A stretch of DNA of 64,000 bases. It comes from Centroscyllium fabricii. Its lineage: Eukaryota. The translations under genes and the position numbers were made by a program. Below the pieces are notes generated by a model. It had not been told where the DNA came from. It did not search any database and saw only the letters and a list, made by a program, of their open reading frames with translations. Positions 1 through 64,000 of this stretch are shown here, one piece after another. The DNA lies in assembly GCA_051313645.2 (NCBI GenBank), contig JBNRSN020000014.1, positions 119,846,001-119,910,000 on the forward strand. The letters run 5' to 3'. Each line of letters begins with the position of its first letter. The stretch's first letter is position 1.

Positions 1-100
1 AGATTTGAGGTTAAGATCAGATCAGCCATGATCTTGTTGAATGGCGAAGCAGGCTTGAAGGGCCGATTGGCCTACTCCTGTTCCTATTTCTTATGTTCTT
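1..100 (+). mobile_element. CR1 LINE 3' tail
   Basis: gatcagccatgatcttgttgaatggcg..cctactcctgttcct..ttatgttcttatg; same as 35454-35553. Confidence 0.8.
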
Positions 101-313
101 ATGCCAAACTCTCAATCACATCTCCCAGCGTAATTCGAACTTTTACTGACAATGGGGCAGAAATTCCGATGACCGCGGGGCCGCAGTGCGTGAGTAGGGA
201 GCGGGTACACACGCGTGCGGCCCTGGAATTGTAGGTAGACGCCATTTCCCTGGGATACCTGCAATTCTGAAGAAGACCAGCAGGGGGTCGGGAGCTGAAT
301 CGCATTGGCCTGC

Positions 314-377
314 GCACCAGGATGTGCGCAGTGCACACCAGGAGGTGCGCAGTGCACACCAGGAGGTGCACAGTGCA
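314..377 (+). repeat. 21-bp minisatellite x3 (one unit in copy B)
   Basis: caccaggaggtgcgcagtgca repeated; 42-bp offset change between copies. Confidence 0.9.
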
Positions 378-896
378 CGTCCGATTTGTTTCAGAGTTTT
401 TGATCGGGGTAAGTATTGAAGATTTTACACCTCAAAATATCAGCCGTAGCGACCCCTTTTTAGCAGGTAAGTCTTTATTTTATAGAATTTAAGTATTTTG
501 TTAACAGGTTTTTAAAAAAAAATCACTTTAAAGACAGGTAAGTACTTTTTTAGGGCAGTTAAAAACTTTTTTTTAAATGTCAAAATTTTTATTTTTTGTT
601 TAAAATAGGTTATAGTAATGTTAAAAAAGTGATGTTTATTAAAAATTTATTTTACTGTTTAATGTGTTTTTGAGGCTCTTCCTTTTCATAACTTACACAG
701 ATCTCTCTGTTAAAGTTATGAATGGAGGATTCCTTCCATTCATTGGCTCCCCGCGGACCACGTGGTCCCGCGCGAGCTTTCGAACTAACTCCGTCGCTGA
801 GTTGCCTCAGCACGGCGCCTGTGGCCTGGAGCAGCACTACAAATCGGAATTTCAAATCCCAGAATTGGAGAACGGCAGGAGCGCAGGGTAAGTATT

Positions 897-1664
897 GTGG
901 GTTGGTGTGCCGACAACAACCTGGCACTGAACACCAAGAAAACCAAGGAGATCATAGTAGACTTCCAGAGGACTGGAAGCAGAAGACACACCCCCATCTT
1001 CATCCAAGGGGCTGAGGTGGAAAGGGTGTCCAGCTTCAAGTTCCTCGGGGTCCACATCTCGGAAGATCTCTCCTGGTCACTAAACACCTCCTCTCTGGTT
1101 AAGAAGGCCCAACAGCGCCTGTACTTCCTTAGGAAGCTGAGGAAAGCCAGGCTGTCATCCGGCATCCTCTCCAACTTCTACCGCTGCACAATAGAAAGCA
1201 TACTGACAAGCTGCATCACTGTCTGGTATCGTAATTGCACTATCTCGGACCGGAAAACCCTGCAGCGGGTAGTCAAAACTGCCCAACGAATTACCGGTAC
1301 ACAGCTACCATCAATGGAAAGCATCTACCTCAAACGCTGCTTACGGAGGTCTATGAACATTATTAAAGACCCCACACACCCCAGCCACAGTCTGTTCGCC
1401 CCTCTGCCCTCCGGGAGACGCTACAGAGCAATTCGCACCCGCACGACTAGATTTCAGAACAGCTTCTTCCCCAGGGCTGTCAGCCTCCTGAACTCTAAAA
1501 AGAAACTCCGGTACCTGCACGCCTGACAATGAACTTTACTGTATGCAATTTGCATGTAATTTATTTATTTTGTTTGCACTACTCTCGGGAGAGTCGAGTC
1601 TTCGTCTCGTTGTATTGTACTAGTACTCTGCAATGACAATAAAACTTGAATTGAATTGAATTGA
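897..1664 (+). mobile_element. Rex1/Babar LINE 3' fragment
   Basis: 209-aa ORF with NNLALNTKKTKE, FKFLGVHISEDLSW, KAQQRLYFLR, LPSGRRYR; AATAAA then (TTGAA)n tail. Confidence 0.88.
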
Positions 1665-2103
1665 AGTGGACCTCGGAGGCTTGCACACGCAGGAAGCCTC
1701 CGAGGCTAATTTTTGGGCCACTATCAATTCAGTGACTCATGTTTGAAAGGGCATGTGTATTCACTGGGAGACTTTAGCAGAGGGCAGGATTGGCTTCTGC
1801 TGTGATGCTTTCCATAGAGAAATAGCCTGCTCACGTGGCTCACACTCAACGAATAGTTGTTTGGACTGGGTACAGGCCTGTGGCAAATGTACACCAGAAA
1901 TGTTCAATGTTCAAAATTCAGAAGTGATTGAACCGGTGAGAGCATTCTGTCAGCTGTGAAGTTGTTCAACAAGGTGTCTCCTCATCACTGTTTGCTTCAC
2001 AATTGCACTGCACTATGTCGCTTCATAGACTAACTTTGGTTCTGATGTAAATGGTCACAATTCACTCGTCAGGAAACTTGCAATGAAAAGATGCGACACT
2101 TAC

Positions 2104-2231
2104 GTCAAGTTTGAAATTGCCATCAGCTGACTTTCATCCAGAGTACACAAGTTGGCTCCACCAATAGCTTTCAATGAAACTGCGTTTAGAATACCTTCTA
2201 ATTGGAGGTATCTTGTAATGATGGATTTAAC
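2104..2231 (-). CDS. exon e25, downstream module
   Basis: VKSIITRYLQLEG...ISNL then AC|gtaagt; gene continues beyond position 1. Confidence 0.88.
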
Positions 2232-5200
2232 CTGCAGAAGGAATTTTAAAAATTGTTCATACCTCACTGTTACATAGAAGGACGTGTAATTTAAGATGCT
2301 GCTTTATTTGATGCTCGTTTTCCACAAATTTATAACGATGCAATATTTACATAAATTCCAATAATTGCACTATTCTCCTTTTGGAAAATATTTATCAATA
2401 ATCCTTTTAACTGCACATCACATATTGGCCCAGAAATTCAGCTCCCAACGCACGAGTACGGACAGGGTACTCACGCGTAAGCCCAACTAAAGTGCCGGTT
2501 ACGAGCATGCACTGTGCATGCGCGGGAAATGGGCACTCCGTTCCCCTGAATGAAGGGGTTAAGAGATGGAGTGCATTTGCGGGAGCGCCAGCGTGTATGC
2601 ATTGCACTTACAGTTTGTTTGTTTTTTACAGGTTTTTACGTGCGGGTAAGTCTGCAGATTTTACACATGTAAAAAGCACAATGAAACGGCGTTTAGAATA
2701 CCATCTAACTGGAGGTATCTTGTAATAATGGATTTAACCTGCAGAAGGGATTTGAAAATATGTTCATACCTTACTGTTACATAGGACCTATAATTTAAGA
2801 TGCTGCTTTATTTGATGCTCGTTTTCCACAAATTTATAACGACACAATATTTGCATAAAATTCCAATAATTGTGCTATTCTCCTTTTGGAAAATATCCAT
2901 CAATATATTTTTTAATTGCACCTCATATTATTTATCAAATTTCCACTGTACCATTGCCCATTCCCAGCAATTACACACTGTACCCAACTTCCTGCAGCTG
3001 TTTCAAAGCACTGGCCCAAGGTGGTTCCGGTTTCAAGGAAAGACAAAGGGGGCAAAATGGAATCGCGCCCATTTTTGGTGCGCTAACTTCGCTGGGGCGC
3101 TACTTTTAGCACCCCGGAAAAATTAGCACTCCTGCGGCCAAAATTGAGTGGTAGCGCCCCAAGAGGGAAGCGGGGTGCCGCGGTATTGCAGGCCTTCCTC
3201 TCCTTCTTAAAGGAGAAGGGCCATGCATAGAGCGACACCGAGCCCAGTTGGGCCACCGGGGATCGGAGTGCCGGGCTCATGGAGCGCAGCTGGCACTCCG
3301 CGGGGGGGCGGGTCAGGATGCCGCAGACGGTTGCGCAGGCAAGTGCTTGCAGGCGGCCTGCAACAAAAATGGCAGCCCCGCATCTCGCTTTTAAATAGCG
3401 CTGCCCGGCTGCAGGTAGGCCCACCTGACCCCGTCGGACATAGCGTCCGGCAGTAAGACACAGGGGGCGATACCGAAGATCGTGGAAGGGGCGCTGCGCA
3501 CAGTGATGACGTCATCGCCAGTGGCACAGCGCAGCGGGGCGCTAATAGTTACCGCCGCTGTTAACCTCCAGCTGAATTTCGCGGGAGGAGTTGGTGGCGA
3601 CATGCCCGGGCGCGAGTTGCTTTGCGGCCCATTAACGTCCTAACCGTTGGCGCCCTCTTAGGGCGTTAACGGGAGGCACAAAGGAACCGAAATTTTCCCG
3701 CTGAAGGTCTTAAACTTCAGAGAGCAAATTCCACATTTCACTCATGATCAAGTCACATGTCTGCAGATACCAATATTTTCACATTAATATTCTCCTGGTT
3801 TCAGTACCGTTGTGATTTCCAACTGCGGCATCATTAATGCGGAAAGTGTCACAACTTGCGTGATATTCCAGCTGCTGACTTCTGTCGCATTAAACACTGT
3901 GGCTATCCTCCCCAGCAGTTGAATCTGGCTTTCTGGTAGCCCATTGGGATAAATCTGTTTCAGGAAAACCAAAACAATAAAATTCAGTCAATTTGTTAGG
4001 AGTGATCAGCAGTATTCAAATCCAGCTTCAAATTCCTTTTTGGATCTAGAATATTTAGCAACAGATTATTTCCAGATCTGTTCATTAACCCTTGACCTTA
4101 CTGGCTGGAATCTTTACCTTAGAGTCAGGGCGGGAGCGTGCAAACGGCGCAGCGGGTCGCCCTCCCGAAGTTTTCAACAGCGTGTTCTGCACTGAGCGTT
4201 TAACTCAATTACATCAATTGAAACAATCACGTGGGTTTCCTCGGCCAATTAAATGGAGAGCGTCTGATGACGTAACCGATGACTTGCTTTCAGCTCAGGT
4301 ATTTAATGGAGTCTTGCACACATCCCAATTGAAAGTTGTTGGAGGAGGCTTACAGGTGGTTGGGAGTGGTGGCTATTGGTCTATATTGAAGAGATGTGTG
4401 TGGGTGCAAGCAAAGATGGAGCCACAGCGATAGAAGGGTGCGCCCAAGAGAGAACCGGAGGTGGCCCGCCAATATATACTAATTTGACGACTGCAGAGGA
4501 GGCCCTCGAAATAAGTGGCGTGACAGAGCTGCTGGTGGTGGGAGACGGAGAGAGGGGGACCTCCCAGCAACCTGCTAACAGAATTAAATATCCCGCATGA
4601 CATACAACAGTCACTCATGGTGACTAATGTCAGCAGACAGTGAAATATCATCATGTGCATACTGGTAATGTTACACATTCTTATCATAAGTGTTTTATTC
4701 ATGACTTTACTCTCCCACAGGTTCATCAAGAGCACCCACCCCCACTGTCCAACCGGAGGAGGAAGACGACTCTTCAGAGGAAGCTCCATTCTCGGAGGGT
4801 GCACAGTCACCAGACCCATGTGCACTCAGCAGCAGCGCAGATCTACACACATCAGTGGGTCCAGCAGGACATGGAGCAGTGCTGTCACCTGGTGTCTCAT
4901 ACATCTCAAGTGAGCAAGAGCAGATGGTGGAGACAGGGAGAGGAGTGGAGACTCCTCGCTGGAGGGCGCATCACGCTCCAACCTCTGCTCAGCTGGATGC
5001 AGATGCTGAACCTCGGGGGCTTTTCCAGCCACGATCGGTGCGATTGTAGAGAATGGAGAAATCCATCTCTAACATGAGCACCACCATATCACAGGCGATG
5101 GCAACAAAGTGCTGTTCCATGGAAAGGATGGCCTCCTGCATGGAGCAGCTCAGGTGCCAGTCGAATGTGAACAACAGATTGCAGTCTCTCACTGACTTCA

Positions 5201-8200
5201 TCTTTAGGAGGGATACCAACATAGACTTAGACCTTCATTGCCCCACTGCGATGTCCAGTTCCATGCAAGCAGGGAAGTGTAGGTGGCCCATGAGAGGGAT
5301 GATGTTGAGAGGGGTCTTGGAATTGGGGGCTCTGCGCAAAGTGCTCCCACTTCTCCACCACTGACTCCCCCTCAGGCAGAGCCCCACACGCTGCTTCGGA
5401 TCCCGATGGCTGAGTCTGCCCTTGCACAGGTGCAGGAGGAGCAGTCTTTGCCAGGGCCCTCACAGGCCCTAAAACCCAGAGGACATCCATCAAAAGTGTC
5501 GAAGCAGTCACAGCAGAGAAGTAGCAGCCTGCCTCTACCTATTCCCTGGCTGTGGCAGGAAAAGAGCATCCAGAGAAACCAAGAGGGCATAGCTGGAGGG
5601 TGTCTTCCGAAGTTGCTGAAGCCACAGGGGTTGCACCTCGTAGAAGCACTCGGAAAAGAAAAAAGACACAATCGTAGATGCACATGCGTGTTTGACAAAA
5701 TGTTGGTGGTTAAGTTTCACTTCTATTTATGATGCACATAAATTTATTTATTTGCACTACTTTCCCATCTTGTCCATTTTTGCCTGCTACCTGGGAAGTG
5801 GCTGGGTCACCTGAAGTGAATGATGAGACATTACTTAACCTTGAGCAATGAGGGTATGGTTGACATGAATGGTTTGGTCCTTTTAGGACTGCTTTGTGGT
5901 GTTGGTGGGCGGCAGGGGGAGAGAAGTTGGTACAGAATCTGGGAGTCAGATGGTGCACTGGTACAACTTAAGTAAATCGGGCCATTATGAGGCCATCTCC
6001 ACTTCCGGTTCCTTCTCCTCCACCTCGCGTTCCAACTGTTCCTCCTCCTTCGAAGAGGCTGTTCTCTCTGCGCCTTGCTCCTCCTGCAGCGAGCATTTAG
6101 GGAGTGGAAGACTTCCGGTTCACAAACACTCCTGGGTGACATGCGGTTGCCTTGCTAGCCACATATGAGCAGCCAGAGCCGCAACACCGAGCACCCGCTC
6201 AGTAACACTAGCTTCATCAGTGACGACATTTACATACGAGGCTTACGTGTGAAACATGGCATCGGTCTCCTGGGTGATGCATTTGTGGGTGGCCGTCTGA
6301 GAGATCCTGCAAATGTCTGCTGCAGATCCTGGAAAAAGCCTGAGGCGAAGAAGTTGAGGGTGGTGGTGACTTTGACAACCACTGGTAAGGCATGTTCACC
6401 AGGCCCTCTGGGCAGCAGGTCATCTTCCAGCAAGTTACAAATGTCTGCAACGATCTGGCATGATAGCCTGAGCCTCCTGAAGCACTGCCGTTCAATCATG
6501 TCCAGGATGCTCATCTTCTGTCTGTATACCCTGCGTTGAGGGTATAGCCTTCGGCGCGGTGCACCCCTGTGCTGATCCCCTCTTTCATGTGGAGCATCAG
6601 GTCGATGAAGAGAAGGCTGCTGGTGTCGTTGCCGTTGGGGCTCATTTTGGTCCAAATCCGAGTTCCAAGGTGAGACTGCATAACTGGCACCCATGCAGAT
6701 CTGATAGATGCCAGGTAAAGTGGAGATCAGAATTCTCCAATGAAGTGAGAGTGACTTGTAATGTGGGGAGGGTGTCTTCCGAAGTTGCAGAAATCACCTG
6801 CAAACTCCTGAAAGCAAAATCTCTGCACAAAATCGTGTCATCAAGTGGGAGTAAGCCAATGATTGGTCCAGTGAGGATCCTTAGGTTTTGAATGATTGTA
6901 AGGGAACAAGAAGGCAGTCCCGACAACCACAAAGGGTGGAAGATTTCAGGAAGAATCCAGGGGACACCAGAGAGACAAGTGACAAAAGGCACAGGGTGCG
7001 GCCGAGTTACAGTCATGACTTTGACCCAGAGCATAACGGGGTAATGTAAGTCTCAATTATACTCTGTAAACTGCTCTAATACTAAGGTATAAAGCCTTGC
7101 TTGTGTTGAATAAAGTTAAATCACTGTCACCGATACGGGTCAACTTCGAACCTTTTGCAATCAGGGTGCCTCTGGGTCACTTATCTCATAGCTATTTCTG
7201 ATACCTTCCTTTGTGCAAAGTGGTTGTCACATTCCTCTCTATTATAACATCACGGCAATTAAAAAATTGCTTCATTTCCTGTGAAGCACTGTGGGATGGC
7301 CTGAGGCAGTGAAAGGCACTATATAAATGCAAGTACAAAAGCAAAATATCACAGATGCTGGAAATCTGAAATAAAAATGGAAAATGTTGTAAATACACAG
7401 CAGGTCAGGCAGGATCATTGGAGAGACAAAAAGAGTTAATGGTTCAGGTGGATGACCTTTTGACGAACCCGACCTGCTGAGTATTTGCTGCATTTTCTGT
7501 TTTTAGATAAATGCTAATTTCTTCTTTCTCTCTTTTCATACCTGTAATAGTCTCTTTTTCAGAACTTCCAGCTGAGTAGAATCAAAGGCAAGAGATCCCA
7601 GTTGGAGGACATTGTTTTTCAGCACAAGTTTACTCAAACAGAGGTCTAACTGGGCGGCATCATAGATTGCAGGTGTCAGGTCATTAATGGCTTCTGCTGC
7701 TATCGGTCCCTCTGTACAGACTGGAAACAAAACCTTCTATTAGTTATAATACTTCAGTTTGCTGGTAAACATGCTCTCAAAATATCAAAAATGACCATTT
7801 AATCAAAGCCATTCCTGGATTACTGAATTGCCGGTGAAAGGTAACACTGGTGAAATTATAGATCTGCAATTGAAAAAGAATATTTTAGCATCACTTTGCT
7901 ATTTTCAGCATAGTGACCTTACTCTGTCACCCGCAGAACAATGGACACTCAACACAAAGCTATATGGGTTGCGGGACAAGTAAGCAAACTGCACGTGTCC
8001 ATCAAGATCCTCTTGTTCCATTGTTGCTCATGAACAATGTTCCCGCTAAGGTGCCCGTGCACACGGCCGCACAGTAATCTGAAAGGTTATATTGTAAATA
8101 CCGCACATGCACACAAACTTCAAGGGACTCCGCATTAAAAGAAGAAGGCCGCGCAAAACAAAGCGCAGATTCCAGGGAACATTGCTCATGAACTGAGGCT

Positions 8201-11200
8201 GCATCATATTCATAAATGAAGGACAGTCCTGTCCTTTCACTGATGACTTATGCTCTACATACATAATGGTGCTTCTCCTGCAGCATCCTGGAACTCCCTC
8301 GCTAACATGCACTGCGGGAGTACCTTCACCACACAGGCTGCAGCAGTTCAAGAAGAAGGTTCACCTTCTCAGGGGCAACTAGCGAGGAGCAATAAATGCT
8401 GGGCTTGGCAGCGACGCCCACATCCCAAGAATGAATATAGAATAATATGAATTACATACTTGCTGTATTGTTTGATCTTCCTCGTAAATTGAGCTGATTT
8501 ATGAATAACAGCAGGTCACTTGGGGGTTGCAATCTTTTTGCTTTTTTAATAAATCTTGGGAGAGCTTCATTAAGGACAACCTGCATGGGACAAAATGAGA
8601 AAAGCTGAAGAATGTCACAGAAAGAATATCTGATTTCATACAGTTCCTGATTTGCCTGCGGTAACATTTGCAAGAAAACATATTTCACCAACGAAAACAT
8701 TTGCTGGAAAACATTAGTGCTAGTGCTATACTGGAAAGAATGGTGCTTGCAGGACAAAGGGACGATTGCCATGCAATTCACAAGCCCACCCTCCAACATC
8801 TAATTCAATGTAAGCCTCCAGTGCTAAGCATGTTTGAAAAAGAACACAACCACAGGTAAAAGGAGCTCTGCGTAGAGTTCTCAATGAGCCTCACCAGATT
8901 CTAAGAAATCTACAATGATTTAGAAACCAACACATTTTCAGATTCAATTTTGGGCCTCCAAATATAGGGTTCAACAAAACCACCACAACCATATTATAGG
9001 TCAGTGACAAACTGCCCAGTATCATCGTCCACGTTAATGAAGTTACCATGCATGTCATTGTGATTTCAAACTGGAACTCATTTTTATGTGGATGCAAATG
9101 TTTTGATCAAATAAAAAGTGAAAACATATCTTCATCACGTGGGATTTGGGTCACTTAGTGTTTCTCAAGAACAGGTTTTAACTGAAGAGTGTATTATAGT
9201 CCAACCAAGATATTCAGTGGGGTTATTGTCTCACAAATTTAGCTATCTGAATCAATTTTAAACCAAGTAAAGCATACCCTGTTTACTTGGGTCCATGTTT
9301 CGGTCAAAGCCAACGGAAGATTTCCTAGATCGCGTATTGTAGATGACGACCAAGATGAAGGAACACTACAGAAAAAGAAGACGCTCTGAGTTAAGAATAC
9401 ATTCCTATAACTGCCACCTTAAAAATACAACTGATAAGTACCGTCTGTGTTTCAACAGCAAATAATCTGCAACGGATATCCTCTAAAAATTCATGCTCCA
9501 GCTTTTCTGAATTACACTGAGCAATTTTAAAATCCCATGCCTAACACCCAAAAGTCACCGTACTTTCAAAATCATTCCCATGAAAATATACACAGAATTT
9601 TCCAACTGAGATGTGGAGGAAGGAAAAACTTGAAAATTAAGAACCCTTTTCTCACACACTTACAACTACCTTTCTTCTGGCCACAGGCTGCTAGAGCAGT
9701 CAGTAGAGTGCTTAGGAATATGGTAATTGCAAAACAAAAAAAGACCAAGGTTCATCTTGTTCACCTTCTACCATCCTGCAAGTTGCAAGATACAATGATA
9801 TGGAGTTGTTGACTAATCATGGCGATCAATCTCTATCAATTAGTCTGCAACAAATCCAGACATCAGGTGAGGAAAGCCCCAGTGGTGGAAAGCTTTGGGA
9901 ACCATAGGTCCACAGTTACTTGTTCTCCCAAGTATGCACGCACCTCTCCTTGCTCGACCAAGGCAGATTTCAGGCCCAAGTCTGCTGTTATTTCAATTCA
10001 CTTGCTTCTACTACGGTATACATGGGGATTGTTGTGTAGACAGTATCCACATTCCCCTTAGAAAGTTCACAGTATTACACGAAGCAATGAAGCATGAAAA
10101 TAAGAGACTCTGGTGTCATCTGTAAGGAAATACGTGAACATTTCACACTCACCCGTATTTGCTGGCTCCACTCTGAAGTAGAACTTCAATTGCTCTCTTC
10201 TGATCCTCTCTGTAGGAAATGCAATTCTTTAATGCATCCAAAATGGAAATATCAGATTCGGTGATAATGGATCCCTCGAGGTCACAGACCAAAACACCCA
10301 GTACGGTCACACTTTCCTTCGTCAGATTTCTGCCAGAAATTCGCTGAATTTTGGCAAAATGATCAACATTAATTCAGCAGTACAATAATTCTTTGCACAC
10401 AAATGAAACTCAGTTCATCTTTACCATTTGAAGACGACAACAGTGGCATGAAATAACAGTGTCAAAATTCATCAATATTATCAAGAAAATTAGAAATATT
10501 CATTTGGCCATGGACTTCATTTTAAACTCAGATTACAGCTTCAGCTGAATGGATCCCAAAATATTTTGCCACTGATCAACAGTGCAACATTCAGTCCATT
10601 TCACCACTTTAACTGGGCAATTCAGATACAAAACTTTCTACTCTAACCTAGTATAATGGGAGTGAAGCGTAAGTAAGGAAAGTGTTTGAAATCCCCAGAA
10701 ATCTTTGGAAGTGCAGTCAATGTTGTTTTGTAGGCAAAATTTGAAGCCAATTTACACACAGCCAGGTCACACAAACAGGCAGAAAGGCCTCATGTGAAAG
10801 ACAGCACATCCCACAATACAGCACTAACTGTCTGTACAGATTATGTGTTCATGTACTGAAGTGGGACTTTAACTGACAACTTTCTGATACACAGCTAAGA
10901 GTGTTACCGTTCAGCCAAACAAACAATTTTGTGGTTGGCAGGTTCAAGATGAAACAGGATGCAACATATACACTTAACGAAGCATGTTTCAGAAATGTTT
11001 TATTTCAGGCTGGGACTCTCAAAGGAAGGGACTATTTCCAGTTGTCTATCAGTATATTAAAAAGCTTAGAAATCATATGATGTTCCATATCATGATAGTA
11101 ATGCTTACTTTGTAAGCACAGCCGACTGCATTTGTGGTTACTAAAGAGATTTTATTGCACTGATCTAATGACCTAACAGCCTTTACTCATTCCTACATTC

Positions 11201-14200
11201 TCAAATTCTTATATTCTAACCAATGTATCAATGATCAAAACTCAAAGCAAATACTGACCATTTTGGAAAGGAGGTAGCTGTGGTAATTAGAGCGAAGAAA
11301 CATCCCAAAGTCGTCCACCCCCTAAGCCTGGGCACTGAGGACAAATGTCACATCCAGGCCACTGGACCTGGTGTCCAGTAATTGAGTTATTATCAGTTTA
11401 TTGTGACCATATCAACACTTCGGTTCGTATTGGCCCTTGAAGGACCAACTCACTTGGCATCCTAATACAAAAGGTGGAATGGTGAGACATTCCTTATAAT
11501 CATACATTGTGCCAATGTGTGATTGGTTAGAGGAGTGATGCTCCTTTTCACAATCAGTGCTGTCCATGATGCTGGTTTTATTAATCCCTAGCTTGTACCT
11601 GCTGAGCACTTTATCCTTACCAAACAGGTTCTGGCATCATTCAACATATTTCGTCGTCTTGCTGATCGTTTCCCTAAGATATTAATGTTTGATTTCCCAA
11701 CTAATTTGAAGAATGTCTGGCAGTTGGAGGATCTCCTGAAGTGTGCGGAGCTACAAAGTGAAACAGGAGATAGGTTCAGATTATATTAAGGAGGATGACC
11801 AGATTGATTGGTGACTTCCATAGTCCCAATTGTCTCTCCTTTTCTCCCTTCTTCTACTCAAGGTGCACACAGTCAAAGAATTTCACACACATACAAACAC
11901 ACGCACACACTTCCCAGATGGATATCAGTGTGAGATCCCCAAGTCTTCCACCTCTGGGCATTGAGGACAATTGTCACAGCCATACCACTGCCTTCACATC
12001 ATCTCATTTTGTAACATTAATTTATGGATTATATGCACAATGAAAGAGTTAAATATTAGAATTTTAAAAGCTTGTTGGTTGAGTCAAACTCAAACTAAAC
12101 AACATTCTATGCTGTTCTTTTGTTTCCTCCTGAATCATTCTCGAGTTACTTTTTCAATAGATGCCCCAGAGGCATATACCCTTGACATCAAACATCATTC
12201 ACAAACACAGGTAAAATAGAGGGAGGTGGTGACCTGCTCCTGGCTGCTGAGTGTAGTAGATCGCGTTAATCTCACCTCTAATTTTCCTCCCTTATAAAAT
12301 CATAGAATAGTACAGCACAGAAGGAGGCCATTCGGCCCATCGGGTCTGTGCCGGCTCTTTTGAGGAATAATCCGTTAGTCCCACTCTCCCGCTCTTTCCC
12401 CATAGCCATGCTTTATTTTCTCCTTCAAGTATTTATCTAATTCCCTTTTGAAATCTATTCAATTTGAATGCCCCACCCTATCAGGCAGTTATATCCCAAA
12501 GGCAGTTACAAGTTAAAGCGCTCATGGGTCCTTACGGATTTCATTATCAAAGCTCTTTTCAACAAAACAATTGAGGAAAATGTCGATAAAATAGAACATA
12601 CTTGAAGAACAGCAGAACATCCACAGGGAAGGTGTCTATGGCTAATCGCGTTCCATTAGAAGTTAGTCTAGCAGCCATACAGTCCAGCTGAAAAGAGAGG
12701 CCACAAATTCAGGTTGTGAACAGAAAGATAAAAACCTACATTCGTTGGTGATGTTCCTCAGGACACCCCATTTTCTTTTGTTGTAAATGGCTTTCTCTGA
12801 ATTTGGTGAGCAGTTGATTATAGAAAGTTTTGCCAAATCACAACAACCAACATTTCACCTCCATACAAACTGTAACTTACGACTCGACTCAGCTACATTT
12901 CAGAATTAAAATCATTTTCACTCACATTTTCGTCCTCGGGAATTTGACATGTATCTACAGGAAACAGTATCCCCCGGGTGCTCCGGTTTCCTCCCACAGT
13001 CCAAAGATGTGCGGGTTAGGTTGATTGGCCATGATAAATTGACCCTTAGTGTTAGGGGGATTTAATATGTGGGGTTACGGGGACAGGGTGGGATATGTGT
13101 CGGTGTAGGCTCGATAGGGATCGAGGGATATGGGGAGAGGGCAGGGGCGGGGTACTGGGTTTGGATGGGACCGGCGTGGTGCTGGTTTATCAAAAAGTCA
13201 GGATTACAGAGGTATTGTTAAAAGGTACAAGAGGCCATAAACTCAGGCTTCCCTGTTGCTTAGCAACAGCTTCAAGAACAAATCCAGGCTTCCCTATTGC
13301 TTAGCAACAGGTGCAGGAACCCGATTACACAGCCACAGATCCAGGAACCGCCATTAATATGCAGTAAAACTCACTTGAACCTACTCCTGAATTTTGCCGG
13401 TTAATAGAGAATTCAGGATATTTAGGTGCCGTTTAAACGAGAGTTTACTGTACTTGAATATCAAGTCGGGGAGCTATCACACATTTTGTTAACTCAAGTC
13501 AATCTTGCAGTTAGATAGTGGAATGGGCATCTTACACGGTCAACTGTCCATGCTGTAAGATTCTGTACTTCAGTCATTTGGTCAATGTTGACCATAGCCA
13601 TTTTGTCATGTTCTACCCTAGTCCTGATATTACAGGGTAGATTTAACAAATTTGTGCTCCTGGCACTGACCCTTGGTGCTCGGAGTACATATCATGAATT
13701 AGAGCGTGGAGGTCATTGAGTCCCATAGGATTTTCCATTCATTAAAATTTATTTGCAAAATACACTCTGTTACTTTTACATTTAAGAACATAAGAAATAG
13801 GAGCAGGAGTAGGCCATTCGGCCCTTCAAGCACGCTCCGCCATTCAATGAGATCATGGCTAAACTTCTGCTTCAACTCCATTCACCGACCCTATCGCCAT
13901 ATTCTTTGATGCCCTTACTAGTCAGAAATCTATCGACTTCTGTTTTGAATATACCAAATGACTGAGCCTCCACAGCCCTCTGGGGTAGAGAATTCCACAG
14001 ATTCACCACCCTCTATGTGAAGAAATATCTTCTCAACTCAGTCCTGAATGGCCTACCCTTGATCCTGAGGCTGTGGCCCCTGCCAAGGGGAACATTCTCC
14101 CAGCATCCATCCCATCAAAGCCCTGTAATGATTTTGTATGCTTCAATGAGATCCCCTCTCATTATTCTGAATTCATGACAATACAGGCCTAGTTTACTCA

Positions 14201-17200
14201 ATCTCTTCTCATACAACAGTTCCGCCAACCCAGGAATCAATCTTATGAACCTTCGTTGCATTCCCTTCTATGGCAAGTATAACCTTCCTTAGGTAAGGAG
14301 ACCAAAATTGTACACAGTACTCCAAGTGTGGTCTCAGCAAGGCCCTTTATAATTGGAGTAAGACTTCTTTACTCCTGTACTCAAATCCTCTTGTAATGAA
14401 GGCCAGCATACCATTTGCCTTCCTAAATGGCTTGCTGCAGTTCCACTTTCACTTTCAGTGACTCATGTACAAGGACACCCAGGTCCCTTTGTGCATCTGC
14501 ATTTCCCAAATCTTTCACCATTTAGGAAATACTCTGCCTTTCTGTTTTTTCTACCAAAGTGGATAACTTCACACTTATCCACATTATATTCCATCTGCCA
14601 TGTTCTCGCCCACTTACTGGGCTTGTCGAAAACCCCTTGAAGCCTCTTCACATCCTCTTTGCAACTAACACTGCCAGCTAGCTTTGTATCATCAGCAAAT
14701 TTGGGAATGTTACATTTAGTCCCCTCATCCAAATCATTGACATAGATTGTGAATAGCTGGGACCCAAGCACCGATCCTTGCTATACCCGACTAGTCACAG
14801 CCTGCCATCCTGAAAAAGTCCAGTTTATCCCTACTTTTTGTTTTCTGTCTGTTAACCAATTCTCAATCAATGCTGGTATATTACCCCCTATTCCATGTGC
14901 CCTAATTTTGTTCACAAACCACTTGTGTGGGACCTTATTGGAGACCTTCTAAAAATGCAGATACACCACATCTACCGGTTCCCCTTTGTCTACTCTACTC
15001 CACTAGTTACATCCTCAAAGAACTCCAATTGGTTTGTCAAACAAGATTTCCCTTTCATAAATCCATGTTGACTCTGTCCAATCTTACTATTAGTTTCTAA
15101 GTGCCCAGTCATTGCATCCTTTATAATAGATTCAAGCATTTTTCCAACTACTAATGTGAGGCTAAGAGGTCTGTGGTTCCACGTTTTCTCTCTCCCTCCT
15201 TTAAATAGTGGAGTTATATTTGTTATCCTCCAATCTGAAGGAACCATTCCAGAATCTATAGAATTTTGGAAGATCACAACCAATGCGTCCACTATTCCGA
15301 TGGCCACCTCTTTCAAAATCCTAGGATTTCGGTCATCCGGTCCTTGGGATTTATCGACTTTTAGTCCCATTAATTTTGTTAGTACTGTTTTTTACTAATA
15401 ATTCCTTTAAGTTCCTCATTCTCAATTAAACCAATCCATCAGCAACAATGGAAAATGTGCTTAATGGGAATACACTCAAACTTTCCTCCAATGCGATTTT
15501 TGTGAATGACCTCACCTGACTTTCATCAAGCACGACCCCTTTACCCTTCATTGCTTGAACAAGCTGAATAAATGTCGGATCATTCAGGGTCTTCACTGCA
15601 CCACAACTGAAGCCTTGCAGGACAGAGGGTGAGAATCTGAAACAAATAATGGCATCATTAATTCATTTCTAAATAACTCACTTTCTTCATAACTTTCAAA
15701 CCTGTTATCACAATCTCTACATCATTTATATTTGTAACACAATCATCCATTGAGTGACTGGATCTCCACTTTATTACATTTTTACATTTTACCCATCTGA
15801 ACACCGAGATACTGGGCCTATTTCAGCAATCATGAGGGGCTGAGTTGTGGAACGAGGGCTATCACACAAGTTTACAATCTGAAATGTACACCCACTTGGG
15901 CCAAATCATTCAACTCAATGTAATCATTTCAGTTGATGCAAGTTCTGCTGCAGCCTAATGTGGCTCACTGTATGCATGAAATCTTCATTTCATACTTTAG
16001 AGCTGATCAAACAGGAACTTTTGAATTCTAAGAATTACAGGGGACACATTGACCAATTGGAGCTCCCAAATTTGGGACCCAGAAATAGTTATTGTCATTG
16101 CATTGGACAAAATATTCAACTCGTAAACATTGCTCTGTGAAAGATAGTGCGAGCATTCCACTCACAACAGGTTTAATTATTGACTTAAACTAGAACTCCG
16201 TTCCTTGGATAAAAGATTCTGCTCCACAGATTATGGCCGCGATTTTACCTGAAGAGGCGAGTTGGGAGCGGGTCAGCTGACTTGTGGGTTCTGATCCTGC
16301 CCCCAACGACGCCCGACGCACAGACGCTATTTTGCGTCAATTGGCCTGGTTAAGCCTGCCCTGCAGACTTGCCGGCCAAGTAAGAGAAAGCCGGTGTCAG
16401 ATGACGTCAGTTGAGGACGCATCATCTGCAAGTTTTCTTAAAGGGGACACGCTCATTTTTGTTTGACAGATGATTTTTCAATGTTTAACAGCACTGAGGT
16501 GCTGCAAACACTGACAATCAGTGTACAAAGGTGACCCCTTGCACCCAGACTCTCCAGAGACCCTCTTCTTAGGATAGAACAGATGGCAGCTGAAGGTGAG
16601 GTTACAGAAGCAATCTGTCACTGGTGAGAGAGGTTCTCCCAATGAACTGGGACTACACAAACACTTCAAACCTTACTATCTACAGAAAAGTCTAGTTGGG
16701 AGAAATTTAGAAACATAGAAACTAGGAGCAGGAGTAGGCCATTCGGCCCTTCGAGCCTGCTTCGCCATTCAATGAGATCATGGCTGATCAACCAAACCCA
16801 GTACCCTGTCCCTGCCCTCTCCCCATATCCCTCGATCCCTATCGAGCCTGCATCGACACATATCCCACCCTATCCCCGTAACCCCACATATTCAATCCCC
16901 CTAACACTAAGGGTCAATTTATCCTGGCCAATCAACCTAACCCGCACATCTTTGGAGTGTGGGACGAAACCGGAGCACCCGGAGGAAACCCACGCAGACA
17001 CGAGGAGAATGTGCAAACTCCACACAGATAGTACCCGAGGCTGGATTTGAACCCGGGTCTCCAGTGCTGTGAGGCAACAGTGCTAACCACTGTGCCACAT
17101 TGCCGCCCTAATTTGGTTGCTTTCCGCCTGCCGTTAGCGCTCTAAATTCTGTGGGAGGTTAGTGACGGCGGTAATTTTTAGTGCCCCACGGTACTGCCCC

Positions 17201-20200
17201 ACCGGCGATCACGACGTCACCGTGCGCCGCGCCTGCTCGCGCCCCGGCCGCGATCTTTGGTAGCGCACCCTGACTTACTGCCGGCCGCCACATTCGACGG
17301 GGTCAGGGGGTCTAACTGCAGCCGGCGCGGCGCTTATTAAAGGCGAGGTGCCGGTGGACATTTTTGTTGATGGCCGCCAGCCAGCACCTGCCTCCGTTGC
17401 AGTCCCTGGTCTTCTGAGCAGCACTCCCCCACCACCCCCAGAGTGCCGGGGGCACTCCATGAGCCAGCACTTTTGCCGGCACTCTGCTCCCAGTGGCCCT
17501 GGGTCGCACTGCGCAACGCCCTATCCCCTTAAGGGGAGGAAGGCCTACAATACAGTGCCGCAATATCCCCTCGCAACGCCCCAAGAGGGAGGTGGGCCGT
17601 GACCAATGAATCTTGGCCGCGGGGGTGTTAGTTTTTTCGCCCTCTTGGGATGCATTACCAATGAATTTCGGCCGCGGGGTTGCTAATTTGTTCGTAGCGC
17701 CCCGGTGACGTTAGAGTCCCAAAGGGGGCGGAACTCAATATTTTCCAATGAATCAAAAATGATTTTCCAGCATTTCTTAGCTCTGAAACTCACCAGTGTG
17801 CCATTGGATCCTTCACACAACTTGCAGCTATCATCAATGAAGAAACATTACAGTAGACTCACAACACGCCACACTTACCTGCCACGGTGTCCAGATGTCG
17901 GGAAGCCCGCTGTCGATCTGGCAAATTTGGAAAAAGCCTCTTAACTGCCTCTTAACAAGCAGTTAAGTGGCTATAATCCTCTTCCCGCCGCTCGAAGTCG
18001 GATGCGTGCACAAATCGGGGGCCCGACTCCCGGGAAGATTGATTGGAGGCGGGTTGGAAGCGGGTTCGGGACCCGCTGCCAATCTTTGATTTTGCCAGCA
18101 GTCTCCCCTTCAAGCCCGACCACTGAGCACCGGCAAAATCGAGCGCTATATATCAAGGCTCAAACAAAACCAAATTACACAGATGAGAATATAGACAGAC
18201 GGAAGATGATAGGCAGAGAACCAGATCGATTGTCAAAGAATATTGCTTACTTCTTAAAATTGTTGCTGTTTCTGACCACATATTCAAAGAACACAGCAGA
18301 CTGTGGGACAAAAACATTTAAATCATTAATATACACAATGGAGTTACAAACTGCTTTTACACTAACACAATCTTGATAGTGCTCGGTCAAGTCTGATTTT
18401 TAAACTTCTTTGAATTAATGCACATTTGCCAACTGCAGCTGATTTTCTTTCCAGGTATTGCCTTCGACAGTCAAACAATAGAATCATTTACCTGACTGGG
18501 CACCCACTGTTTGTTGTTGACATCATTGAGACTGAGGTTTGAAGCTAACAGCACAGGTGGGACCTCTTTGGCTAGAACAGATGGAATGTTCTTTACTGTG
18601 GTTACCGGGTCTTTTACATACCGCAACACCTGAGTTAGAATGAAACAGAATAGAATTTAAACCAGAACATACAACACCATGTGAGCAGCAGCTAGGGATG
18701 AAAACAGTCTTCAGACAAAAGCATTAATATAGGCAGAAGTAGGAAACAAATTAATTTTAGATTAATTTTAATACCACTGATATGTATCCCATGTCACTCA
18801 CCTGCAGAACACAGATCATTTGTATAGGTTGTGGTGCTGCTCCAATATTCTGAACGAATGTCGGGTTTGAGATTACACTGATGAACACCCGAGGATCAAT
18901 GCGTTGGAACACACCGCTTGGAATACCAGACAACAAGCTTCCCAGACTCCGCAGATTCTGTGTGCTAGTGACCTAGTTAACAAGCAGAAGACAAATCAAA
19001 TGTTGTCAGAAGATGTCACAGGATTAAATCAGTTTTCCACTTTTTGTGGCATGACAGTGCGATTACAAACGTGTCCGCCTCCCCACACAATTGTGCAGAG
19101 AAAAGGTGATGAGAAATAACAGAAAATATTCTGCTGTCACTTCAATTGGCTTCACCTCTCCACACTTGGCTTAAGGGTCAATTCCTCTCTGTTTACACAA
19201 GAACCTGGATCCATAAGGACAATTACACGGTGTTGAAGATCATTGGAACTCATGTAACTCATGCTTCTGCACTTCACTCTCACAGGGTTTTTACGCCAGA
19301 TCTTTCCTCCATTTCATTCAGCCATCTATAATGTATATATAATGTATAATACTATAATGCATTTCTGATTTATTCAGCTCTTACCCGGAAGCCATTTCTG
19401 AGTAACGTAGTTACAATCGCATTGGCCTGGCCAAAATTCCAGCCTCTGACATTACTCAGGCTTGGCAGGGCTTGCTCCAGAGTGTTCCCATCAATATCGC
19501 CAACCTGTGACAATGACAGTCCGACAGCCGTTTGTCCCAAAGTATTCAAAGTGCTGACTGAAAAGTTGTCAATTTTGCTCACTAAAACTATCGACAGCTG
19601 GAAAAGAAACAGAAATAGCATTAATACTGGACGTCTTTCTCAGCATACACTTTAAGTGAAATCACAAGGTTTTGCAGCAAATATTTCCTACTTACCTTAA
19701 GTTGTTCGTCTGTTGGACCTTCAGCAGGTAATGTTTCATTGGCAGTTGTGTTAGGTGGCATGCTCTGCCCACAGACTTGGTTTATCTTTCCAATCACAGC
19801 CAAGACTTGCTGTGCACTCAAGGACTGAAGTAGATTAGTGTCGGTAATGAAGCAGACCAGCGAGTCTGGCAGACTGTAAAAGAATGTCAGTCACAGATTG
19901 TATTATTATATCTTTCAGAACCACAGCGCCCTGTGCCCTGTAGATACATTAAGATATGCTACAAATAAGATCTTTGAAAAATGTCCTAGTGTTGCAGAAT
20001 ATTTTACAAGGGTTCATCACCCACTCCCATCTCAAACAGCATATATTCCTTTGTTCAGCTTACCCTCTATTTTCCCCCAAAATACTTTATTTCGTTTCAA
20101 AGTTGCAATAATTTTTTCATACAAAGATCTGAAATTATTTTAAAAAACTCTCTTTCTCTTTGTCTCTCCCTCTTTCTGTTGCACAGCTGTCAGTAATTAG

Positions 20201-23200
20201 AATATTTACATCTTCGAACGTTCAACAAAACAAGGCTTGGGCCTTCAAGTTCTGCAGGGATTATCCTCTCACCAACTGTGAGCTCTTTTTAAACATTAGA
20301 TCTTTAAAAAACATTACATTTAAGTTTTTGACTTCTTTTAAAACTTGCTTCAATCAATTCATTTTGTTCAAACTCAGACCACCTGCTCTGACAACCCGTT
20401 CCGCATTCCCAGCCGGCCTTTGTCTTCCCGACTTCGGGCATCCTGCTCACCCAACCCGCTTGACCTTCGGCTTCTGATGGACCGTTTCCCCATACCCCAC
20501 TCTTCTACTTCCCCGCATCCCTGCTCAACAAATTTAGAATACAGTTTTCTTTAAAAAAATTCACAGATCCAAAGATTATGAACAGAATCTTCCATTTCAC
20601 AACTTATGTTGGGAAAATATGAACTGTGTAAGACTTACCTCGAAATATTAACATTAGGATTGTTTTCAAGCAGCAAGTTGAGGTAGACCTTTGAAATTTC
20701 TGTGGATAATGTCAAATTTGCTAGCAGTCCCAGGTTTTCAGGGTTTACAGCGAATTCTTGAAGCTGCGCAGAGATTAGGAGAAATGACAAATATTGACAC
20801 CAGTGATGCAATGTTCTTTCTATAGCTTAAACAATGAAACTTTAAGGTTCATGTTGCTGCAACACACAATTGTGGTGAATATGGATTCCAACAACACTTC
20901 TCAGTGGCTTTAGTGGCAAACTCCTAATATAAAAGCCGGTCGGGGTATAGTGTCATCTTGGGTGGTTGCACAAAATGGGCGATCATGAATCGGCAGCTCA
21001 TTTTGCACTCCACCCGATTTTCTTATCCATTGACTTTAAATGGACTGCCGATTCGCTCTCTCATGTTTCGTGCTGCGGCCCAACACGAGTTACACCCCAC
21101 AGGAAGCAAAATATTAAATTAGTTGGCAACATAATTCACAGTAGATTTGTCATGCACTCGAAGCTTCATGTAACCCAATCTTTGAGAACAGATCACTTCT
21201 CCCGAGAACCCAATCATTTACCATCCCAATCTTAGAGTAAAAGGAAAATGTGTACCTGTGTTTCATTATCAGAGAAAGACTGAAGATCAGTCAGTGACAC
21301 TTGGTTCATATATAGTCCCAGATATTGAGCAAACCAAGCAGTGGAGTTCAGGGCTGGATCATTTACATTATAGCATTTCGGTCTGGGACCTGTTGTATAA
21401 AATAATTCCACATTAACGCTAAATAAAATGGTGTGTCATTTTTAAAAGCATGTTGTAAATTCCACACAATTTTTGCTACCAAAAGGGACTCTCACCTTCC
21501 CCCTCTAGAATTATTGCTCATTTTAAAACAACCTATCTCCCCTCCCCATGGTGGCGATTCTCGCTGGGGTAGAGTACCATGGGTGCCAGCAGCCTGGCAC
21601 TACTCTGCAATTTGTCATGTCTGAGCCTAAACAGGAAGTGTCAGCAGGCTTCTTGACTGCAGAGAATCATAACCCAGCTGGATACCGTTGTGGAAATCGT
21701 GATTACCATTGTATATAGTTGAGTTACACTACAGACCAGCATGTATAGTGGCTGGGTGCATTGTATATAGTTTTGTATAACGACACTGTCACGAGGTCAG
21801 GTCAGCCACACCTCTAACTCCTCCCCTCAGGTGAGAGCCTTATAGGTGAGGTCTGACCTGCCCCCATTCATTCTGTACTCAATGTTCGACTGGAGACTAG
21901 CTCCATTCTAAAGTGATTAAAAGCCTATAGTTAAGGTAACTACTCATCTTTGCCTTATTGACGATACGTCAACCGTCTTCACCGCTCATCAACTCAGACA
22001 CCATTTCTAATAAAGATCTCTGGATGGTGACAGCAGCGAAAACCCTGGCTGATTTTTCACTTTCCTCGTCTAAGACAAGTAAGAATAGTCCCAATTCTGA
22101 GACTTTAAAACAATAGAGTGTAACTTCACCTTGTTGTAGGTAAGCTTTAATGCCATTGTAGATGTCCTTCCGTTTCTCTGATGTAAAGTCACTGTAACCA
22201 GCACTCAGTGTTCTCACACTAAAGGTGAAATTTAACAACATTTTAGAATTTCATCTGCAGATTGAGTTCAATTACTGATAAGTTCAATTTAAAGAACCAC
22301 AATAGAAATGAAGATATTCTAATGATAGAACCAAGAGAGGACAGCTAACCACAATCTTTGTTTGTGCGTGTGTGTGTGCGAAGCCCCTCAGACTCTCCTT
22401 TCCTTTTTTTCCCTAATTATAGATGATGACCACCAGCAACCTGGATATTAGATATTCTTTATCATATCATATTGTCCTTTCTCAGTGATAAACATTCAGC
22501 TGTAGCGCTCTGCTGATATAATGAGCAAACTAATGCTGGAGAACGATTTACACAGGACAATGAGGGACTTTGCTCACTTGAAGATACATTCGGAACGACT
22601 GGGATTGTACTTACATTTTTCTGTAGGAAAGGCAGCGAACTCTCAGGGTGTTGTTGGAAGACAAAAGAGAGGTGGTGATAAATGGAAGATATGGAGTTAG
22701 TCTAACATTAAGCCATTCATCCACCTCTGCTTCATTGAGTACAGGCAGGCTGTCGGTAAACTGAGGCCACAGACCCTCTATGATGGCAACTCGGTTACCA
22801 GCTGACAGATTACTCTGCAAAAGGAAATAGACTTGTTTTAAAACGAAATACTGTAATTGTAACATGATAAAGATTCCCTCAGCTTGCCATGTGATTCTAC
22901 CAAGTAGATCCATTCTTGAAGACTAGCTTTGCTGAACTGGAAACTAGGACTGAGCATTTGTTACAATCAGAGTTAGGCTTTGGAGGGAATCAAATTTTGG
23001 AAACATCTAAAATTGAGCAGCCCCCACAGCTGTCACTACAAAGCCCTGAAATGCCAAGAAGCGAACATAAAGAAAAGTCGCCTCAGCCAACTGGCCCTGG
23101 GACTCAGTGAAGTAACTACTAACACTACTAGTAACAACCAGCCCCAGGACAGTGACATCCTAGCACACAGAATTCGACCCAACACAATTATTACTAAACA

Positions 23201-26200
23201 AAGAGAAAAATATTTGTCATACTGGACAGAAACGACAAAAACCCCAAACAAACTAGATTGTTATTTGGCCCTAAACAGACCGTACACCACGGCTGACTAC
23301 CTGACCATGGTGAAAGACAGCAAACTGAGAAAAACCCTGACAATGTACAGACTTAGTGAGGATAACCTAGCCATCGAAGAAGGCAGACACAGACAGACTT
23401 GGCTGCCCAGAGAGGAAAGGCTGTGCTCTCACTGCAGTCAGGGAGTGGTGGAGACAGAGCTGCATTTCCTCACAACCTGTGAAAACTATCAGGACATAAG
23501 GGGGAATTTCAACCCAAAATACATAAAAACATGCCCTGGATTAAAAAATTTGAACGACCACCAAAAACTTCCATATCCATTGGGGGAACAGAGGAACTGT
23601 ATAAAATTAGCAGCAAACTACGTCACAGCTTGCCATAAGCAGAGGGACAACCAGTGACCAATGAATCTAAGAAAAGATTATGAGATTTATCTGTGTCTAT
23701 ATGTGTATACGTTTGCATATTTATCCATTCACTGTATGTCTAGACCTGCGTTTGTATGTTCAATTGTATATGTCCTTTTTCTGTGCTTTGGCAACATAAG
23801 ATGTATCTTATTATGCCAATAAAGTAATTTGAATTGAATTGAATAAAATTACTGTTCTGATTCTGATCCACAAGTTTAAGTTATAACATTGCAAACCCCA
23901 CCACCCCCATCTGCCTTGTGCTGTTGGCGAGTTCTCTTGTTCGAGTCCAGTCACTGCACACTTGTATGTTCCAATGGGAAATCGTGGAAAACATTCCTGT
24001 GGTCCCCAGATTTCATCCAGACGTTCCTCAGCTGGCTAAGAAATGGGCAGGAAAGAAAAACCTCCACAATCCTTATACCCTGTTAAACCTTGTCCATGCG
24101 CACGTTAAATGTACAGTCAAAGCATCCATACCTTCTTACACCCACACCCTTGCCCTCCTGTTAAAGAGGCATTTAGACTTCCAATAACTACTCCAGGACC
24201 ACAGCCCATATACTCTCACTGCTCCGATATAATGGGCACTATTTTGTTTGAACCACTACAGTTTATCTACATTACATCCTGTGATCTGAAAAGTAAAATA
24301 ACAGTTGCAGCTCACTTTGCCGCTTTTTTGATTGAATTCATCTATGAATGTAGCCAGATTCTGGATGGGCTGAATGTAGAATAACACTGTGGTCAGAATC
24401 TTGTTGTCATTAATGAATCCAGGCTTGCTCAGCATATCAGCCAATTCACTGGGATCAGTGACATTCAACACCTGTAAAAACACAATGAGGAATTTCTCAA
24501 CTTCATGTAAATAACTGGCAGCAGACCATGTAAAGCAGCTGAATGCACGGCATCACTAGATTAAACTTGTAAAATATTAGTGTCAATCACGGCCACTGTT
24601 AATCCTGTTTCATGTTACAGACCAGCATGACTTGAGTTCACACTCACAAGCCTGGTCCTGAAACACTTCACAACGCTGACTCAACCCCCAGGGGAGGGGT
24701 TTGTTGGATATGAGGGGCTTCTTCTGAGGGCCACGGGGAAAATAATCGAATGGGTCAATGTGAAGCGGTATTATGCTCTTTCTCGGAACATGTCACACAA
24801 CACTTGGATAAAGGTAACTTCCCTGGCCTCTCAGTCAGCAACTAGCACATGGCGCACGAGCTTGAAGGATCAGAAAATTGGCTTCCCATCCCTCTCCCCC
24901 ATGAAGCCATTGGTGAAAATAACCTAGACCGGTTTTCTGCTCAAGCAGCTGAGTTTCTAACTCACTTCGCTATCCAGCTGCTCAAAATGTACCCACAGTT
25001 CAAATCAGGCCCAGTGTTCGCGGGCTTCATCCAAGGGAAGACACACTCTAAAATTGCTAGACTCACTGCAGCTGCTACTAGAATATCAGGTGAGTAAAGC
25101 TCACCTGGAAACACAGACACCCAGCCCAGTTCACAAAAGAAAAATAATTTTGTTTTACCTCAACAGCACGTTTGGAAGGAAGCAGGAAGAACGCATCAGT
25201 CAGAGTTAGCAACTCAGAGAACCTTTGGAAATAGGTGTCCACGTAGACAACATAACTGTTGCCTTCATAACAACGAAGTGGGATTGCTGGGAGAAAGAGG
25301 GAAAATATTAGGTCAATTTGCAAACATAGATGTCAACTTCTCATTAATTGTAAACATCTGAAACCCAAATTATGCAGCAGGGTAACACATGCAGAGTTAT
25401 TGATTAACAGATATTCAGAACCAAAAACTCATTTAATGTTCTCTTTCATTCACAACTGCCTTTCTAGCTTACCTGTGGTGTTGAGGTAACCGAAGATCCA
25501 CACTTTCAGCACAGACTCTCTTGTTCCACGTGTCATATCATTGAATCCGTTGCTCAGTCCTTTTACACTAAATGGATAAACATTGATAGTATTATTTATT
25601 AGATATCAGCTCTGTAGTAATCCTTCAGCTGGTGGAGAACAATTTTAGGATCTTTCCCTAATGATGCTCAATGATCAGGTCTGGTGTCAGTAACTGAAAG
25701 CTGGTGCCAGTATCTGTCCCATGGTGATGAACCTCTCTCAGGGATCAGTTCCAAAATGGGCTGATAAAAATCTCCTGTTTTTAGGTCTTTTCTTTCATTT
25801 TTCGCACCAATCTTCTCCCTTCTTCTTCAGACAGTCTATCTCCTTACTGCAGTACAATTCCACAGCCATGGGGCACCCTCTGGTAACTCAGGCTGCTGAA
25901 GAATCTTAATGACAGAGCTGAAGTATTTCAGTACCAGTGACCAGCTCTAAATCTATCTAATTCTTGCGACTCATACAGCACACATTCGCGTCATGCAGAA
26001 TATTTTATAGTGACTTCTTGCAGTATTCTGAATTACCAGGAGGAAAAGCCTGAGGCTTGGATCTAGCAATACTGACACACTGGGCAGTCAGTCTCACCTG
26101 TTACTGAATTGTGTTTGGAGCTTGAAATTCCGAAGGTCTGTATAAGGCACTTCATACTAAGGGGGGGGAATTTCATGTCCCCATGAGGTGGGGTTTTCGG

Positions 26201-29200
26201 CGGCTCGGCCGGCAAAATAGCACAACCAGTGTGTCGCGACCCTCCCCGCTGTATCCCCGCCGCTTTATCATTTTCCCCCGCCCCAAAACCTTCCCGCCGC
26301 CGGCCGGCGGAGATGGGTTGTCACCTCGTTAAGAGCCCTTAATTGGGATGTTTAATGCCATTTTAACGGCCCTCAGCCATTTTGAGCTATTTCCCGCCCT
26401 AACCCCATCACCTTAAACCCCGCTGGGTGAAACCCAGTGGGAGCACAGCGCTGGTTATTACTTTTTCCTTCAAGATGTGAAGGACATGCTGCCAAATGCT
26501 TGACATGCCTCCAGCACCTTAGAGGAGTAAGTTACTCCGTAGTTGCTGCAGCAGCTGTGAGCAAAAGCTGAGAAATCTCAGCTTTGCAAATTTGCTCACA
26601 GCCGGTGCGAGCTGTCAAGGATTCTGAGCCCGCCCGCCCACCTGTCAGTCATCAGCACTCACCTTTCCCATTGGTTCCACTCGACTGTGATGTCACAGTG
26701 GAGTGTTTCCATGGGAACTGTCAACAACCAGTGCTGGAACTGTCAATCAAACTCCTTGCAGCCCATCCCGATTGAGTTAATTACCACCCGCTGCCGCCGG
26801 CGTGGATTTAACAACTCAATTAAATTAAAATTGCGTGGGCTTCCCAGCTGTTTGGGCGGGCGGGACAGGAAGCCGCCGAGACCAATCCCCGCCTGGTTCC
26901 CGCCCTTCCGGCAAAGTCCCCTCCTAAGTGTGCTCTCTGACTATTCACGATTTAAAATGTTTTGACAGGGATTGCTTTTCCAGTTGAATATGCAGCAATG
27001 GATTATTGTAAAAGAGAGTCATTCACTCACACTGCTTGGTAACCATCACAAGTTATGTTTCTTGTCAAAAGGCGGCTCAGCACTGACTGAGAAGTGCCAG
27101 CAATGAACGGCCTGAATCGCTCCTGGAACCATTTTTTCAGGAAAGTTGCACTGGTTAAGTTTTCATTGGTCTTCACAATCTCCCACAGGGCATTCATGAA
27201 CGTGATCTTTGTCATCAGAGGAATTGCTGATGTGTTCAGGGTCTGAAACAAACCATGACCTGTGTTTTAACTCAGTGAGCAAAGAGCTTCTTTTACAGGT
27301 TTCAACACTGATATTTCCCTTCAGAGAAGAACTGGAAATTGGAACATTTCTAATCCAAAATATCATGCAGTGGAATCGGACAAGTGTAGGAAACAAAATA
27401 TTTCCTTTTTCTCAGTTGGATCAGCCAGGTTGCAGAGCACCCACACCACAACAATGAATGCAATTGCATTTATAAAGCAGCTTTTCAGTTCCAAAGACAT
27501 CCCAAAGTACTTCAAAGCCAATTAACTATTTTAGAAACGTAGTCACTCTTGCGATGTAGGTAAAGTCAAAACCACTCAAACAACCACTAGCCCTGTACCA
27601 GGTAACAGGACACAGATAGACATCTGCAGCCCACCAACTAATACACAAGCACTCAAGAGCAATGGGATTTAGAGCTTCCAATGAATGAGAGTATATTGGG
27701 ACTAGGGTAAAGTTAACATCTCCTTGGACATATATTTGGACCCTTGGCACAAACAGATGGATTGCCGAGTGCAGAGATCAATGGGCCTACATTGAAGGTT
27801 AGAATACAAATGCAACAACAACAATGCCTTGCCTTTCATGATGCTGCAAAGGAATTAGTGATGCAGCTAAGAAATGAATAGCTGCATCTCTGATATTCAA
27901 TACATGTGGCACCAATGGTTGGCTGCAACACAGACCATCGTGTAGGGAATGGCGGCCAACATGCTGGTGCTGCAATATCTGAAACTAGTAATCAGGAGAT
28001 TTCTTAGGCTTCTAATGAGGCTGTAGTCAATGTTGCGGGAAGGTATCTATAAGTTTGTCCAGCTACAGTGGTCTGCCTTCAGGGTACTTGCAGCCCTGAA
28101 CATATACTGGCCTAAGAAGGGAAACTCAGGCCATGGGTAGTCCGATGACAGGAGGTCAAGACTGAATACCACTCAGATCAGGAATACCGTGCACGGCTGC
28201 TTAAACATCACTCTAAAATAAATCGTAGACACTGCATGTAAATAGAGGTGTGCATAGTTTTGCTTCTTTTAAAGTAATCTGGTTGATAATTAGTTACCTT
28301 GTTGTTGAACTTGTCCAGTGCCTCATTCAGTGTAGTTCTGTCAAGCTTCTGAACAAAGACGGTCAGTGCAGATTCATCTGACCTATTTAGAGCCTTTGGG
28401 CCAATGAAACACTGGAATACACCAGTCAAGGCATCACTGCTTAAACCTGAAAGCAGTAGATCAATCTGCAAAGCAATCAATTTAGAAAAACATATGTTGG
28501 GTTAAGGCATTGATGCAAAATACCACCAAGTGTGGAACACTCCACTATTGATAAATTCATTCCATTTTATATGTGCTGAATGTGCTAGTAATAAGAACAT
28601 AAGAATTAGGAGCAGGAGTAGGTCATACGGCCCCTCGAGCCTGCTCCGCCATTCAATAAGATCATGGCTGATCTTCAACCTCAATTCCACTTTCCCGCCC
28701 GATCCCCATATCCCTTGATTCTGCTCGAGTCCAAACTAAGAACCTAACAATTAACAACCATTATCCTGCAGTCTTAGAATGGAGCAGCTCTACAACTACT
28801 TTGTTTTATCGGAGTGTAAGCTGTCACAGACGTTCTTGTGTGAAACTCTGGACTGCGACATAGCTTACCTCAGCACATGCGTAGTCTGTAATGTTGAAGT
28901 TGCAGAGTTGGCTCATGTTAACTTCAGTCAGGAAATTATTCAAAGTCGAACTGTGGGAGAGAAATAAATCTACTCTTAGGGAAGAAATTACACTGAGGAA
29001 CAAACAACAGAATAATTTATTTTGAATTCTCAACATGTCACATGATTTGAAACTAATCCAATTTGTTAACTACGTTTTCTAACAGTTTCTAAGTTATGCA
29101 CACGAGAGGCTTTGGATATCCTCAGTGTCAGGTGAAGCCACACACCAACAAGTTGACAGGGTTATTAAAACAGGGCCTCACTTGAAGCAGTGTGGAAAAG

Positions 29201-32200
29201 GTATTCTCCCCAAATTCTTACCTGTTCACAGCTGCACACAATGTTGTTTCTGTTTGAAAAGTAGAAAAAAATTAACATGCAGTAATTATCATACTAAAAT
29301 TAACTGGTGAAATTATTAAAAAAAGGTGTAGAAAAAGCACTCACCATTAACTGTGGTTTTACCAGGCTAAGGAAGAGAAAGCACAATATCTTAAATTCAT
29401 ATTGATAAATGTTACATGATAAACTATGCATATATGTAAGTATTATTGCAGATTTTGAAAAAACATTAAACCACTGCCTTTTCCATAAACCAACAAGTGT
29501 AAATTTACTGAAATTCAACCAAAATATTGGTTTTCAAAACACATGTGGGCTAGAAATTGGACTGAAAACTGACACTTTTGAAAATACAAAGTGTTGAGTC
29601 TGTCTTACCGTATCAGGTTGGGGTTCTGAAAATATAACAAAATGGTTATTGTTAAAAGTTGGTCCTGATAATGTGTTACTATTCTTAACCACACCATAAC
29701 ATTATACTGATCTCAGAAGAGGAAATATTTCTGAAATGTCACATTCCTTTTGGCAGGTTCCCTCAATCCCATAATATAATGGCCTCGATTTTCATTGAAC
29801 CGTGGAGTCGGGATTGGAGGTGTGCGGGGGTTAAAATCCCGAAATCAGGGGTCCCGACCCCATCCCACCTCCATGCCAGTTTCAAAGGAGGCGGGAACCT
29901 GCCCCGAAATGGGATCCGCCTACCCGAGGCAGAAAGGGATCAGTGCCAATTAACTGCCTGTTAACAGGTAGTTAACAGGCAGTTTTTACCCTAATCCCTA
30001 TTATTAATATTGATGTGTGAGATTCTAGATGGCTCCAAACCACGCCAAGTTAGAGTCGTCGGGCCATCGGGTTGAAGGACTTGGCGGGGTCAAGATGTCG
30101 GTGTTCAGGTGAGTGATATGTGCATGAGTGCAAAGGTAAGTGTGTTTGGTGTGGCTAAAGTGATTAAATGGGCAGGAAATTCGGTGTCTTGCGCCTGCCG
30201 TTAGCTCCCTAAGAGGGCGCTAATGGGGCGCAAGGCACATAGCGCCTGAACTGCAGCCTCCCACGGTATTCAGTGGGGCGCTAACGTGGGCGGTAGCCGG
30301 TAGCGCCCCACTGAATATTAAACACTGTTCGCTGCCGGGGATGACGTCATAAGTGAGTGCAGCGCCACTCTGGGCCAGCGATTGAAATTGGGTAGCGCAC
30401 GCTGAGTTTTCGGTGGGGGCTGCCCGCGACAGCTTCATCCTGCCGTAACTGCAGAGGGGGAGCGCTGCTTAAAGAGGAGGGTGCAGGGCGGCCATTTTTG
30501 TTGCTGGCCGACTGCCAGCACCTTCCCCCTATGCCGCCCCCAGCCTCCCCCGCTGCCCCCCCGCCCGCGGTGTGATGCCTCCGATCAGAGCCCGGAACTT
30601 CCCTCGAGTGCCGGGCTCCTTCGGTGTCATGCCGTCCCACGGCGGCCCCGCGGGGCTCTGGCCGAAACTGCGCTAGGCCCCTTCCCTTTAATCGGGGAGG
30701 AAGGCCTGCAGTACCACGGAGAGGCACTCTGCGCTGCATGACTCAGCAACCCACAGCGCCCAGAACTTCGGCTGTAGCGCCTAACGAACGAGGCTGGGCG
30801 CCTGTAATAGTGCCCAACCTCCGACTATGGGCGCTACAACCAAATTTCAGCGCTAACGGCGCCAGCAGTCGGCCGGCGTTAAAGCAGTGCTGCACCGATG
30901 TTACCGCGAGAAAACGTGTGCAACCCAATTGATCCCCAAATAAGTTTTACATACCTTTTCTTACCTTTTCAGCTTTCCTTCCTTTAGGTCCCAGGAGTTC
31001 CTCATCTCACCGGCACAAAAAGCAGAAAGGCAGCGAACTGTCAAAGTGACAGCCTGCAGCTTTCTGTGCAGGAGAGACTTCCAACTGAGTCTGTGGAGAA
31101 GGACTCGGGTTAGAAGCAAGGTTGCCAGTGTTTGACAGCTTCAAACAGCTGTGAAACACTGATATTTCATCTGTCAAAATGTCTTAACAGATGAAATTTC
31201 AGTCTCTGACTTCACCTGTTGCCGGGTGGCCCTGAATTGGCCTGCTGTGTGGGCTCAACAAGGTCAATCAAGTTAAACTCGCGTGGATTGGCCGCATCTC
31301 GATGGAGGCGGGACAACAACCCCGAAAGTTGCAATCTCACCTCCCATCCGACTTCTGAATGAAAATCACCCCCAATGTGTCCACACCTGATGTTTGACAT
31401 GTACTGTACTGTAAAATCGACGGGCCTGACAGTAAATCTTAGCCCCTTTAAGCATCTGTCACTGCCTTAGCTGTGCTAATCCTAAGGACTCTTGACATTA
31501 CATTATAATCAATGTGTGCAATTAGTACAAAATGGCAATAAAACCAAAAGTGCAGAACTGTTATCACCAAGGAATTATGTTGAAAGTGTCATGGAGGCTT
31601 TCACATACACGACAAAAAAACGACTGATATTTGAGCATAGTACTTTCTGGTTTCAGCAAGGAATTACCTGATGAATTATCTGGAATTCCTCCTGTCAACC
31701 CAAGTCTCCTCACTTCAGACTCAGTATGTGAGGCCACCCAAACGAGCACTACTGTTTCATTCACTCCATCTTGAAGAGCTTGAAGGTTAAATCCAAGCAA
31801 GTCGATCAGATTCTGGGAATTCAGTTTCTGAAACAGAATTTTTTTTTGATGAATGAGTCCAACATATTAGATTTCACACCTCATCAGGAACTTGCCCTTT
31901 ATTAACTTGACAGCATGAAATCAAGGTGCAGGATGGGACTGGCAATGTTGGATTTGAACTAGTGATCAGTTTGCAGTATCTTCGATCCCTTACTAGAAGA
32001 TTCATACATTACTCAGTATAAGGTACATCTTATACATTTCAAGTCTGTTGGAGTTATATTCTAAAAATAAGTGATGCTGGTCACTGCAGTAAGTGGTCCC
32101 CACTTCTTGTGTTCAGGAGCGTGTCTGGTAGTGCCCAATATATAATTACATACTTGCATATCTTGAGGGCGTAACAATAGCATCACCTTCTGCTGTCATT

Positions 32201-35200
32201 TAGATATTGCATCTCTCACATGCACCCTCACGTATGCTTGTCCCATCTTTCAATATGAAGACTATAAACCGCACTGCCTTGTCATGCGTTAGCAGTTCAG
32301 CCAGAAAATAAGTTATTTGACCTAAGGGCGGCACGGTGGCACAGTGGTTAGCACTGTTGTCTCACAGCACTGGAGACCCGGGTTCAAATCCAGCCTCGGG
32401 TACTATCTGTGTGGAGTTTGCACATTCTCCCCGTGTCTGCGTGGGTTTCCTCCGGGTGCTCCGGTTTCCTCCCACAGTCCAAAGATGTGCGTGTTAGGTT
32501 GATTGGCCAGGATAAACTGACCCTTAGTGTTATGGCGATTGAATATGTGGGGTTACGGGGATAGGGTGGGATATGTGTCAGTGCAGGCTCGATGGGGATC
32601 GAGGGATATGGGGAGAGGGCAGGGGCGGGGTGCTGGGTTTGGATGATCAGCCATGATCTCATTGAATGGCGGAGTGGGCTCAAAGGGCCGAGTGGCTTCC
32701 TCCTGCTCCTGGGTTCTATGTTTCTCACAATTTACAATATTATTTGAACCACATGCCCAGTGTCCACTGTATTCTTTTGCTGAGATGTCTATTATTTAGA
32801 ATTCTAAAGAGTGCAGCATTTACTGTGGGTTTTACAGCCTTTCCATTCATTATAGTTTCAATCATATAACACCAGACACAATTACTTTCTCTACATTTAT
32901 ATTACTGAAGGGCAATTCTACAATGACATGCGATCAATCAACAGCACGGTTTCAGGGTCGATGGGCTGAGAATGAGATGTGAGGTAAAGAAACTGGAATC
33001 ACTGCCATACTAATATAAGCAGAAGATCATAATCATACTGTACATACCTTTACTTCTTCAGGATCCAAACCCTTGAAGGTTGCAAAGTCCATGTTAACCC
33101 TATTATTTGCAAGATACTTCAGATCATCAGCTGAGGCTCCACCTGAAGAAAACAGAGACATTGTTTACTTGCCCTCTACAGTATAACAAGTTATACACCT
33201 TGGCGATGACCTTTGAGGGTAAGGCGAGTGCGGAAATATGTATTCCTGCCAGAGGGGAAGGAGGCCTAATAAATAGGGAGGCGGCCTTGGACGATTTCTT
33301 GGTATATTGCCCCAATAACTTCTTGAAACGAATTTTCAAAGGTGAAGCATCTGTTGGCACTCTTCATGTTCAAGTAGCAGTTTGGGAGAATTCCTGAGCA
33401 CCCCACCCTAAGGCGCACTGATCCCACGCTTGGTGGGAGCAGACTTGCGTTCCGTACTGGGCCTTCCACAGTCCCCAATTGCAGAACTGAGATAATTGAT
33501 GCAAGAATGCATCTAGTTTCCCCATTGGAGTGGCAGAGAGCTGCTTGGATTTTCCGTTGAGCAATTGGGACAGGGACCTCTATAGTCCCCCTGCAGGCAT
33601 AGGTAGGCTCCCCCAAATATTAAGAGAATTTGGGACTGGTTCAACTTCCTTTTCAGACAGGAGTCCTGCTCCAACGCACTTCTAGTGGTGGCGTGTGGTT
33701 CCTGGAATTCCAGCTCTATCAACTTCAAGGAGAAACAAAAATTCCAGTGAAATCATTCTTCTGCCATTGTTGCTTTTCCAACAGCACTCATCATTATGTA
33801 ATACAATGGAGTTTTAATTGCTGATTTCTGCTAATTTTATCAAATTGTAACAAAATTGGGTCAGCGATAGATTTAAAATATAGTGAACTCATCAAAAATG
33901 AACAGACATGAAATGAACGGAGTCAGCTGTTGCAGCTGGTTAAACTGCAGCAATATTTTTGCACACACTTGAGGGTCCTTAAGCCTTTGCCAATCTGAGC
34001 CTCTGAATTAGGTAAGTAGAGTGTGTGAATTCCAGAGCAGACAGGCAGAGACTCTGCCTGTGAGCACCTCAGGAGCTTAGATTGAAGACACAAATATGAA
34101 GATGGTTTCCTTGTGAGTCAGACACCTGGCTGAGCAAAAAAAATAAGCATAATTTTACTCACCAACATACACCTTTATCAGGTGAAAGTAGGGGATCGGG
34201 TTACTTTGCTGAGAGCTCAGTGCAGAGAGCGCCTGACTGTAAAGCAAGTTTTTCTTCGACTGTGTGCACACAGAAAGATCCAGAGCTCCTGCATCCCTGT
34301 GGGAGAAAGGTTGCAATGTTAATTTTGTTTTGCATTTCTGCAACTGCACCAGGTAAGGGCCTTGTCGCTGCACTTTTCAGCCCAAAGAGATTTACCCAAT
34401 ATTTTGGCAATATGTGGTAGAGTGTCCAATAGAATGTGCGACGTATCCAAGTTTGCCGTCGATACTAAGATGGGAGGGAAAGCAGTGAGTGAGGAGGACA
34501 TAAAAAACCTGCAAAGGGACATAGACAGGCTAGGTGAATGGGCAAAGATTTGATAGATGGAATATAATGTTGAAAAGTGTGAGGTTATTCACTTTGGCAA
34601 AAAAAATCAAAGAGCAAATTATTATCTAAATGGAGAGAAAATTCAAAGTGCTAAAGTACAAAGGGATCTGGGAGTCATGGTGCATGAAACACAGAATGTT
34701 AGTGTACAGGGACAGCAGGTAATCAGGAAGGCCAATAGAATCTTGGCCTTTATTGCAAGGAGGGTGGAGTATAAAAACAGGGAAGTCCTGCTGCAGTTAT
34801 ACACGGTATTGGTGTGGTCACATCTGGAATACTGTGTGCAGTGTTGGTTTCCATATTTGAGAAAGGATATACTTGCTCTCGAGGCAGTTCAGAGAAGATT
34901 CACTCGGTTGATTCCGGAGATGAGGGGGTTGACTTATGAGGAAAGGTTGAGTAGTTTGGGCCTCTACTCATTGGAGTTCAGAAGAGTGAGAGGCGATCTT
35001 ATCGAAACATTGTGAAGGGGCTTGATCGGTTGGATGCGGTGAGGATGTTTCCACTGATGGGTGAGACTTGAACTAGGGGGCATAATCTAAGAATAAGGGG
35101 CTGCCCTTTCAAAACTGAGATGAGAAGAAACTTCTTCACTCAGAGCGTGGTGGGTCTGTGGAATTTGCTGCCCCAGAGAGCTGTGGAAGCTACTACTTTG

Positions 35201-38200
35201 AATAAGTTTAAAACCGAGATAGACAGTTTCTTGGAAGTAAAGGGAATTAGGGGTTACGGTGAGTGGGCAAGTAAGTGGACGTGAGGCTTGGTTCAGATCG
35301 ACCATGTGATCTCCTGGACAAGTTTCGATCGCCTAGATGGGTCGGAGAGGAATTTTCCAGATTTTTTCTCCCAAATTGGCCACTGGGTTTTTCTCAGGTT
35401 TTTCACCTCTCCCGGAAGATCGCTTGGGTTAGGGCGGGATGGAGAGTGAAAGTAGATTTGAGGTTAAGATCAGATCAGCCATGATCTTGTTGAATGGCGA
35501 AGCAGGCTTGAAGGGCCGATTGGCCTACTCCTGTTCCTATTTCTTATGTTCTTATGCCAAACTCTCAATCACATCTCCCAGCGTAATTCGAACTTTTACT
35601 GACAATGGGGCAGAAATTCCGATGACCGCGGGGCCGCAGTGCGTGAGTAGGGAGCGGGTACACACGCGTGCGGCCCTGAAATTGTAGGTAGACGCCATTT
35701 CCCTGGGATACCTGCAATTCTGAAGAAGACCAGCAGGGGGTCGGGAGCTGAATCGCATTGGCCTGCGCACCAGGAGGTGCGCAGTGCACATCCGATTTGT
35801 TTCAGAGTTTTTGATCGGGGTAAGTATTGAAGATTTTACACCTCAAAATATCAGCCGTAGCGACCCCTTTTTAGCAGGTAAGTCTTTATTTTATAGAATT
35901 TAAGTATTTTGTTAACAGGTTTTTAAAAAAAAATCACTTTAAAGACAGGTAAGTACTTTTTTAGGGCAGTTAAAAACTTTTTTTTAAATGTCAAAATTTT
36001 TATTTTTTGTTTAAAATAGGTAATTTATTTTAGTTATAGTAATGTTAAAAAAGTGATGTTTATTAAAAATTTATTTTACTGTTTAATGTGTTTTTGAGGC
36101 TCTTCCTTTTCATAACTTACACAGATCTCTCTGTTAAAGTTATGAATGGAGGATTCCTTCCATTCATTGGCTCCCCGCGGACCACGTGGTCCCGCGCGAG
36201 CTCTCGAACTAACTCCGTCGCTGAGTTGCCTCAGCACGGCGCCTGTGGCCTGGAGCAGCACTACAAATCGGAATTTCAAATCCCAGAATTGGAGAACGGC
36301 AGGAGCGCAGGGTAAGTATTGTGGGTTGGTGTGCCGACAACAACCTGGCACTGAACACCAAGAAAACCAAGGAGATCATAGTAGACTTCCGGAGGACTGG
36401 AAGCAGAAGACACACCCCCATCTTCATCCAAGGGGCTGAGGTGGAAAGGGTGTCCAGCTTCAAGTTCCTCGGGGTCCACATCTCGGAAGATCTCTCCTGG
36501 TCACTAAACACCTCCTCTCTGGTTAAGAAGGCCCAACAGCGCCTGTACTTCCTTAGGAAGCTGAGGAAAGCCAGGCTGTCATCCGGCAGCCTCTCCAACT
36601 TCTACCGCTGCACAATAGAAAGCATACTGACAAGCTGCATCACTGTCTGGTATGGTAATTGCACTATCTCGGACCGGAAAACCCTGCAGCGGGTAGTCAA
36701 AACTGCCCAACGAATTACCGGTACACAGCTACCATCAATGGAAAGCATCTACCTCAAACGCTGCTTACGGAGGTCTATGAACATTATTAAAGACCCCACA
36801 CACCCCAGCCACAGTCTGTTCGCCCCTCTGCCCTCTGGGAGACGCTACAGAGCAATTCGCACCCGCACGACTAGATTTCAGAACAGCTTCTTCCCCAGGG
36901 CTGTCAGCCTCCTGAACTCTAAAAAGAAACTCCGGTACCTGCACGCCTGACAATGAACTTTACTGTATGCAATTTTCATGTAATTTATTTATTTCGTTTG
37001 CACTACTCTCGGGAGAGTCGAGTCTTCGTCTCGTTGTATTGTACTAGTACTCTGCAATGACAATAAAACTTGAATTGAATTGAATTGAAGTGGACCTCGG
37101 AGGCTTGCACACGCAGGAAGCCTCCGAGGCTAATTTTTGGGCCACTATCAATTCAGTGACTCATGTTTGAAAGGGCATGTGTATTCACTGGGAGACTTTA
37201 GCGGAGGGCAGGATTGGCTTCTGCTGTGATGCTTTCCATAGAGAAATAGCCTGCTCACGTGGCTCACACTCAACGAATAGTTGTTTGGACTGGGTACAGG
37301 CCTGTGGCAAATGTACACCAGAAATGTTCAATGTTCAAAATTCAGAAGTGATTGAACCGGTGAGAGCATTCTGTCAGCTGTGAAGTTGTTCAACAAGGTG
37401 TCTCCTCATCACTGTTTGCTTCACAATTGCACTGCACTATGTCGCTTCATAGACTAACTTTGGTTCTGATGTAAATGGTCACAATTCACTCTTCAGGAAA
37501 CTTGCAATGAAAAGATGCGACACTTACGTCAAGTTTGAAATTGCCATCAGCTGACTTTCATCCAGAGTACACAAGTTGGCTCCACCAATAGCTTTCAATG
37601 AAACTGCGTTTAGAATACCATCTAATTGGAGGTATCTTGTAATGATGGATTTAACCTGCAGAAGGAATTTTAAAAATTGTTCATACCTCACTGTTACATA
37701 GAAGGACGTGTAATTTAAGATGCTGCTTTATTTGATGCTTGTTTTCCACAAATTTATAACGATGCAATATTTACATAAATTCCAATAATTGTACTATTCT
37801 CCTTTTGGAAAATATTTATCAATAATCCTTTTAACTGCACATCACATATTGGCCCAGAAATTCAGCTCCCAACGCACGAGTACGGACAGGGTACTCACGC
37901 GTAAGCCCAACTAAAGTGCCGGTTACGAGCATGCACTGTGCATGCGCGGGAAATGGGCACTCCGTTCCCCTGAATGAAGGGGTTAAGAGATGGAGTGCAT
38001 TTGCGGGAGCGCCAGCGTGTATGCATTGCACTTACAGTTTGTTTGTTTTTTACAGGTTTTTACGTGCGGGTAAGTCTGCAGATTTTACACATGTAAAAAG
38101 CACAATGAAACGGCGTTTAGAATACCATCTAACTGGAGGTATCTTGTAATAATGGATTTAACCTGCAGAAGGGATTTGAAAATATGTTCATACCTTACTG

Positions 38201-41200
38201 TTACATAGGACCTATAATTTAAGATGCTGCTTTATTTGATGCTCGTTTTCCACAAATTTATAACGACACAATATTTGCATAAAATTCCAATAATTGTACT
38301 ATTCTCCTTTTGGAAAATATCCATCAATATATTTTTTAATTGCACCTCATATTATTTATCAAATTTCCACTGTACCATTGCCCATTCCCAGCAATTACAC
38401 ACTGTACCCAACTTCCTGCAGCTGTTTCAAAGCACTGGCCCAAGGTGGTTCCGGTTTCAAGGAAAGACAAAGGGGGCAAAATGGAATCGCGCCCATTTTT
38501 GGTGCGCTAACTTCGCTGGGGCGCTACTTTTAGCACCCCGGAAAAATTAGCACTCCCGCGGCCAAAATTGAGTGGTAGCGCCCCAAGAGGGAAGCGGGGT
38601 GCCGCGGTATTGCAGGCCTTCCTCTCCTTCTTAAAGGAGAAGGGCCATGCATAGAGCGACACCGAGCCCAGTTGGGCCACCGGGGATCGGAGTGCCGGGC
38701 TCATGGAGCGCAGCTGGCACTCCGCGGGGGGCGGGTCAGGATGCCGCAGACGGTTGCGCAGGCAAGTGCTTGCAGGCGGCCTGCAACAAAAATGGCAGCC
38801 CCGCATCTCGCTTTTAAATAGCGCTGCCCGGCTGCAGGTAGGCCCACCTGACCCCGTCGGACATAGCGTCCGGCAGTAAGACACAGGGGGCGATACCGAA
38901 GATCGTGGAAGGGGCGCTGCGCACAGTGATGACGTCATCGCCGGTGGCACAGCGCAGCGGGGCGCTAATAGTTACCGCCGCTGTTAACCTCCAGCTGAAT
39001 TTCGCGGGAGGAGTTGGTGGCGACATGCCCGGGCGCGAGTTGCTTTGCGGCCCATTAACGTCCTAACCGTTGGCACCCTCTTAGGGCGTTAACGGGAGGC
39101 ACAAAGGAACCGAATTTTTCCCGCTGAAGGTCTTAAACTTCAGAGAGCAAATTCCACATTTCACTCATGATCAAGTCACATGTCTGCAGATACCAATATT
39201 TTCACATTAATATTCTCCTGGTTTCAGTACCGTTGTGATTTCCAACTGCGGCATCATTAATGCGGAAAGTGTCACAACTTGCGTGATATTCCAGCTGCTG
39301 ACTTCTGTCGCATTAAACACTGTGGCTATCCTCCCCAGCAGTTGAATCTGGCTTTCTGGTAGCCCATTGGGATAAATCTGTTTCAGGAAAACCAAAACAA
39401 TAAAATTCAGTCAATTTGTTAGGAGTGATCAGCAGTATTCAAATCCAGCTTCAAATTCCTTTTTGGATCTAGAATATTTAGCAACAGATTATTTCCAGAT
39501 CTGTTCATTAACCCTTGACCTTACTGGCTGGAATCTTTACCTTAGAGTCAGGGCGGGAGCGTGCAAACGGCGCAGCGGGTCGCCCTCCCGAAGTTTTCAA
39601 CAGCGTGTTCTGCACTGAGCGTTTAACTCAATTACATCAATTGAAACAATCACGTGGGTTTCCTCGGCCAATTAAATGGAGAGCGTCTGATGACGTAACC
39701 GATGACTTGCTTTCAGCTCAGGTATTTAATGGAGTCTTGCACACATCCCAATTGAAGGTTGTTGGGGGAGGCTTACAGGTGGTTGGGAGTGGTGGCTATT
39801 GGTCTATATTGAAGAGATGTGTGTGGGTGCAAGCAAAGATGGAGCCACAGCGATAGAAGGGTGCGCCCAAGAGAGAACCGGAGGTGGCCCGCCAATATAT
39901 ACTAATTTAACGACTGCAGAGGAGGCCCTCGAAATAAGTGGCGTGACAGAGCTGCTGGTGGTGGGAGATGGAGAGAGGGGGACCTCCCAGCAACCTGCTA
40001 AAAGAATTAAATATCCCGCATGACATACAACAGTCACTCATGGTGACTAATGTCAGCAGACAGTGAAATATCATCATGTGCATAATGGTAATGTTACACA
40101 TTCTTATCATAAGTATCTTATTCATGTCTTTACTCTCCCACAGGTCCATCAAGTGCGCCCACCCCCACTGTCCAACCGGAGGAGGAAGACGACTCCTCAG
40201 AGGAAGCTCCATTCTCGGAGGGTGCACAGTCACCAGACCCATGTGCACTCAGCAGCAGCGCAGATCTACACACATCAGTGGGTCCAGCAGGACATGGAGC
40301 AGTGCTGTCACCTGGTGTCTCATACATCTCAAGTGAGCAAGAGCAGATGGTGGAGACAGGGAGAGGAGTGGAGACTCCTCGCTGGAGGGCGCATCACGCT
40401 CCAACCTCTGCTCAGCTGGATGCAGATGCTGAACCTCGGGGGCTTTTCCAGCCACAATCGGTGCGATTGTAGAGAATGGAGAAATCCATCTCTAACATGA
40501 GCACCACCATATCACAGGTGATGGCAACAAAGTGCTGTTCCATGGAAAGGATGGCCTCCTGCATGGAGCAGCTCAGGTGCCAGTCGAATGTGAACAACAG
40601 ATTGCAGTCTCTCACTGACTTCATCTTTAGGAGGGATACCAACATAGACTTAGACCTTCATTGCCCCACTGCGATGTCCAGTTCCATGCAAGCAGGGAAG
40701 TGTAGGTGGCCCATGAGAGGGATGATGTTGAGAGGGGACGTGGAATTGGGGGCTCTGCGCAAAGTGCTCCCACTTCTCCACCAGGATGTCCAGGATGCTC
40801 ATCTTCTGTCTGTATACCCTGCGTTGAGGGTATAGCCTTCGGCGCAGTGCACCCCTGTGCTGATCCCCTCTTTCATGTGGAGCATCAGGTCGATGAAGAG
40901 AAGGCTGCTGGTGTCGTTGCCGTTGGGGCTCATTTTGGTCCAAATCCGAGTTCCAAGGTGAGACTGCATAACTGGCACCCATGCAGATCTGATAGATGCC
41001 AGGTAAAGTGGAGATCAGAATTCTCCAATGAAGTGAGAGTGACTTGCAATGTGGGGAGGGTGTCTTCCGAAGGTGCAGAAATCACCTGCAAACTCCTGAA
41101 AGCAAAATCTCTGCACAAAATCGTGTCATCAAGTGGGAGTAAGTCAATGATTGGTCCAGTGAGGATCCTTAGGTTTTGAATGATTGTAAGGGAACAAGAA

Positions 41201-44200
41201 GGCAGTCCCGACAGCCACAAAGGGTGGAAGATTTCAGGAAGAATCCAGGGGACACCAGAGAGACAAGTGACAAAAGGCACAGGGTGCGGCCGAGTTACAG
41301 TCATGACTTTGACCCAGAGCATAACGGGGTAATGTAAGTCTCAATTATACTCTGTAAACTGCTCTAATACTAAGGTATAAAGCCTTGCTTGTGTTGAATA
41401 AAGTTAAATCACTGTCACCGATACGGGTCAACTTCGAACCTTTTGCAATCAGTGTGCCTCTGGGTCACTTATCTCATAGCTATTTCTGATACCTTCCTTT
41501 GTGCAAAGTGGTTGTCACATTCCTCTCTATTATAACATCACGGCAATTTAAAAATTGCTTCATTTCCTGTGAAGCACTGTGGGATGGCCTGAGGCAGTGA
41601 AAGGCACTATATAAATGCAAGTACAAAAGCAAAATATCGCAGATGCTGGAAATCTGAAATAAAAATGGAAAATGTTGTAAATACACAGCAGGTCAGGCAG
41701 GATCATTGGAGAGACAAAAAGAGTTAATGGTTCAGGTGGATGACCTTTTGACGAACCCGACCTGCTGAGTATTTGCTGCATTTTCTGTTTTTAGATAAAT
41801 GCTAATTTCTTCTTTCTCTCTTTTCATACCTGTAATAGTCTCTTTTTCAGAACTTCCAGCTGAGTAGAATCAAAGGCAAGAGATCCCAGTTGGAGGACAT
41901 TGTTTTTCAGCACAAGTTTACTCAAACAGAGATCTAACTGGGCGGCATCATAGATTGCAGGTGTCAGGTCATTAATGGCTTCTGCTGCTATCGGTCCCTC
42001 TGTACAGACTGGAAACAAAACCTTCTATTAGTTATAATACTTCAGTTTGCTGGTAAACATGCTCTCAAAATATCAAAAATGACCATTTAATCAAAGCCAT
42101 TCCTGGATTACTGAATTGCCGGTGAAAGGTAACACTGGTGAAATTATAGATCTGCAATTGAAAAAGAATATTTTAGCATCACTTTGCTATTTTCAGCATA
42201 GTGACCTTACTCTGTCACCCGCAGAACAATGGACACTCAACACAAAGCTATATGGGTTGCGGGACAAGTAAGCAAACTGCACGTGTCCATCAAGATCCTC
42301 TTGTTCCATTGATGCTCATGAACAATGTTCCCGCTAAGGTGCCCGTGCACACGGCCGCACAGTAATCTGAAAGGTTATATTGTAAATACCGCACATGCAC
42401 ACAAACTTCAAGGGACTCCGCATTAAAAGAAGAAGGCCGCGCAAAACAAAGCGCAGATTCCAGGGAACATTGCTCATGAACTGAGGCTGCATCATATTCA
42501 TAAATGAAGGACAGTCCTGTCCTTTCACTGATGACTTATGCTCTACATACATAATGGTGCTTCTCCTGCAGCATCCTGGAACTCCCTCGCTAACATGCAC
42601 TGCGGGAGTACCTTCACCACACAGGCTGCAGCAGTTCAAGAAGAAGGTTCACCTTCTCAGGGGCAACTAGCGAGGAGCAATAAATGCTGGGCTTGGCAGC
42701 GACGCCCACATCCCAAGAATGAATATAGAATAATATGAATTACATACTTGCTGTATTGTTTGATCTTCCTCGTAAATTGAGCTGATTTATGAATAACAGC
42801 AGGTCACTTGGGGGTTGCAATCTTTTTGCTTTTTTAATAAATCTTGGGAGAGCTTCATTAAGGACAACCTGCATGGGACAAAATGAGAAAAGCTGAAGAA
42901 TGTCACAGAAAGAATATCTGATTTCATACAGTTCCTGATTTGCCTGCGGTAACATTTGCAAGAAAACATATTTCACCAACGAAAACATTTGCTGGAAAAC
43001 ATTAGTGCTAGTGCTATACTGGAAAGAATGGTGCTTGCAGGACAAAGGGACGATTGCCATGCAATTCACAAGCCCACCCTCCAACATCTAATTCAATGGA
43101 AGCCTCCAGTGCTAAGCATGTTTGAAAAAGAACACAACCACATGTAAAAGGAGCTCTGCGTAGAGTTCTCAATGAGCCTCACCAGATTCTAAGAAATCTA
43201 CAATGATTTAGAAACCAACACATTTTCAGATTCAATTTTGGGCCTCCAAATATAGGGTTCAACAAAACCACCACAACCATATTATAGGTCAGTGACAAAC
43301 TGCCCAATATCATCGTCCACGTTAATGAAGTTACCATGCATGTCATTGTGATTTCAAACTGGAACTCATTTTTATGTGGATGCAAATGTTTTGATCAAAT
43401 AAAAAGTGAAAACATATCTTCATCACGTGGGATTTGGGTCACTTAGTGTTTCTCAAGAACAGGTTTTAACTGAAGAGTGTATTATAGTCCAACCAAGATT
43501 TTCAGTGGGGTTATTGTCTCACAAATTTAGCTATCTGAATCAATTTTAAACCAAGTAAAGCATACCCTGTTTACTTGGGTCCATGTTTCGGTCAAAGCCA
43601 ACGGAAGATTTCCTAGATCGCGTATTGTAGATGACGACCAAGATGAAGGAACACTACAGAAAAAGAAGACGCTCTGAGTTAAGAATACATTCCTATAACT
43701 GCCACCTTAAAAATACAACTGATAAGTACCGTCTGTGTTTCAACAGCAAATAATCTGCAACGGATATCCTCTAAAAATTCATGCTCCAGCTTTTCTGAAT
43801 TACACTGAGCAATTTTAAAATCCCATGCCTAACACCCAAAAGTCACCGTACTTTCAAAATCATTCCCATGAAAATATACACAGAATTTTCCAACTGAGAT
43901 GTGGAGGAAGGAAAAACTTGAAAATTAAGAACCCTTTTCTCACACACTTACAACTACCTTTCTTCTGGCCACAGGCTGCTAGAGCAGTCAGTAGAGTGCT
44001 TAGGAATATGGTAATTGCAAAACAAAAAAAGACCAAGGTTCATCTTGTTCACCTTCTACCATCCTGCAAGTTGCAAGATACAATGATATGGAGTTGTTGA
44101 CTAATCATGGCGATCAATCTCTATCAATTAGTCTGCAACAAATCCAGACATCAGGTGAGGAAAGCCCCAGTGGTGGAAAGCTTTGGGAACCATAGGTCCA

Positions 44201-47200
44201 CAGTTACTTGTTCTCCCAAGCATGCACGCACCTCTCCTTGCTCGACCAAGGCGGATTTCAGGCCCAAGTCTGCTGTTATTTCAATTCACTTGCTTCTACT
44301 ACGGTATACATGGGGATTGTTGTGTAGACAGTATCCACATTCCCCTTAGAAAGTTCACAGTATTACACGAAGCAATGAAGCATGAAAATAAGAGACTCTG
44401 GTGTCATCTGTAAGGAAATACGTGAACATTTCACACTCACCCGTATTTGCTGGCTCCACTCTGAAGGAGAACTTCAATTGCTCTCTTCTGATCCTCTCTG
44501 TAGGAAATGCAATTCTTTAATGCATCCAAAATGGAAATATCAGATTCGGTGATAATGGATCCCTCGAGGTCACAGACCAAAACACCCAGTACGGTCACAC
44601 TTTCCTTCGTCAGATTTCTGCCAGAAATTCGCTGAATTTTGGCAAAATGATCAACATTAATTCAGCAGTACAATAATTCTTTGCACACAAATGAAACTCA
44701 GTTCATCTTTACCATTTGAAGACGACAACAGTGGCATGAAATAACAGTGTCAAAATTCATCAATATTATCAAGAAAATGAGAAATATTCATTTGGCCATG
44801 GACTTCATTTTAAACTCAGATTACAGCTTCAGCTGAATGGATCCCAAAATATTTTGCCACTGATCAACAGTGCAACATTCAGTCCATTTCACCACTTTAA
44901 CTGGGCAATTCAGATACAAAACTTTCTACTCTAACCTAGTATAATGGGAGTGAAGCGTAAGTAAGGAAAGTGTTTGTAATCCCCAGAAATCTTTGGAAGT
45001 GCAGTCAATGTTGTTTTGTAGGCAAAATTTGAAGCCAATTTACACACAGCCAGGTCACACAAACAGGCAGAAAGGCCTCATGTGAAAGACAGCACATCCC
45101 ACAATACAGCACTAACTGTCTGTACAGATTATGTGTTCATGTACTGAAGTGGGACTTTAACTGACAACTTTCTGATACACAGCTAAGAGTGTTACCGTTC
45201 AGCCAAACAAACAATGTTGTGGTTGGCAGGTTCAAGATGAAACAGGATGCAACATATACACTTAACGAAGCATGTTTCAGAAATGTTTTATTTCAGGCTG
45301 GGACTCTCAAAGGAAGGGACTATTTCCAGTTGTCTATCAGTATATTAAAAAGCTTAGAAATCATATGATGTTCCATATCATGATAGTAATGCTCACTTTG
45401 TAAGCACAGCCGACTGCATTTGTGGTTACTAAAGAGATTTTATTGCACTGATCTAATGACCTAACAGCCTTTACTCATTCCTACATTCTCAAATTCTTAT
45501 ATTCTAACCAATGTATCAATGATCAAAACTCAAAAGCAAATACTGACCATTTTGGAAAGGAGGTAGCTGTGGTAATTAGAGCGAAGAAACATCCCAAAGT
45601 CTTCCACCCCCTAAGCCTGGGCACTGAGGACAAATGTCACATCCAGGCCACTGGACCTGGTGTCCAGTAATTGAGTTATCAGTTTATTGTGACCATGTCT
45701 AACACTTCGGTTCGTATTGGCCCTTGAAGGACCAACTCACTTGGCATCCTAATACAATAGGTGGTATGGTGAGACATTCCTTATAATCATACATTGTGCC
45801 AATGTGTGATTGGTTAGAGGAGTGATGCTCCTTTTCACAATCAGTGCTGTCCATGATGCTGGTTTTATTAATCCCTAGCTTGTACCTGCTGAGCGCTTTA
45901 TCCTTACCAAACAGGTTCTGGCATCATTCAACATATTTCGTCGTCTTGCTGATCGTTTTCCTAAGATATTAATGTTTGATTTCCCAACTAATTTGAAGAA
46001 TGTCTGGCAGTTGGAGGATCTCCTGAAGTGTGCAGAGCTACAAAGTGAAACAGGAGATAGGTTCAGATTATATTAAGGAGGATGACCAGATTGATTGGTG
46101 ACTTCCATAGTCCCAATTGTCTCTCCTTTTCTCCCTTCTTCTACTCAAGGTGCACACAGTCAAAGAATTTCACACACATACAAACACACGCACACACTTC
46201 CCAGATGGATATCAGTGTGAGATCCCCAAATCTTCCACCTCTGGGCATTGAGGACAATTGTCACAGCCATACCACTGCCTTCACATCATCTCATTTTGTA
46301 ACATTAATTTATGGATTATATGCACAATGAAAGAGTTAAATATTAGAATTTTAAAAGCTTGTTGGTTGAGTCAAACTCAAACTAAACAACATTCTATGCT
46401 GTTCTTTTGTTTTCCTCCTGAATCATTCTCGAGTTACTTTTTCAATAGATGCCCCAGAGGCATATACCCTTGACATCAAACATCATTCACAAACACAGGT
46501 AAAATAGAGGGAGGTGGTGACCTGCTCCTGGCTGTTGAGTGTAGTAGATCGCGTTAATCTCACCTCTAATTTTCCTCCCTTATAAAATCATAGAATAGTA
46601 CAGCACAGAAGGAGGCCATTCGGCCCATCGGGTCTGTGCCGGCTCTTTTGAGGAATAATCCGTTAGTCCCACTCTCCCGCTCTTTCCCCATAGCCATGCT
46701 TTATTTTCTCCTTCAAGTATTTATCTAATTCCCTTTTGAAATCTATTCAATTTGAATGCCCCACCCTATCAGGCAGTTATATCCCAAAGGCAGTTACAAG
46801 TTAAAGCGCTCATGGGTCCTTACGGATTTCATTATCAAAGCTCTTTTCAACAAAACAATTGAGGAAAATGTCGATAAAATAGAACATACTTGAAGAACAG
46901 CAGAACATCCACAGGGAAGGTGTCTATGGCTAATCGCGTTCCATTAGAAGTTAGTCTAGCAGCCATACAGTCCAGCTGAAAAGAGAGGCCACAAATTCAG
47001 GTTGTGAACAGAAAGATAAAAACCTACATTCGTTGGTGATGTTCCTCAGGACACCCCATTTTCTTTTGTTGTAAATGGCTTTCTCTGAATTTGGTGAGCA
47101 GTTGATTATAGAAAGTTTTGCCAAATCACCACAACCAACATTTCACCTCCATACAAACTGTAACTTACGACTCGACTCAGCTACATTTCAGACTTAAAAT

Positions 47201-50200
47201 CATTTTCACTCACATTTTCGTCCTCGGGAATTTGACATGTATCTACAGGAAACAGTATCCCCCGGGTGCTCCGGTTTCCTCCCACAGTCCAAAGATGTGC
47301 GGGTTAGGTTGATTGGCCATGATAAATTGACCCTTAGTGTTAGGGGGATTTAATATGTGGGGTTACGGGGACAGGGTGGGATATGTGTCGGTGTAGGCTC
47401 GATAGGGATCGAGGGATATGGGGAGAGGGCAGGGGCGGGGTACTGGGTTTGGATGATCAGCCATGATCTCATTGAATGGTGGAGCAGGCTCGAAGGGCTG
47501 AATGGCCTACTCCTGCTCCTATCTTCTATGTTTCTATGAAACTCTTTTTTTATCCGGCACCGACAGGACCGGCGTGGTGCTGGTTTATCAAAAAGTCAGG
47601 ATTACAGAGAGGTATTGTTAAAAGGTACAACAGGCCATAAACTCAGGCTTCCCTGTTGCTTAGCAACAGCTTCAAGAACAAATCCAGGCTTCCCTATTGC
47701 TTAGCAACAGGTGCAGGAACCCGATTACACAGCCACAGATCCAGGAACCGCCACTAATATGCAGTAAAACTTACCTGAACCTACTCCTGAATTTTGCCGG
47801 TTAATAGAGAATTCAGGATATTTAGGTGCCGTTTAAACGAGAGTTTACTGTACTTGAATATCAAGTCGGGGAGCTATCACACATTTTGTTAACTCAAGTC
47901 AATCTTGCAGTTAGATAGTGGAATGGGCATCTTACACGGTCAACTGTCCATGCTGTAAGATTCTGTACTTCAGTCATTTGGTCAATGTTGACCATAGCCA
48001 TTTTGACATGTTCTACCCTAGTCCTGATATTACAGGGTAGATTTAACAAATTTGTGCTCCTGGCACTGACCCTTGGTGCTCGGAGTACATATCATGAATT
48101 AGAGCGTGGAGGTCATTGAGTCCCATAGGATTTTCCATTCATTAAAATTTATTTGCAAAATACACTCTGTTACTTTTACATTTAAGAACATAAGAAATAG
48201 GAGCAGGAGTAGGCCATTCGGCCCTTCAAGCACGCTCCGCCATTCAATGAGATCATGGCTAAACTTCTGCTTCAACTCCATTCACCGACCCTATCGCCAT
48301 ATTCTTTGATGCCCTTACTAGTCAGAAATCTATCGACTTCTGTTTTGAATATACCAAATGACTGAGCCTCCACAGCCCTCTGGGGTAGAGAATTCCACAG
48401 ATTCACCACCCTCTATGTGAAGAAATATCTTCTCAACTCAGTCCTGAATGGCCTACCCTTGATCCTGAGGCTGTGGCCCCTGCCAAGGGGAACATTCTCC
48501 CAGCATCCATCCCATCAAAGCCCTGTAATGATTTTGTATGCTTCAATGAGATCCCCTCTCATTATTCTGAATTCATGACAATACAGGCCTAGTTTACTCA
48601 ATCTCTTCTCATACAACAGTTCCGCCAACCCAGGAATCAATCTTATGAACCTTCGTTGCATTCCCTTCTATGGCAAGTATAACCTTCCTTAGGTAAGGAG
48701 ACCAAAATTGTACACAGTACTCCAAGTGTGGTCTCAGCAAGGCCCTTTATAATTGGAGTAAGACTTCTTTACTCCTGTACTCAAATCCTCTTGTAATGAA
48801 GGCCAGCATACCATTTGCCTTCCTAAATGGCTTGCTGCAGTTCCACTTTCACTTTCAGTGACTCATGTACAAGGACACCCAGGTCCCTTTGTGCATCTGC
48901 ATTTCCCAAATCTTTCACCATTTAGGAAAATACTCTGCCTTTCTGTTTTTTCTACCAAAGTGGATAACTTCACACTTATCCACATTATATTCCATCTGCC
49001 ATGTTCTCGCCCACTTACTGGGCTTGTCGAAATCCCCTTGAAGCCTCTTCACATCCTCTTTGCAACTAACACTGCCAGCTAGCTTTGTATCATCAGCAAA
49101 TTTGGGAATGTTACATTTAGTCCCCTCATCCAAATCATTGACATAGATTGTGAATAGCTGGGACCCAAGCACCGATCCTTGCTATACCCGACTAGTCACA
49201 GCCTGCCATCCTGAAAAAGACCAGTTTATCCCTACTCTTCGTTTTCTGTCTGTTAACCAATTCTCAATCAATGCTGGTATATTACCCCCTATTCCATGTG
49301 CCCTAATTTTGTTCACAAACCACATGTGTTGGACCTTATTGGAGACCTTCTAAAAATGCAGATACACCACATCTACCGGTTCCCCTTTGTCTACTCTACT
49401 CCACTAGTTACATCCTCAAAGAACTCCAATTGGTTTGTCAAACAAGATTTCCCTTTCATAAATCCATGTTGACTCTGTCCAATCTTACTATTAGTTTCTA
49501 AGTGCCCAGTCATTGCATCCTTTATAATAGATTCAAGCATTTTTCCAACTACTAATGTGAGGCTAAGAGGTCTGTGGTTCCACGTTTTCTCTCTCCCTCC
49601 TTTAAATAGTGGAGTTATATTTGTTATCCTCCAATCTGAAGGAACCATTCCAGAATCTATAGAATTTTGGAAGATCACAACCAATGCGTCCACTATTCCG
49701 ATGGCCACCTCTTTCAAAACCCTAGGATTTCGGTCATCCGGTCCTTGGGATTTATCGACTTTTAGTCCCATTAATTTTGTTAGTACTGTTTTTTACTAAT
49801 AATTCCTTTAAGTTCCTCATTCTCAATTAAACCAATCCATCAGCAACAATGGAAAATGTGCTTAATGGGAATACACTCAAACTTTCCTCCAATGCGATTT
49901 TTGTGAATGACCTCACCTGACTTTCATCAAGCACGACCCCTTTACCCTTCATTGCTTGAACAAGCTGAATAAATGTCGGATCATTCAGGGTCTTCACTGC
50001 ACCACAACTGAAGCCTTGCAGGACAGAGGGTGAGAATCTGAAACAAATAATGGCATCATAAATTCATTTCTAAATAACTCACTTTCTTCGTAACTTTCAA
50101 ACCTGTTATCACAATCTCTACATCATTTATATTTGTAACACAATCATCCATTGAGTGACTGGATCTCCACTTTATTACATTTTACCCATCTGAACACCGA

Positions 50201-53200
50201 GATACTGGGCCTATTTCAGCAATCATGAGGGGCTGAGTTGTGGAACGAGGGCTATCACACAAGTTTACAATCTGAAATGTACACCCACTTGGGCCAAATC
50301 ATTCAACTCAATGTAATAATTTCAGTTGATGCAAGTTCTGCTGCAGCCTAATGTGGCTCACTGTATGCCTGAAATCTTCATTTCATACTTTAGAGCTGAT
50401 CAAACAGGAACTTTTGGATTCTAAGAATTACAGGGGACACATTGACCAATTGGAGCTCCCAAATTTGGGACCCAGAAATAGTTATTGTCATTGCATTGGA
50501 CAAAATATTCAACTCGTAAACATTGCTCTGTGAAAGATAGTGCGAGCATTCCACTCACAACAGGTTTAATTATTGACTTAAACTAGAACTCCGTTCCTTG
50601 GATAAAAGATTCTGCTCCACAGATTATGGCCGCGATTTTACCTGAAGAGGCGAGTTGGGAGCGGGTCAGCTGACTTGTGGGTTCTGATCCTGCCCCCAAC
50701 GACGCCCGACGCACAGACGCTATTTTGCGTCAATTGGCCTGGTTAAGCCTGCCCTGCAGACTTGCCGGCCAAGTAAGAGAAAGCCGGTGTCAGATGACGT
50801 CAGTTGAGGACGCATCATCTGCAAGTTTTCTTAAAGGGGACACGCTCATTTTTGTTTGACAGAATATTTTTCAATGTTTAACAGCACTGAGGTGCTGCAA
50901 ACACTGACAATCAGTGTACAAAGGTGACCCCTTGCACCCAGACTCTCCAGAGACCCTCTTCTTAGGATAGAACAGATGGCAGCTGAAGGTGAGGTTACAG
51001 AAGCAATCTGTCACTGGTGAGAGAGGTTCTCCCAATGAACTGGGACTACACAAACACTTCAAACTTTACTATCTACAGAAAAGTCTAGTGGGGAGAAATT
51101 TAGAAACATAGAAACTAGGAGCAGGAGTAGGCCATTCGGCCCTTCGAGCCTGCTTCGCCATTCAATGAGATCATGGCTGATCAACCAAACCCAGTACCCT
51201 GTCCCTGCCCTCTCCCCATATCCCTCGATCCCTATCGAGCCTGCATCGACACATATCCCACCCTATCCCCGTAACCCCACATATTCAATCCCCCTAACAC
51301 TAAGGGTCAATTTATCCTGGCCAATCAACCTAACCCGCACATCTTTGGACTGTGGGAGGAAACCGGAGCACCCGGAGGAAACCCACGCAGACACGGGGAG
51401 AATGTGCAAACTCCACACAGATAGTACCCGAGGCTGGATTTGAACCCGGGTCTCCAGTGCTGTGAGGCAACAGTGCTAACCACTGTGCCACATTGCCGCC
51501 CTAATTTGGTTGTTTTCCGCCTGCCGTTAGCGCTCTAAATTCTGTGGGAGGTTAGTGACGGCGGTAATTTTTAGTGCCCCACGGTACTGCCCCACCGGCG
51601 ATCACGTCGTCACCGTGCGCCGCGCCTGCTCGCGACCCGGCCGCGATCTTTGGTAGCGCACCCTGACTTACTGCCGGCCGCCACATTCGACGGGGTCAGG
51701 GGGTCTAACTGCAGCCGGCGCGGCGCTTATTAAAGGCGAGGTGCCGGTGGACATTTTTGTTGCTGGCCGCCAGCCAGCACCTGCCTCCGTTGCAGTCCCT
51801 GGTCTTCTGAGCAGCACCCCCCCGCCACCCCCAGAGTGCCGGGGGCACTCCATGAGCCAGCACTTTTGCCGGCACTCTGCTCCCAGTGGCCCTGGGTCGC
51901 ACTGCGCAACGCCCTATCCCCTTAAGGGGAGGAAGGCCTACAATACAGTGCCGCAATATCCCCTCGCAGCGCCCCAAGAGGGAGGTGGGCCGCGACCAAT
52001 GAATTTTGGCCGCGGGGGTGCTAGTTTTTTCGCCCTCTTGGGATGCATTACCAATGAATTTCGGCCGCGGGTTGCTAATTTGTTCGTAGCGCCCCGGTGA
52101 CGTTAGAGTCCCAAAGGGGGCGCAGCTCAATATTTTCCAATGAATCAAAAATGATTTTCCAGCATTTCTTAGCTCTGAAACTCACCAGTGTGCCATTGGA
52201 TCCTTCACACAACTTGCAGCTATCATCAATGAAGAAACATTACAGTAGACCCACAACACGCCACACTTACCTGCCACGGTGTCCAGATGTCGGGAAGCCC
52301 GCTGTCGACCTGGCAAATTTGGAGAAAGCCTCTTAACTGCCTCTTAACAAGCAGTTAAGTGGCTATAATCCTCTTCCCGCCGCTCGAAGTCGGATGCGTG
52401 CACAAATCGGGGACCCGACTCCCGGGAAGATTGATTGGAGGCGGGTTGGAAGCGGGTTCGGGACCCGCTGCCAATCTTTGATTTTGCCAGCAGTCTCCCC
52501 TTCAAATCCGACCACTGAGCACCGGCAAAATCGAGCGCTATATATCAAGGCTCAAACAAAACCAAATTACACAGATGAGAATATAGACAGACGGAAGATG
52601 ATAGGCAGAGAACCAGATCGATTGTCAAAGAATATTGCTTACTTCTTAAAATTGTTGCTGTTTCTGACCACATATTCAAAGAACACAGCAGACTGTGGGA
52701 CAAAAACATTTAAATCATTAATATACACAATGGAGTTACAAACTGCTTTTACACTAACACAATCTTGATAGTGCTCGGTCAAGTCTGATTTTTAAACTTA
52801 TCTTGGAATTAATGCACATTTGCCAACTGCAGCTGATTTTCTTTCCAGGCATTGCCTTCGACAGTCAAACAATAGAATCATTTACCTGACTGGGCACCCA
52901 CTGTTTGTTGTTGACATCATTGAGACTGAGGTTTGAAGCTAACAGCACAGGTGGGACCTCTTTGGCTAGAACAGATGGAATGTTCTTTACTGTGGTTACC
53001 GGGTCTTTTACATACCGCAACACCTGAGTTAGAATGAAACAGAATAGAATTTAAACCAGAACATACAACACCATGTGAGCAGCAGCTAGGGATGAAAACA
53101 GTCTTCAGACAAAAGCATTAATATAGGCAGAAGTAGGAAACAAATTAATTTTAGATTAATTTTAATACCACTGATATGTATCCCATGTCACTCACCTGCA

Positions 53201-56200
53201 GAACACAGATCATTTGTATAGGTTGTGGTGCTGCTCCAATATTCTGAACGAATGTCGGGTTTGAGATTACACTGATGAACACCCGAGGATCAATGCGTTG
53301 GAACACACCGCTTGGAATACCAGACAACAAGCTTCCCAGACTCCGCAGATTCTGTGTGCTAGTGACCTAGTTAACAAGCAGAAGACAAATCAAATGTTGT
53401 CAGGAGATGTCACAGGATTAAATCAGTTTTCCACTTTTTGTGGCATGACAGTGCGATTACAAACGTGTCCGCCTCCCCACACAATTGTGCAGAGAAAAGG
53501 TGATGAGAAATAACAGAAAATATTCTGCTGTCACTTCAATTGGCTTCACCTCTCCACACTTGGCTTAAGGGTCAATTCCTCTCTGTTTACACAAGAACCT
53601 GGATCCATAAGGACAATTACACGGTGTTGAAGATCATTGGAACTCATGTAACTCATGCTTCTGCACTTCACTCTCACAGGGTTTTTACGCCAGATCTTTC
53701 CTCCGTTTCATTCAGCCATCTATAATGTATATATAATGTATAATACTATAATGCATTTCTGATTTATTCAGCTCTTACCCGGAAGCCATTTCTGAGTAAC
53801 GTAGTTACAATCGCATTGGCCTGGCCAAAATTCCAGCCTCTGACATTACTCAGGCTTGGCAGGGCTTGCTCCAGAGTGTTCCCATCAATATCGCCAACCT
53901 GTGACAATGACAGTCCGACAGCTGTTTGTCCCAAAGTATTCAAAGTGCTGACTGAAAAGTTGTCAATTTTGCTCACTAAAACTATCGACAGCTGGAAAAG
54001 AAACAGAAATAGCATTAATACTGGACGTCTTTCTCAGCATACACTTTAAGTGAAATCACAAGGTTTTGCAGCAAATATTTCCTATTTACCTTAAGTTGTT
54101 CGTCTGTTGGACCTTCAGCAGGTAATGTTTCATTGGCAGTTGTGTTAGGTGGCATGCTCTGCCCACAGACTTGGTTTATCTTTCCAATCACAGCCAGGAC
54201 TTGCTGTGCACTCAAGGACTGAAGTAGATTAGTGTCGGTAATGAAGCAGACCAGCGAGTCTGGCAGACTGTAAAAGAATGTCAGTCACAGATTGTATTAT
54301 TATATCTTTCAGAACCACAGCGCCCTGTGCCCTGTAGATACATTAAGATATGCTACAAATAAGATCTTTGAAAAATTTCCTAGTGTTGCAGAATATTTTA
54401 CAAGGGTTCATCACCCACTCCCATCTCAAACAGCATATTTTCCTTTGTTCAGCTTACCCTCTATTTTCCCCAAAAATACTTTATTTCGTTTCAAAGTTGC
54501 AATAATTTTTTCATACAAAGATCTGAAATTATTTTTAAAAACTCTCTTTCTCTTTGTCTCTCCCTCTTTCTGTTGCACAGCTGTCAGTAATTAGAATATT
54601 TACATCTTTGAACGTTCAACAAAACAAGGCTTGGGCCTTCAAGTTCTGCAGGGATTATCCTCTCACCAACTGTGAGCTCTTTTTAAACATTAGATCTTTA
54701 AAAAACATTACATTTAAGTTTTTGACTTCTTTTAAAACTGGCTTCAATCAATCAATTCATTTTGTTCAAACTCAGACCACCTGCTCTGACAACCCGTTCC
54801 GCATTCCCTGCCGGCCTTTGTCTTCCCGCCTTCGGGCATCCTGCTCACCCAACCCGCTTGACCTTCGGCTTCTGATGGACTGTTTCCCCATACCCCACTC
54901 TTCTACTTCCCCGCATCCCTGCTCAACAAATTTAGAATACAGTTTTCTTTAAAAAAATTCACAGATCCATAAAGATTATGAACAGAATCTTCCATTTCAC
55001 AACTTATGTTGGGAAAATATGAACTGTGTAAGACTTACCTCGAAATATTAACATTAGGATTGTTTTCAAGCAGCAAGTTGAGGTAGACCTTTGAAATTTC
55101 TGTGGATAATGTCAAATTTGCTAGCAGTCCCAGGTTTTCAGGGTTTACAGCGAATTCTTGAAGCTGCGCAGAGATTAGGAGAAATGACAAATATTGACAC
55201 CAGTGATGCAATGTTCTTTCTATAGTTTAAACAATGAAACTTTAAGGTTCATGTTGCTGCAACACACAATTGTGGTGAATATGGATTCCAACAACACTTC
55301 TCAGTGGCTTTAGTGGCAAACTCCTAATATAAAAGCCGGTCGGGGTATAGTGTCATCTTGGGTGGTTGCACAAAATGGGCGATCATGAATCGGCAGCTCA
55401 TTTTGCACTCCACCCGATTTTCTTATCCATTGACTTTAAATGGACTGCCGATTCGCTCTCTCATGTTTCGTGCTGCGGCCCAACACGAGTTACACCCCAC
55501 AGGAAGCAAAATATTAAATTAGTTGGCAACATAATTCACAGTAGATTTGTCATGCACTCGAAGCTTCATGTAACCCAATCTTTGAGAACAGATCACTTCT
55601 CCCGAGAACCCAATCATTTACCATCCCAATCTTAGAGTAAAAGGAAAATGTGTACCTGTGTTTCATTATCAGAGAAAGACTGAAGATCAGTCAGTGACAC
55701 TTGGTTCATATATAGTCCCAGATATTGAGCAAACCAAGCAGTGGAGTTCAGGGCTGGATCATTTACATTATAGCATTTCGGTCTGGGACCTGTTGTATAA
55801 AATAATTCCACATTAACGCTAAATAAAATGGTGTGTCATTTTTAAAAACATGTTGTAAATTCCACACAATTTTTGCTACCAAAAGGGACTCTCACCTTCC
55901 CCCTCTAGAATTATTGCTCATTTTAAAACAACCTATCTCCCCTCCCCATGGTGGCGATTCTCGCTGGGGTAGAGTACCATGGGTGCCAGCAGCCTGGCAC
56001 TACTCTGCAATTTGTCATGTCTGAGCCTAAACAGGAAGTGTCAGCAGGCTTCTTGACTGCAGAGAATCATAACCCAGCTGGATACCGTTGTGGTAATCAT
56101 GATTACCATTGTATATAGTTGAGTTACACTACAGACCAGCATGTATAGTGGCTGGGTGCATTGTATATAGTTTTGTATAACGACACTGTCGCGAGGTCAG

Positions 56201-59200
56201 GTCAGCCACACCTCTAACTCCTCCCCTCAGGTGAGAGCCTTATAGGTGAGGTCTGACCTGCCCCCATTCATTCTGTACTCAATGTTCGACTGGAGACTAG
56301 CTCCATTCTAAAGTGATTAAAAGCCTATAGTTAAGGTAACTACTCGTCTTTGTCTTATTGACGATACGTCAACCGTCTTCACCGCTCATCAACTCAGACA
56401 CCATTTCTAATAAAGATCTCTGGATGGTGACAGCAGCGAAAACCCTGGCTGATTTTTCACTTTCCTCGTCTAAGACCAGTAAGAATAGTCCCAATTCTGA
56501 GACTTTAAAACAATAGAGTGTAACTTCACCTTGTTGTAGGTAAGCTTTAATGCCATTGTAGATGTCCTTCCGTTTCTCTGATGTAAAGTCACTGTAACCA
56601 GCACTCAGTGTTCTCACACTAAAGGTGAAATTTAACAACATTTTAGAATTTCATCTGCAGATTGAGTTCAATTACTGATAAGTTCAATTTAAAGAACCAC
56701 AATAGAAATGAAGATATTCTAATGATAGAACCAAGAGAGGACAGCTAACCACAATCTTTGTTTGTGCGTGTGTGTGTGTGCGAAGCCCCTCAGACTCTCC
56801 TTTCCTTTTTATTCCTAATTATAGATGATGACCACCAGCAACCTGGATATTAGATATTCTTTATCATATCATATTGTCCTTTCTCAGTGATAAACATTCA
56901 GCTGTAGCTCTCTGCTGATATAATGAGCAAACTAATGCTGGAGAACGATTTACACAGGACAATGAGGGACTTTGCTCACTTGAAGATACATTCGGAACGA
57001 CTGGGATTGTACTTACATTTTCCTGTAGGAAAGGCAGCGAACTCTCAGGGTGTTGTTGGAAGACAAAAGAGAGGTGGTGATAAATGGAAGATATGGAGTT
57101 AGTCTAACATTAAGCCATTCATCCACCTCTGCTTCATTGAGTACAGGCAGGCTGTCGGTAAACTGAGGCCACAGACCCTCTATGATGGCAACTCGGTTAC
57201 CAGCTGACAGATTACTCTGCAAAAGGAAATAGACTTGTTTTAAAACGAAATACTGTAATTGTAACATGATAAAGATTCCCTCAGCTTGCCATGTGATTCT
57301 ACCAAGTAGATCCATTCTTGAAGACTAGCTTTGCTGAACTGGAAACTAGGACTGAGCATTTGTTACAATCAGAGTTAGGCTTTGGAGGGAATCAAATTTT
57401 GGAAACATCTAAAATTGAGCAACCCCCACAGCTGTCACTACAAAGCCCTGAAATGCCAAGAAGCGAACATAAAGAAAAGTCGCCTCAGCCAACTGGCCCT
57501 GGGACTCAGTGAAGTAACTACTAACACTACTAGTAACAACCAGCCCCAGGACAGTGACATCCTAGCACACAGAATTCGACCCAACACAATTATTATTAAA
57601 CAAAGAGAAAAATATTTGTCATACTGGACAGAAACGACAAAAACCCAAAACAAACTAGATTGTTATTTGGCCCTAAACAGACCGTACACCACGGCTGACT
57701 ACCTGACCATGGTGAAAGACAGCAAACTGAGAAAAACCCTGACAATGTACAGACTTAGTGAGGATAACCTAGCCATCGAAGGCAGCAGACACAGACAGAC
57801 TTGGCTGCCCAGAGAGGAACGGCTGTGCTCTCACTGCAGTCAGGGAGTGGTGGAGACAGAGCTGCATTTCCTCACAACCTGTGAAAATTATCAGGACATA
57901 AGGGGGAATTTCAACCCAAAATACATAAAAACATGCCCTGGATTAAAAAATTTGAACGACCACCAAAAACTTCCATATCTATTGGGGGAACAGAGGAACT
58001 GTATAAAATTAGCGGCAAACTACGTCACAGCTTGCCATAAGCAGAGGGACAACCAGTGACCATTGAATCTAAGAAAAGATTATGAGATTTATCTGTGTCT
58101 ATATGTGTATACGTTTGCATATTTATCCATTCACTGTATGTCTAGACCTGCATTTGTATGTTCAATTGTATATGTCCTTTTTCTGTGCTTTGGCAACATA
58201 AGATGTATCTTATTATGCCAATAAAGTAATTTGAATTGAATTGAATAAAATTACTGTTCTGATTCTGATCCACAAGTTTAAGTTATAACATTGCAAACCC
58301 CACCACCCCCATCTGCCTTGTGCTGTTGGCGAGTTCTCTTGTCCGAGTCCAGTCACTGCACACTTGTATGTTCCAATGGGAAATCGTGGAAAACATTCCT
58401 GTGGTCCCCAGATTTCATCCAGACGTTCCTCAGCTGGCTAAGAAATGGGCAGGAAAGAAAAACCTCCACAATCCTTATACCCTGTTAAACCTTGTCCATG
58501 CGCACGTTAAATGTACAGTCAAAGCATCCATACCTTCTTACACCCACACCCTTGCCCTCCTGTTAAAGAGGCATTTAGACTTCCAATAACTACTCCAGGA
58601 CCACAGCCCATATACTCTCACTGCTCCGATATAATGGGCACTATTTTGTTTGAACCACTACAGTTTATCTACATTACATCCTGTGATCTGAAAAGTAAAA
58701 TAACAGTTGCAGCTCACTTTGCCGCTTTTTTGATTGAATTCATCTATGAATGTAGCCAGATTCTGGATGGGCTGAATGTAGAATAACACTGTGGTCAGAA
58801 TCTTGTTGTCATTAATGAATCCAGGCTTGCTCAGCATATCAGCCAATTCACTGGGATCAGTGACATTCAACACCTGTAAAAACACAATGAGGAATTTCTC
58901 AACTTCATGTAAATAACTGGCAGCAGACCATGTAAAGCAGCTGAATGCACGGCATCACTAGATTAAACTTGTAAAATATTAGTGCCAATCACGGCCACTG
59001 TTAATCCTGTTTCATGTTACAGACCAGCATGACTTGAGTTCACACTCACAAGCCTGGTCCTGAAACACTTCACAACGCTGACTCAACCCCCAGGGGAGGG
59101 GTTTGTTGGATATGAGGGGCTTCTTCTGAGGGCCACGGGGAAAATAATCGAATGGGTCAATGTGAAGCAGTATTATGCTCTTTCTCGGAACATGTCACAC

Positions 59201-61645
59201 AACACTTGGATAAAGGTAACTTCCCTGGCCTCTCAGTCAGCAACTAGCACATGGCGCACGAGCTTGAAGGATCAGAAAATTGGCTTCCCATCCCTCTCCC
59301 CCATGAAGCCATTGGTGAAAATAACCTAGACCGGTTTTCTGCTCAAGCAGCTGAGTTTCTAACTCACTTCGCTATCCAGCTGCTCAAAATGTACCCACAG
59401 TTCAAATCAGGCCCAGTGTTCGCGGGCTTCATCCAAGGGAAGACACACTCTAAAATTGCTAGACTCACTGCAGCTGCTACTAGAATATCAGGTGAGTAAA
59501 GCTCACCTGGAAACACAGACACCCAGCCCAGTTCACAAAAGAAAAATAATTTTGTTTTACCTCAACAGCACGTTTGGAAGGAAGCAGGAAGAACGCATCA
59601 GTCAGAGTTAGCAACTCAGAGAACCTTTGGAAATAGGTGTCCACGTAGACAACATAACTGTTGCCTTCATAACAACGAAGTGGGATTGCTGGGAGAAAGA
59701 GGGAAAATATTAGGTCAATTTGCAAACATAGATGTCAACTTCTCATTAATTGTAAACATCTGAAACCCATATTATGCAGCAGGGTAACACATGCAGAGTT
59801 ATTGATTAACAGATATTCAGAACCAAAAACTCATTTAATGTTCTCTTTCATTCACAACTGCCTTTCTAGCTTACCTGTGGTGTTGAGGTAACCGAAGATC
59901 CACACTTTCAGCACAGACTCTCTTGTTCCACGTGTCATATCATTGAATCCGTTGCTCAGTCCTTTTACACTAAATGGATAAACATTGATAGTATTATTTA
60001 TTAGATATCAGCTCTGTAGTAATCCTTCAGCTGGTGGAGAACAATTTTAGGATCTTTCCCTAATGATGCTCAATGATCAGGTCTGGTGTCAGTAACTGAA
60101 AGCTGGTGCCAGTATCTGTCCCATGGTGATGAACCTCTCTCAGGGATCAGTTCCAAAATGGGCTGATAAAAATCTCCTGTTTTTAGGTCTTTTCTTTCAT
60201 TTTTCGCACCAATCTTCTCCCTTCTTCTTCAGACAGTCTATCTCCTTACTGCAGTACAATTCCACAGCCATGGGGCACCCTCTGGTAACTCAGGCTGCTG
60301 AAGAATCTTAATGACAGAGCTGAAGTATTTCAGTACCAGTGACCAGCTCTAAATCTATCTAATTCTTGGGACTCATACAGCACACATTCGCGTCATGCAG
60401 AATATTTTATACAGTGACTTCTTGCAGTATTCTGAATTACCAGGAGGAAAAGCCTGAGGCTTGGATCTAGCAATACTGACACACTGGGCAGTCAGTCTCA
60501 CCTGTTACTGAATTGTGTTTGGAGCTTGAAATTCCGACAGTCTGTATAAGGCACTTCATACTAAGGGGGGGAATTTCATGTCCCCATGAGGTGGGGTTTT
60601 CGGCGGCTCGGCCGGCAAAATAGCACAACCAGTGTGTCGCGACCCTCCCCGCCGTATCCCCGCCGCTTTATCATTTTCCACCGCCCCAAAACCTTCCCGC
60701 CGCCGGCCGGCGGGGATGGGTTGTCACCTCGTTAAGAGCCCTTAATTGGGATGATTAATGCCATTTTAACGGCCCTCAGCCATTTTGAGCTATTTCCCGC
60801 CCTAACCCCATCACCTTAAACCCCGCTGGGTGAAACCCAGTGGGAGCACAGCGCTGGTTATTACTTTTTCCTTCAAGATGTGAAGGACATGCTGCCAAAT
60901 GCTTGACATGCCTCCAGCACCTTAGAGGAGTAAGTTACTCCGTAGTTGCTGCAACAGCTGTGAGCAAAAACTGAGAAATCTCAGCTTTGCACATTTGCTC
61001 ACAGCCGGTGCGAGCTGTCAAGGATTCTGAGCCCGCCCGCCCACCTGTCAGTCATCAGCACTCACCTTTCCCATTGGTTCCACTCGACTATGATGTCACA
61101 GTGGAGTGTTTCCATGGGAACTGTCAACAACCAGTGCTGGAACTGTCAATCAAACTCCTTGCAGCCCATCCCGATTGAGTTAATTACCACCCGCTGCCGC
61201 CGGCGTGGATTTAACAACTCAATTAAATTAAAATTGCGTGGGCTTCCCAGCTGTTTGGGCGGGCGGGACAGGAAGCCACCCAGACCAATCCCCGCCTGGT
61301 TCCCGTCCTTCCGGCAAAGTCCCCTCCTAAGTGTGCTCTCTGACTATTCACGATTTAAAATGTTTTGACAGGGATTGCTTTTCCAGTTGAATATGCAGCA
61401 ATGGATTATTGTAAAAGAGAGTCATTCACTCACACTGCTTGGTAACCATCACAAGTTATGTTTCTTGTCAAAAGGCGGCTCAGCACTGACTGAGAAGTGC
61501 CAGCAATGAACGGCCTGAATCGCTCCTGGAACCATTTTTTCAGGAAAGTTGCACTGGTTAAGTTTTCATTGGTCTTCACAATCTCCCACAGGGCATTCAT
61601 GAACGTGATCTTTGTCATCAGAGGAATTGCTGATGTGTTCAGGGT
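2104..61645 (-). CDS. Partial multi-exon gene: giant mesothelin-like protein of tandem 1262-aa modules (52 exons in window, no start or stop seen)
   Basis: Manually traced GT-AG exons with compatible phases throughout. Peptides match mesothelin motifs: IYPNGLPESQIQLLG vs LYPQGYPESVIQHLG; GGASADDLKYLANNRVNMDFATF vs GGAPTEDLKALSQQNVSMDLATF; LGLTGGIP vs LGLGLQGGIP. Orthology (MSLN vs MSLNL) not resolved. Confidence 0.88.
2679..2930 (-). pseudogene. Older local duplicate of the e25 acceptor and first 60 coding nt (copy B about 38103-38354)
   Basis: Direct repeat of about 2172-2426; reads cag|VKSIITRYLQLDGILNAVSL then CFLHV-stop. Confidence 0.85.
3047..3701. mobile_element. GC-rich non-autonomous DNA transposon/MITE (copy B about 38471-39124)
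   Basis: Reverse complement of its end (gggaaaatttcggttcctttgtgcctcccgtt) matches the starts at 30171 and 16698/17109. Confidence 0.65.
3808..3954 (-). CDS. exon e24, downstream module
   Basis: IYPNGLPESQIQLLG..WNITQVVTLSALM. Confidence 0.9.
4103..7028. mobile_element. Degenerate PIF/Harbinger transposon (ends approximate)
   Basis: Minus-strand HARBI1-like RRLRLS..HALPVVVKVTTTLNFFASGFFQ and FVNRKSFHSLN-like remnants; plus-strand RTGGGPP motif of the Myb/SANT partner; convergent layout. Confidence 0.82.
7337..7505. mobile_element. Short Penelope-like hairpin repeat after a SINE 3' tail (copy B about 41625-41793)
   Basis: cagatgctggaaatctgaaataaaa..cagcaggtcagg / cgacctgctgagtatt inverted arms; preceded by aaaggcactatataaatgcaagt. 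Confidence 0.55.
7542..7720 (-). CDS. exon e23, downstream module
   Basis: CTEGPI..YDAAQLDLCL..QLEVLKKRL. Confidence 0.9.
8460..8580 (-). CDS. exon e22, downstream module
   Basis: VVLNEALPRF...RGRSNNTA. Confidence 0.85.
9278..9365 (-). CDS. exon e21, downstream module
   Basis: VPSSWSSSTIRDLGNLPL (mesothelin GPPSTWS-like). Confidence 0.88.
10153..10343 (-). CDS. exon e20, downstream module
   Basis: LGVLVCDLEG..SD..LKNC..KYG. Confidence 0.88.
11621..11750 (-). CDS. exon e19, downstream module
   Basis: CQTFFKLVGKSNINIL..ARTCL. Confidence 0.88.
12602..12687 (-). CDS. exon e18, downstream module
   Basis: LDCMAARL..FPVDVLLFF. Confidence 0.88.
12970..13167 (+). mobile_element. HE1-type SINE, 5'-truncated (copy B 47258-47538 keeps the 3' tail)
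   Basis: ccgggtgctccggtttcctcccacagtccaaagatgtgc V-SINE core. Confidence 0.85.
13785..15425 (-). mobile_element. CR1 LINE, 5'-truncated and decayed
   Basis: QHGFMKGKSCLTN and YVNDLD..KFADDTK fragments; aagaacataagaaatagg tail. Confidence 0.92.
15516..15636 (-). CDS. exon e17, downstream module
   Basis: FSPSVLQGFSCGAV...LDESQ. Confidence 0.88.
16708..17108 (-). mobile_element. Full-length HE1-type tRNA/V-SINE
   Basis: tRNA-like head (tggcacagtggttagc A box, ggttcaaatcc B box), V core, CR1-like 3' tail. Confidence 0.9.
17109..17748. mobile_element. GC-rich MITE, same family as 3047 and 30171 (copy B about 51502-52140)
   Basis: aatttggttgctttccgcctgccgttagcgc head; first bases lie left of the SINE at 16698. 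Confidence 0.62.
18251..18300 (-). CDS. exon e16, downstream module
   Basis: SAVFFEYVVRNSNNFK. Confidence 0.82.
18492..18629 (-). CDS. exon e15, downstream module
   Basis: VKNIPSVLAKEVPP..NKQWVPSQ. Confidence 0.88.
18802..18972 (-). CDS. exon e14, downstream module
   Basis: VTSTQNLRSLGSLLSGIPS... Confidence 0.88.
19385..19597 (-). CDS. exon e13, downstream module
   Basis: LGQTAVGLS..LPSLSNVRGWNFGQA. Confidence 0.88.
19696..19873 (-). CDS. exon e12, downstream module
   Basis: LPDSLVCF...EGPTDEQLK. Confidence 0.85.
20639..20763 (-). CDS. exon e11, downstream module
   Basis: LQEFAVNPENLGLL... Confidence 0.85.
21256..21389 (-). CDS. exon e10, downstream module
   Basis: GPRPKCYNVNDPALNSTAWFAQYLG... 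Confidence 0.85.
21689..21971 (+). mobile_element. Solo LTR
   Basis: TGT...TCA termini with perfect 5-bp target site duplication ACCGT; ATTAAA near the 3' end. Confidence 0.85.
22130..22218 (-). CDS. exon e9, downstream module
   Basis: VRTLSAGYSDFTSEKRKDIYNGIKAYLQQ. Confidence 0.85.
22615..22814 (-). CDS. exon e8, downstream module
   Basis: SNLSAGN..WLNVRLTPYL..CLSYRK. Confidence 0.85.
22920..23843 (+). mobile_element. LINE 3' fragment, RTE-X-like
   Basis: 225-aa ORF with RLS..LAIE.GR..REERLCSHC..ETELHFLTTC Cys/His motif; AATAAA then (TTGAA)n; clade call tentative. Confidence 0.75.
24316..24471 (-). CDS. exon e7, downstream module
   Basis: VLNVTDPSEL...NQKSGK. Confidence 0.85.
25159..25286 (-). 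CDS. exon e6, downstream module
   Basis: AIPLRCYEGNSYVVYVDTYFQRF... Confidence 0.85.
25473..25567 (-). CDS. exon e5, downstream module
   Basis: VKGLSNGFNDMTRGTRESVLKVWIFGYLNTT. Confidence 0.85.
26161..26922. mobile_element. GC-rich MITE-like element (copy B about 60564-61325)
   Basis: GGGGGGAATTT / AAAGTCCCC ends; CpG-rich arms inside an AT-rich intron. Confidence 0.5.
27031..27242 (-). CDS. exon e4, downstream module
   Basis: TLNTSAIP..WFQERFRPF..CDGYQAV. Confidence 0.85.
28298..28465 (-). CDS. exon e3, downstream module
   Basis: IDLLLSG...DKFNNK; phase 0-0. Confidence 0.85.
28592..28735 (-). mobile_element. CR1 3' tail fragment
   Basis: aagaacataagaattaggagcaggagtagg..gatcatggctgatc. 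Confidence 0.8.
28869..28950 (-). CDS. exon e2, downstream module
   Basis: STLNNFLTEVNMSQLCNFNITDYACAE; phase 2-0. Confidence 0.85.
29222..29249 (-). CDS. micro-exon e1 of downstream module (28 nt, ETTLCAAVNS)
   Basis: ttttcaaacag|AAACAACATTGTGTGCAGCTGTGAACAG|gtaaga; phase 1-2. Confidence 0.78.
29345..29366 (-). CDS. micro-exon e30 (22 nt, PGKTTVN)
   Basis: tctcttccttag|CCTGGTAAAACCACAGTTAATG|gtgagt; phase 0-1. Confidence 0.72.
29609..29625 (-). CDS. micro-exon e29 (17 nt, EPQPDT)
   Basis: tattttcag|AACCCCAACCTGATACG|gtaaga; phase 1-0. Confidence 0.68.
29781..31373. mobile_element. MITE-like element with nested MITE at about 30171-30938
   Basis: Inverted ends GATTTTCATT / AATGAAAATC; inner element begins gggcaggaaattcggt. 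Confidence 0.6.
31668..31827 (-). CDS. exon e28 (end of mesothelin domain)
   Basis: KLNSQNL...LGLTGGIPDNSS then G|gtaatt; phase 0-1. Confidence 0.88.
32326..32722 (+). mobile_element. Full-length HE1-type SINE
   Basis: gggcggcacggtggcacagtggttagc..ggttcaaatcc..V core..ttctatgtt tail. Confidence 0.92.
33048..33142 (-). CDS. exon e27
   Basis: GGASADDLKYLANNRVNMDFATFKGLDPEEVK; phase 1-0. Confidence 0.9.
34163..34296 (-). CDS. exon e26
   Basis: DAGALDLSVCTQSKKNLLY...IKVYV; phase 2-1, in frame with e25 at 37528. Confidence 0.88.
34425..35553 (+). mobile_element. CR1 LINE 3' part, decayed
   Basis: MEYNVEKCEVIHFG..HLEYCVQ..LEAVQRRFTRLIP ORF plus 3' UTR. Confidence 0.92.
36321..37088 (+). mobile_element. 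Rex1/Babar LINE 3' fragment (copy B)
   Basis: Duplicate of 897-1664. Confidence 0.88.
37528..37655 (-). CDS. exon e25, upstream module
   Basis: VKSIITRYL..GGANLCTLD..; phase 0-2. Confidence 0.88.
39231..39377 (-). CDS. exon e24, upstream module
   Basis: IYPNGLPESQIQLLG..WNIT..; phase 0-0. Confidence 0.9.
39526..41316. mobile_element. Degenerate PIF/Harbinger transposon, copy B, with 1137-bp deletion
   Basis: Duplicate of 4103-7028 lacking 5361-6497. Confidence 0.82.
41830..42008 (-). CDS. exon e23, upstream module
   Basis: CTEGPI..QLDLCL..QLEVLKKRLLQ; phase 1-0. Confidence 0.9.
42748..42868 (-). CDS. exon e22, upstream module
   Basis: VVLNEAL...RGRSNNTA; phase 0-1. Confidence 0.85.
43566..43653 (-). 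CDS. exon e21, upstream module
   Basis: VPSSWSSST...QVNR; phase 2-0. Confidence 0.88.
44441..44631 (-). CDS. exon e20, upstream module
   Basis: RISGRNLT..LGVLVCDL..SKYG; phase 0-2. Confidence 0.88.
45908..46037 (-). CDS. exon e19, upstream module
   Basis: SAHF..CQTFFKLVGKSN..ARTCL; phase 2-0. Confidence 0.88.
46890..46975 (-). CDS. exon e18, upstream module
   Basis: LDCMAARL...PVDVLLFF; phase 0-2. Confidence 0.88.
48185..49826 (-). mobile_element. CR1 LINE, decayed (copy B)
   Basis: Duplicate of 13785-15425 with one extra frameshift. Confidence 0.92.
49917..50037 (-). CDS. exon e17, upstream module
   Basis: FSPSVLQGFSC...LDESQ; phase 2-0. Confidence 0.88.
51101..51501 (-). mobile_element. 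Full-length HE1-type SINE (copy B)
   Basis: Duplicate of 16708-17108. Confidence 0.9.
52643..52692 (-). CDS. exon e16, upstream module
   Basis: SAVFFEYVVRNSNNFK; phase 0-2. Confidence 0.82.
52886..53023 (-). CDS. exon e15, upstream module
   Basis: VLRYVKD...KQWVPSQ; phase 0-0. Confidence 0.88.
53196..53366 (-). CDS. exon e14, upstream module
   Basis: VTSTQNLRSLGSLLSGIPS...CVLQ; phase 0-0. Confidence 0.88.
53779..53991 (-). CDS. exon e13, upstream module
   Basis: LSIVLVSK..LGQTAVGLS..RNGFR; phase 0-0. Confidence 0.88.
54090..54267 (-). CDS. exon e12, upstream module
   Basis: LPDSLVCF...DEQLK; phase 2-0. Confidence 0.85.
55039..55163 (-). CDS. exon e11, upstream module
   Basis: LQEFAVN...NVNIS; phase 0-2. 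Confidence 0.85.
55656..55789 (-). CDS. exon e10, upstream module
   Basis: GPRPKCY...DNETQ; phase 1-0. Confidence 0.85.
56089..56371 (+). mobile_element. Solo LTR (copy B)
   Basis: Same termini and ACCGT duplication. Confidence 0.85.
56530..56618 (-). CDS. exon e9, upstream module
   Basis: VRTLSAG...AYLQQ; phase 2-1. Confidence 0.85.
57017..57216 (-). CDS. exon e8, upstream module
   Basis: SNLSAGN...CLSYRK; phase 0-2. Confidence 0.85.
57322..58245 (+). mobile_element. LINE 3' fragment, RTE-X-like (copy B)
   Basis: Duplicate of 22920-23843. Confidence 0.75.
58718..58873 (-). CDS. exon e7, upstream module
   Basis: VLNVTDP...NQKSGK; phase 0-0. Confidence 0.85.
59561..59688 (-). CDS. exon e6, upstream module
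   Basis: AIPLRCY...KRAVE; phase 1-0. Confidence 0.85.
59875..59969 (-). CDS. exon e5, upstream module
   Basis: VKGLSNGF...GYLNTT; phase 2-1. Confidence 0.85.
61434..61645 (-). CDS. mesothelin-like exon e4, upstream module
   Basis: AG/GT; TLNTSAIP...CDGYQAV; phase 0-2. Confidence 0.85.
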
Positions 61646-62450
61646 CTGAAACAAACCATGACCTGTGTTTTAACTCAGTGAGCAAAGAGCTTCTTTTACA
61701 GGTTTCAACACTGATATTTCCCTTCAGAGAAGAACTGAAAATTGGAACATTTCTAATCCAAAATATCATGCAGTGGAATCGGACAAGTGTAGGAAACAAA
61801 ATATTTCCTTTTTCTCAGTTGGATCAGCCAGCTTGCAGCGCACCCACACCACAACAATTAATGCAATTGCATTTATAAAGCAGCTTTTCAGTTCCAAAGA
61901 CATCCCATAGTACTTCAAAGCCAATTAACTATTTTAGAAACGTAGTCACTCTTGTGATGTAGGTAAAGTCAAAGCCACTCAAACAACCACTAGCCCTGTA
62001 CCAGGTAACAGGACACAGATAGACATCTGCGGCCCACCAACTAATACACAAGCACTCAACAGCAATGAGATTTAGAGCTTCCAACGAATGAGAGTATATT
62101 GGGACTAGGGTAAAGTTAACATCTCCTTGGACATATATTTGGACCCTTGGCACAAACAGATCGATTGCCGAGTGCAGAGATCAATGGGCCTACATTGAAG
62201 GTTAGAATACAAATGCAACAACAACAATGCCTTGCCTTTCATGATGCTGCAAAGGAATTAGTGATGCAGCTAAGAAATGAATAGCTGCATCTCTGATATT
62301 CAATACATGTGGCACCAATGGTTGGCTGCAACACAGACCATCGTGTAGGGAATGGCGGCCAACATGCTGGTGCTGCAATATCTGAAACTAGTAATCAGGA
62401 GATTTCTTAGGCTTCTAATGAGGCTGTAGTCAATGTTGCGGGAAGGTATC

Positions 62451-64000
62451 ATAGAATCATAGAATCATAGAAATTTTACAGTGCGGATAAGGGCCATTCG
62501 GCCCATCCAGTCCGCACCGGCCCAGGAAAACTCCTCCCTGTACTAACCCCAGTTGCCCGCACCTGGCCCATAACCCTGTATGCTATGGTCCTTCATGTGC
62601 TGGTCCAAGTATTTTTTAAATGTTGTGATGGTTCCTGCCTCCACCACCCTCACAGGCAGGGAGTTCCAGTCTTCCACCACCCTCTGGGTAAAGAAATTTC
62701 TCCTTACCTCCCCCCTAAACCTCCCCCCCCTGATCTTGAATCTATGTCCCCTGGTGCTTGACTCTCCCACCAGGGGAAACAATGCCCCTTTGTCTACCCT
62801 ATCGTGTCCCCTCATGATCTTGTACACCTCAATCATGTCACCCCTCCACCTTCTTTTCTCCAAGGCAAACAACCCCAGCCTGTCCAGCCTTTCCTCGTAG
62901 CATAGGTCCGCCAGACCAGGTATCATCCTGGTAAACCTTCTCTGCACCCTCTCCAGGGCAGCCACATCCTTCCTGTAGTGCGGTGACCAGAACTGCACAC
63001 AGTACTCCAGCTGAGGTCTCACCAGTGTGTTATACAGGTTTAACATTACCTCCCTACTTTTGTATACTATGCCCTGGTTAATAAAGGCGAGGATTCCGTA
63101 TGCCTTCTTAACCACCTTGTTAACGTGTCCAGCAACCTTCAGGGAGCTGTGCACCTGTACCCCCAGGTCCCTCTGCTCCTCGGTCCTATTTAACGTTTTG
63201 TTGTTCATGGTATATTCCCTTACCCCATTTGGTCTACCGAATTGAATGACCTCGCATTTCTCTGGGTTGAACTCCATTTGCCATTTTTCTGCCCAATTTA
63301 CCATTATGTCTATATCCTCCTGAAGCCCCTTACTATCCTCATCGTTGTTTACCACCCTTCCGATTTTCGTATCATCAGCGAATTTGCTGATCGTACCCCC
63401 TACTCCCATATCCAAATCGTTGATGTATACTAGAAACAGTAAGGGTCCCAAAACCGATCCTTGGGGGACGCCACTGGTTACTGGTTTCCAGTCACAGAAG
63501 CAGCCCTCTACCATTACCCTTTGTCTCCTATCCCCCAGCCAGTTTTCGATCCACTGTGCCAAGTTACCCTGTATCCCGTGCGCTCTAACCTTTGTTATTA
63601 GTCTCCTATGTGGGACTTTATCAAAAGCTTTGCTAAAGTCCATATATACTACGTCCACAGTACTCCCTTCATCCACCCTCTTTGTTACTTCCTCGAAGAA
63701 TTCCAACAGATTGGTCAGGCACGACTTACCTTTGACGAAGCCATGCTGACTGTCTCTTATTAGACCTTGGTTGTCCAAATGCGAACTGATTTTATCCCTC
63801 AGAATTTTTTCCATTACTTTCCCCACTACAGATGTAAGACTGATTGGCCTGTAGTTGCCCGGTTTGTCCCTACTACCCTTTTTAAACAGGGGTACTACAT
63901 TAGCCGTTCTCCAGTCCTCAGGCACATCCCCTGACGCGAGAGAGGTCCTGAAGATTTGAGACAGGGGGCCCGCAAGCTCCTCCCTGGCCTCGAACAGCAG
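62451..64000 (-). mobile_element. Young CR1 LINE specific to copy B
   Basis: (ATTCTATG)n tail at 62451; absent from the matching site 28048 in copy A. Confidence 0.95.
62543..64000 (-). CDS. CR1 ORF2 reverse transcriptase, C-terminal part, open to the window edge
   Basis: Uninterrupted NYRPISLT, QHGF, DFSKAFD, GVPQGSVLGP, YINDL, KFADDTK motifs. Confidence 0.9.
   Translation of the reverse strand: MLFEAREELAGPLSQIFRTSLASGDVPEDWRTANVVPLFKKGSRDKPGNYRPISLTSVVGKVMEKILRDKISSHLDNQGLIRDSQHGFVKGKSCLTNLLEFFEEVTKRVDEGSTVDVVYMDFSKAFDKVPHRRLITKVRAHGIQGNLAQWIENWLGDRRQRVMVEGCFCDWKPVTSGVPQGSVLGPLLFLVYINDLDMGVGGTISKFADDTKIGRVVNNDEDSKGLQEDIDIMVNWAEKWQMEFNPEKCEVIQFGRPNGVREYTMNNKTLNRTEEQRDLGVQVHSSLKVAGHVNKVVKKAYGILAFINQGIVYKSREVMLNLYNTLVRPQLEYCVQFWSPHYRKDVAALERVQRRFTRMIPGLADLCYEERLDRLGLFALEKRRWRGDMIEVYKIMRGHDRVDKGALFPLVGESSTRGHRFKIRGGRFRGEVRRNFFTQRVVEDWNSLPVRVVEAGTITTFKKYLDQHMKDHSIQGYGPGAGNWG

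What the first reader, a model, noticed from the sequence alone, without database searches (positions are those of the whole stretch)
2104..61645. Poly-mesothelin: whole mesothelin-like gene bodies concatenated in frame into one giant protein
Seen: the ~35-kb repeat carries 30 exons totalling 3786 nt (1262 codons), and the traced frame runs from one unit into the next. I found no stop, GPI-signal exon, start or signal peptide between them. Known: mammalian mesothelin ends shortly after the GGIP motif with a GPI-anchor signal and is about 620 aa. Inference: this is an intragenic array encoding a very long extracellular superhelical filament (at least ~2290 aa here), possibly variable in copy number. 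An annotation pipeline could easily split it into tandem paralogs. I do not know of a described case but could not search for one.
Basis: partly seen in the sequence, partly recalled or inferred. Interest (0 to 1): 0.92.

Follow-up and report, generated by a model that had tools for sequence, protein, structure and literature searches.

The report
Giant shark gene of chained mesothelins
This shark-like genome carries a gene in which whole mesothelin-type protein bodies, each built from 30 exons over about 35 kb, are strung together in one reading frame, an architecture seen in database models of other sharks and rays that my searches did not find described in print.

Summary
The window holds a ~35.4-kb tandem repeat (1-28047 vs 35454-62450, 98.3-99.4% identical). 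A minus-strand cycle of 30 exons has canonical splice sites, totals 3786 nt (1262 codons), has no stop, and starts and ends in the same phase. The three micro-exons that join one unit to the next (17, 22 and 28 nt) are not chance picks. Their translations match the linkers of multi-unit mesothelin-family models from other sharks and rays. Three intron-free (cDNA-like) contigs from relatives run from the end of one mesothelin body into the next unit. The two copies differ by 8 exonic substitutions, 7 of them synonymous. Other shark models carry the same adjacent unit pair, 90-99% identical within a species and 76-80% between species, which points to concerted evolution. I found no signal-peptide exon, terminal exon or unique promoter between the units. 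Each unit is about twice a mammalian mesothelin: a ~640-aa extension without a Pfam family, then a PF06060 region. Not shown: RNA from this species (no RNA run found), the gene's ends (outside the window) and the unit count. DNA contigs from two animals do not carry the A/B differences as fixed. Verdict: real multi-unit gene, new variant of a known family.

The parts
1..35453 (-). Repeat unit A plus the inter-unit segment: one full ~35.4-kb period of the tandem repeat
   Evidence: Self-BLAST; position 1 aligns with 35454.
35454..62450 (-). Repeat unit B, 98.3-99.4% identical to 1-28047
   Evidence: 181 substitutions in 26,544 aligned bases.
31668..31827 (-). e27 (160 nt), last exon of a mesothelin body. 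It ends ...GLTGGIPDNSS and leaves 1 nt.
   Evidence: 83% identical to P0002 1705-1758.
33048..33142 (-). e26 (95 nt)
   Evidence: PF06060 profile 504-533, E 0.0017.
34163..34296 (-). e25 (134 nt)
29609..29625 (-). Linker micro-exon m1 (17 nt), (E)PQPDT
   Evidence: flanked by ttttcag and gtaaga.
29345..29366 (-). Linker micro-exon m2 (22 nt), PGKTTVN
   Evidence: best place in the window for a homologue linker peptide.
29222..29249 (-). Linker micro-exon m3 (28 nt), (E)TTLCAAVN(S), with a conserved Cys and N-glycosylation sequon
   Evidence: best place in the window for 3 of 3 homologue peptides, z 6.7-7.6.
28869..28950 (-). e1 of unit A (82 nt), STLNNFLTEVNMSQLCNFNITDYACAE
   Evidence: matches the post-signal-peptide start of Callorhinchus P0015.
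28298..28465 (-). e2 of unit A (168 nt)
27031..27242 (-). e3 of unit A (212 nt); copy B is 61434-61645
   Evidence: The ORF holding it found 90 proteins at E<=0.001.
25473..25567 (-). e4 A (95 nt); B 59875-59969
25159..25286 (-). e5 A (128 nt); B 59561-59688
24316..24471 (-). e6 A (156 nt); B 58718-58873
22615..22814 (-). e7 A (200 nt); B 57017-57216
22130..22218 (-). e8 A (89 nt); B 56530-56618
21256..21389 (-). e9 A (134 nt); B 55656-55789
20639..20763 (-). e10 A (125 nt); B 55039-55163
19696..19873 (-). e11 A (178 nt); B 54090-54267
19385..19597 (-). e12 A (213 nt); B 53779-53991
18802..18972 (-). e13 A (171 nt); B 53196-53366
18492..18629 (-). e14 A (138 nt); B 52886-53023
18251..18300 (-). 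e15 A (50 nt), SAVFFEYVVRNSNNFK; B 52643-52692
   Evidence: score 65 vs next 19.
15516..15636 (-). e16 A (121 nt), where the PF06060-like region starts; B 49917-50037
   Evidence: Weak PF06060 hit on the B-copy ORF 49830-50063, profile 61-121, E 0.13.
12602..12687 (-). e17 A (86 nt); B 46890-46975
11621..11750 (-). e18 A (130 nt); B 45908-46037
   Evidence: PF06060 profile 132-171, E 1.2e-4.
10153..10343 (-). e19 A (191 nt); B 44441-44631
   Evidence: PF06060 profile 175-236, 29.0 bits, above the 25.8 cut-off.
9278..9365 (-). e20 A (88 nt); B 43566-43653
8460..8580 (-). e21 A (121 nt); B 42748-42868
7542..7720 (-). e22 A (179 nt); B 41830-42008
3808..3954 (-). e23 A (147 nt), IYPNGLPES...; B 39231-39377
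   Evidence: PF06060 profile 361-401, E 9.6e-6.
2104..2231 (-). e24 A (128 nt), the last exon of unit A inside the window; B 37528-37655
   Evidence: It carries the only non-synonymous A/B difference (E>D).
29800..31000 (.). GC- and CpG-rich high-copy repeat inside the e27-m1 intron; not a unique promoter island
   Evidence: CpG o/e 0.58-0.99 and 64-81% matches to other places in the window; summed word depth of about 30,000 to 546,000 in the bins from 29842 to 30500 (and 9,592-27,094 in bin 29675-29841), against 40-80 in unique bins.
62451..64000 (-). LINE-type retroelement in the e2-e3 intron of unit B; it ends the A/B alignment
   Evidence: ORF 62546-64000 matches RVT_1 at E 5.9e-36.

Best explanation
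The window is the middle of one very large minus-strand gene of the mesothelin family, of the long non-mammalian msln type.

The building block is a 30-exon, 3786-nt (1262-codon) unit spread over ~35.4 kb. It comprises three linker micro-exons, a ~640-aa all-helical N-terminal extension, and a ~620-aa PF06060 mesothelin region ending in ...GLTGGIP. The unit begins and ends in intron phase 1 and its length is a multiple of three, so units spliced head to tail stay in frame.

The window shows unit B (e3-e27), the linker, and unit A (e1-e24), together about 2290 codons. By analogy with complete models in relatives, the whole protein has one signal peptide, four or more mesothelin bodies and one hydrophobic GPI-type tail. 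It would be a heavily N-glycosylated alpha-solenoid chain on the cell surface, with 25 sequons per unit.

Adjacent units are kept nearly identical within a species by gene conversion or unequal crossing-over.

Shown here: the exon cycle, the frame, the homology of the linker, purifying selection on both copies, and the same architecture in other species. Inferred: splicing in this species, GPI anchoring, the fold, the homogenisation mechanism, and the function (adhesion or surface coat).
For: - Exon cycle and frame.
- Linker micro-exons match homologue linkers and are the best places in the window for those peptides.
- Multi-body models. P0002 (Rhincodon, 4700 aa) has 4 PF06060-like regions; 10 of the 55 proteins that matched (115 were searched) carry parts of 2 or more bodies. 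P0116 (Stegostoma) is 7881 aa and P0124 (Amblyraja) 7628 aa. Narcine 7394, Pristis 6965, Heterodontus 5078, Pristiophorus 5038, Heptranchias 4538 and S. torazame 3482 aa.
- Intron-free contigs cross a junction. P0005 and P0127 are 3067-aa ORFs on 10.5-kb contigs; P0130 is 254 aa on a 1,111-nt contig and covers the e26-e3 equivalents, which span 6.1 kb in the window.
- Selection. Exonic divergence is 8/3080 against 173/23,464 intronic (Fisher p 0.001). Of the 8 exonic changes, 7 are synonymous (binomial p 6e-4).
- Family. PF06060 hits on 4 of the 10 exons searched, colinear with the profile. Homologues score E 1e-85 to 1e-132.
- Fold. The P0009 model is all-helical and its best Foldseek hits are human mesothelin.
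- Between the units there is no homologue-like signal peptide or tail exon and no hydrophobic terminal exon. The only GC-rich stretch is a high-copy repeat.
- Adjacent units are 90-99% identical within four other shark species and 76-80% between species.
Against: - No RNA of this species could be examined; one search found 4 runs, none recorded as RNA. Use of the three micro-exons here is therefore inferred from conservation.
- Most supporting long proteins are automatic gene models, which could share a systematic fusion error. Only 3 unnamed contigs are transcript-like, and I judged that from ORF-to-contig length alone. All three carry the short linker type, so m1 and m2 have model-level support only.
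- An in-frame ATG at 29036 with a signal-peptide-like stretch could start a unit-sized product.
- DNA contigs from two animals do not carry the A/B differences as fixed paralogue differences. Some sites show only A letters, some only B, and four sites show both. The number of near-identical units in this species is therefore not settled.
- The gene's ends are outside the window.
- The structure model has moderate confidence (pLDDT 68.5, pTM 0.33) and is of a relative, not of this window.
Confidence: 0.82

Rival explanations
1. Tandem paralogous genes. Each ~35-kb unit is its own gene. It starts at the ATG at 29036 (signal-peptide-like MLRIQNKLFCCLFLSVISSL..., in frame with e1). The upstream gene ends by read-through after e27. 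The micro-exon chain would then be an artefact that gene predictors also make.
For: The ATG at 29036 is in frame and hydrophobic. There is no RNA from this species. Most multi-unit proteins are automatic models.
Against: The hydrophobic stretch is the translated polypyrimidine tract of the e1 acceptor. m3 and m2 are conserved as coding sequence across sharks, rays and a chimaera. Intron-free contigs cross the junction in relatives. Read-through after e27 gives a 34-aa non-hydrophobic tail, and I found only 2 poly(A)-like hexamers in 2.7 kb, neither placed after that stop. The GC-rich segment is a high-copy repeat.
Confidence: 0.07
2. Assembly artefact. Copies A and B are the two haplotypes of one unit wrongly laid in tandem, so this species has one fewer such unit. 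The head-to-tail joint e27-linker-e1 would still be real.
For: A and B are 99% identical including introns. In DNA contigs from two animals the A/B differences are not both present at most sites. Only B letters appear at 25967-26135, only A letters at 27335-27571 and at 27759, and both only at 27628-27682. No listed loose end marks the LINE joint of copy B, though 798 rows were not shown.
Against: There is no N or gap in the window. The copies differ by a 1.1-kb indel, a 110-bp indel and a LINE, and one contig runs through both. The same adjacent pair of near-identical units (90-99%) is present in the models of four other shark species. Similar pairs occur in catfish (99.6%) and axolotl (92%). 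Where both letters are seen, the B letters make up 22-36% of the depth rather than about half; this is weak evidence.
Confidence: 0.08
3. Polyprotein. The long in-frame transcript is made, but the product is cut into unit-sized mesothelin-like proteins, as mammalian mesothelin precursor is cut by furin.
For: Mammalian precursor processing (my own knowledge). A ray homologue has RRRR/KR motifs at the position that corresponds to the mammalian site (P0010).
Against: No R-x-[KR]-R motif lies within any of the 30 exons of the unit (motifs spanning exon joints were not scanned); the linker holds no such motif and its only basic residue is one Lys. The linker carries conserved sequons and a Cys instead.
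Confidence: 0.08

Closest known systems
Mammalian mesothelin (MSLN; Pfam PF06060; structures 7UED, 8CX3, 8FSL)
   Same: The second half of each unit aligns colinearly with PF06060 (exons e16-e26). The close relative P0009 matches human mesothelin chains at E 1e-31 by sequence, and they are its best fold hits. The body ends in a GGIP-type motif.
   Different: The mammalian protein is a single ~620-aa body with its own signal peptide, a furin site and a GPI signal (my own knowledge). Here each body has an extra ~640-aa N-terminal extension. No furin-type motif was found. The body is followed by a 22-residue linker and the next body, not by a GPI signal.
Automatic multi-unit models in other cartilaginous fishes: XP_048465576.1 Rhincodon typus 4700 aa, XP_059510198.1 Stegostoma tigrinum 7881 aa, XP_032896963.1 Amblyraja radiata 7628 aa, and models from Pristis pectinata (6965 aa), Pristiophorus japonicus (5038 aa) and others
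   Same: The same unit (55-86% identity per exon), the same ~1261-1263-aa spacing, the same three-part linker, and the same pair of adjacent near-identical units.
   Different: They are named 'uncharacterized protein', and I found no paper describing them. Many are cut at the N-terminus. Here the genomic anatomy is laid out: 30 exons, phases, 35.4-kb period, 99% identity including introns.
Long single-body fish and amphibian mesothelins (mslna/mslnb; e.g. Callorhinchus A0A4W3JVW9, 1496 aa; Microcaecilia mesothelin, 1536 aa)
   Same: An N-terminal extension with e3-type modules followed by one PF06060 region. The signal peptide leads directly into an e1-like sequence, and there is a hydrophobic C-terminal tail.
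   Different: One body per protein. In teleost mslnb the N-terminal module is what is multiplied (up to 21 matched stretches), not the whole body.
Otoancorin and stereocilin
   Same: Same superfamily. PMC2628672 (search listing and passages seen) predicts an ARM-type superhelix for all three. They are also long proteins with a mesothelin-like C-terminal part.
   Different: The best exon scores only 12 bits against the Stereocilin Pfam model, whose cut-off is 26.6. Both are single-body proteins.
Apolipoprotein(a) kringle IV-2 and MUC16 SEA-domain arrays (comparison from my own knowledge)
   Same: Multi-exon units repeated in frame inside one gene. The units are near-identical within a species and prone to copy-number change. 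MUC16 is also mesothelin's binding partner in mammals.
   Different: Those units are small (about 114-156 aa, 2-5 exons, a few kb). Here the unit is 1262 aa, 30 exons and 35 kb, which is a whole gene body.

Membership tests
Mesothelin family (Pfam PF06060) | Sequence match to the PF06060 profile | tested here: met
   Tested exon by exon; the joined model was not searched, by rule. e19 scores 29.0 bits (cut-off 25.8, E 4.2e-7), e23 24.5 bits, e18 20.9 bits and e26 17.1 bits. The B-copy ORF holding e16 scores E 0.13. The hits follow profile order: 61-121, 132-171, 175-236, 361-401, 504-533. Six of the 10 exons gave no hit on their own. Homologues that are 55-86% identical to the exons score E 1e-85 to 1e-132.
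Mesothelin family (Pfam PF06060) | Alpha-solenoid (ARM-type) fold like solved mesothelin | tested here: inconclusive
   Tested only on a relative. The P0009 model (17-row alignment, pLDDT 68.5, pTM 0.33) is all-helical. Its top 7 Foldseek hits are human mesothelin chains (E 1e-9 to 3e-7, TM by target 0.51-0.61), followed by HEAT/ARM solenoids. The window's own spliced product was not folded, by rule.
Mesothelin family (Pfam PF06060) | One N-terminal signal peptide and one C-terminal GPI-type hydrophobic tail per protein | tested here: inconclusive
   No homologue-like signal-peptide or tail exon was found in the window, and no hydrophobic terminal exon after e27. The gene ends lie outside the window. 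Complete relatives have both features at their ends only, read by eye.
Mammalian-type mesothelin precursor | Single ~620-aa body with a furin site between MPF and mature mesothelin | tested here: not met
   The unit is 1262 codons and is followed in frame by another unit. No R-x-[KR]-R motif lies within any exon.
Long non-mammalian msln type (mslna/mslnb-like) | N-terminal extension with e3-type modules ahead of the PF06060 region | tested here: met
   The ORF holding e3 finds 90 proteins at E<=0.001. The named ones among those I looked up are mesothelin-like, mslna, mslnb or uncharacterized. In these proteins the PF06060 region follows the extension.
Stereocilin (Pfam PF21058) | Match to the Stereocilin profile | tested here: not met
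   The only hit is e19 at 12 bits, E 0.11, against a cut-off of 26.6. The homologues show no hit.

The most novel reading that the evidence does not exclude
Jawed vertebrates ancestrally had a giant poly-mesothelin: one signal peptide, four or more complete mesothelin bodies and one GPI tail. Its 30-exon, ~35-kb units are continually homogenised, gained and lost by gene conversion and unequal crossing-over. Unit number and sequence therefore differ between individuals and lineages, and the 620-aa mammalian mesothelin is a reduced remnant. Because every unit boundary is in phase 1, skipping whole units would also give in-frame isoforms. The protein may coat sperm or epithelia as a variable adhesive filament; the catshark orthologue model scyTo_0003439 is listed in a spermatozoa proteome.
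Probability: 0.35. Interest if true: 0.75.

Novelty: new variant of a known kind. Interest (0 to 1): 0.62.

Why it matters
Mesothelin is studied almost only as a 40-kDa human tumour antigen, and its normal function is unclear. This locus shows that in cartilaginous fishes the family's gene is a chain of complete mesothelin bodies. Models from an axolotl and a catfish point the same way.

It also gives the genomic rule that allows the chain. The unit is 3786 nt, both of its boundaries are in phase 1, and three conserved micro-exons serve as the linker.

Three things follow:
- It is one of the largest repeat units I know of inside a gene (35 kb, 30 exons) that still evolves in concert. That comparison is from my own knowledge.
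- It warns annotators that such loci may be split into paralogues or truncated. Many of the public models start in the middle of a unit.
- It offers natural material for asking what mesothelin bodies bind and how solenoid modules behave when chained.

A sperm proteome listing of the catshark orthologue gives a first place to look for function.

Tried and rejected
- Pfam on ten long minus-strand ORFs gave no family above threshold; the only trace was PF06060 at E 0.13. Trimming to mapped exons gave four colinear hits.
- Rfam found nothing in the window.
- RNA evidence: the run search listed 4 runs from one study and two samples, none recorded as RNA. Splicing in this species therefore stayed unchecked. 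Reads were laid on the A/B question instead. It returned short DNA contigs whose depth cannot give copy number.
- Direct e27>e1 splicing without the micro-exons was rejected. The best donor/acceptor pair scored 4.4, against 5.5-10.7 for the 24 resolved junctions.
- A unique CpG-island promoter between the units was rejected: the segment is a high-copy repeat.
- A terminal or GPI exon between the units was rejected. The one hydrophobic candidate (acceptor at 29339) sits 6 nt inside the m2 donor and has a poor pyrimidine tract. tblastn with 8 C-terminal tails and 8 N-termini of homologues found only the e1-like part of P0015. That test is weak, because such peptides diverge fast.
- Self-BLASTP of the long proteins returned only the identity hit. 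I compared cut-out units instead.
- One literature search was too broad to be useful. The others (and passages of PMC2628672) turned up no description of multi-body mesothelins. That is the whole basis of my 'not in print' statement.
The supplements of PMC11083954 might say more about the peptides assigned to scyTo_0003439.
- The search of earlier findings never opened.
Full report
WHAT IS IN THE SEQUENCE

The window has no N. It is a tandem repeat. Segment 1-28047 matches 35454-62450 in three blocks of 98.3-99.4% identity. The blocks are separated by a 1.1-kb stretch present only in copy A (5361-6497) and a 110-bp stretch present only in copy B (47456-47565). The alignment stops at 62450, where copy B carries a LINE-type retroelement whose ORF at 62546-64000 matches RVT_1 at E 5.9e-36. 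Position 1 aligns with 35454, so the period is about 35.4 kb and the repeat probably continues to the left of the window.

THE GENE MODEL

The ORF holding one long minus-strand exon (27030-27266) was searched against 1.84 billion proteins. It found 90 proteins at E<=0.001, many of them 2,000-6,000 aa long with several matched stretches. The whale-shark model P0002 (XP_048465576.1, 4700 aa) aligns to the window exon after exon at 55-86% identity, with a period of about 1261 residues.

I used P0002 as guide and asked, for each pair of neighbouring matches, for a GT donor and an AG acceptor that are phase-compatible, free of stops and correct in residue count. For 24 of 26 pairs the best solution was within 1 residue of the guide. 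The other two pairs contain further exons. One is a 50-nt exon at 18300-18251 (alignment score 65 against 19 for the next candidate).

Walking the cycle gives 30 exons and 3786 nt. No exon has a stop, every exon is flanked by AG and GT, and one nucleotide is left over at both entry and exit. Everything on the window itself was done exon by exon.

THE JOINT BETWEEN UNITS

The last exon of a body (31827-31668) ends ...GLTGGIPDNSS. It is followed by three micro-exons:
- 29625-29609, encoding (E)PQPDT
- 29366-29345, encoding PGKTTVN
- 29249-29222, encoding (E)TTLCAAVN(S)

The first large exon of the next unit follows at 28950-28869. Chains of tiny exons can be found by chance, so I tested them against independent data.

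First, the corresponding stretch in other species' proteins matches. Rhincodon has EPRPTDRPVNATVNETTLCRAVNSS, Pristiophorus has EPEPGDTPGKTTVNETTLCAAVNSS, and similar linkers occur in Stegostoma, Chiloscyllium, Heptranchias, Heterodontus, Scyliorhinus, Hypanus, Amblyraja and Pristis.

Second, I slid linker peptides from four homologues over all six frames of the 64-kb window. Micro-exon 3 was the best place for 3 of 3 peptides (36 vs 26, z 7.6) and micro-exon 2 for its one peptide (29 vs 26). Micro-exon 1 ranked third, because five residues are too few.

Third, some relatives are known from contigs that cannot be genomic. P0005 and P0127 are 3067-residue ORFs on 10.5-kb contigs. P0130 is 254 residues on a 1,111-nt contig and covers the equivalents of e26, e27, a short linker, e1, e2 and e3, which span 6.1 kb here. 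All three pass from ...GGSP or ...GSIP straight into the next unit. That they are transcripts is my inference from ORF and contig lengths. They carry the short linker type (m3-like only), so m1 and m2 rest on models and conservation alone.

IS THERE AN END AND A START BETWEEN THE UNITS?

- Read-through past the e27 donor adds 34 non-hydrophobic residues.
- A scan for phase-compatible terminal exons with a hydrophobic tail found one poor candidate, inside the m2 donor.
- The C-terminal tails of 8 homologues and the N-termini of 8 homologues found nothing in the window except the mature e1-like part of the Callorhinchus protein.
- The only GC- and CpG-rich stretch (about 29800-31000) matches other places in the window. 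Its summed word depth in DNA runs is about 30,000 to 546,000 in the bins from 29842 to 30500, against 40-80 in unique parts. It is a high-copy repeat, not a private promoter island.

One point favours a separate start. An ATG at 29036 is in frame with e1 and encodes a signal-peptide-like stretch. That stretch is the polypyrimidine tract of the e1 acceptor, which naturally translates into Leu, Phe and Ser. I cannot exclude it as a minor internal start.

ARE BOTH COPIES FUNCTIONAL, AND IS THE DUPLICATION REAL?

Copies A and B differ by 181 substitutions in 26,544 aligned bases. The exonic rate is 8/3080 and the intronic rate 173/23,464 (Fisher p 0.001). Of the 8 exonic changes, 7 are synonymous and 1 is E>D (binomial p 6e-4 against 73% expected non-synonymous). 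There are no exonic indels. Both copies have therefore been under purifying selection.

The single read-laying run put DNA contigs of four runs (two animals, one study) on 25500-30500:
- Contigs run through 28047/28048 (the A-type continuation) in all four runs.
- The A/B differences (listed) are not both present at most sites. Only B letters are seen at 25967-26135. Only A letters are seen at the seven sites 27335-27571 and at 27759. Both are seen only at 27628-27682, in 3 of 4 runs, with B letters at 22-36% of the depth.

So these differences are not fixed paralogue markers in those animals. Taken alone, this could mean that A and B are haplotypes laid in tandem by mistake. Three things argue against that. 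One gap-free contig passes through both copies. The copies differ by three structural changes. Most important, the same adjacent pair exists in independent assemblies of other sharks. The two units that end in this linker type are 96.2% identical in Pristiophorus, 97.3% in Heterodontus, 99.1% in Heptranchias and 90.0% in Rhincodon, whereas units compared between species are 76-80% identical.

High similarity within a species and lower similarity between species is the signature of concerted evolution or recurrent duplication. A mosaic, unfixed pattern in reads is what ongoing conversion would give. Near-identical internal units also occur in a catfish model (99.6% over 1403 aa) and an axolotl model (92% over 1627 aa), alongside old units at 45-60%.

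WHAT FAMILY IT IS

Exon by exon, PF06060 (Mesothelin) is hit by:
- e18: profile 132-171, E 1.2e-4
- e19: profile 175-236, 29.0 bits against a cut-off of 25.8
- e23: profile 361-401, E 9.6e-6
- e26: profile 504-533, E 0.0017
- the B-copy ORF holding e16: profile 61-121, E 0.13

The hits are in profile order. Six of the ten exons gave nothing on their own. Homologues score E 1e-85 to 1e-132 and carry source names such as 'Mesothelin-like protein', 'mesothelin', 'mslna' and 'mslnb', but most are 'uncharacterized protein'.

The first half of the unit (e1-e15, about 640 aa) has no Pfam family. It contains two copies of the e3-type module, which teleost mslnb proteins multiply up to 21 times.

A model of the sawshark relative P0009 was built from a 17-row alignment (pLDDT 68.5, pTM 0.33). 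P0009 covers one mesothelin region, a linker, and 470 residues of the next unit. The model is all-helical on both sides and below pLDDT 50 in part of the linker (579-595). Its best Foldseek hits are human mesothelin structures (E 1e-9, TM by target 0.51-0.63), followed by HEAT/ARM solenoids. By sequence it matches mesothelin chains at E 1e-31.

Each unit has 25 N-glycosylation sequons and 21 Cys counted within exons, and no R-x-[KR]-R motif.

HOW IT MOST LIKELY WORKS

Complete relatives have one signal peptide at the start, internal bodies joined by linkers, and one hydrophobic tail after the last, more divergent body. Examples are the Pristis model of 6965 aa with three internal junctions, and the Stegostoma model with GGIP-type motifs at 1860, 3663, 4924, 6372 and 7823.

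I therefore read this window as the middle of such a gene. The product would be a very long, glycosylated chain of alpha-solenoid bodies, held on the cell surface by a GPI-type anchor, with short glycosylated linkers that are probably flexible. The anchor, the fold and the flexibility are inferences. Because each unit is 3786 nt with phase-1 boundaries, units can be gained, lost or skipped without breaking the frame. That is the simplest reason why the array can evolve by unequal exchange.

A lead on where it acts: the cloudy-catshark model scyTo_0003439 (P0137, 3482 aa, with the same linker) is entry 37 in Table 2 of PMC11083954, the differentially abundant spermatozoa proteins of small-spotted catsharks. 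I saw passages only.

NOVELTY

The family is known. The multi-body architecture is present in public automatic annotation for at least a dozen cartilaginous fishes, plus an axolotl and a catfish. My literature searches (and passages of the 2009 structural paper) found no description of it. My corrections concern unit size, which is twice a mammalian mesothelin, and the existence of these database models. I rate it a new variant of a known kind, interest 0.62.

Still open: RNA proof in this species, the unit count, the gene ends, and the function.

Noticed in passing
window 2611-2738 (copy A) and 38037-38162 (copy B), minus strand: A partial duplicate of exon e24 lies 507 bp upstream in the e23-e24 intron. 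It keeps the acceptor (cccttctgcag) and the first 20 codons at 85-90% identity to homologues, then runs into a stop after 25 codons. It is a decoy or pseudo-exon, present in both copies.
   Followed up: partly
window 29387, in the intron between micro-exons m1 and m2: All four DNA runs carry a 20-nt insertion here relative to the window, about 21 nt upstream of the m2 acceptor. The depth bin that holds m1 (29508-29674) is low in 3 of 4 runs.
   Followed up: no
window 12967-13167, 16709-17109, 32325-32725, 47255-47536, 51102-51502: A SINE-like family of about 400 bp, 91-95% identical between copies and found in both orientations. A related piece at 28592-28719 sits in a bin with summed word depth of 2.6-4.0 million in the DNA runs.
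   Followed up: no
window 801-1523 (+), 14466-15391 (-), and their copy-B counterparts: Degenerate retroelement ORFs inside introns. 14466-14780 and 14993-15391 hit RVT_1 (E 2.7e-7 and 3.2e-4). 801-1523 hits ALKBH8_N at E 2e-19.
   Followed up: partly
P0003 (Dicentrarchus labrax mslnb 'isoform X35'), P0001 (Serrasalmus, 4003 aa, 21 matched stretches): Teleost relatives multiply the ~190-aa e3-type N-terminal module rather than the whole body. At least one has dozens of predicted isoforms. This is a second, different way in which this family grows.
   Followed up: no
window 5361-6497 (copy A only): A 1.1-kb stretch absent from copy B. The 187-aa ORF at 6233-6793, which straddles its right edge, has no Pfam match. 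Its nature was not determined.
   Followed up: partly

Follow-up and report, generated by a model that had tools for sequence, protein, structure and literature searches.

Micro-exons at the module junctions of a shark mesothelin-family gene are most likely old N-terminal coding exons

The window analyzed here, a stretch of 64,000 nt from the shark Centroscyllium fabricii, lies in a mesothelin-family gene that has ten modules on one strand within the 864 kb examined, and three micro-exons in the window make up junction 6-7, one of nine in the gene. We consider it probable that these micro-exons are native N-terminal exons which are routinely included, the first two encoding a tether predicted to be flexible and glycosylated and the third opening the next folded domain. 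The junction itself is real and conserved, and it is most likely constitutively included. The features concerned are as follows.

Module 6: window 31668..64000, starting outside the window at contig position 119912929, minus strand; ~99% identical to module 7 including introns
160-nt last exon of module 6: 31668..31827, minus strand; phase 0 to 1, covered by a contig of the public run X1
Module 7: window 1..29625, running on to contig position 119842215, minus strand; 30 exons, 3786 nt, 1262 aa
17-nt micro-exon: 29609..29625, minus strand; phase 1 to 0, donor gtaaga
22-nt micro-exon: 29345..29366, minus strand; phase 0 to 1, donor gtgagt
28-nt micro-exon: 29222..29249, minus strand; phase 1 to 2, donor gtaaga
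82-nt exon: 28869..28950, minus strand; phase 2 to 0, Cys-rich start of module 7
168-nt exon of module 7: 28298..28465, minus strand; phase 0 to 0

An earlier note, made from the letters alone, had described three micro-exons of 17, 22 and 28 nt with these donors, and exon mapping on the minus strand confirmed them, together with the phase chain 1-0-1-2 and the linker peptide that it had read. The phases after the 160-, 17-, 22-, 28- and 82-nt exons are 1, 0, 1, 2 and 0, and every acceptor in this series ends in AG. The pyrimidine-rich acceptors claimed for the three micro-exons hold for those three; the acceptor of the 160-nt exon in the module 6 copy is A-rich, not pyrimidine-rich. As had been proposed, the 17- and 22-nt exons keep the frame only as a pair (17 + 22 = 39 nt), and either of them alone causes a frameshift. 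The 22-nt exon carries an N-glycosylation sequon that is completed by the next exon, and the 28-nt exon holds the invariant first cysteine of the module's N-terminal domain. Upstream, the 160-nt exon ends just past a GGIP motif, which is the end of the Pfam mesothelin match, and its counterpart in the terminal module is 187 nt long. One unit comprises 30 exons, 3,786 nt and 1,262 aa, in agreement with the 28 exons plus two that had been counted before.

Splice-site scoring, transcript mapping and a survey of related species had been put forward as checks of the micro-exons. Scoring used our own rough matrices, built from vertebrate frequencies, with cut-offs set post hoc at the weakest observed score. 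With these matrices, exactly three candidates of 9-30 nt were found on the minus strand of the window, namely the three micro-exons. The plus strand of the window, used as a control, gave four candidates in 64 kb, and the control outside the gene gave eight in 194 kb with both strands counted. The background is therefore 12 candidates in ~452 kb of control strand, or about one per 38 kb, compared with three inside 404 nt. Weak scores were also noted at a donor (39231, -1.7) and two acceptors (10343, -1.6; 7720, -1.9), where the frame is kept in all copies.

Transcript evidence came from X1, a public run that is labelled as another organism and whose RNA status is a guess. Letters 578-739 of one 876-nt X1 contig align to 31668-31829 (the 160-nt exon), and letters 736-876 align to 29609-29629, 29345-29366, 29225-29249 and 28881-28952, so that the contig continues without a gap from the 160-nt exon over the 17-, 22-, 28- and 82-nt exons and joins all five. 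Intron ends are canonical at two of its joints and shifted by a mismatch at the third, and the 160-nt exon forms the loose end. At its own loose end, a second X1 contig (171 nt) matches the 28-nt exon of module 10. Splicing at junction 6-7 is thus documented by one contig of one run from another organism. A direct joint of the 160-nt to the 28-nt exon was absent among the two aligned contig records, a form of data that drops rare variants.

The micro-exons at junction 6-7 are one instance of a regular series, which was found at all nine junctions of the gene with lengths of 17/22/28 nt in seven, 23/22/28 nt in one and 20/22/28 nt in one. The first micro-exon measures 23 nt at junction 8-9 and 20 nt at junction 9-10, lengths that differ only by multiples of three, and the pair is frame-neutral at every junction (39, 45 or 42 nt). 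The 22-nt exon is constant in length and phases in all ten modules, module 1 included. Module 1, which has only the signal peptide upstream, begins with exons of 64, 32, 22, 28 and 82 nt whose phases are those at the junctions, and the intron between its 22- and 28-nt exons is 99 nt long, compared with 90-95 nt at the junctions. The 32-nt exon, which likely encodes the end of the signal peptide, is the positional counterpart of the 17-nt exon. In terms of letters, the 28-nt exon is clearly like that of module 1 (18 of 27 aligned letters, with the cysteine in register). The likeness is weak between the 17- and 32-nt exons (11 of 13 aligned letters, out of 17 and 32) and for the 22-nt exon (only 9 of 19). 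Because of this weak likeness, the homology of the micro-exons is drawn from position, length, phase and a motif found in frogs. Single-module mesothelins of Xenopus, Pyxicephalus and Ascaphus have a signal peptide followed by Cys-x5-Asn and Glu-Thr-x-x-Cys, an N-terminal motif that corresponds to the peptide of the 22- and 28-nt exons and whose pattern occurred in six of the 179 proteins scanned. These amphibian proteins (Xenopus msln.L XP_018092094.1, Pyxicephalus XP_072273587.1, Ascaphus XP_075421887.1) consist of one long unrepeated module between the signal peptide and the GPI tail, and their mature N-terminus is like the peptides of the two exons. The exon series of module 1 and the frog motif together indicate that the micro-exons are most likely old coding exons 2-4. 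The earlier note had seen them as a new linker occupying the place of the GPI tail; their match is rather with the exon series behind the signal peptide of module 1.

This origin would be explained by a duplication. In the ancestral single-module gene, one phase-1 intron would have lain within the region for the signal peptide and a second one ahead of the GPI exon, and tandem duplication of everything between these two introns would have created a class 1-1 unit. The donor of the last ectodomain exon would then have faced the acceptor of coding exon 2, and their joining would have kept the frame and lost both targeting signals. In the present gene, the borders of the repeated unit are all of phase 1, at the end of the signal-peptide exon, at the ends of the internal 160-nt and terminal 187-nt exons and at the entry of the GPI exon. 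Since both flanking introns are in phase 1, such a duplication fuses ectodomains in frame and drops both signals. Earlier studies link the class 1-1 rule to phase-1 introns near signal-peptide cleavage sites (PMC8001218; PMC1626468), and the frequently used class 1-1 modules are described in one of them as small and mainly beta (PMC8001218). The unit found here shares with these modules the phase-1 flanks, the origin from a secreted protein and the in-frame duplication. It differs in that a whole helical ectodomain of 30 exons and 1,262 aa was duplicated rather than a small, mainly-beta domain, and in that the duplication was in tandem, with no shuffling to other genes (PMC8001218). The duplication would predate the split of sharks and rays, and later unequal crossing-over would have produced seven copies that are ~99% alike. 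The start of the unit resembles module 9 and the remainder resembles module 1, as is expected of unequal crossing-over. The joint would then be a clean and nearly complete record of a secreted ectodomain turning into a repeat unit, in which two phase-1 introns remove both targeting signals and the former first exons serve as the tether.

Among the matches listed, from which relatives were drawn as the best 150 of 280 and their cluster members, multi-module models were found in whale shark, zebra shark, stingray, manta, skates, axolotl, killifish and catfish, and the fusion is present in the RefSeq models of the sharks, stingray, manta and skates named. The multi-module elasmobranch models are likely orthologues: whale shark XP_048465576.1 (4,700 aa), zebra shark XP_059510198.1 (7,881 aa), thorny skate XP_032896963.1 (7,628 aa), stingray XP_059834805.1 (5,494 aa) and the little skate 'mslna' locus. 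They share the junction peptides, the terminal GPI-type tail and the last two module types with our gene, but have at most five modules compared with ten here, the difference arising via seven recent 35-kb copies. Of the five modules in zebra shark and thorny skate, the final two are the counterparts of modules 9 and 10 here, indicating that the fusion is older than the shark-ray split and that the seven near-identical copies are recent. Near-identical repeated junctions were also seen in the stingray, axolotl, killifish and catfish models, and their sequences suggest independent recent expansions. The view in the earlier note that the fusion is functional rather than accidental has held up, the fusion being real and under selection: the junction is spliced, the series recurs at nine of nine junctions with lengths that preserve the frame, and it is found in other species.

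The length of these junctions bears on whether the 17- and 22-nt exons could be a regulated switch, being skipped jointly in some tissue or stage so that the tether would lose 13 residues and one sequon. We regard this as unlikely, though it is the best placed of the alternatives. Eleven of 20 elasmobranch-type proteins held 23 junctions and the other nine gave no match, some rows being near-duplicates. From GGIP to the cysteine, 15 of the 23 junctions are long (18 or 22 residues; 18-22) and eight are short (8 residues), as if the 17-/22-nt pair were missing. The short junctions, two of them from transcript-scale Logan contigs, indicate that the short form is tolerated, and an apparently equivalent junction is long in Amblyraja and short in Leucoraja, both automated models, which may reflect alternative splicing. 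The pair is also frame-neutral at all nine junctions of our gene, but this neutrality follows equally from the ancestral 1-0 and 0-1 phases. Moreover, short forms recur mainly at set module positions (junction 1-2 in every species where they were seen, and junction 2-3 in the two skates), a pattern better explained by fixed loss than by regulation, and the sole contig over the junction includes both exons. The short junction 1-2 of the other elasmobranch species is absent from this assembly. SRRM4-type neural micro-exons, which are mostly frame-preserving one by one and tissue-switched, share with ours a size below 30 nt. In contrast, the micro-exons here are individually frame-shifting (17, 22 and 28 nt, none a multiple of three), and no switching was observed in the one contig. 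Routine inclusion stays the preferred reading.

The membership of the gene in the mesothelin family is based on profile and structural matches. The Pfam Mesothelin profile PF06060 matched two of 13 window exon stretches above the cut-off (33 and 27.1 bits, compared with 25.8), and matched the whale-shark orthologue in four stretches with 1119.5 bits; the match ends at profile position 586, at the GGIP motif. An AlphaFold model of the whale-shark junction (12 alignment rows, mean pLDDT 79, pTM 0.67) consists of two all-helical blocks, as expected of a helical ARM/HEAT-like solenoid. Its pLDDT falls below 50 only at residues 152-171 and at the cut C-terminal end. Residues 152-171 correspond to the 17- and 22-nt exons together with the end of the 160-nt exon before them, a helix starts from residue 174, and Cys178, in the peptide of the 28-nt exon, is invariant in 12 of 12 rows. 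The model thus supports a flexible hinge of ~20 residues at the junction. The short hinge imagined in the earlier note from all three micro-exons stood for the end of the 160-nt exon and the 17- and 22-nt exons, but the 28-nt exon is modelled as part of the next folded domain. Six structural matches to the whale-shark model were found at E < 0.001, all of them human mesothelin chains (E 1e-5 to 6e-4). A PDB sequence search with the Heptranchias protein returned nothing at E 0.01, and the structural link to mesothelin came only from the fold. In the human mesothelin crystal structure, the chain past G585 is not visible (PMC10035497).

Human MSLN (622 aa; PF06060; PDB 7ued, 8cz8, 8fsl) shares with our gene the PF06060 region, present here at each module end, a furin-type site before a Cys-Thr start (here in modules 9 and 10) and a GPI-type tail at the end, and its structures match the modelled C-terminal part of the whale-shark junction. 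However, human MSLN is one short module, whereas ten are present here, each with an N-terminal repeat region of 650-1,600 aa outside the Pfam match, and eight of the ten lack an R-x-K/R-R site. The R-S-K-R sites were found only in modules 9 and 10 (contig positions 119715989 and 119619558). Human mesothelin is reported to be split by furin, which yields soluble MPF and a GPI-anchored portion with MUC16-binding activity (PMC10035497, PMC2628672). With sites only in modules 9 and 10, cleavage would release ~12,200 residues as one chain, like human MPF. The stingray and manta models carry R-I-S-K-R at one late module.

A unit of ~35 kb is repeated in tandem in the locus with 98-99.8% identity including introns, and a marker exon had ten genome-wide matches, all at this locus, a lower bound in the 7.2-Gb genome. 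The full gene model has 329 coding exons, 41,979 nt and 13,992 aa with no internal stop, spans 629,655 bases and predicts a protein of 1.54 MDa with 330 N-glycosylation sequons. Neither a stop nor a non-canonical site occurs in the 227 exons (9,605 codons) that run from mid-module 1 through module 8. Modules 1, 9 and 10 were chained using orthologous proteins as guides, with exon edges chosen partly for phase fit, so their open frame is not a fully independent test. Module 1 may lack one 0-0 exon in the model. The gene is predicted to start in a 64-nt ATG exon of module 1, and two orthologous proteins, one skate-like and transcript-derived and the other a catshark model, have matching N-termini; two further-upstream ATG exons were set aside because the peptide of the chosen start matches orthologues. 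Module 10 ends with the 187-nt exon followed by a terminal exon with a serine run and a hydrophobic tail and then AATAAA. The putative signal peptide and GPI-type tail were recognized by eye and hydropathy and are common to the orthologues. The closest protein was from the shark Heptranchias (89% over one exon), and the 200-nt exon at 22617-22820, used as a homologue query, gave no match among 33 candidates.

On balance we somewhat favor the reading that the whole locus is one 42-kb CDS of ~329 exons. It would encode a GPI-anchored chain of ~14,000 residues and 1.5 MDa, in which ten mesothelin solenoids are linked by micro-exon tethers and which would rank with the largest vertebrate proteins. 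Its fast-changing module number, amplified independently in sharks, stingrays, axolotl, killifish and catfish, would tune the reach and avidity of an epithelial surface coat. The 42-kb mRNA is predicted; the longest transcript aligned at the locus is 876 nt. The product would be a GPI-anchored string of helical solenoids of ~1.5 MDa bearing the 330 sequons, and by analogy it would most likely serve in adhesion or as a barrier, as a long, multivalent glycoprotein on an epithelial surface. The hints on expression come from a list of salmon skin genes that names mslna (PMC12339338) and from a row for a mesothelin-like protein in a catshark semen proteomics table (PMC11083954), neither of them tied to this gene.

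The seven near-identical units could be partly an assembly artefact, leaving fewer modules with the junction still real, since units that are 98-99.8% identical including introns are the hardest case for assembly, but we give this little credence. The copies carry private insertions and shared variants, and no N occurs in 864 kb. Compared with module 7, four copies have 9-12 synonymous and three non-synonymous codon changes and one has 12 and 12, these comparisons not being independent. In the DNA run X2, contig depth was 43 for a variant present in five of the eight copies and 9.5 for a possible module-9 junction contig, depth not being equal to copy number. That the locus is instead a tandem cluster of separate or partial genes with the junction an occasional read-through is very improbable: in stingray, little skate and catshark, annotation pipelines break such loci up into neighboring models, and the longest aligned transcript is short, but the array holds no internal signal-peptide or GPI exon copies, the micro-exon lengths vary by multiples of three only, and a 3,067-aa protein of a 10.5-kb Logan contig spans from the signal peptide through a junction. 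Across 864 kb, neither the signal-peptide exon nor the 32-nt exon nor the GPI exon has a match other than itself, and a scan of three junction introns gave no hydrophobic terminal exon. We also rejected a hidden GPI exon and intron retention as readings of the junction, the best hydropathy being 0.2-1.05 compared with 2.26 for the true terminal exon, and read-through hitting a stop without a hydrophobic tail.

The junction is already contained in public RefSeq models and the duplication mechanism is of a known kind; the interest lies in the titin-scale size of the gene, not in the micro-exons. No paper on a multi-module mesothelin was found among the literature matches listed, and shark genome supplements may list the gene. 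Expression of the full model would make mesothelin, known as a small cancer antigen of poorly understood normal role, a titin-scale surface protein in this shark, and repeated independent expansions in fishes and amphibians, if true, would point to selection acting on length and avidity. This gene class is likely an annotation blind spot, being split or unnamed in most of the models examined.

Several further features of the array were observed. An A run replaces the pyrimidine tract before the 160-nt exon in two of the eight near-identical copies, modules 6 and 7 (window 31828-31850, minus strand, and contig position 119842375; score -4.0 compared with 7.3). It is either a real mutation or an assembly error, and skipping of this exon would cause a frameshift. 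Module 2 has a 15-nt in-frame deletion in its 212-nt exon (contig positions 120058128-120057932). A partial duplicate of the 128-nt exon with its acceptor, a possible decoy splice site, lies ~500 nt upstream of the true exon in some copies (window 38103-38352 and 2679-2928). The N-terminal part of module 1 (contig 120222882-120131542) contains repeats of three or four exons of ~209, 104, 120 and 160 nt, and internal exon repeats of this type are fewer in modules 9 and 10 and fewest in the seven copies. In addition, the introns of the window hold many short interspersed repeats and open frames at 13787-15376, 34509-35191, 48365-49350 and 57379-58056, which by their motifs would be reverse-transcriptase-like.
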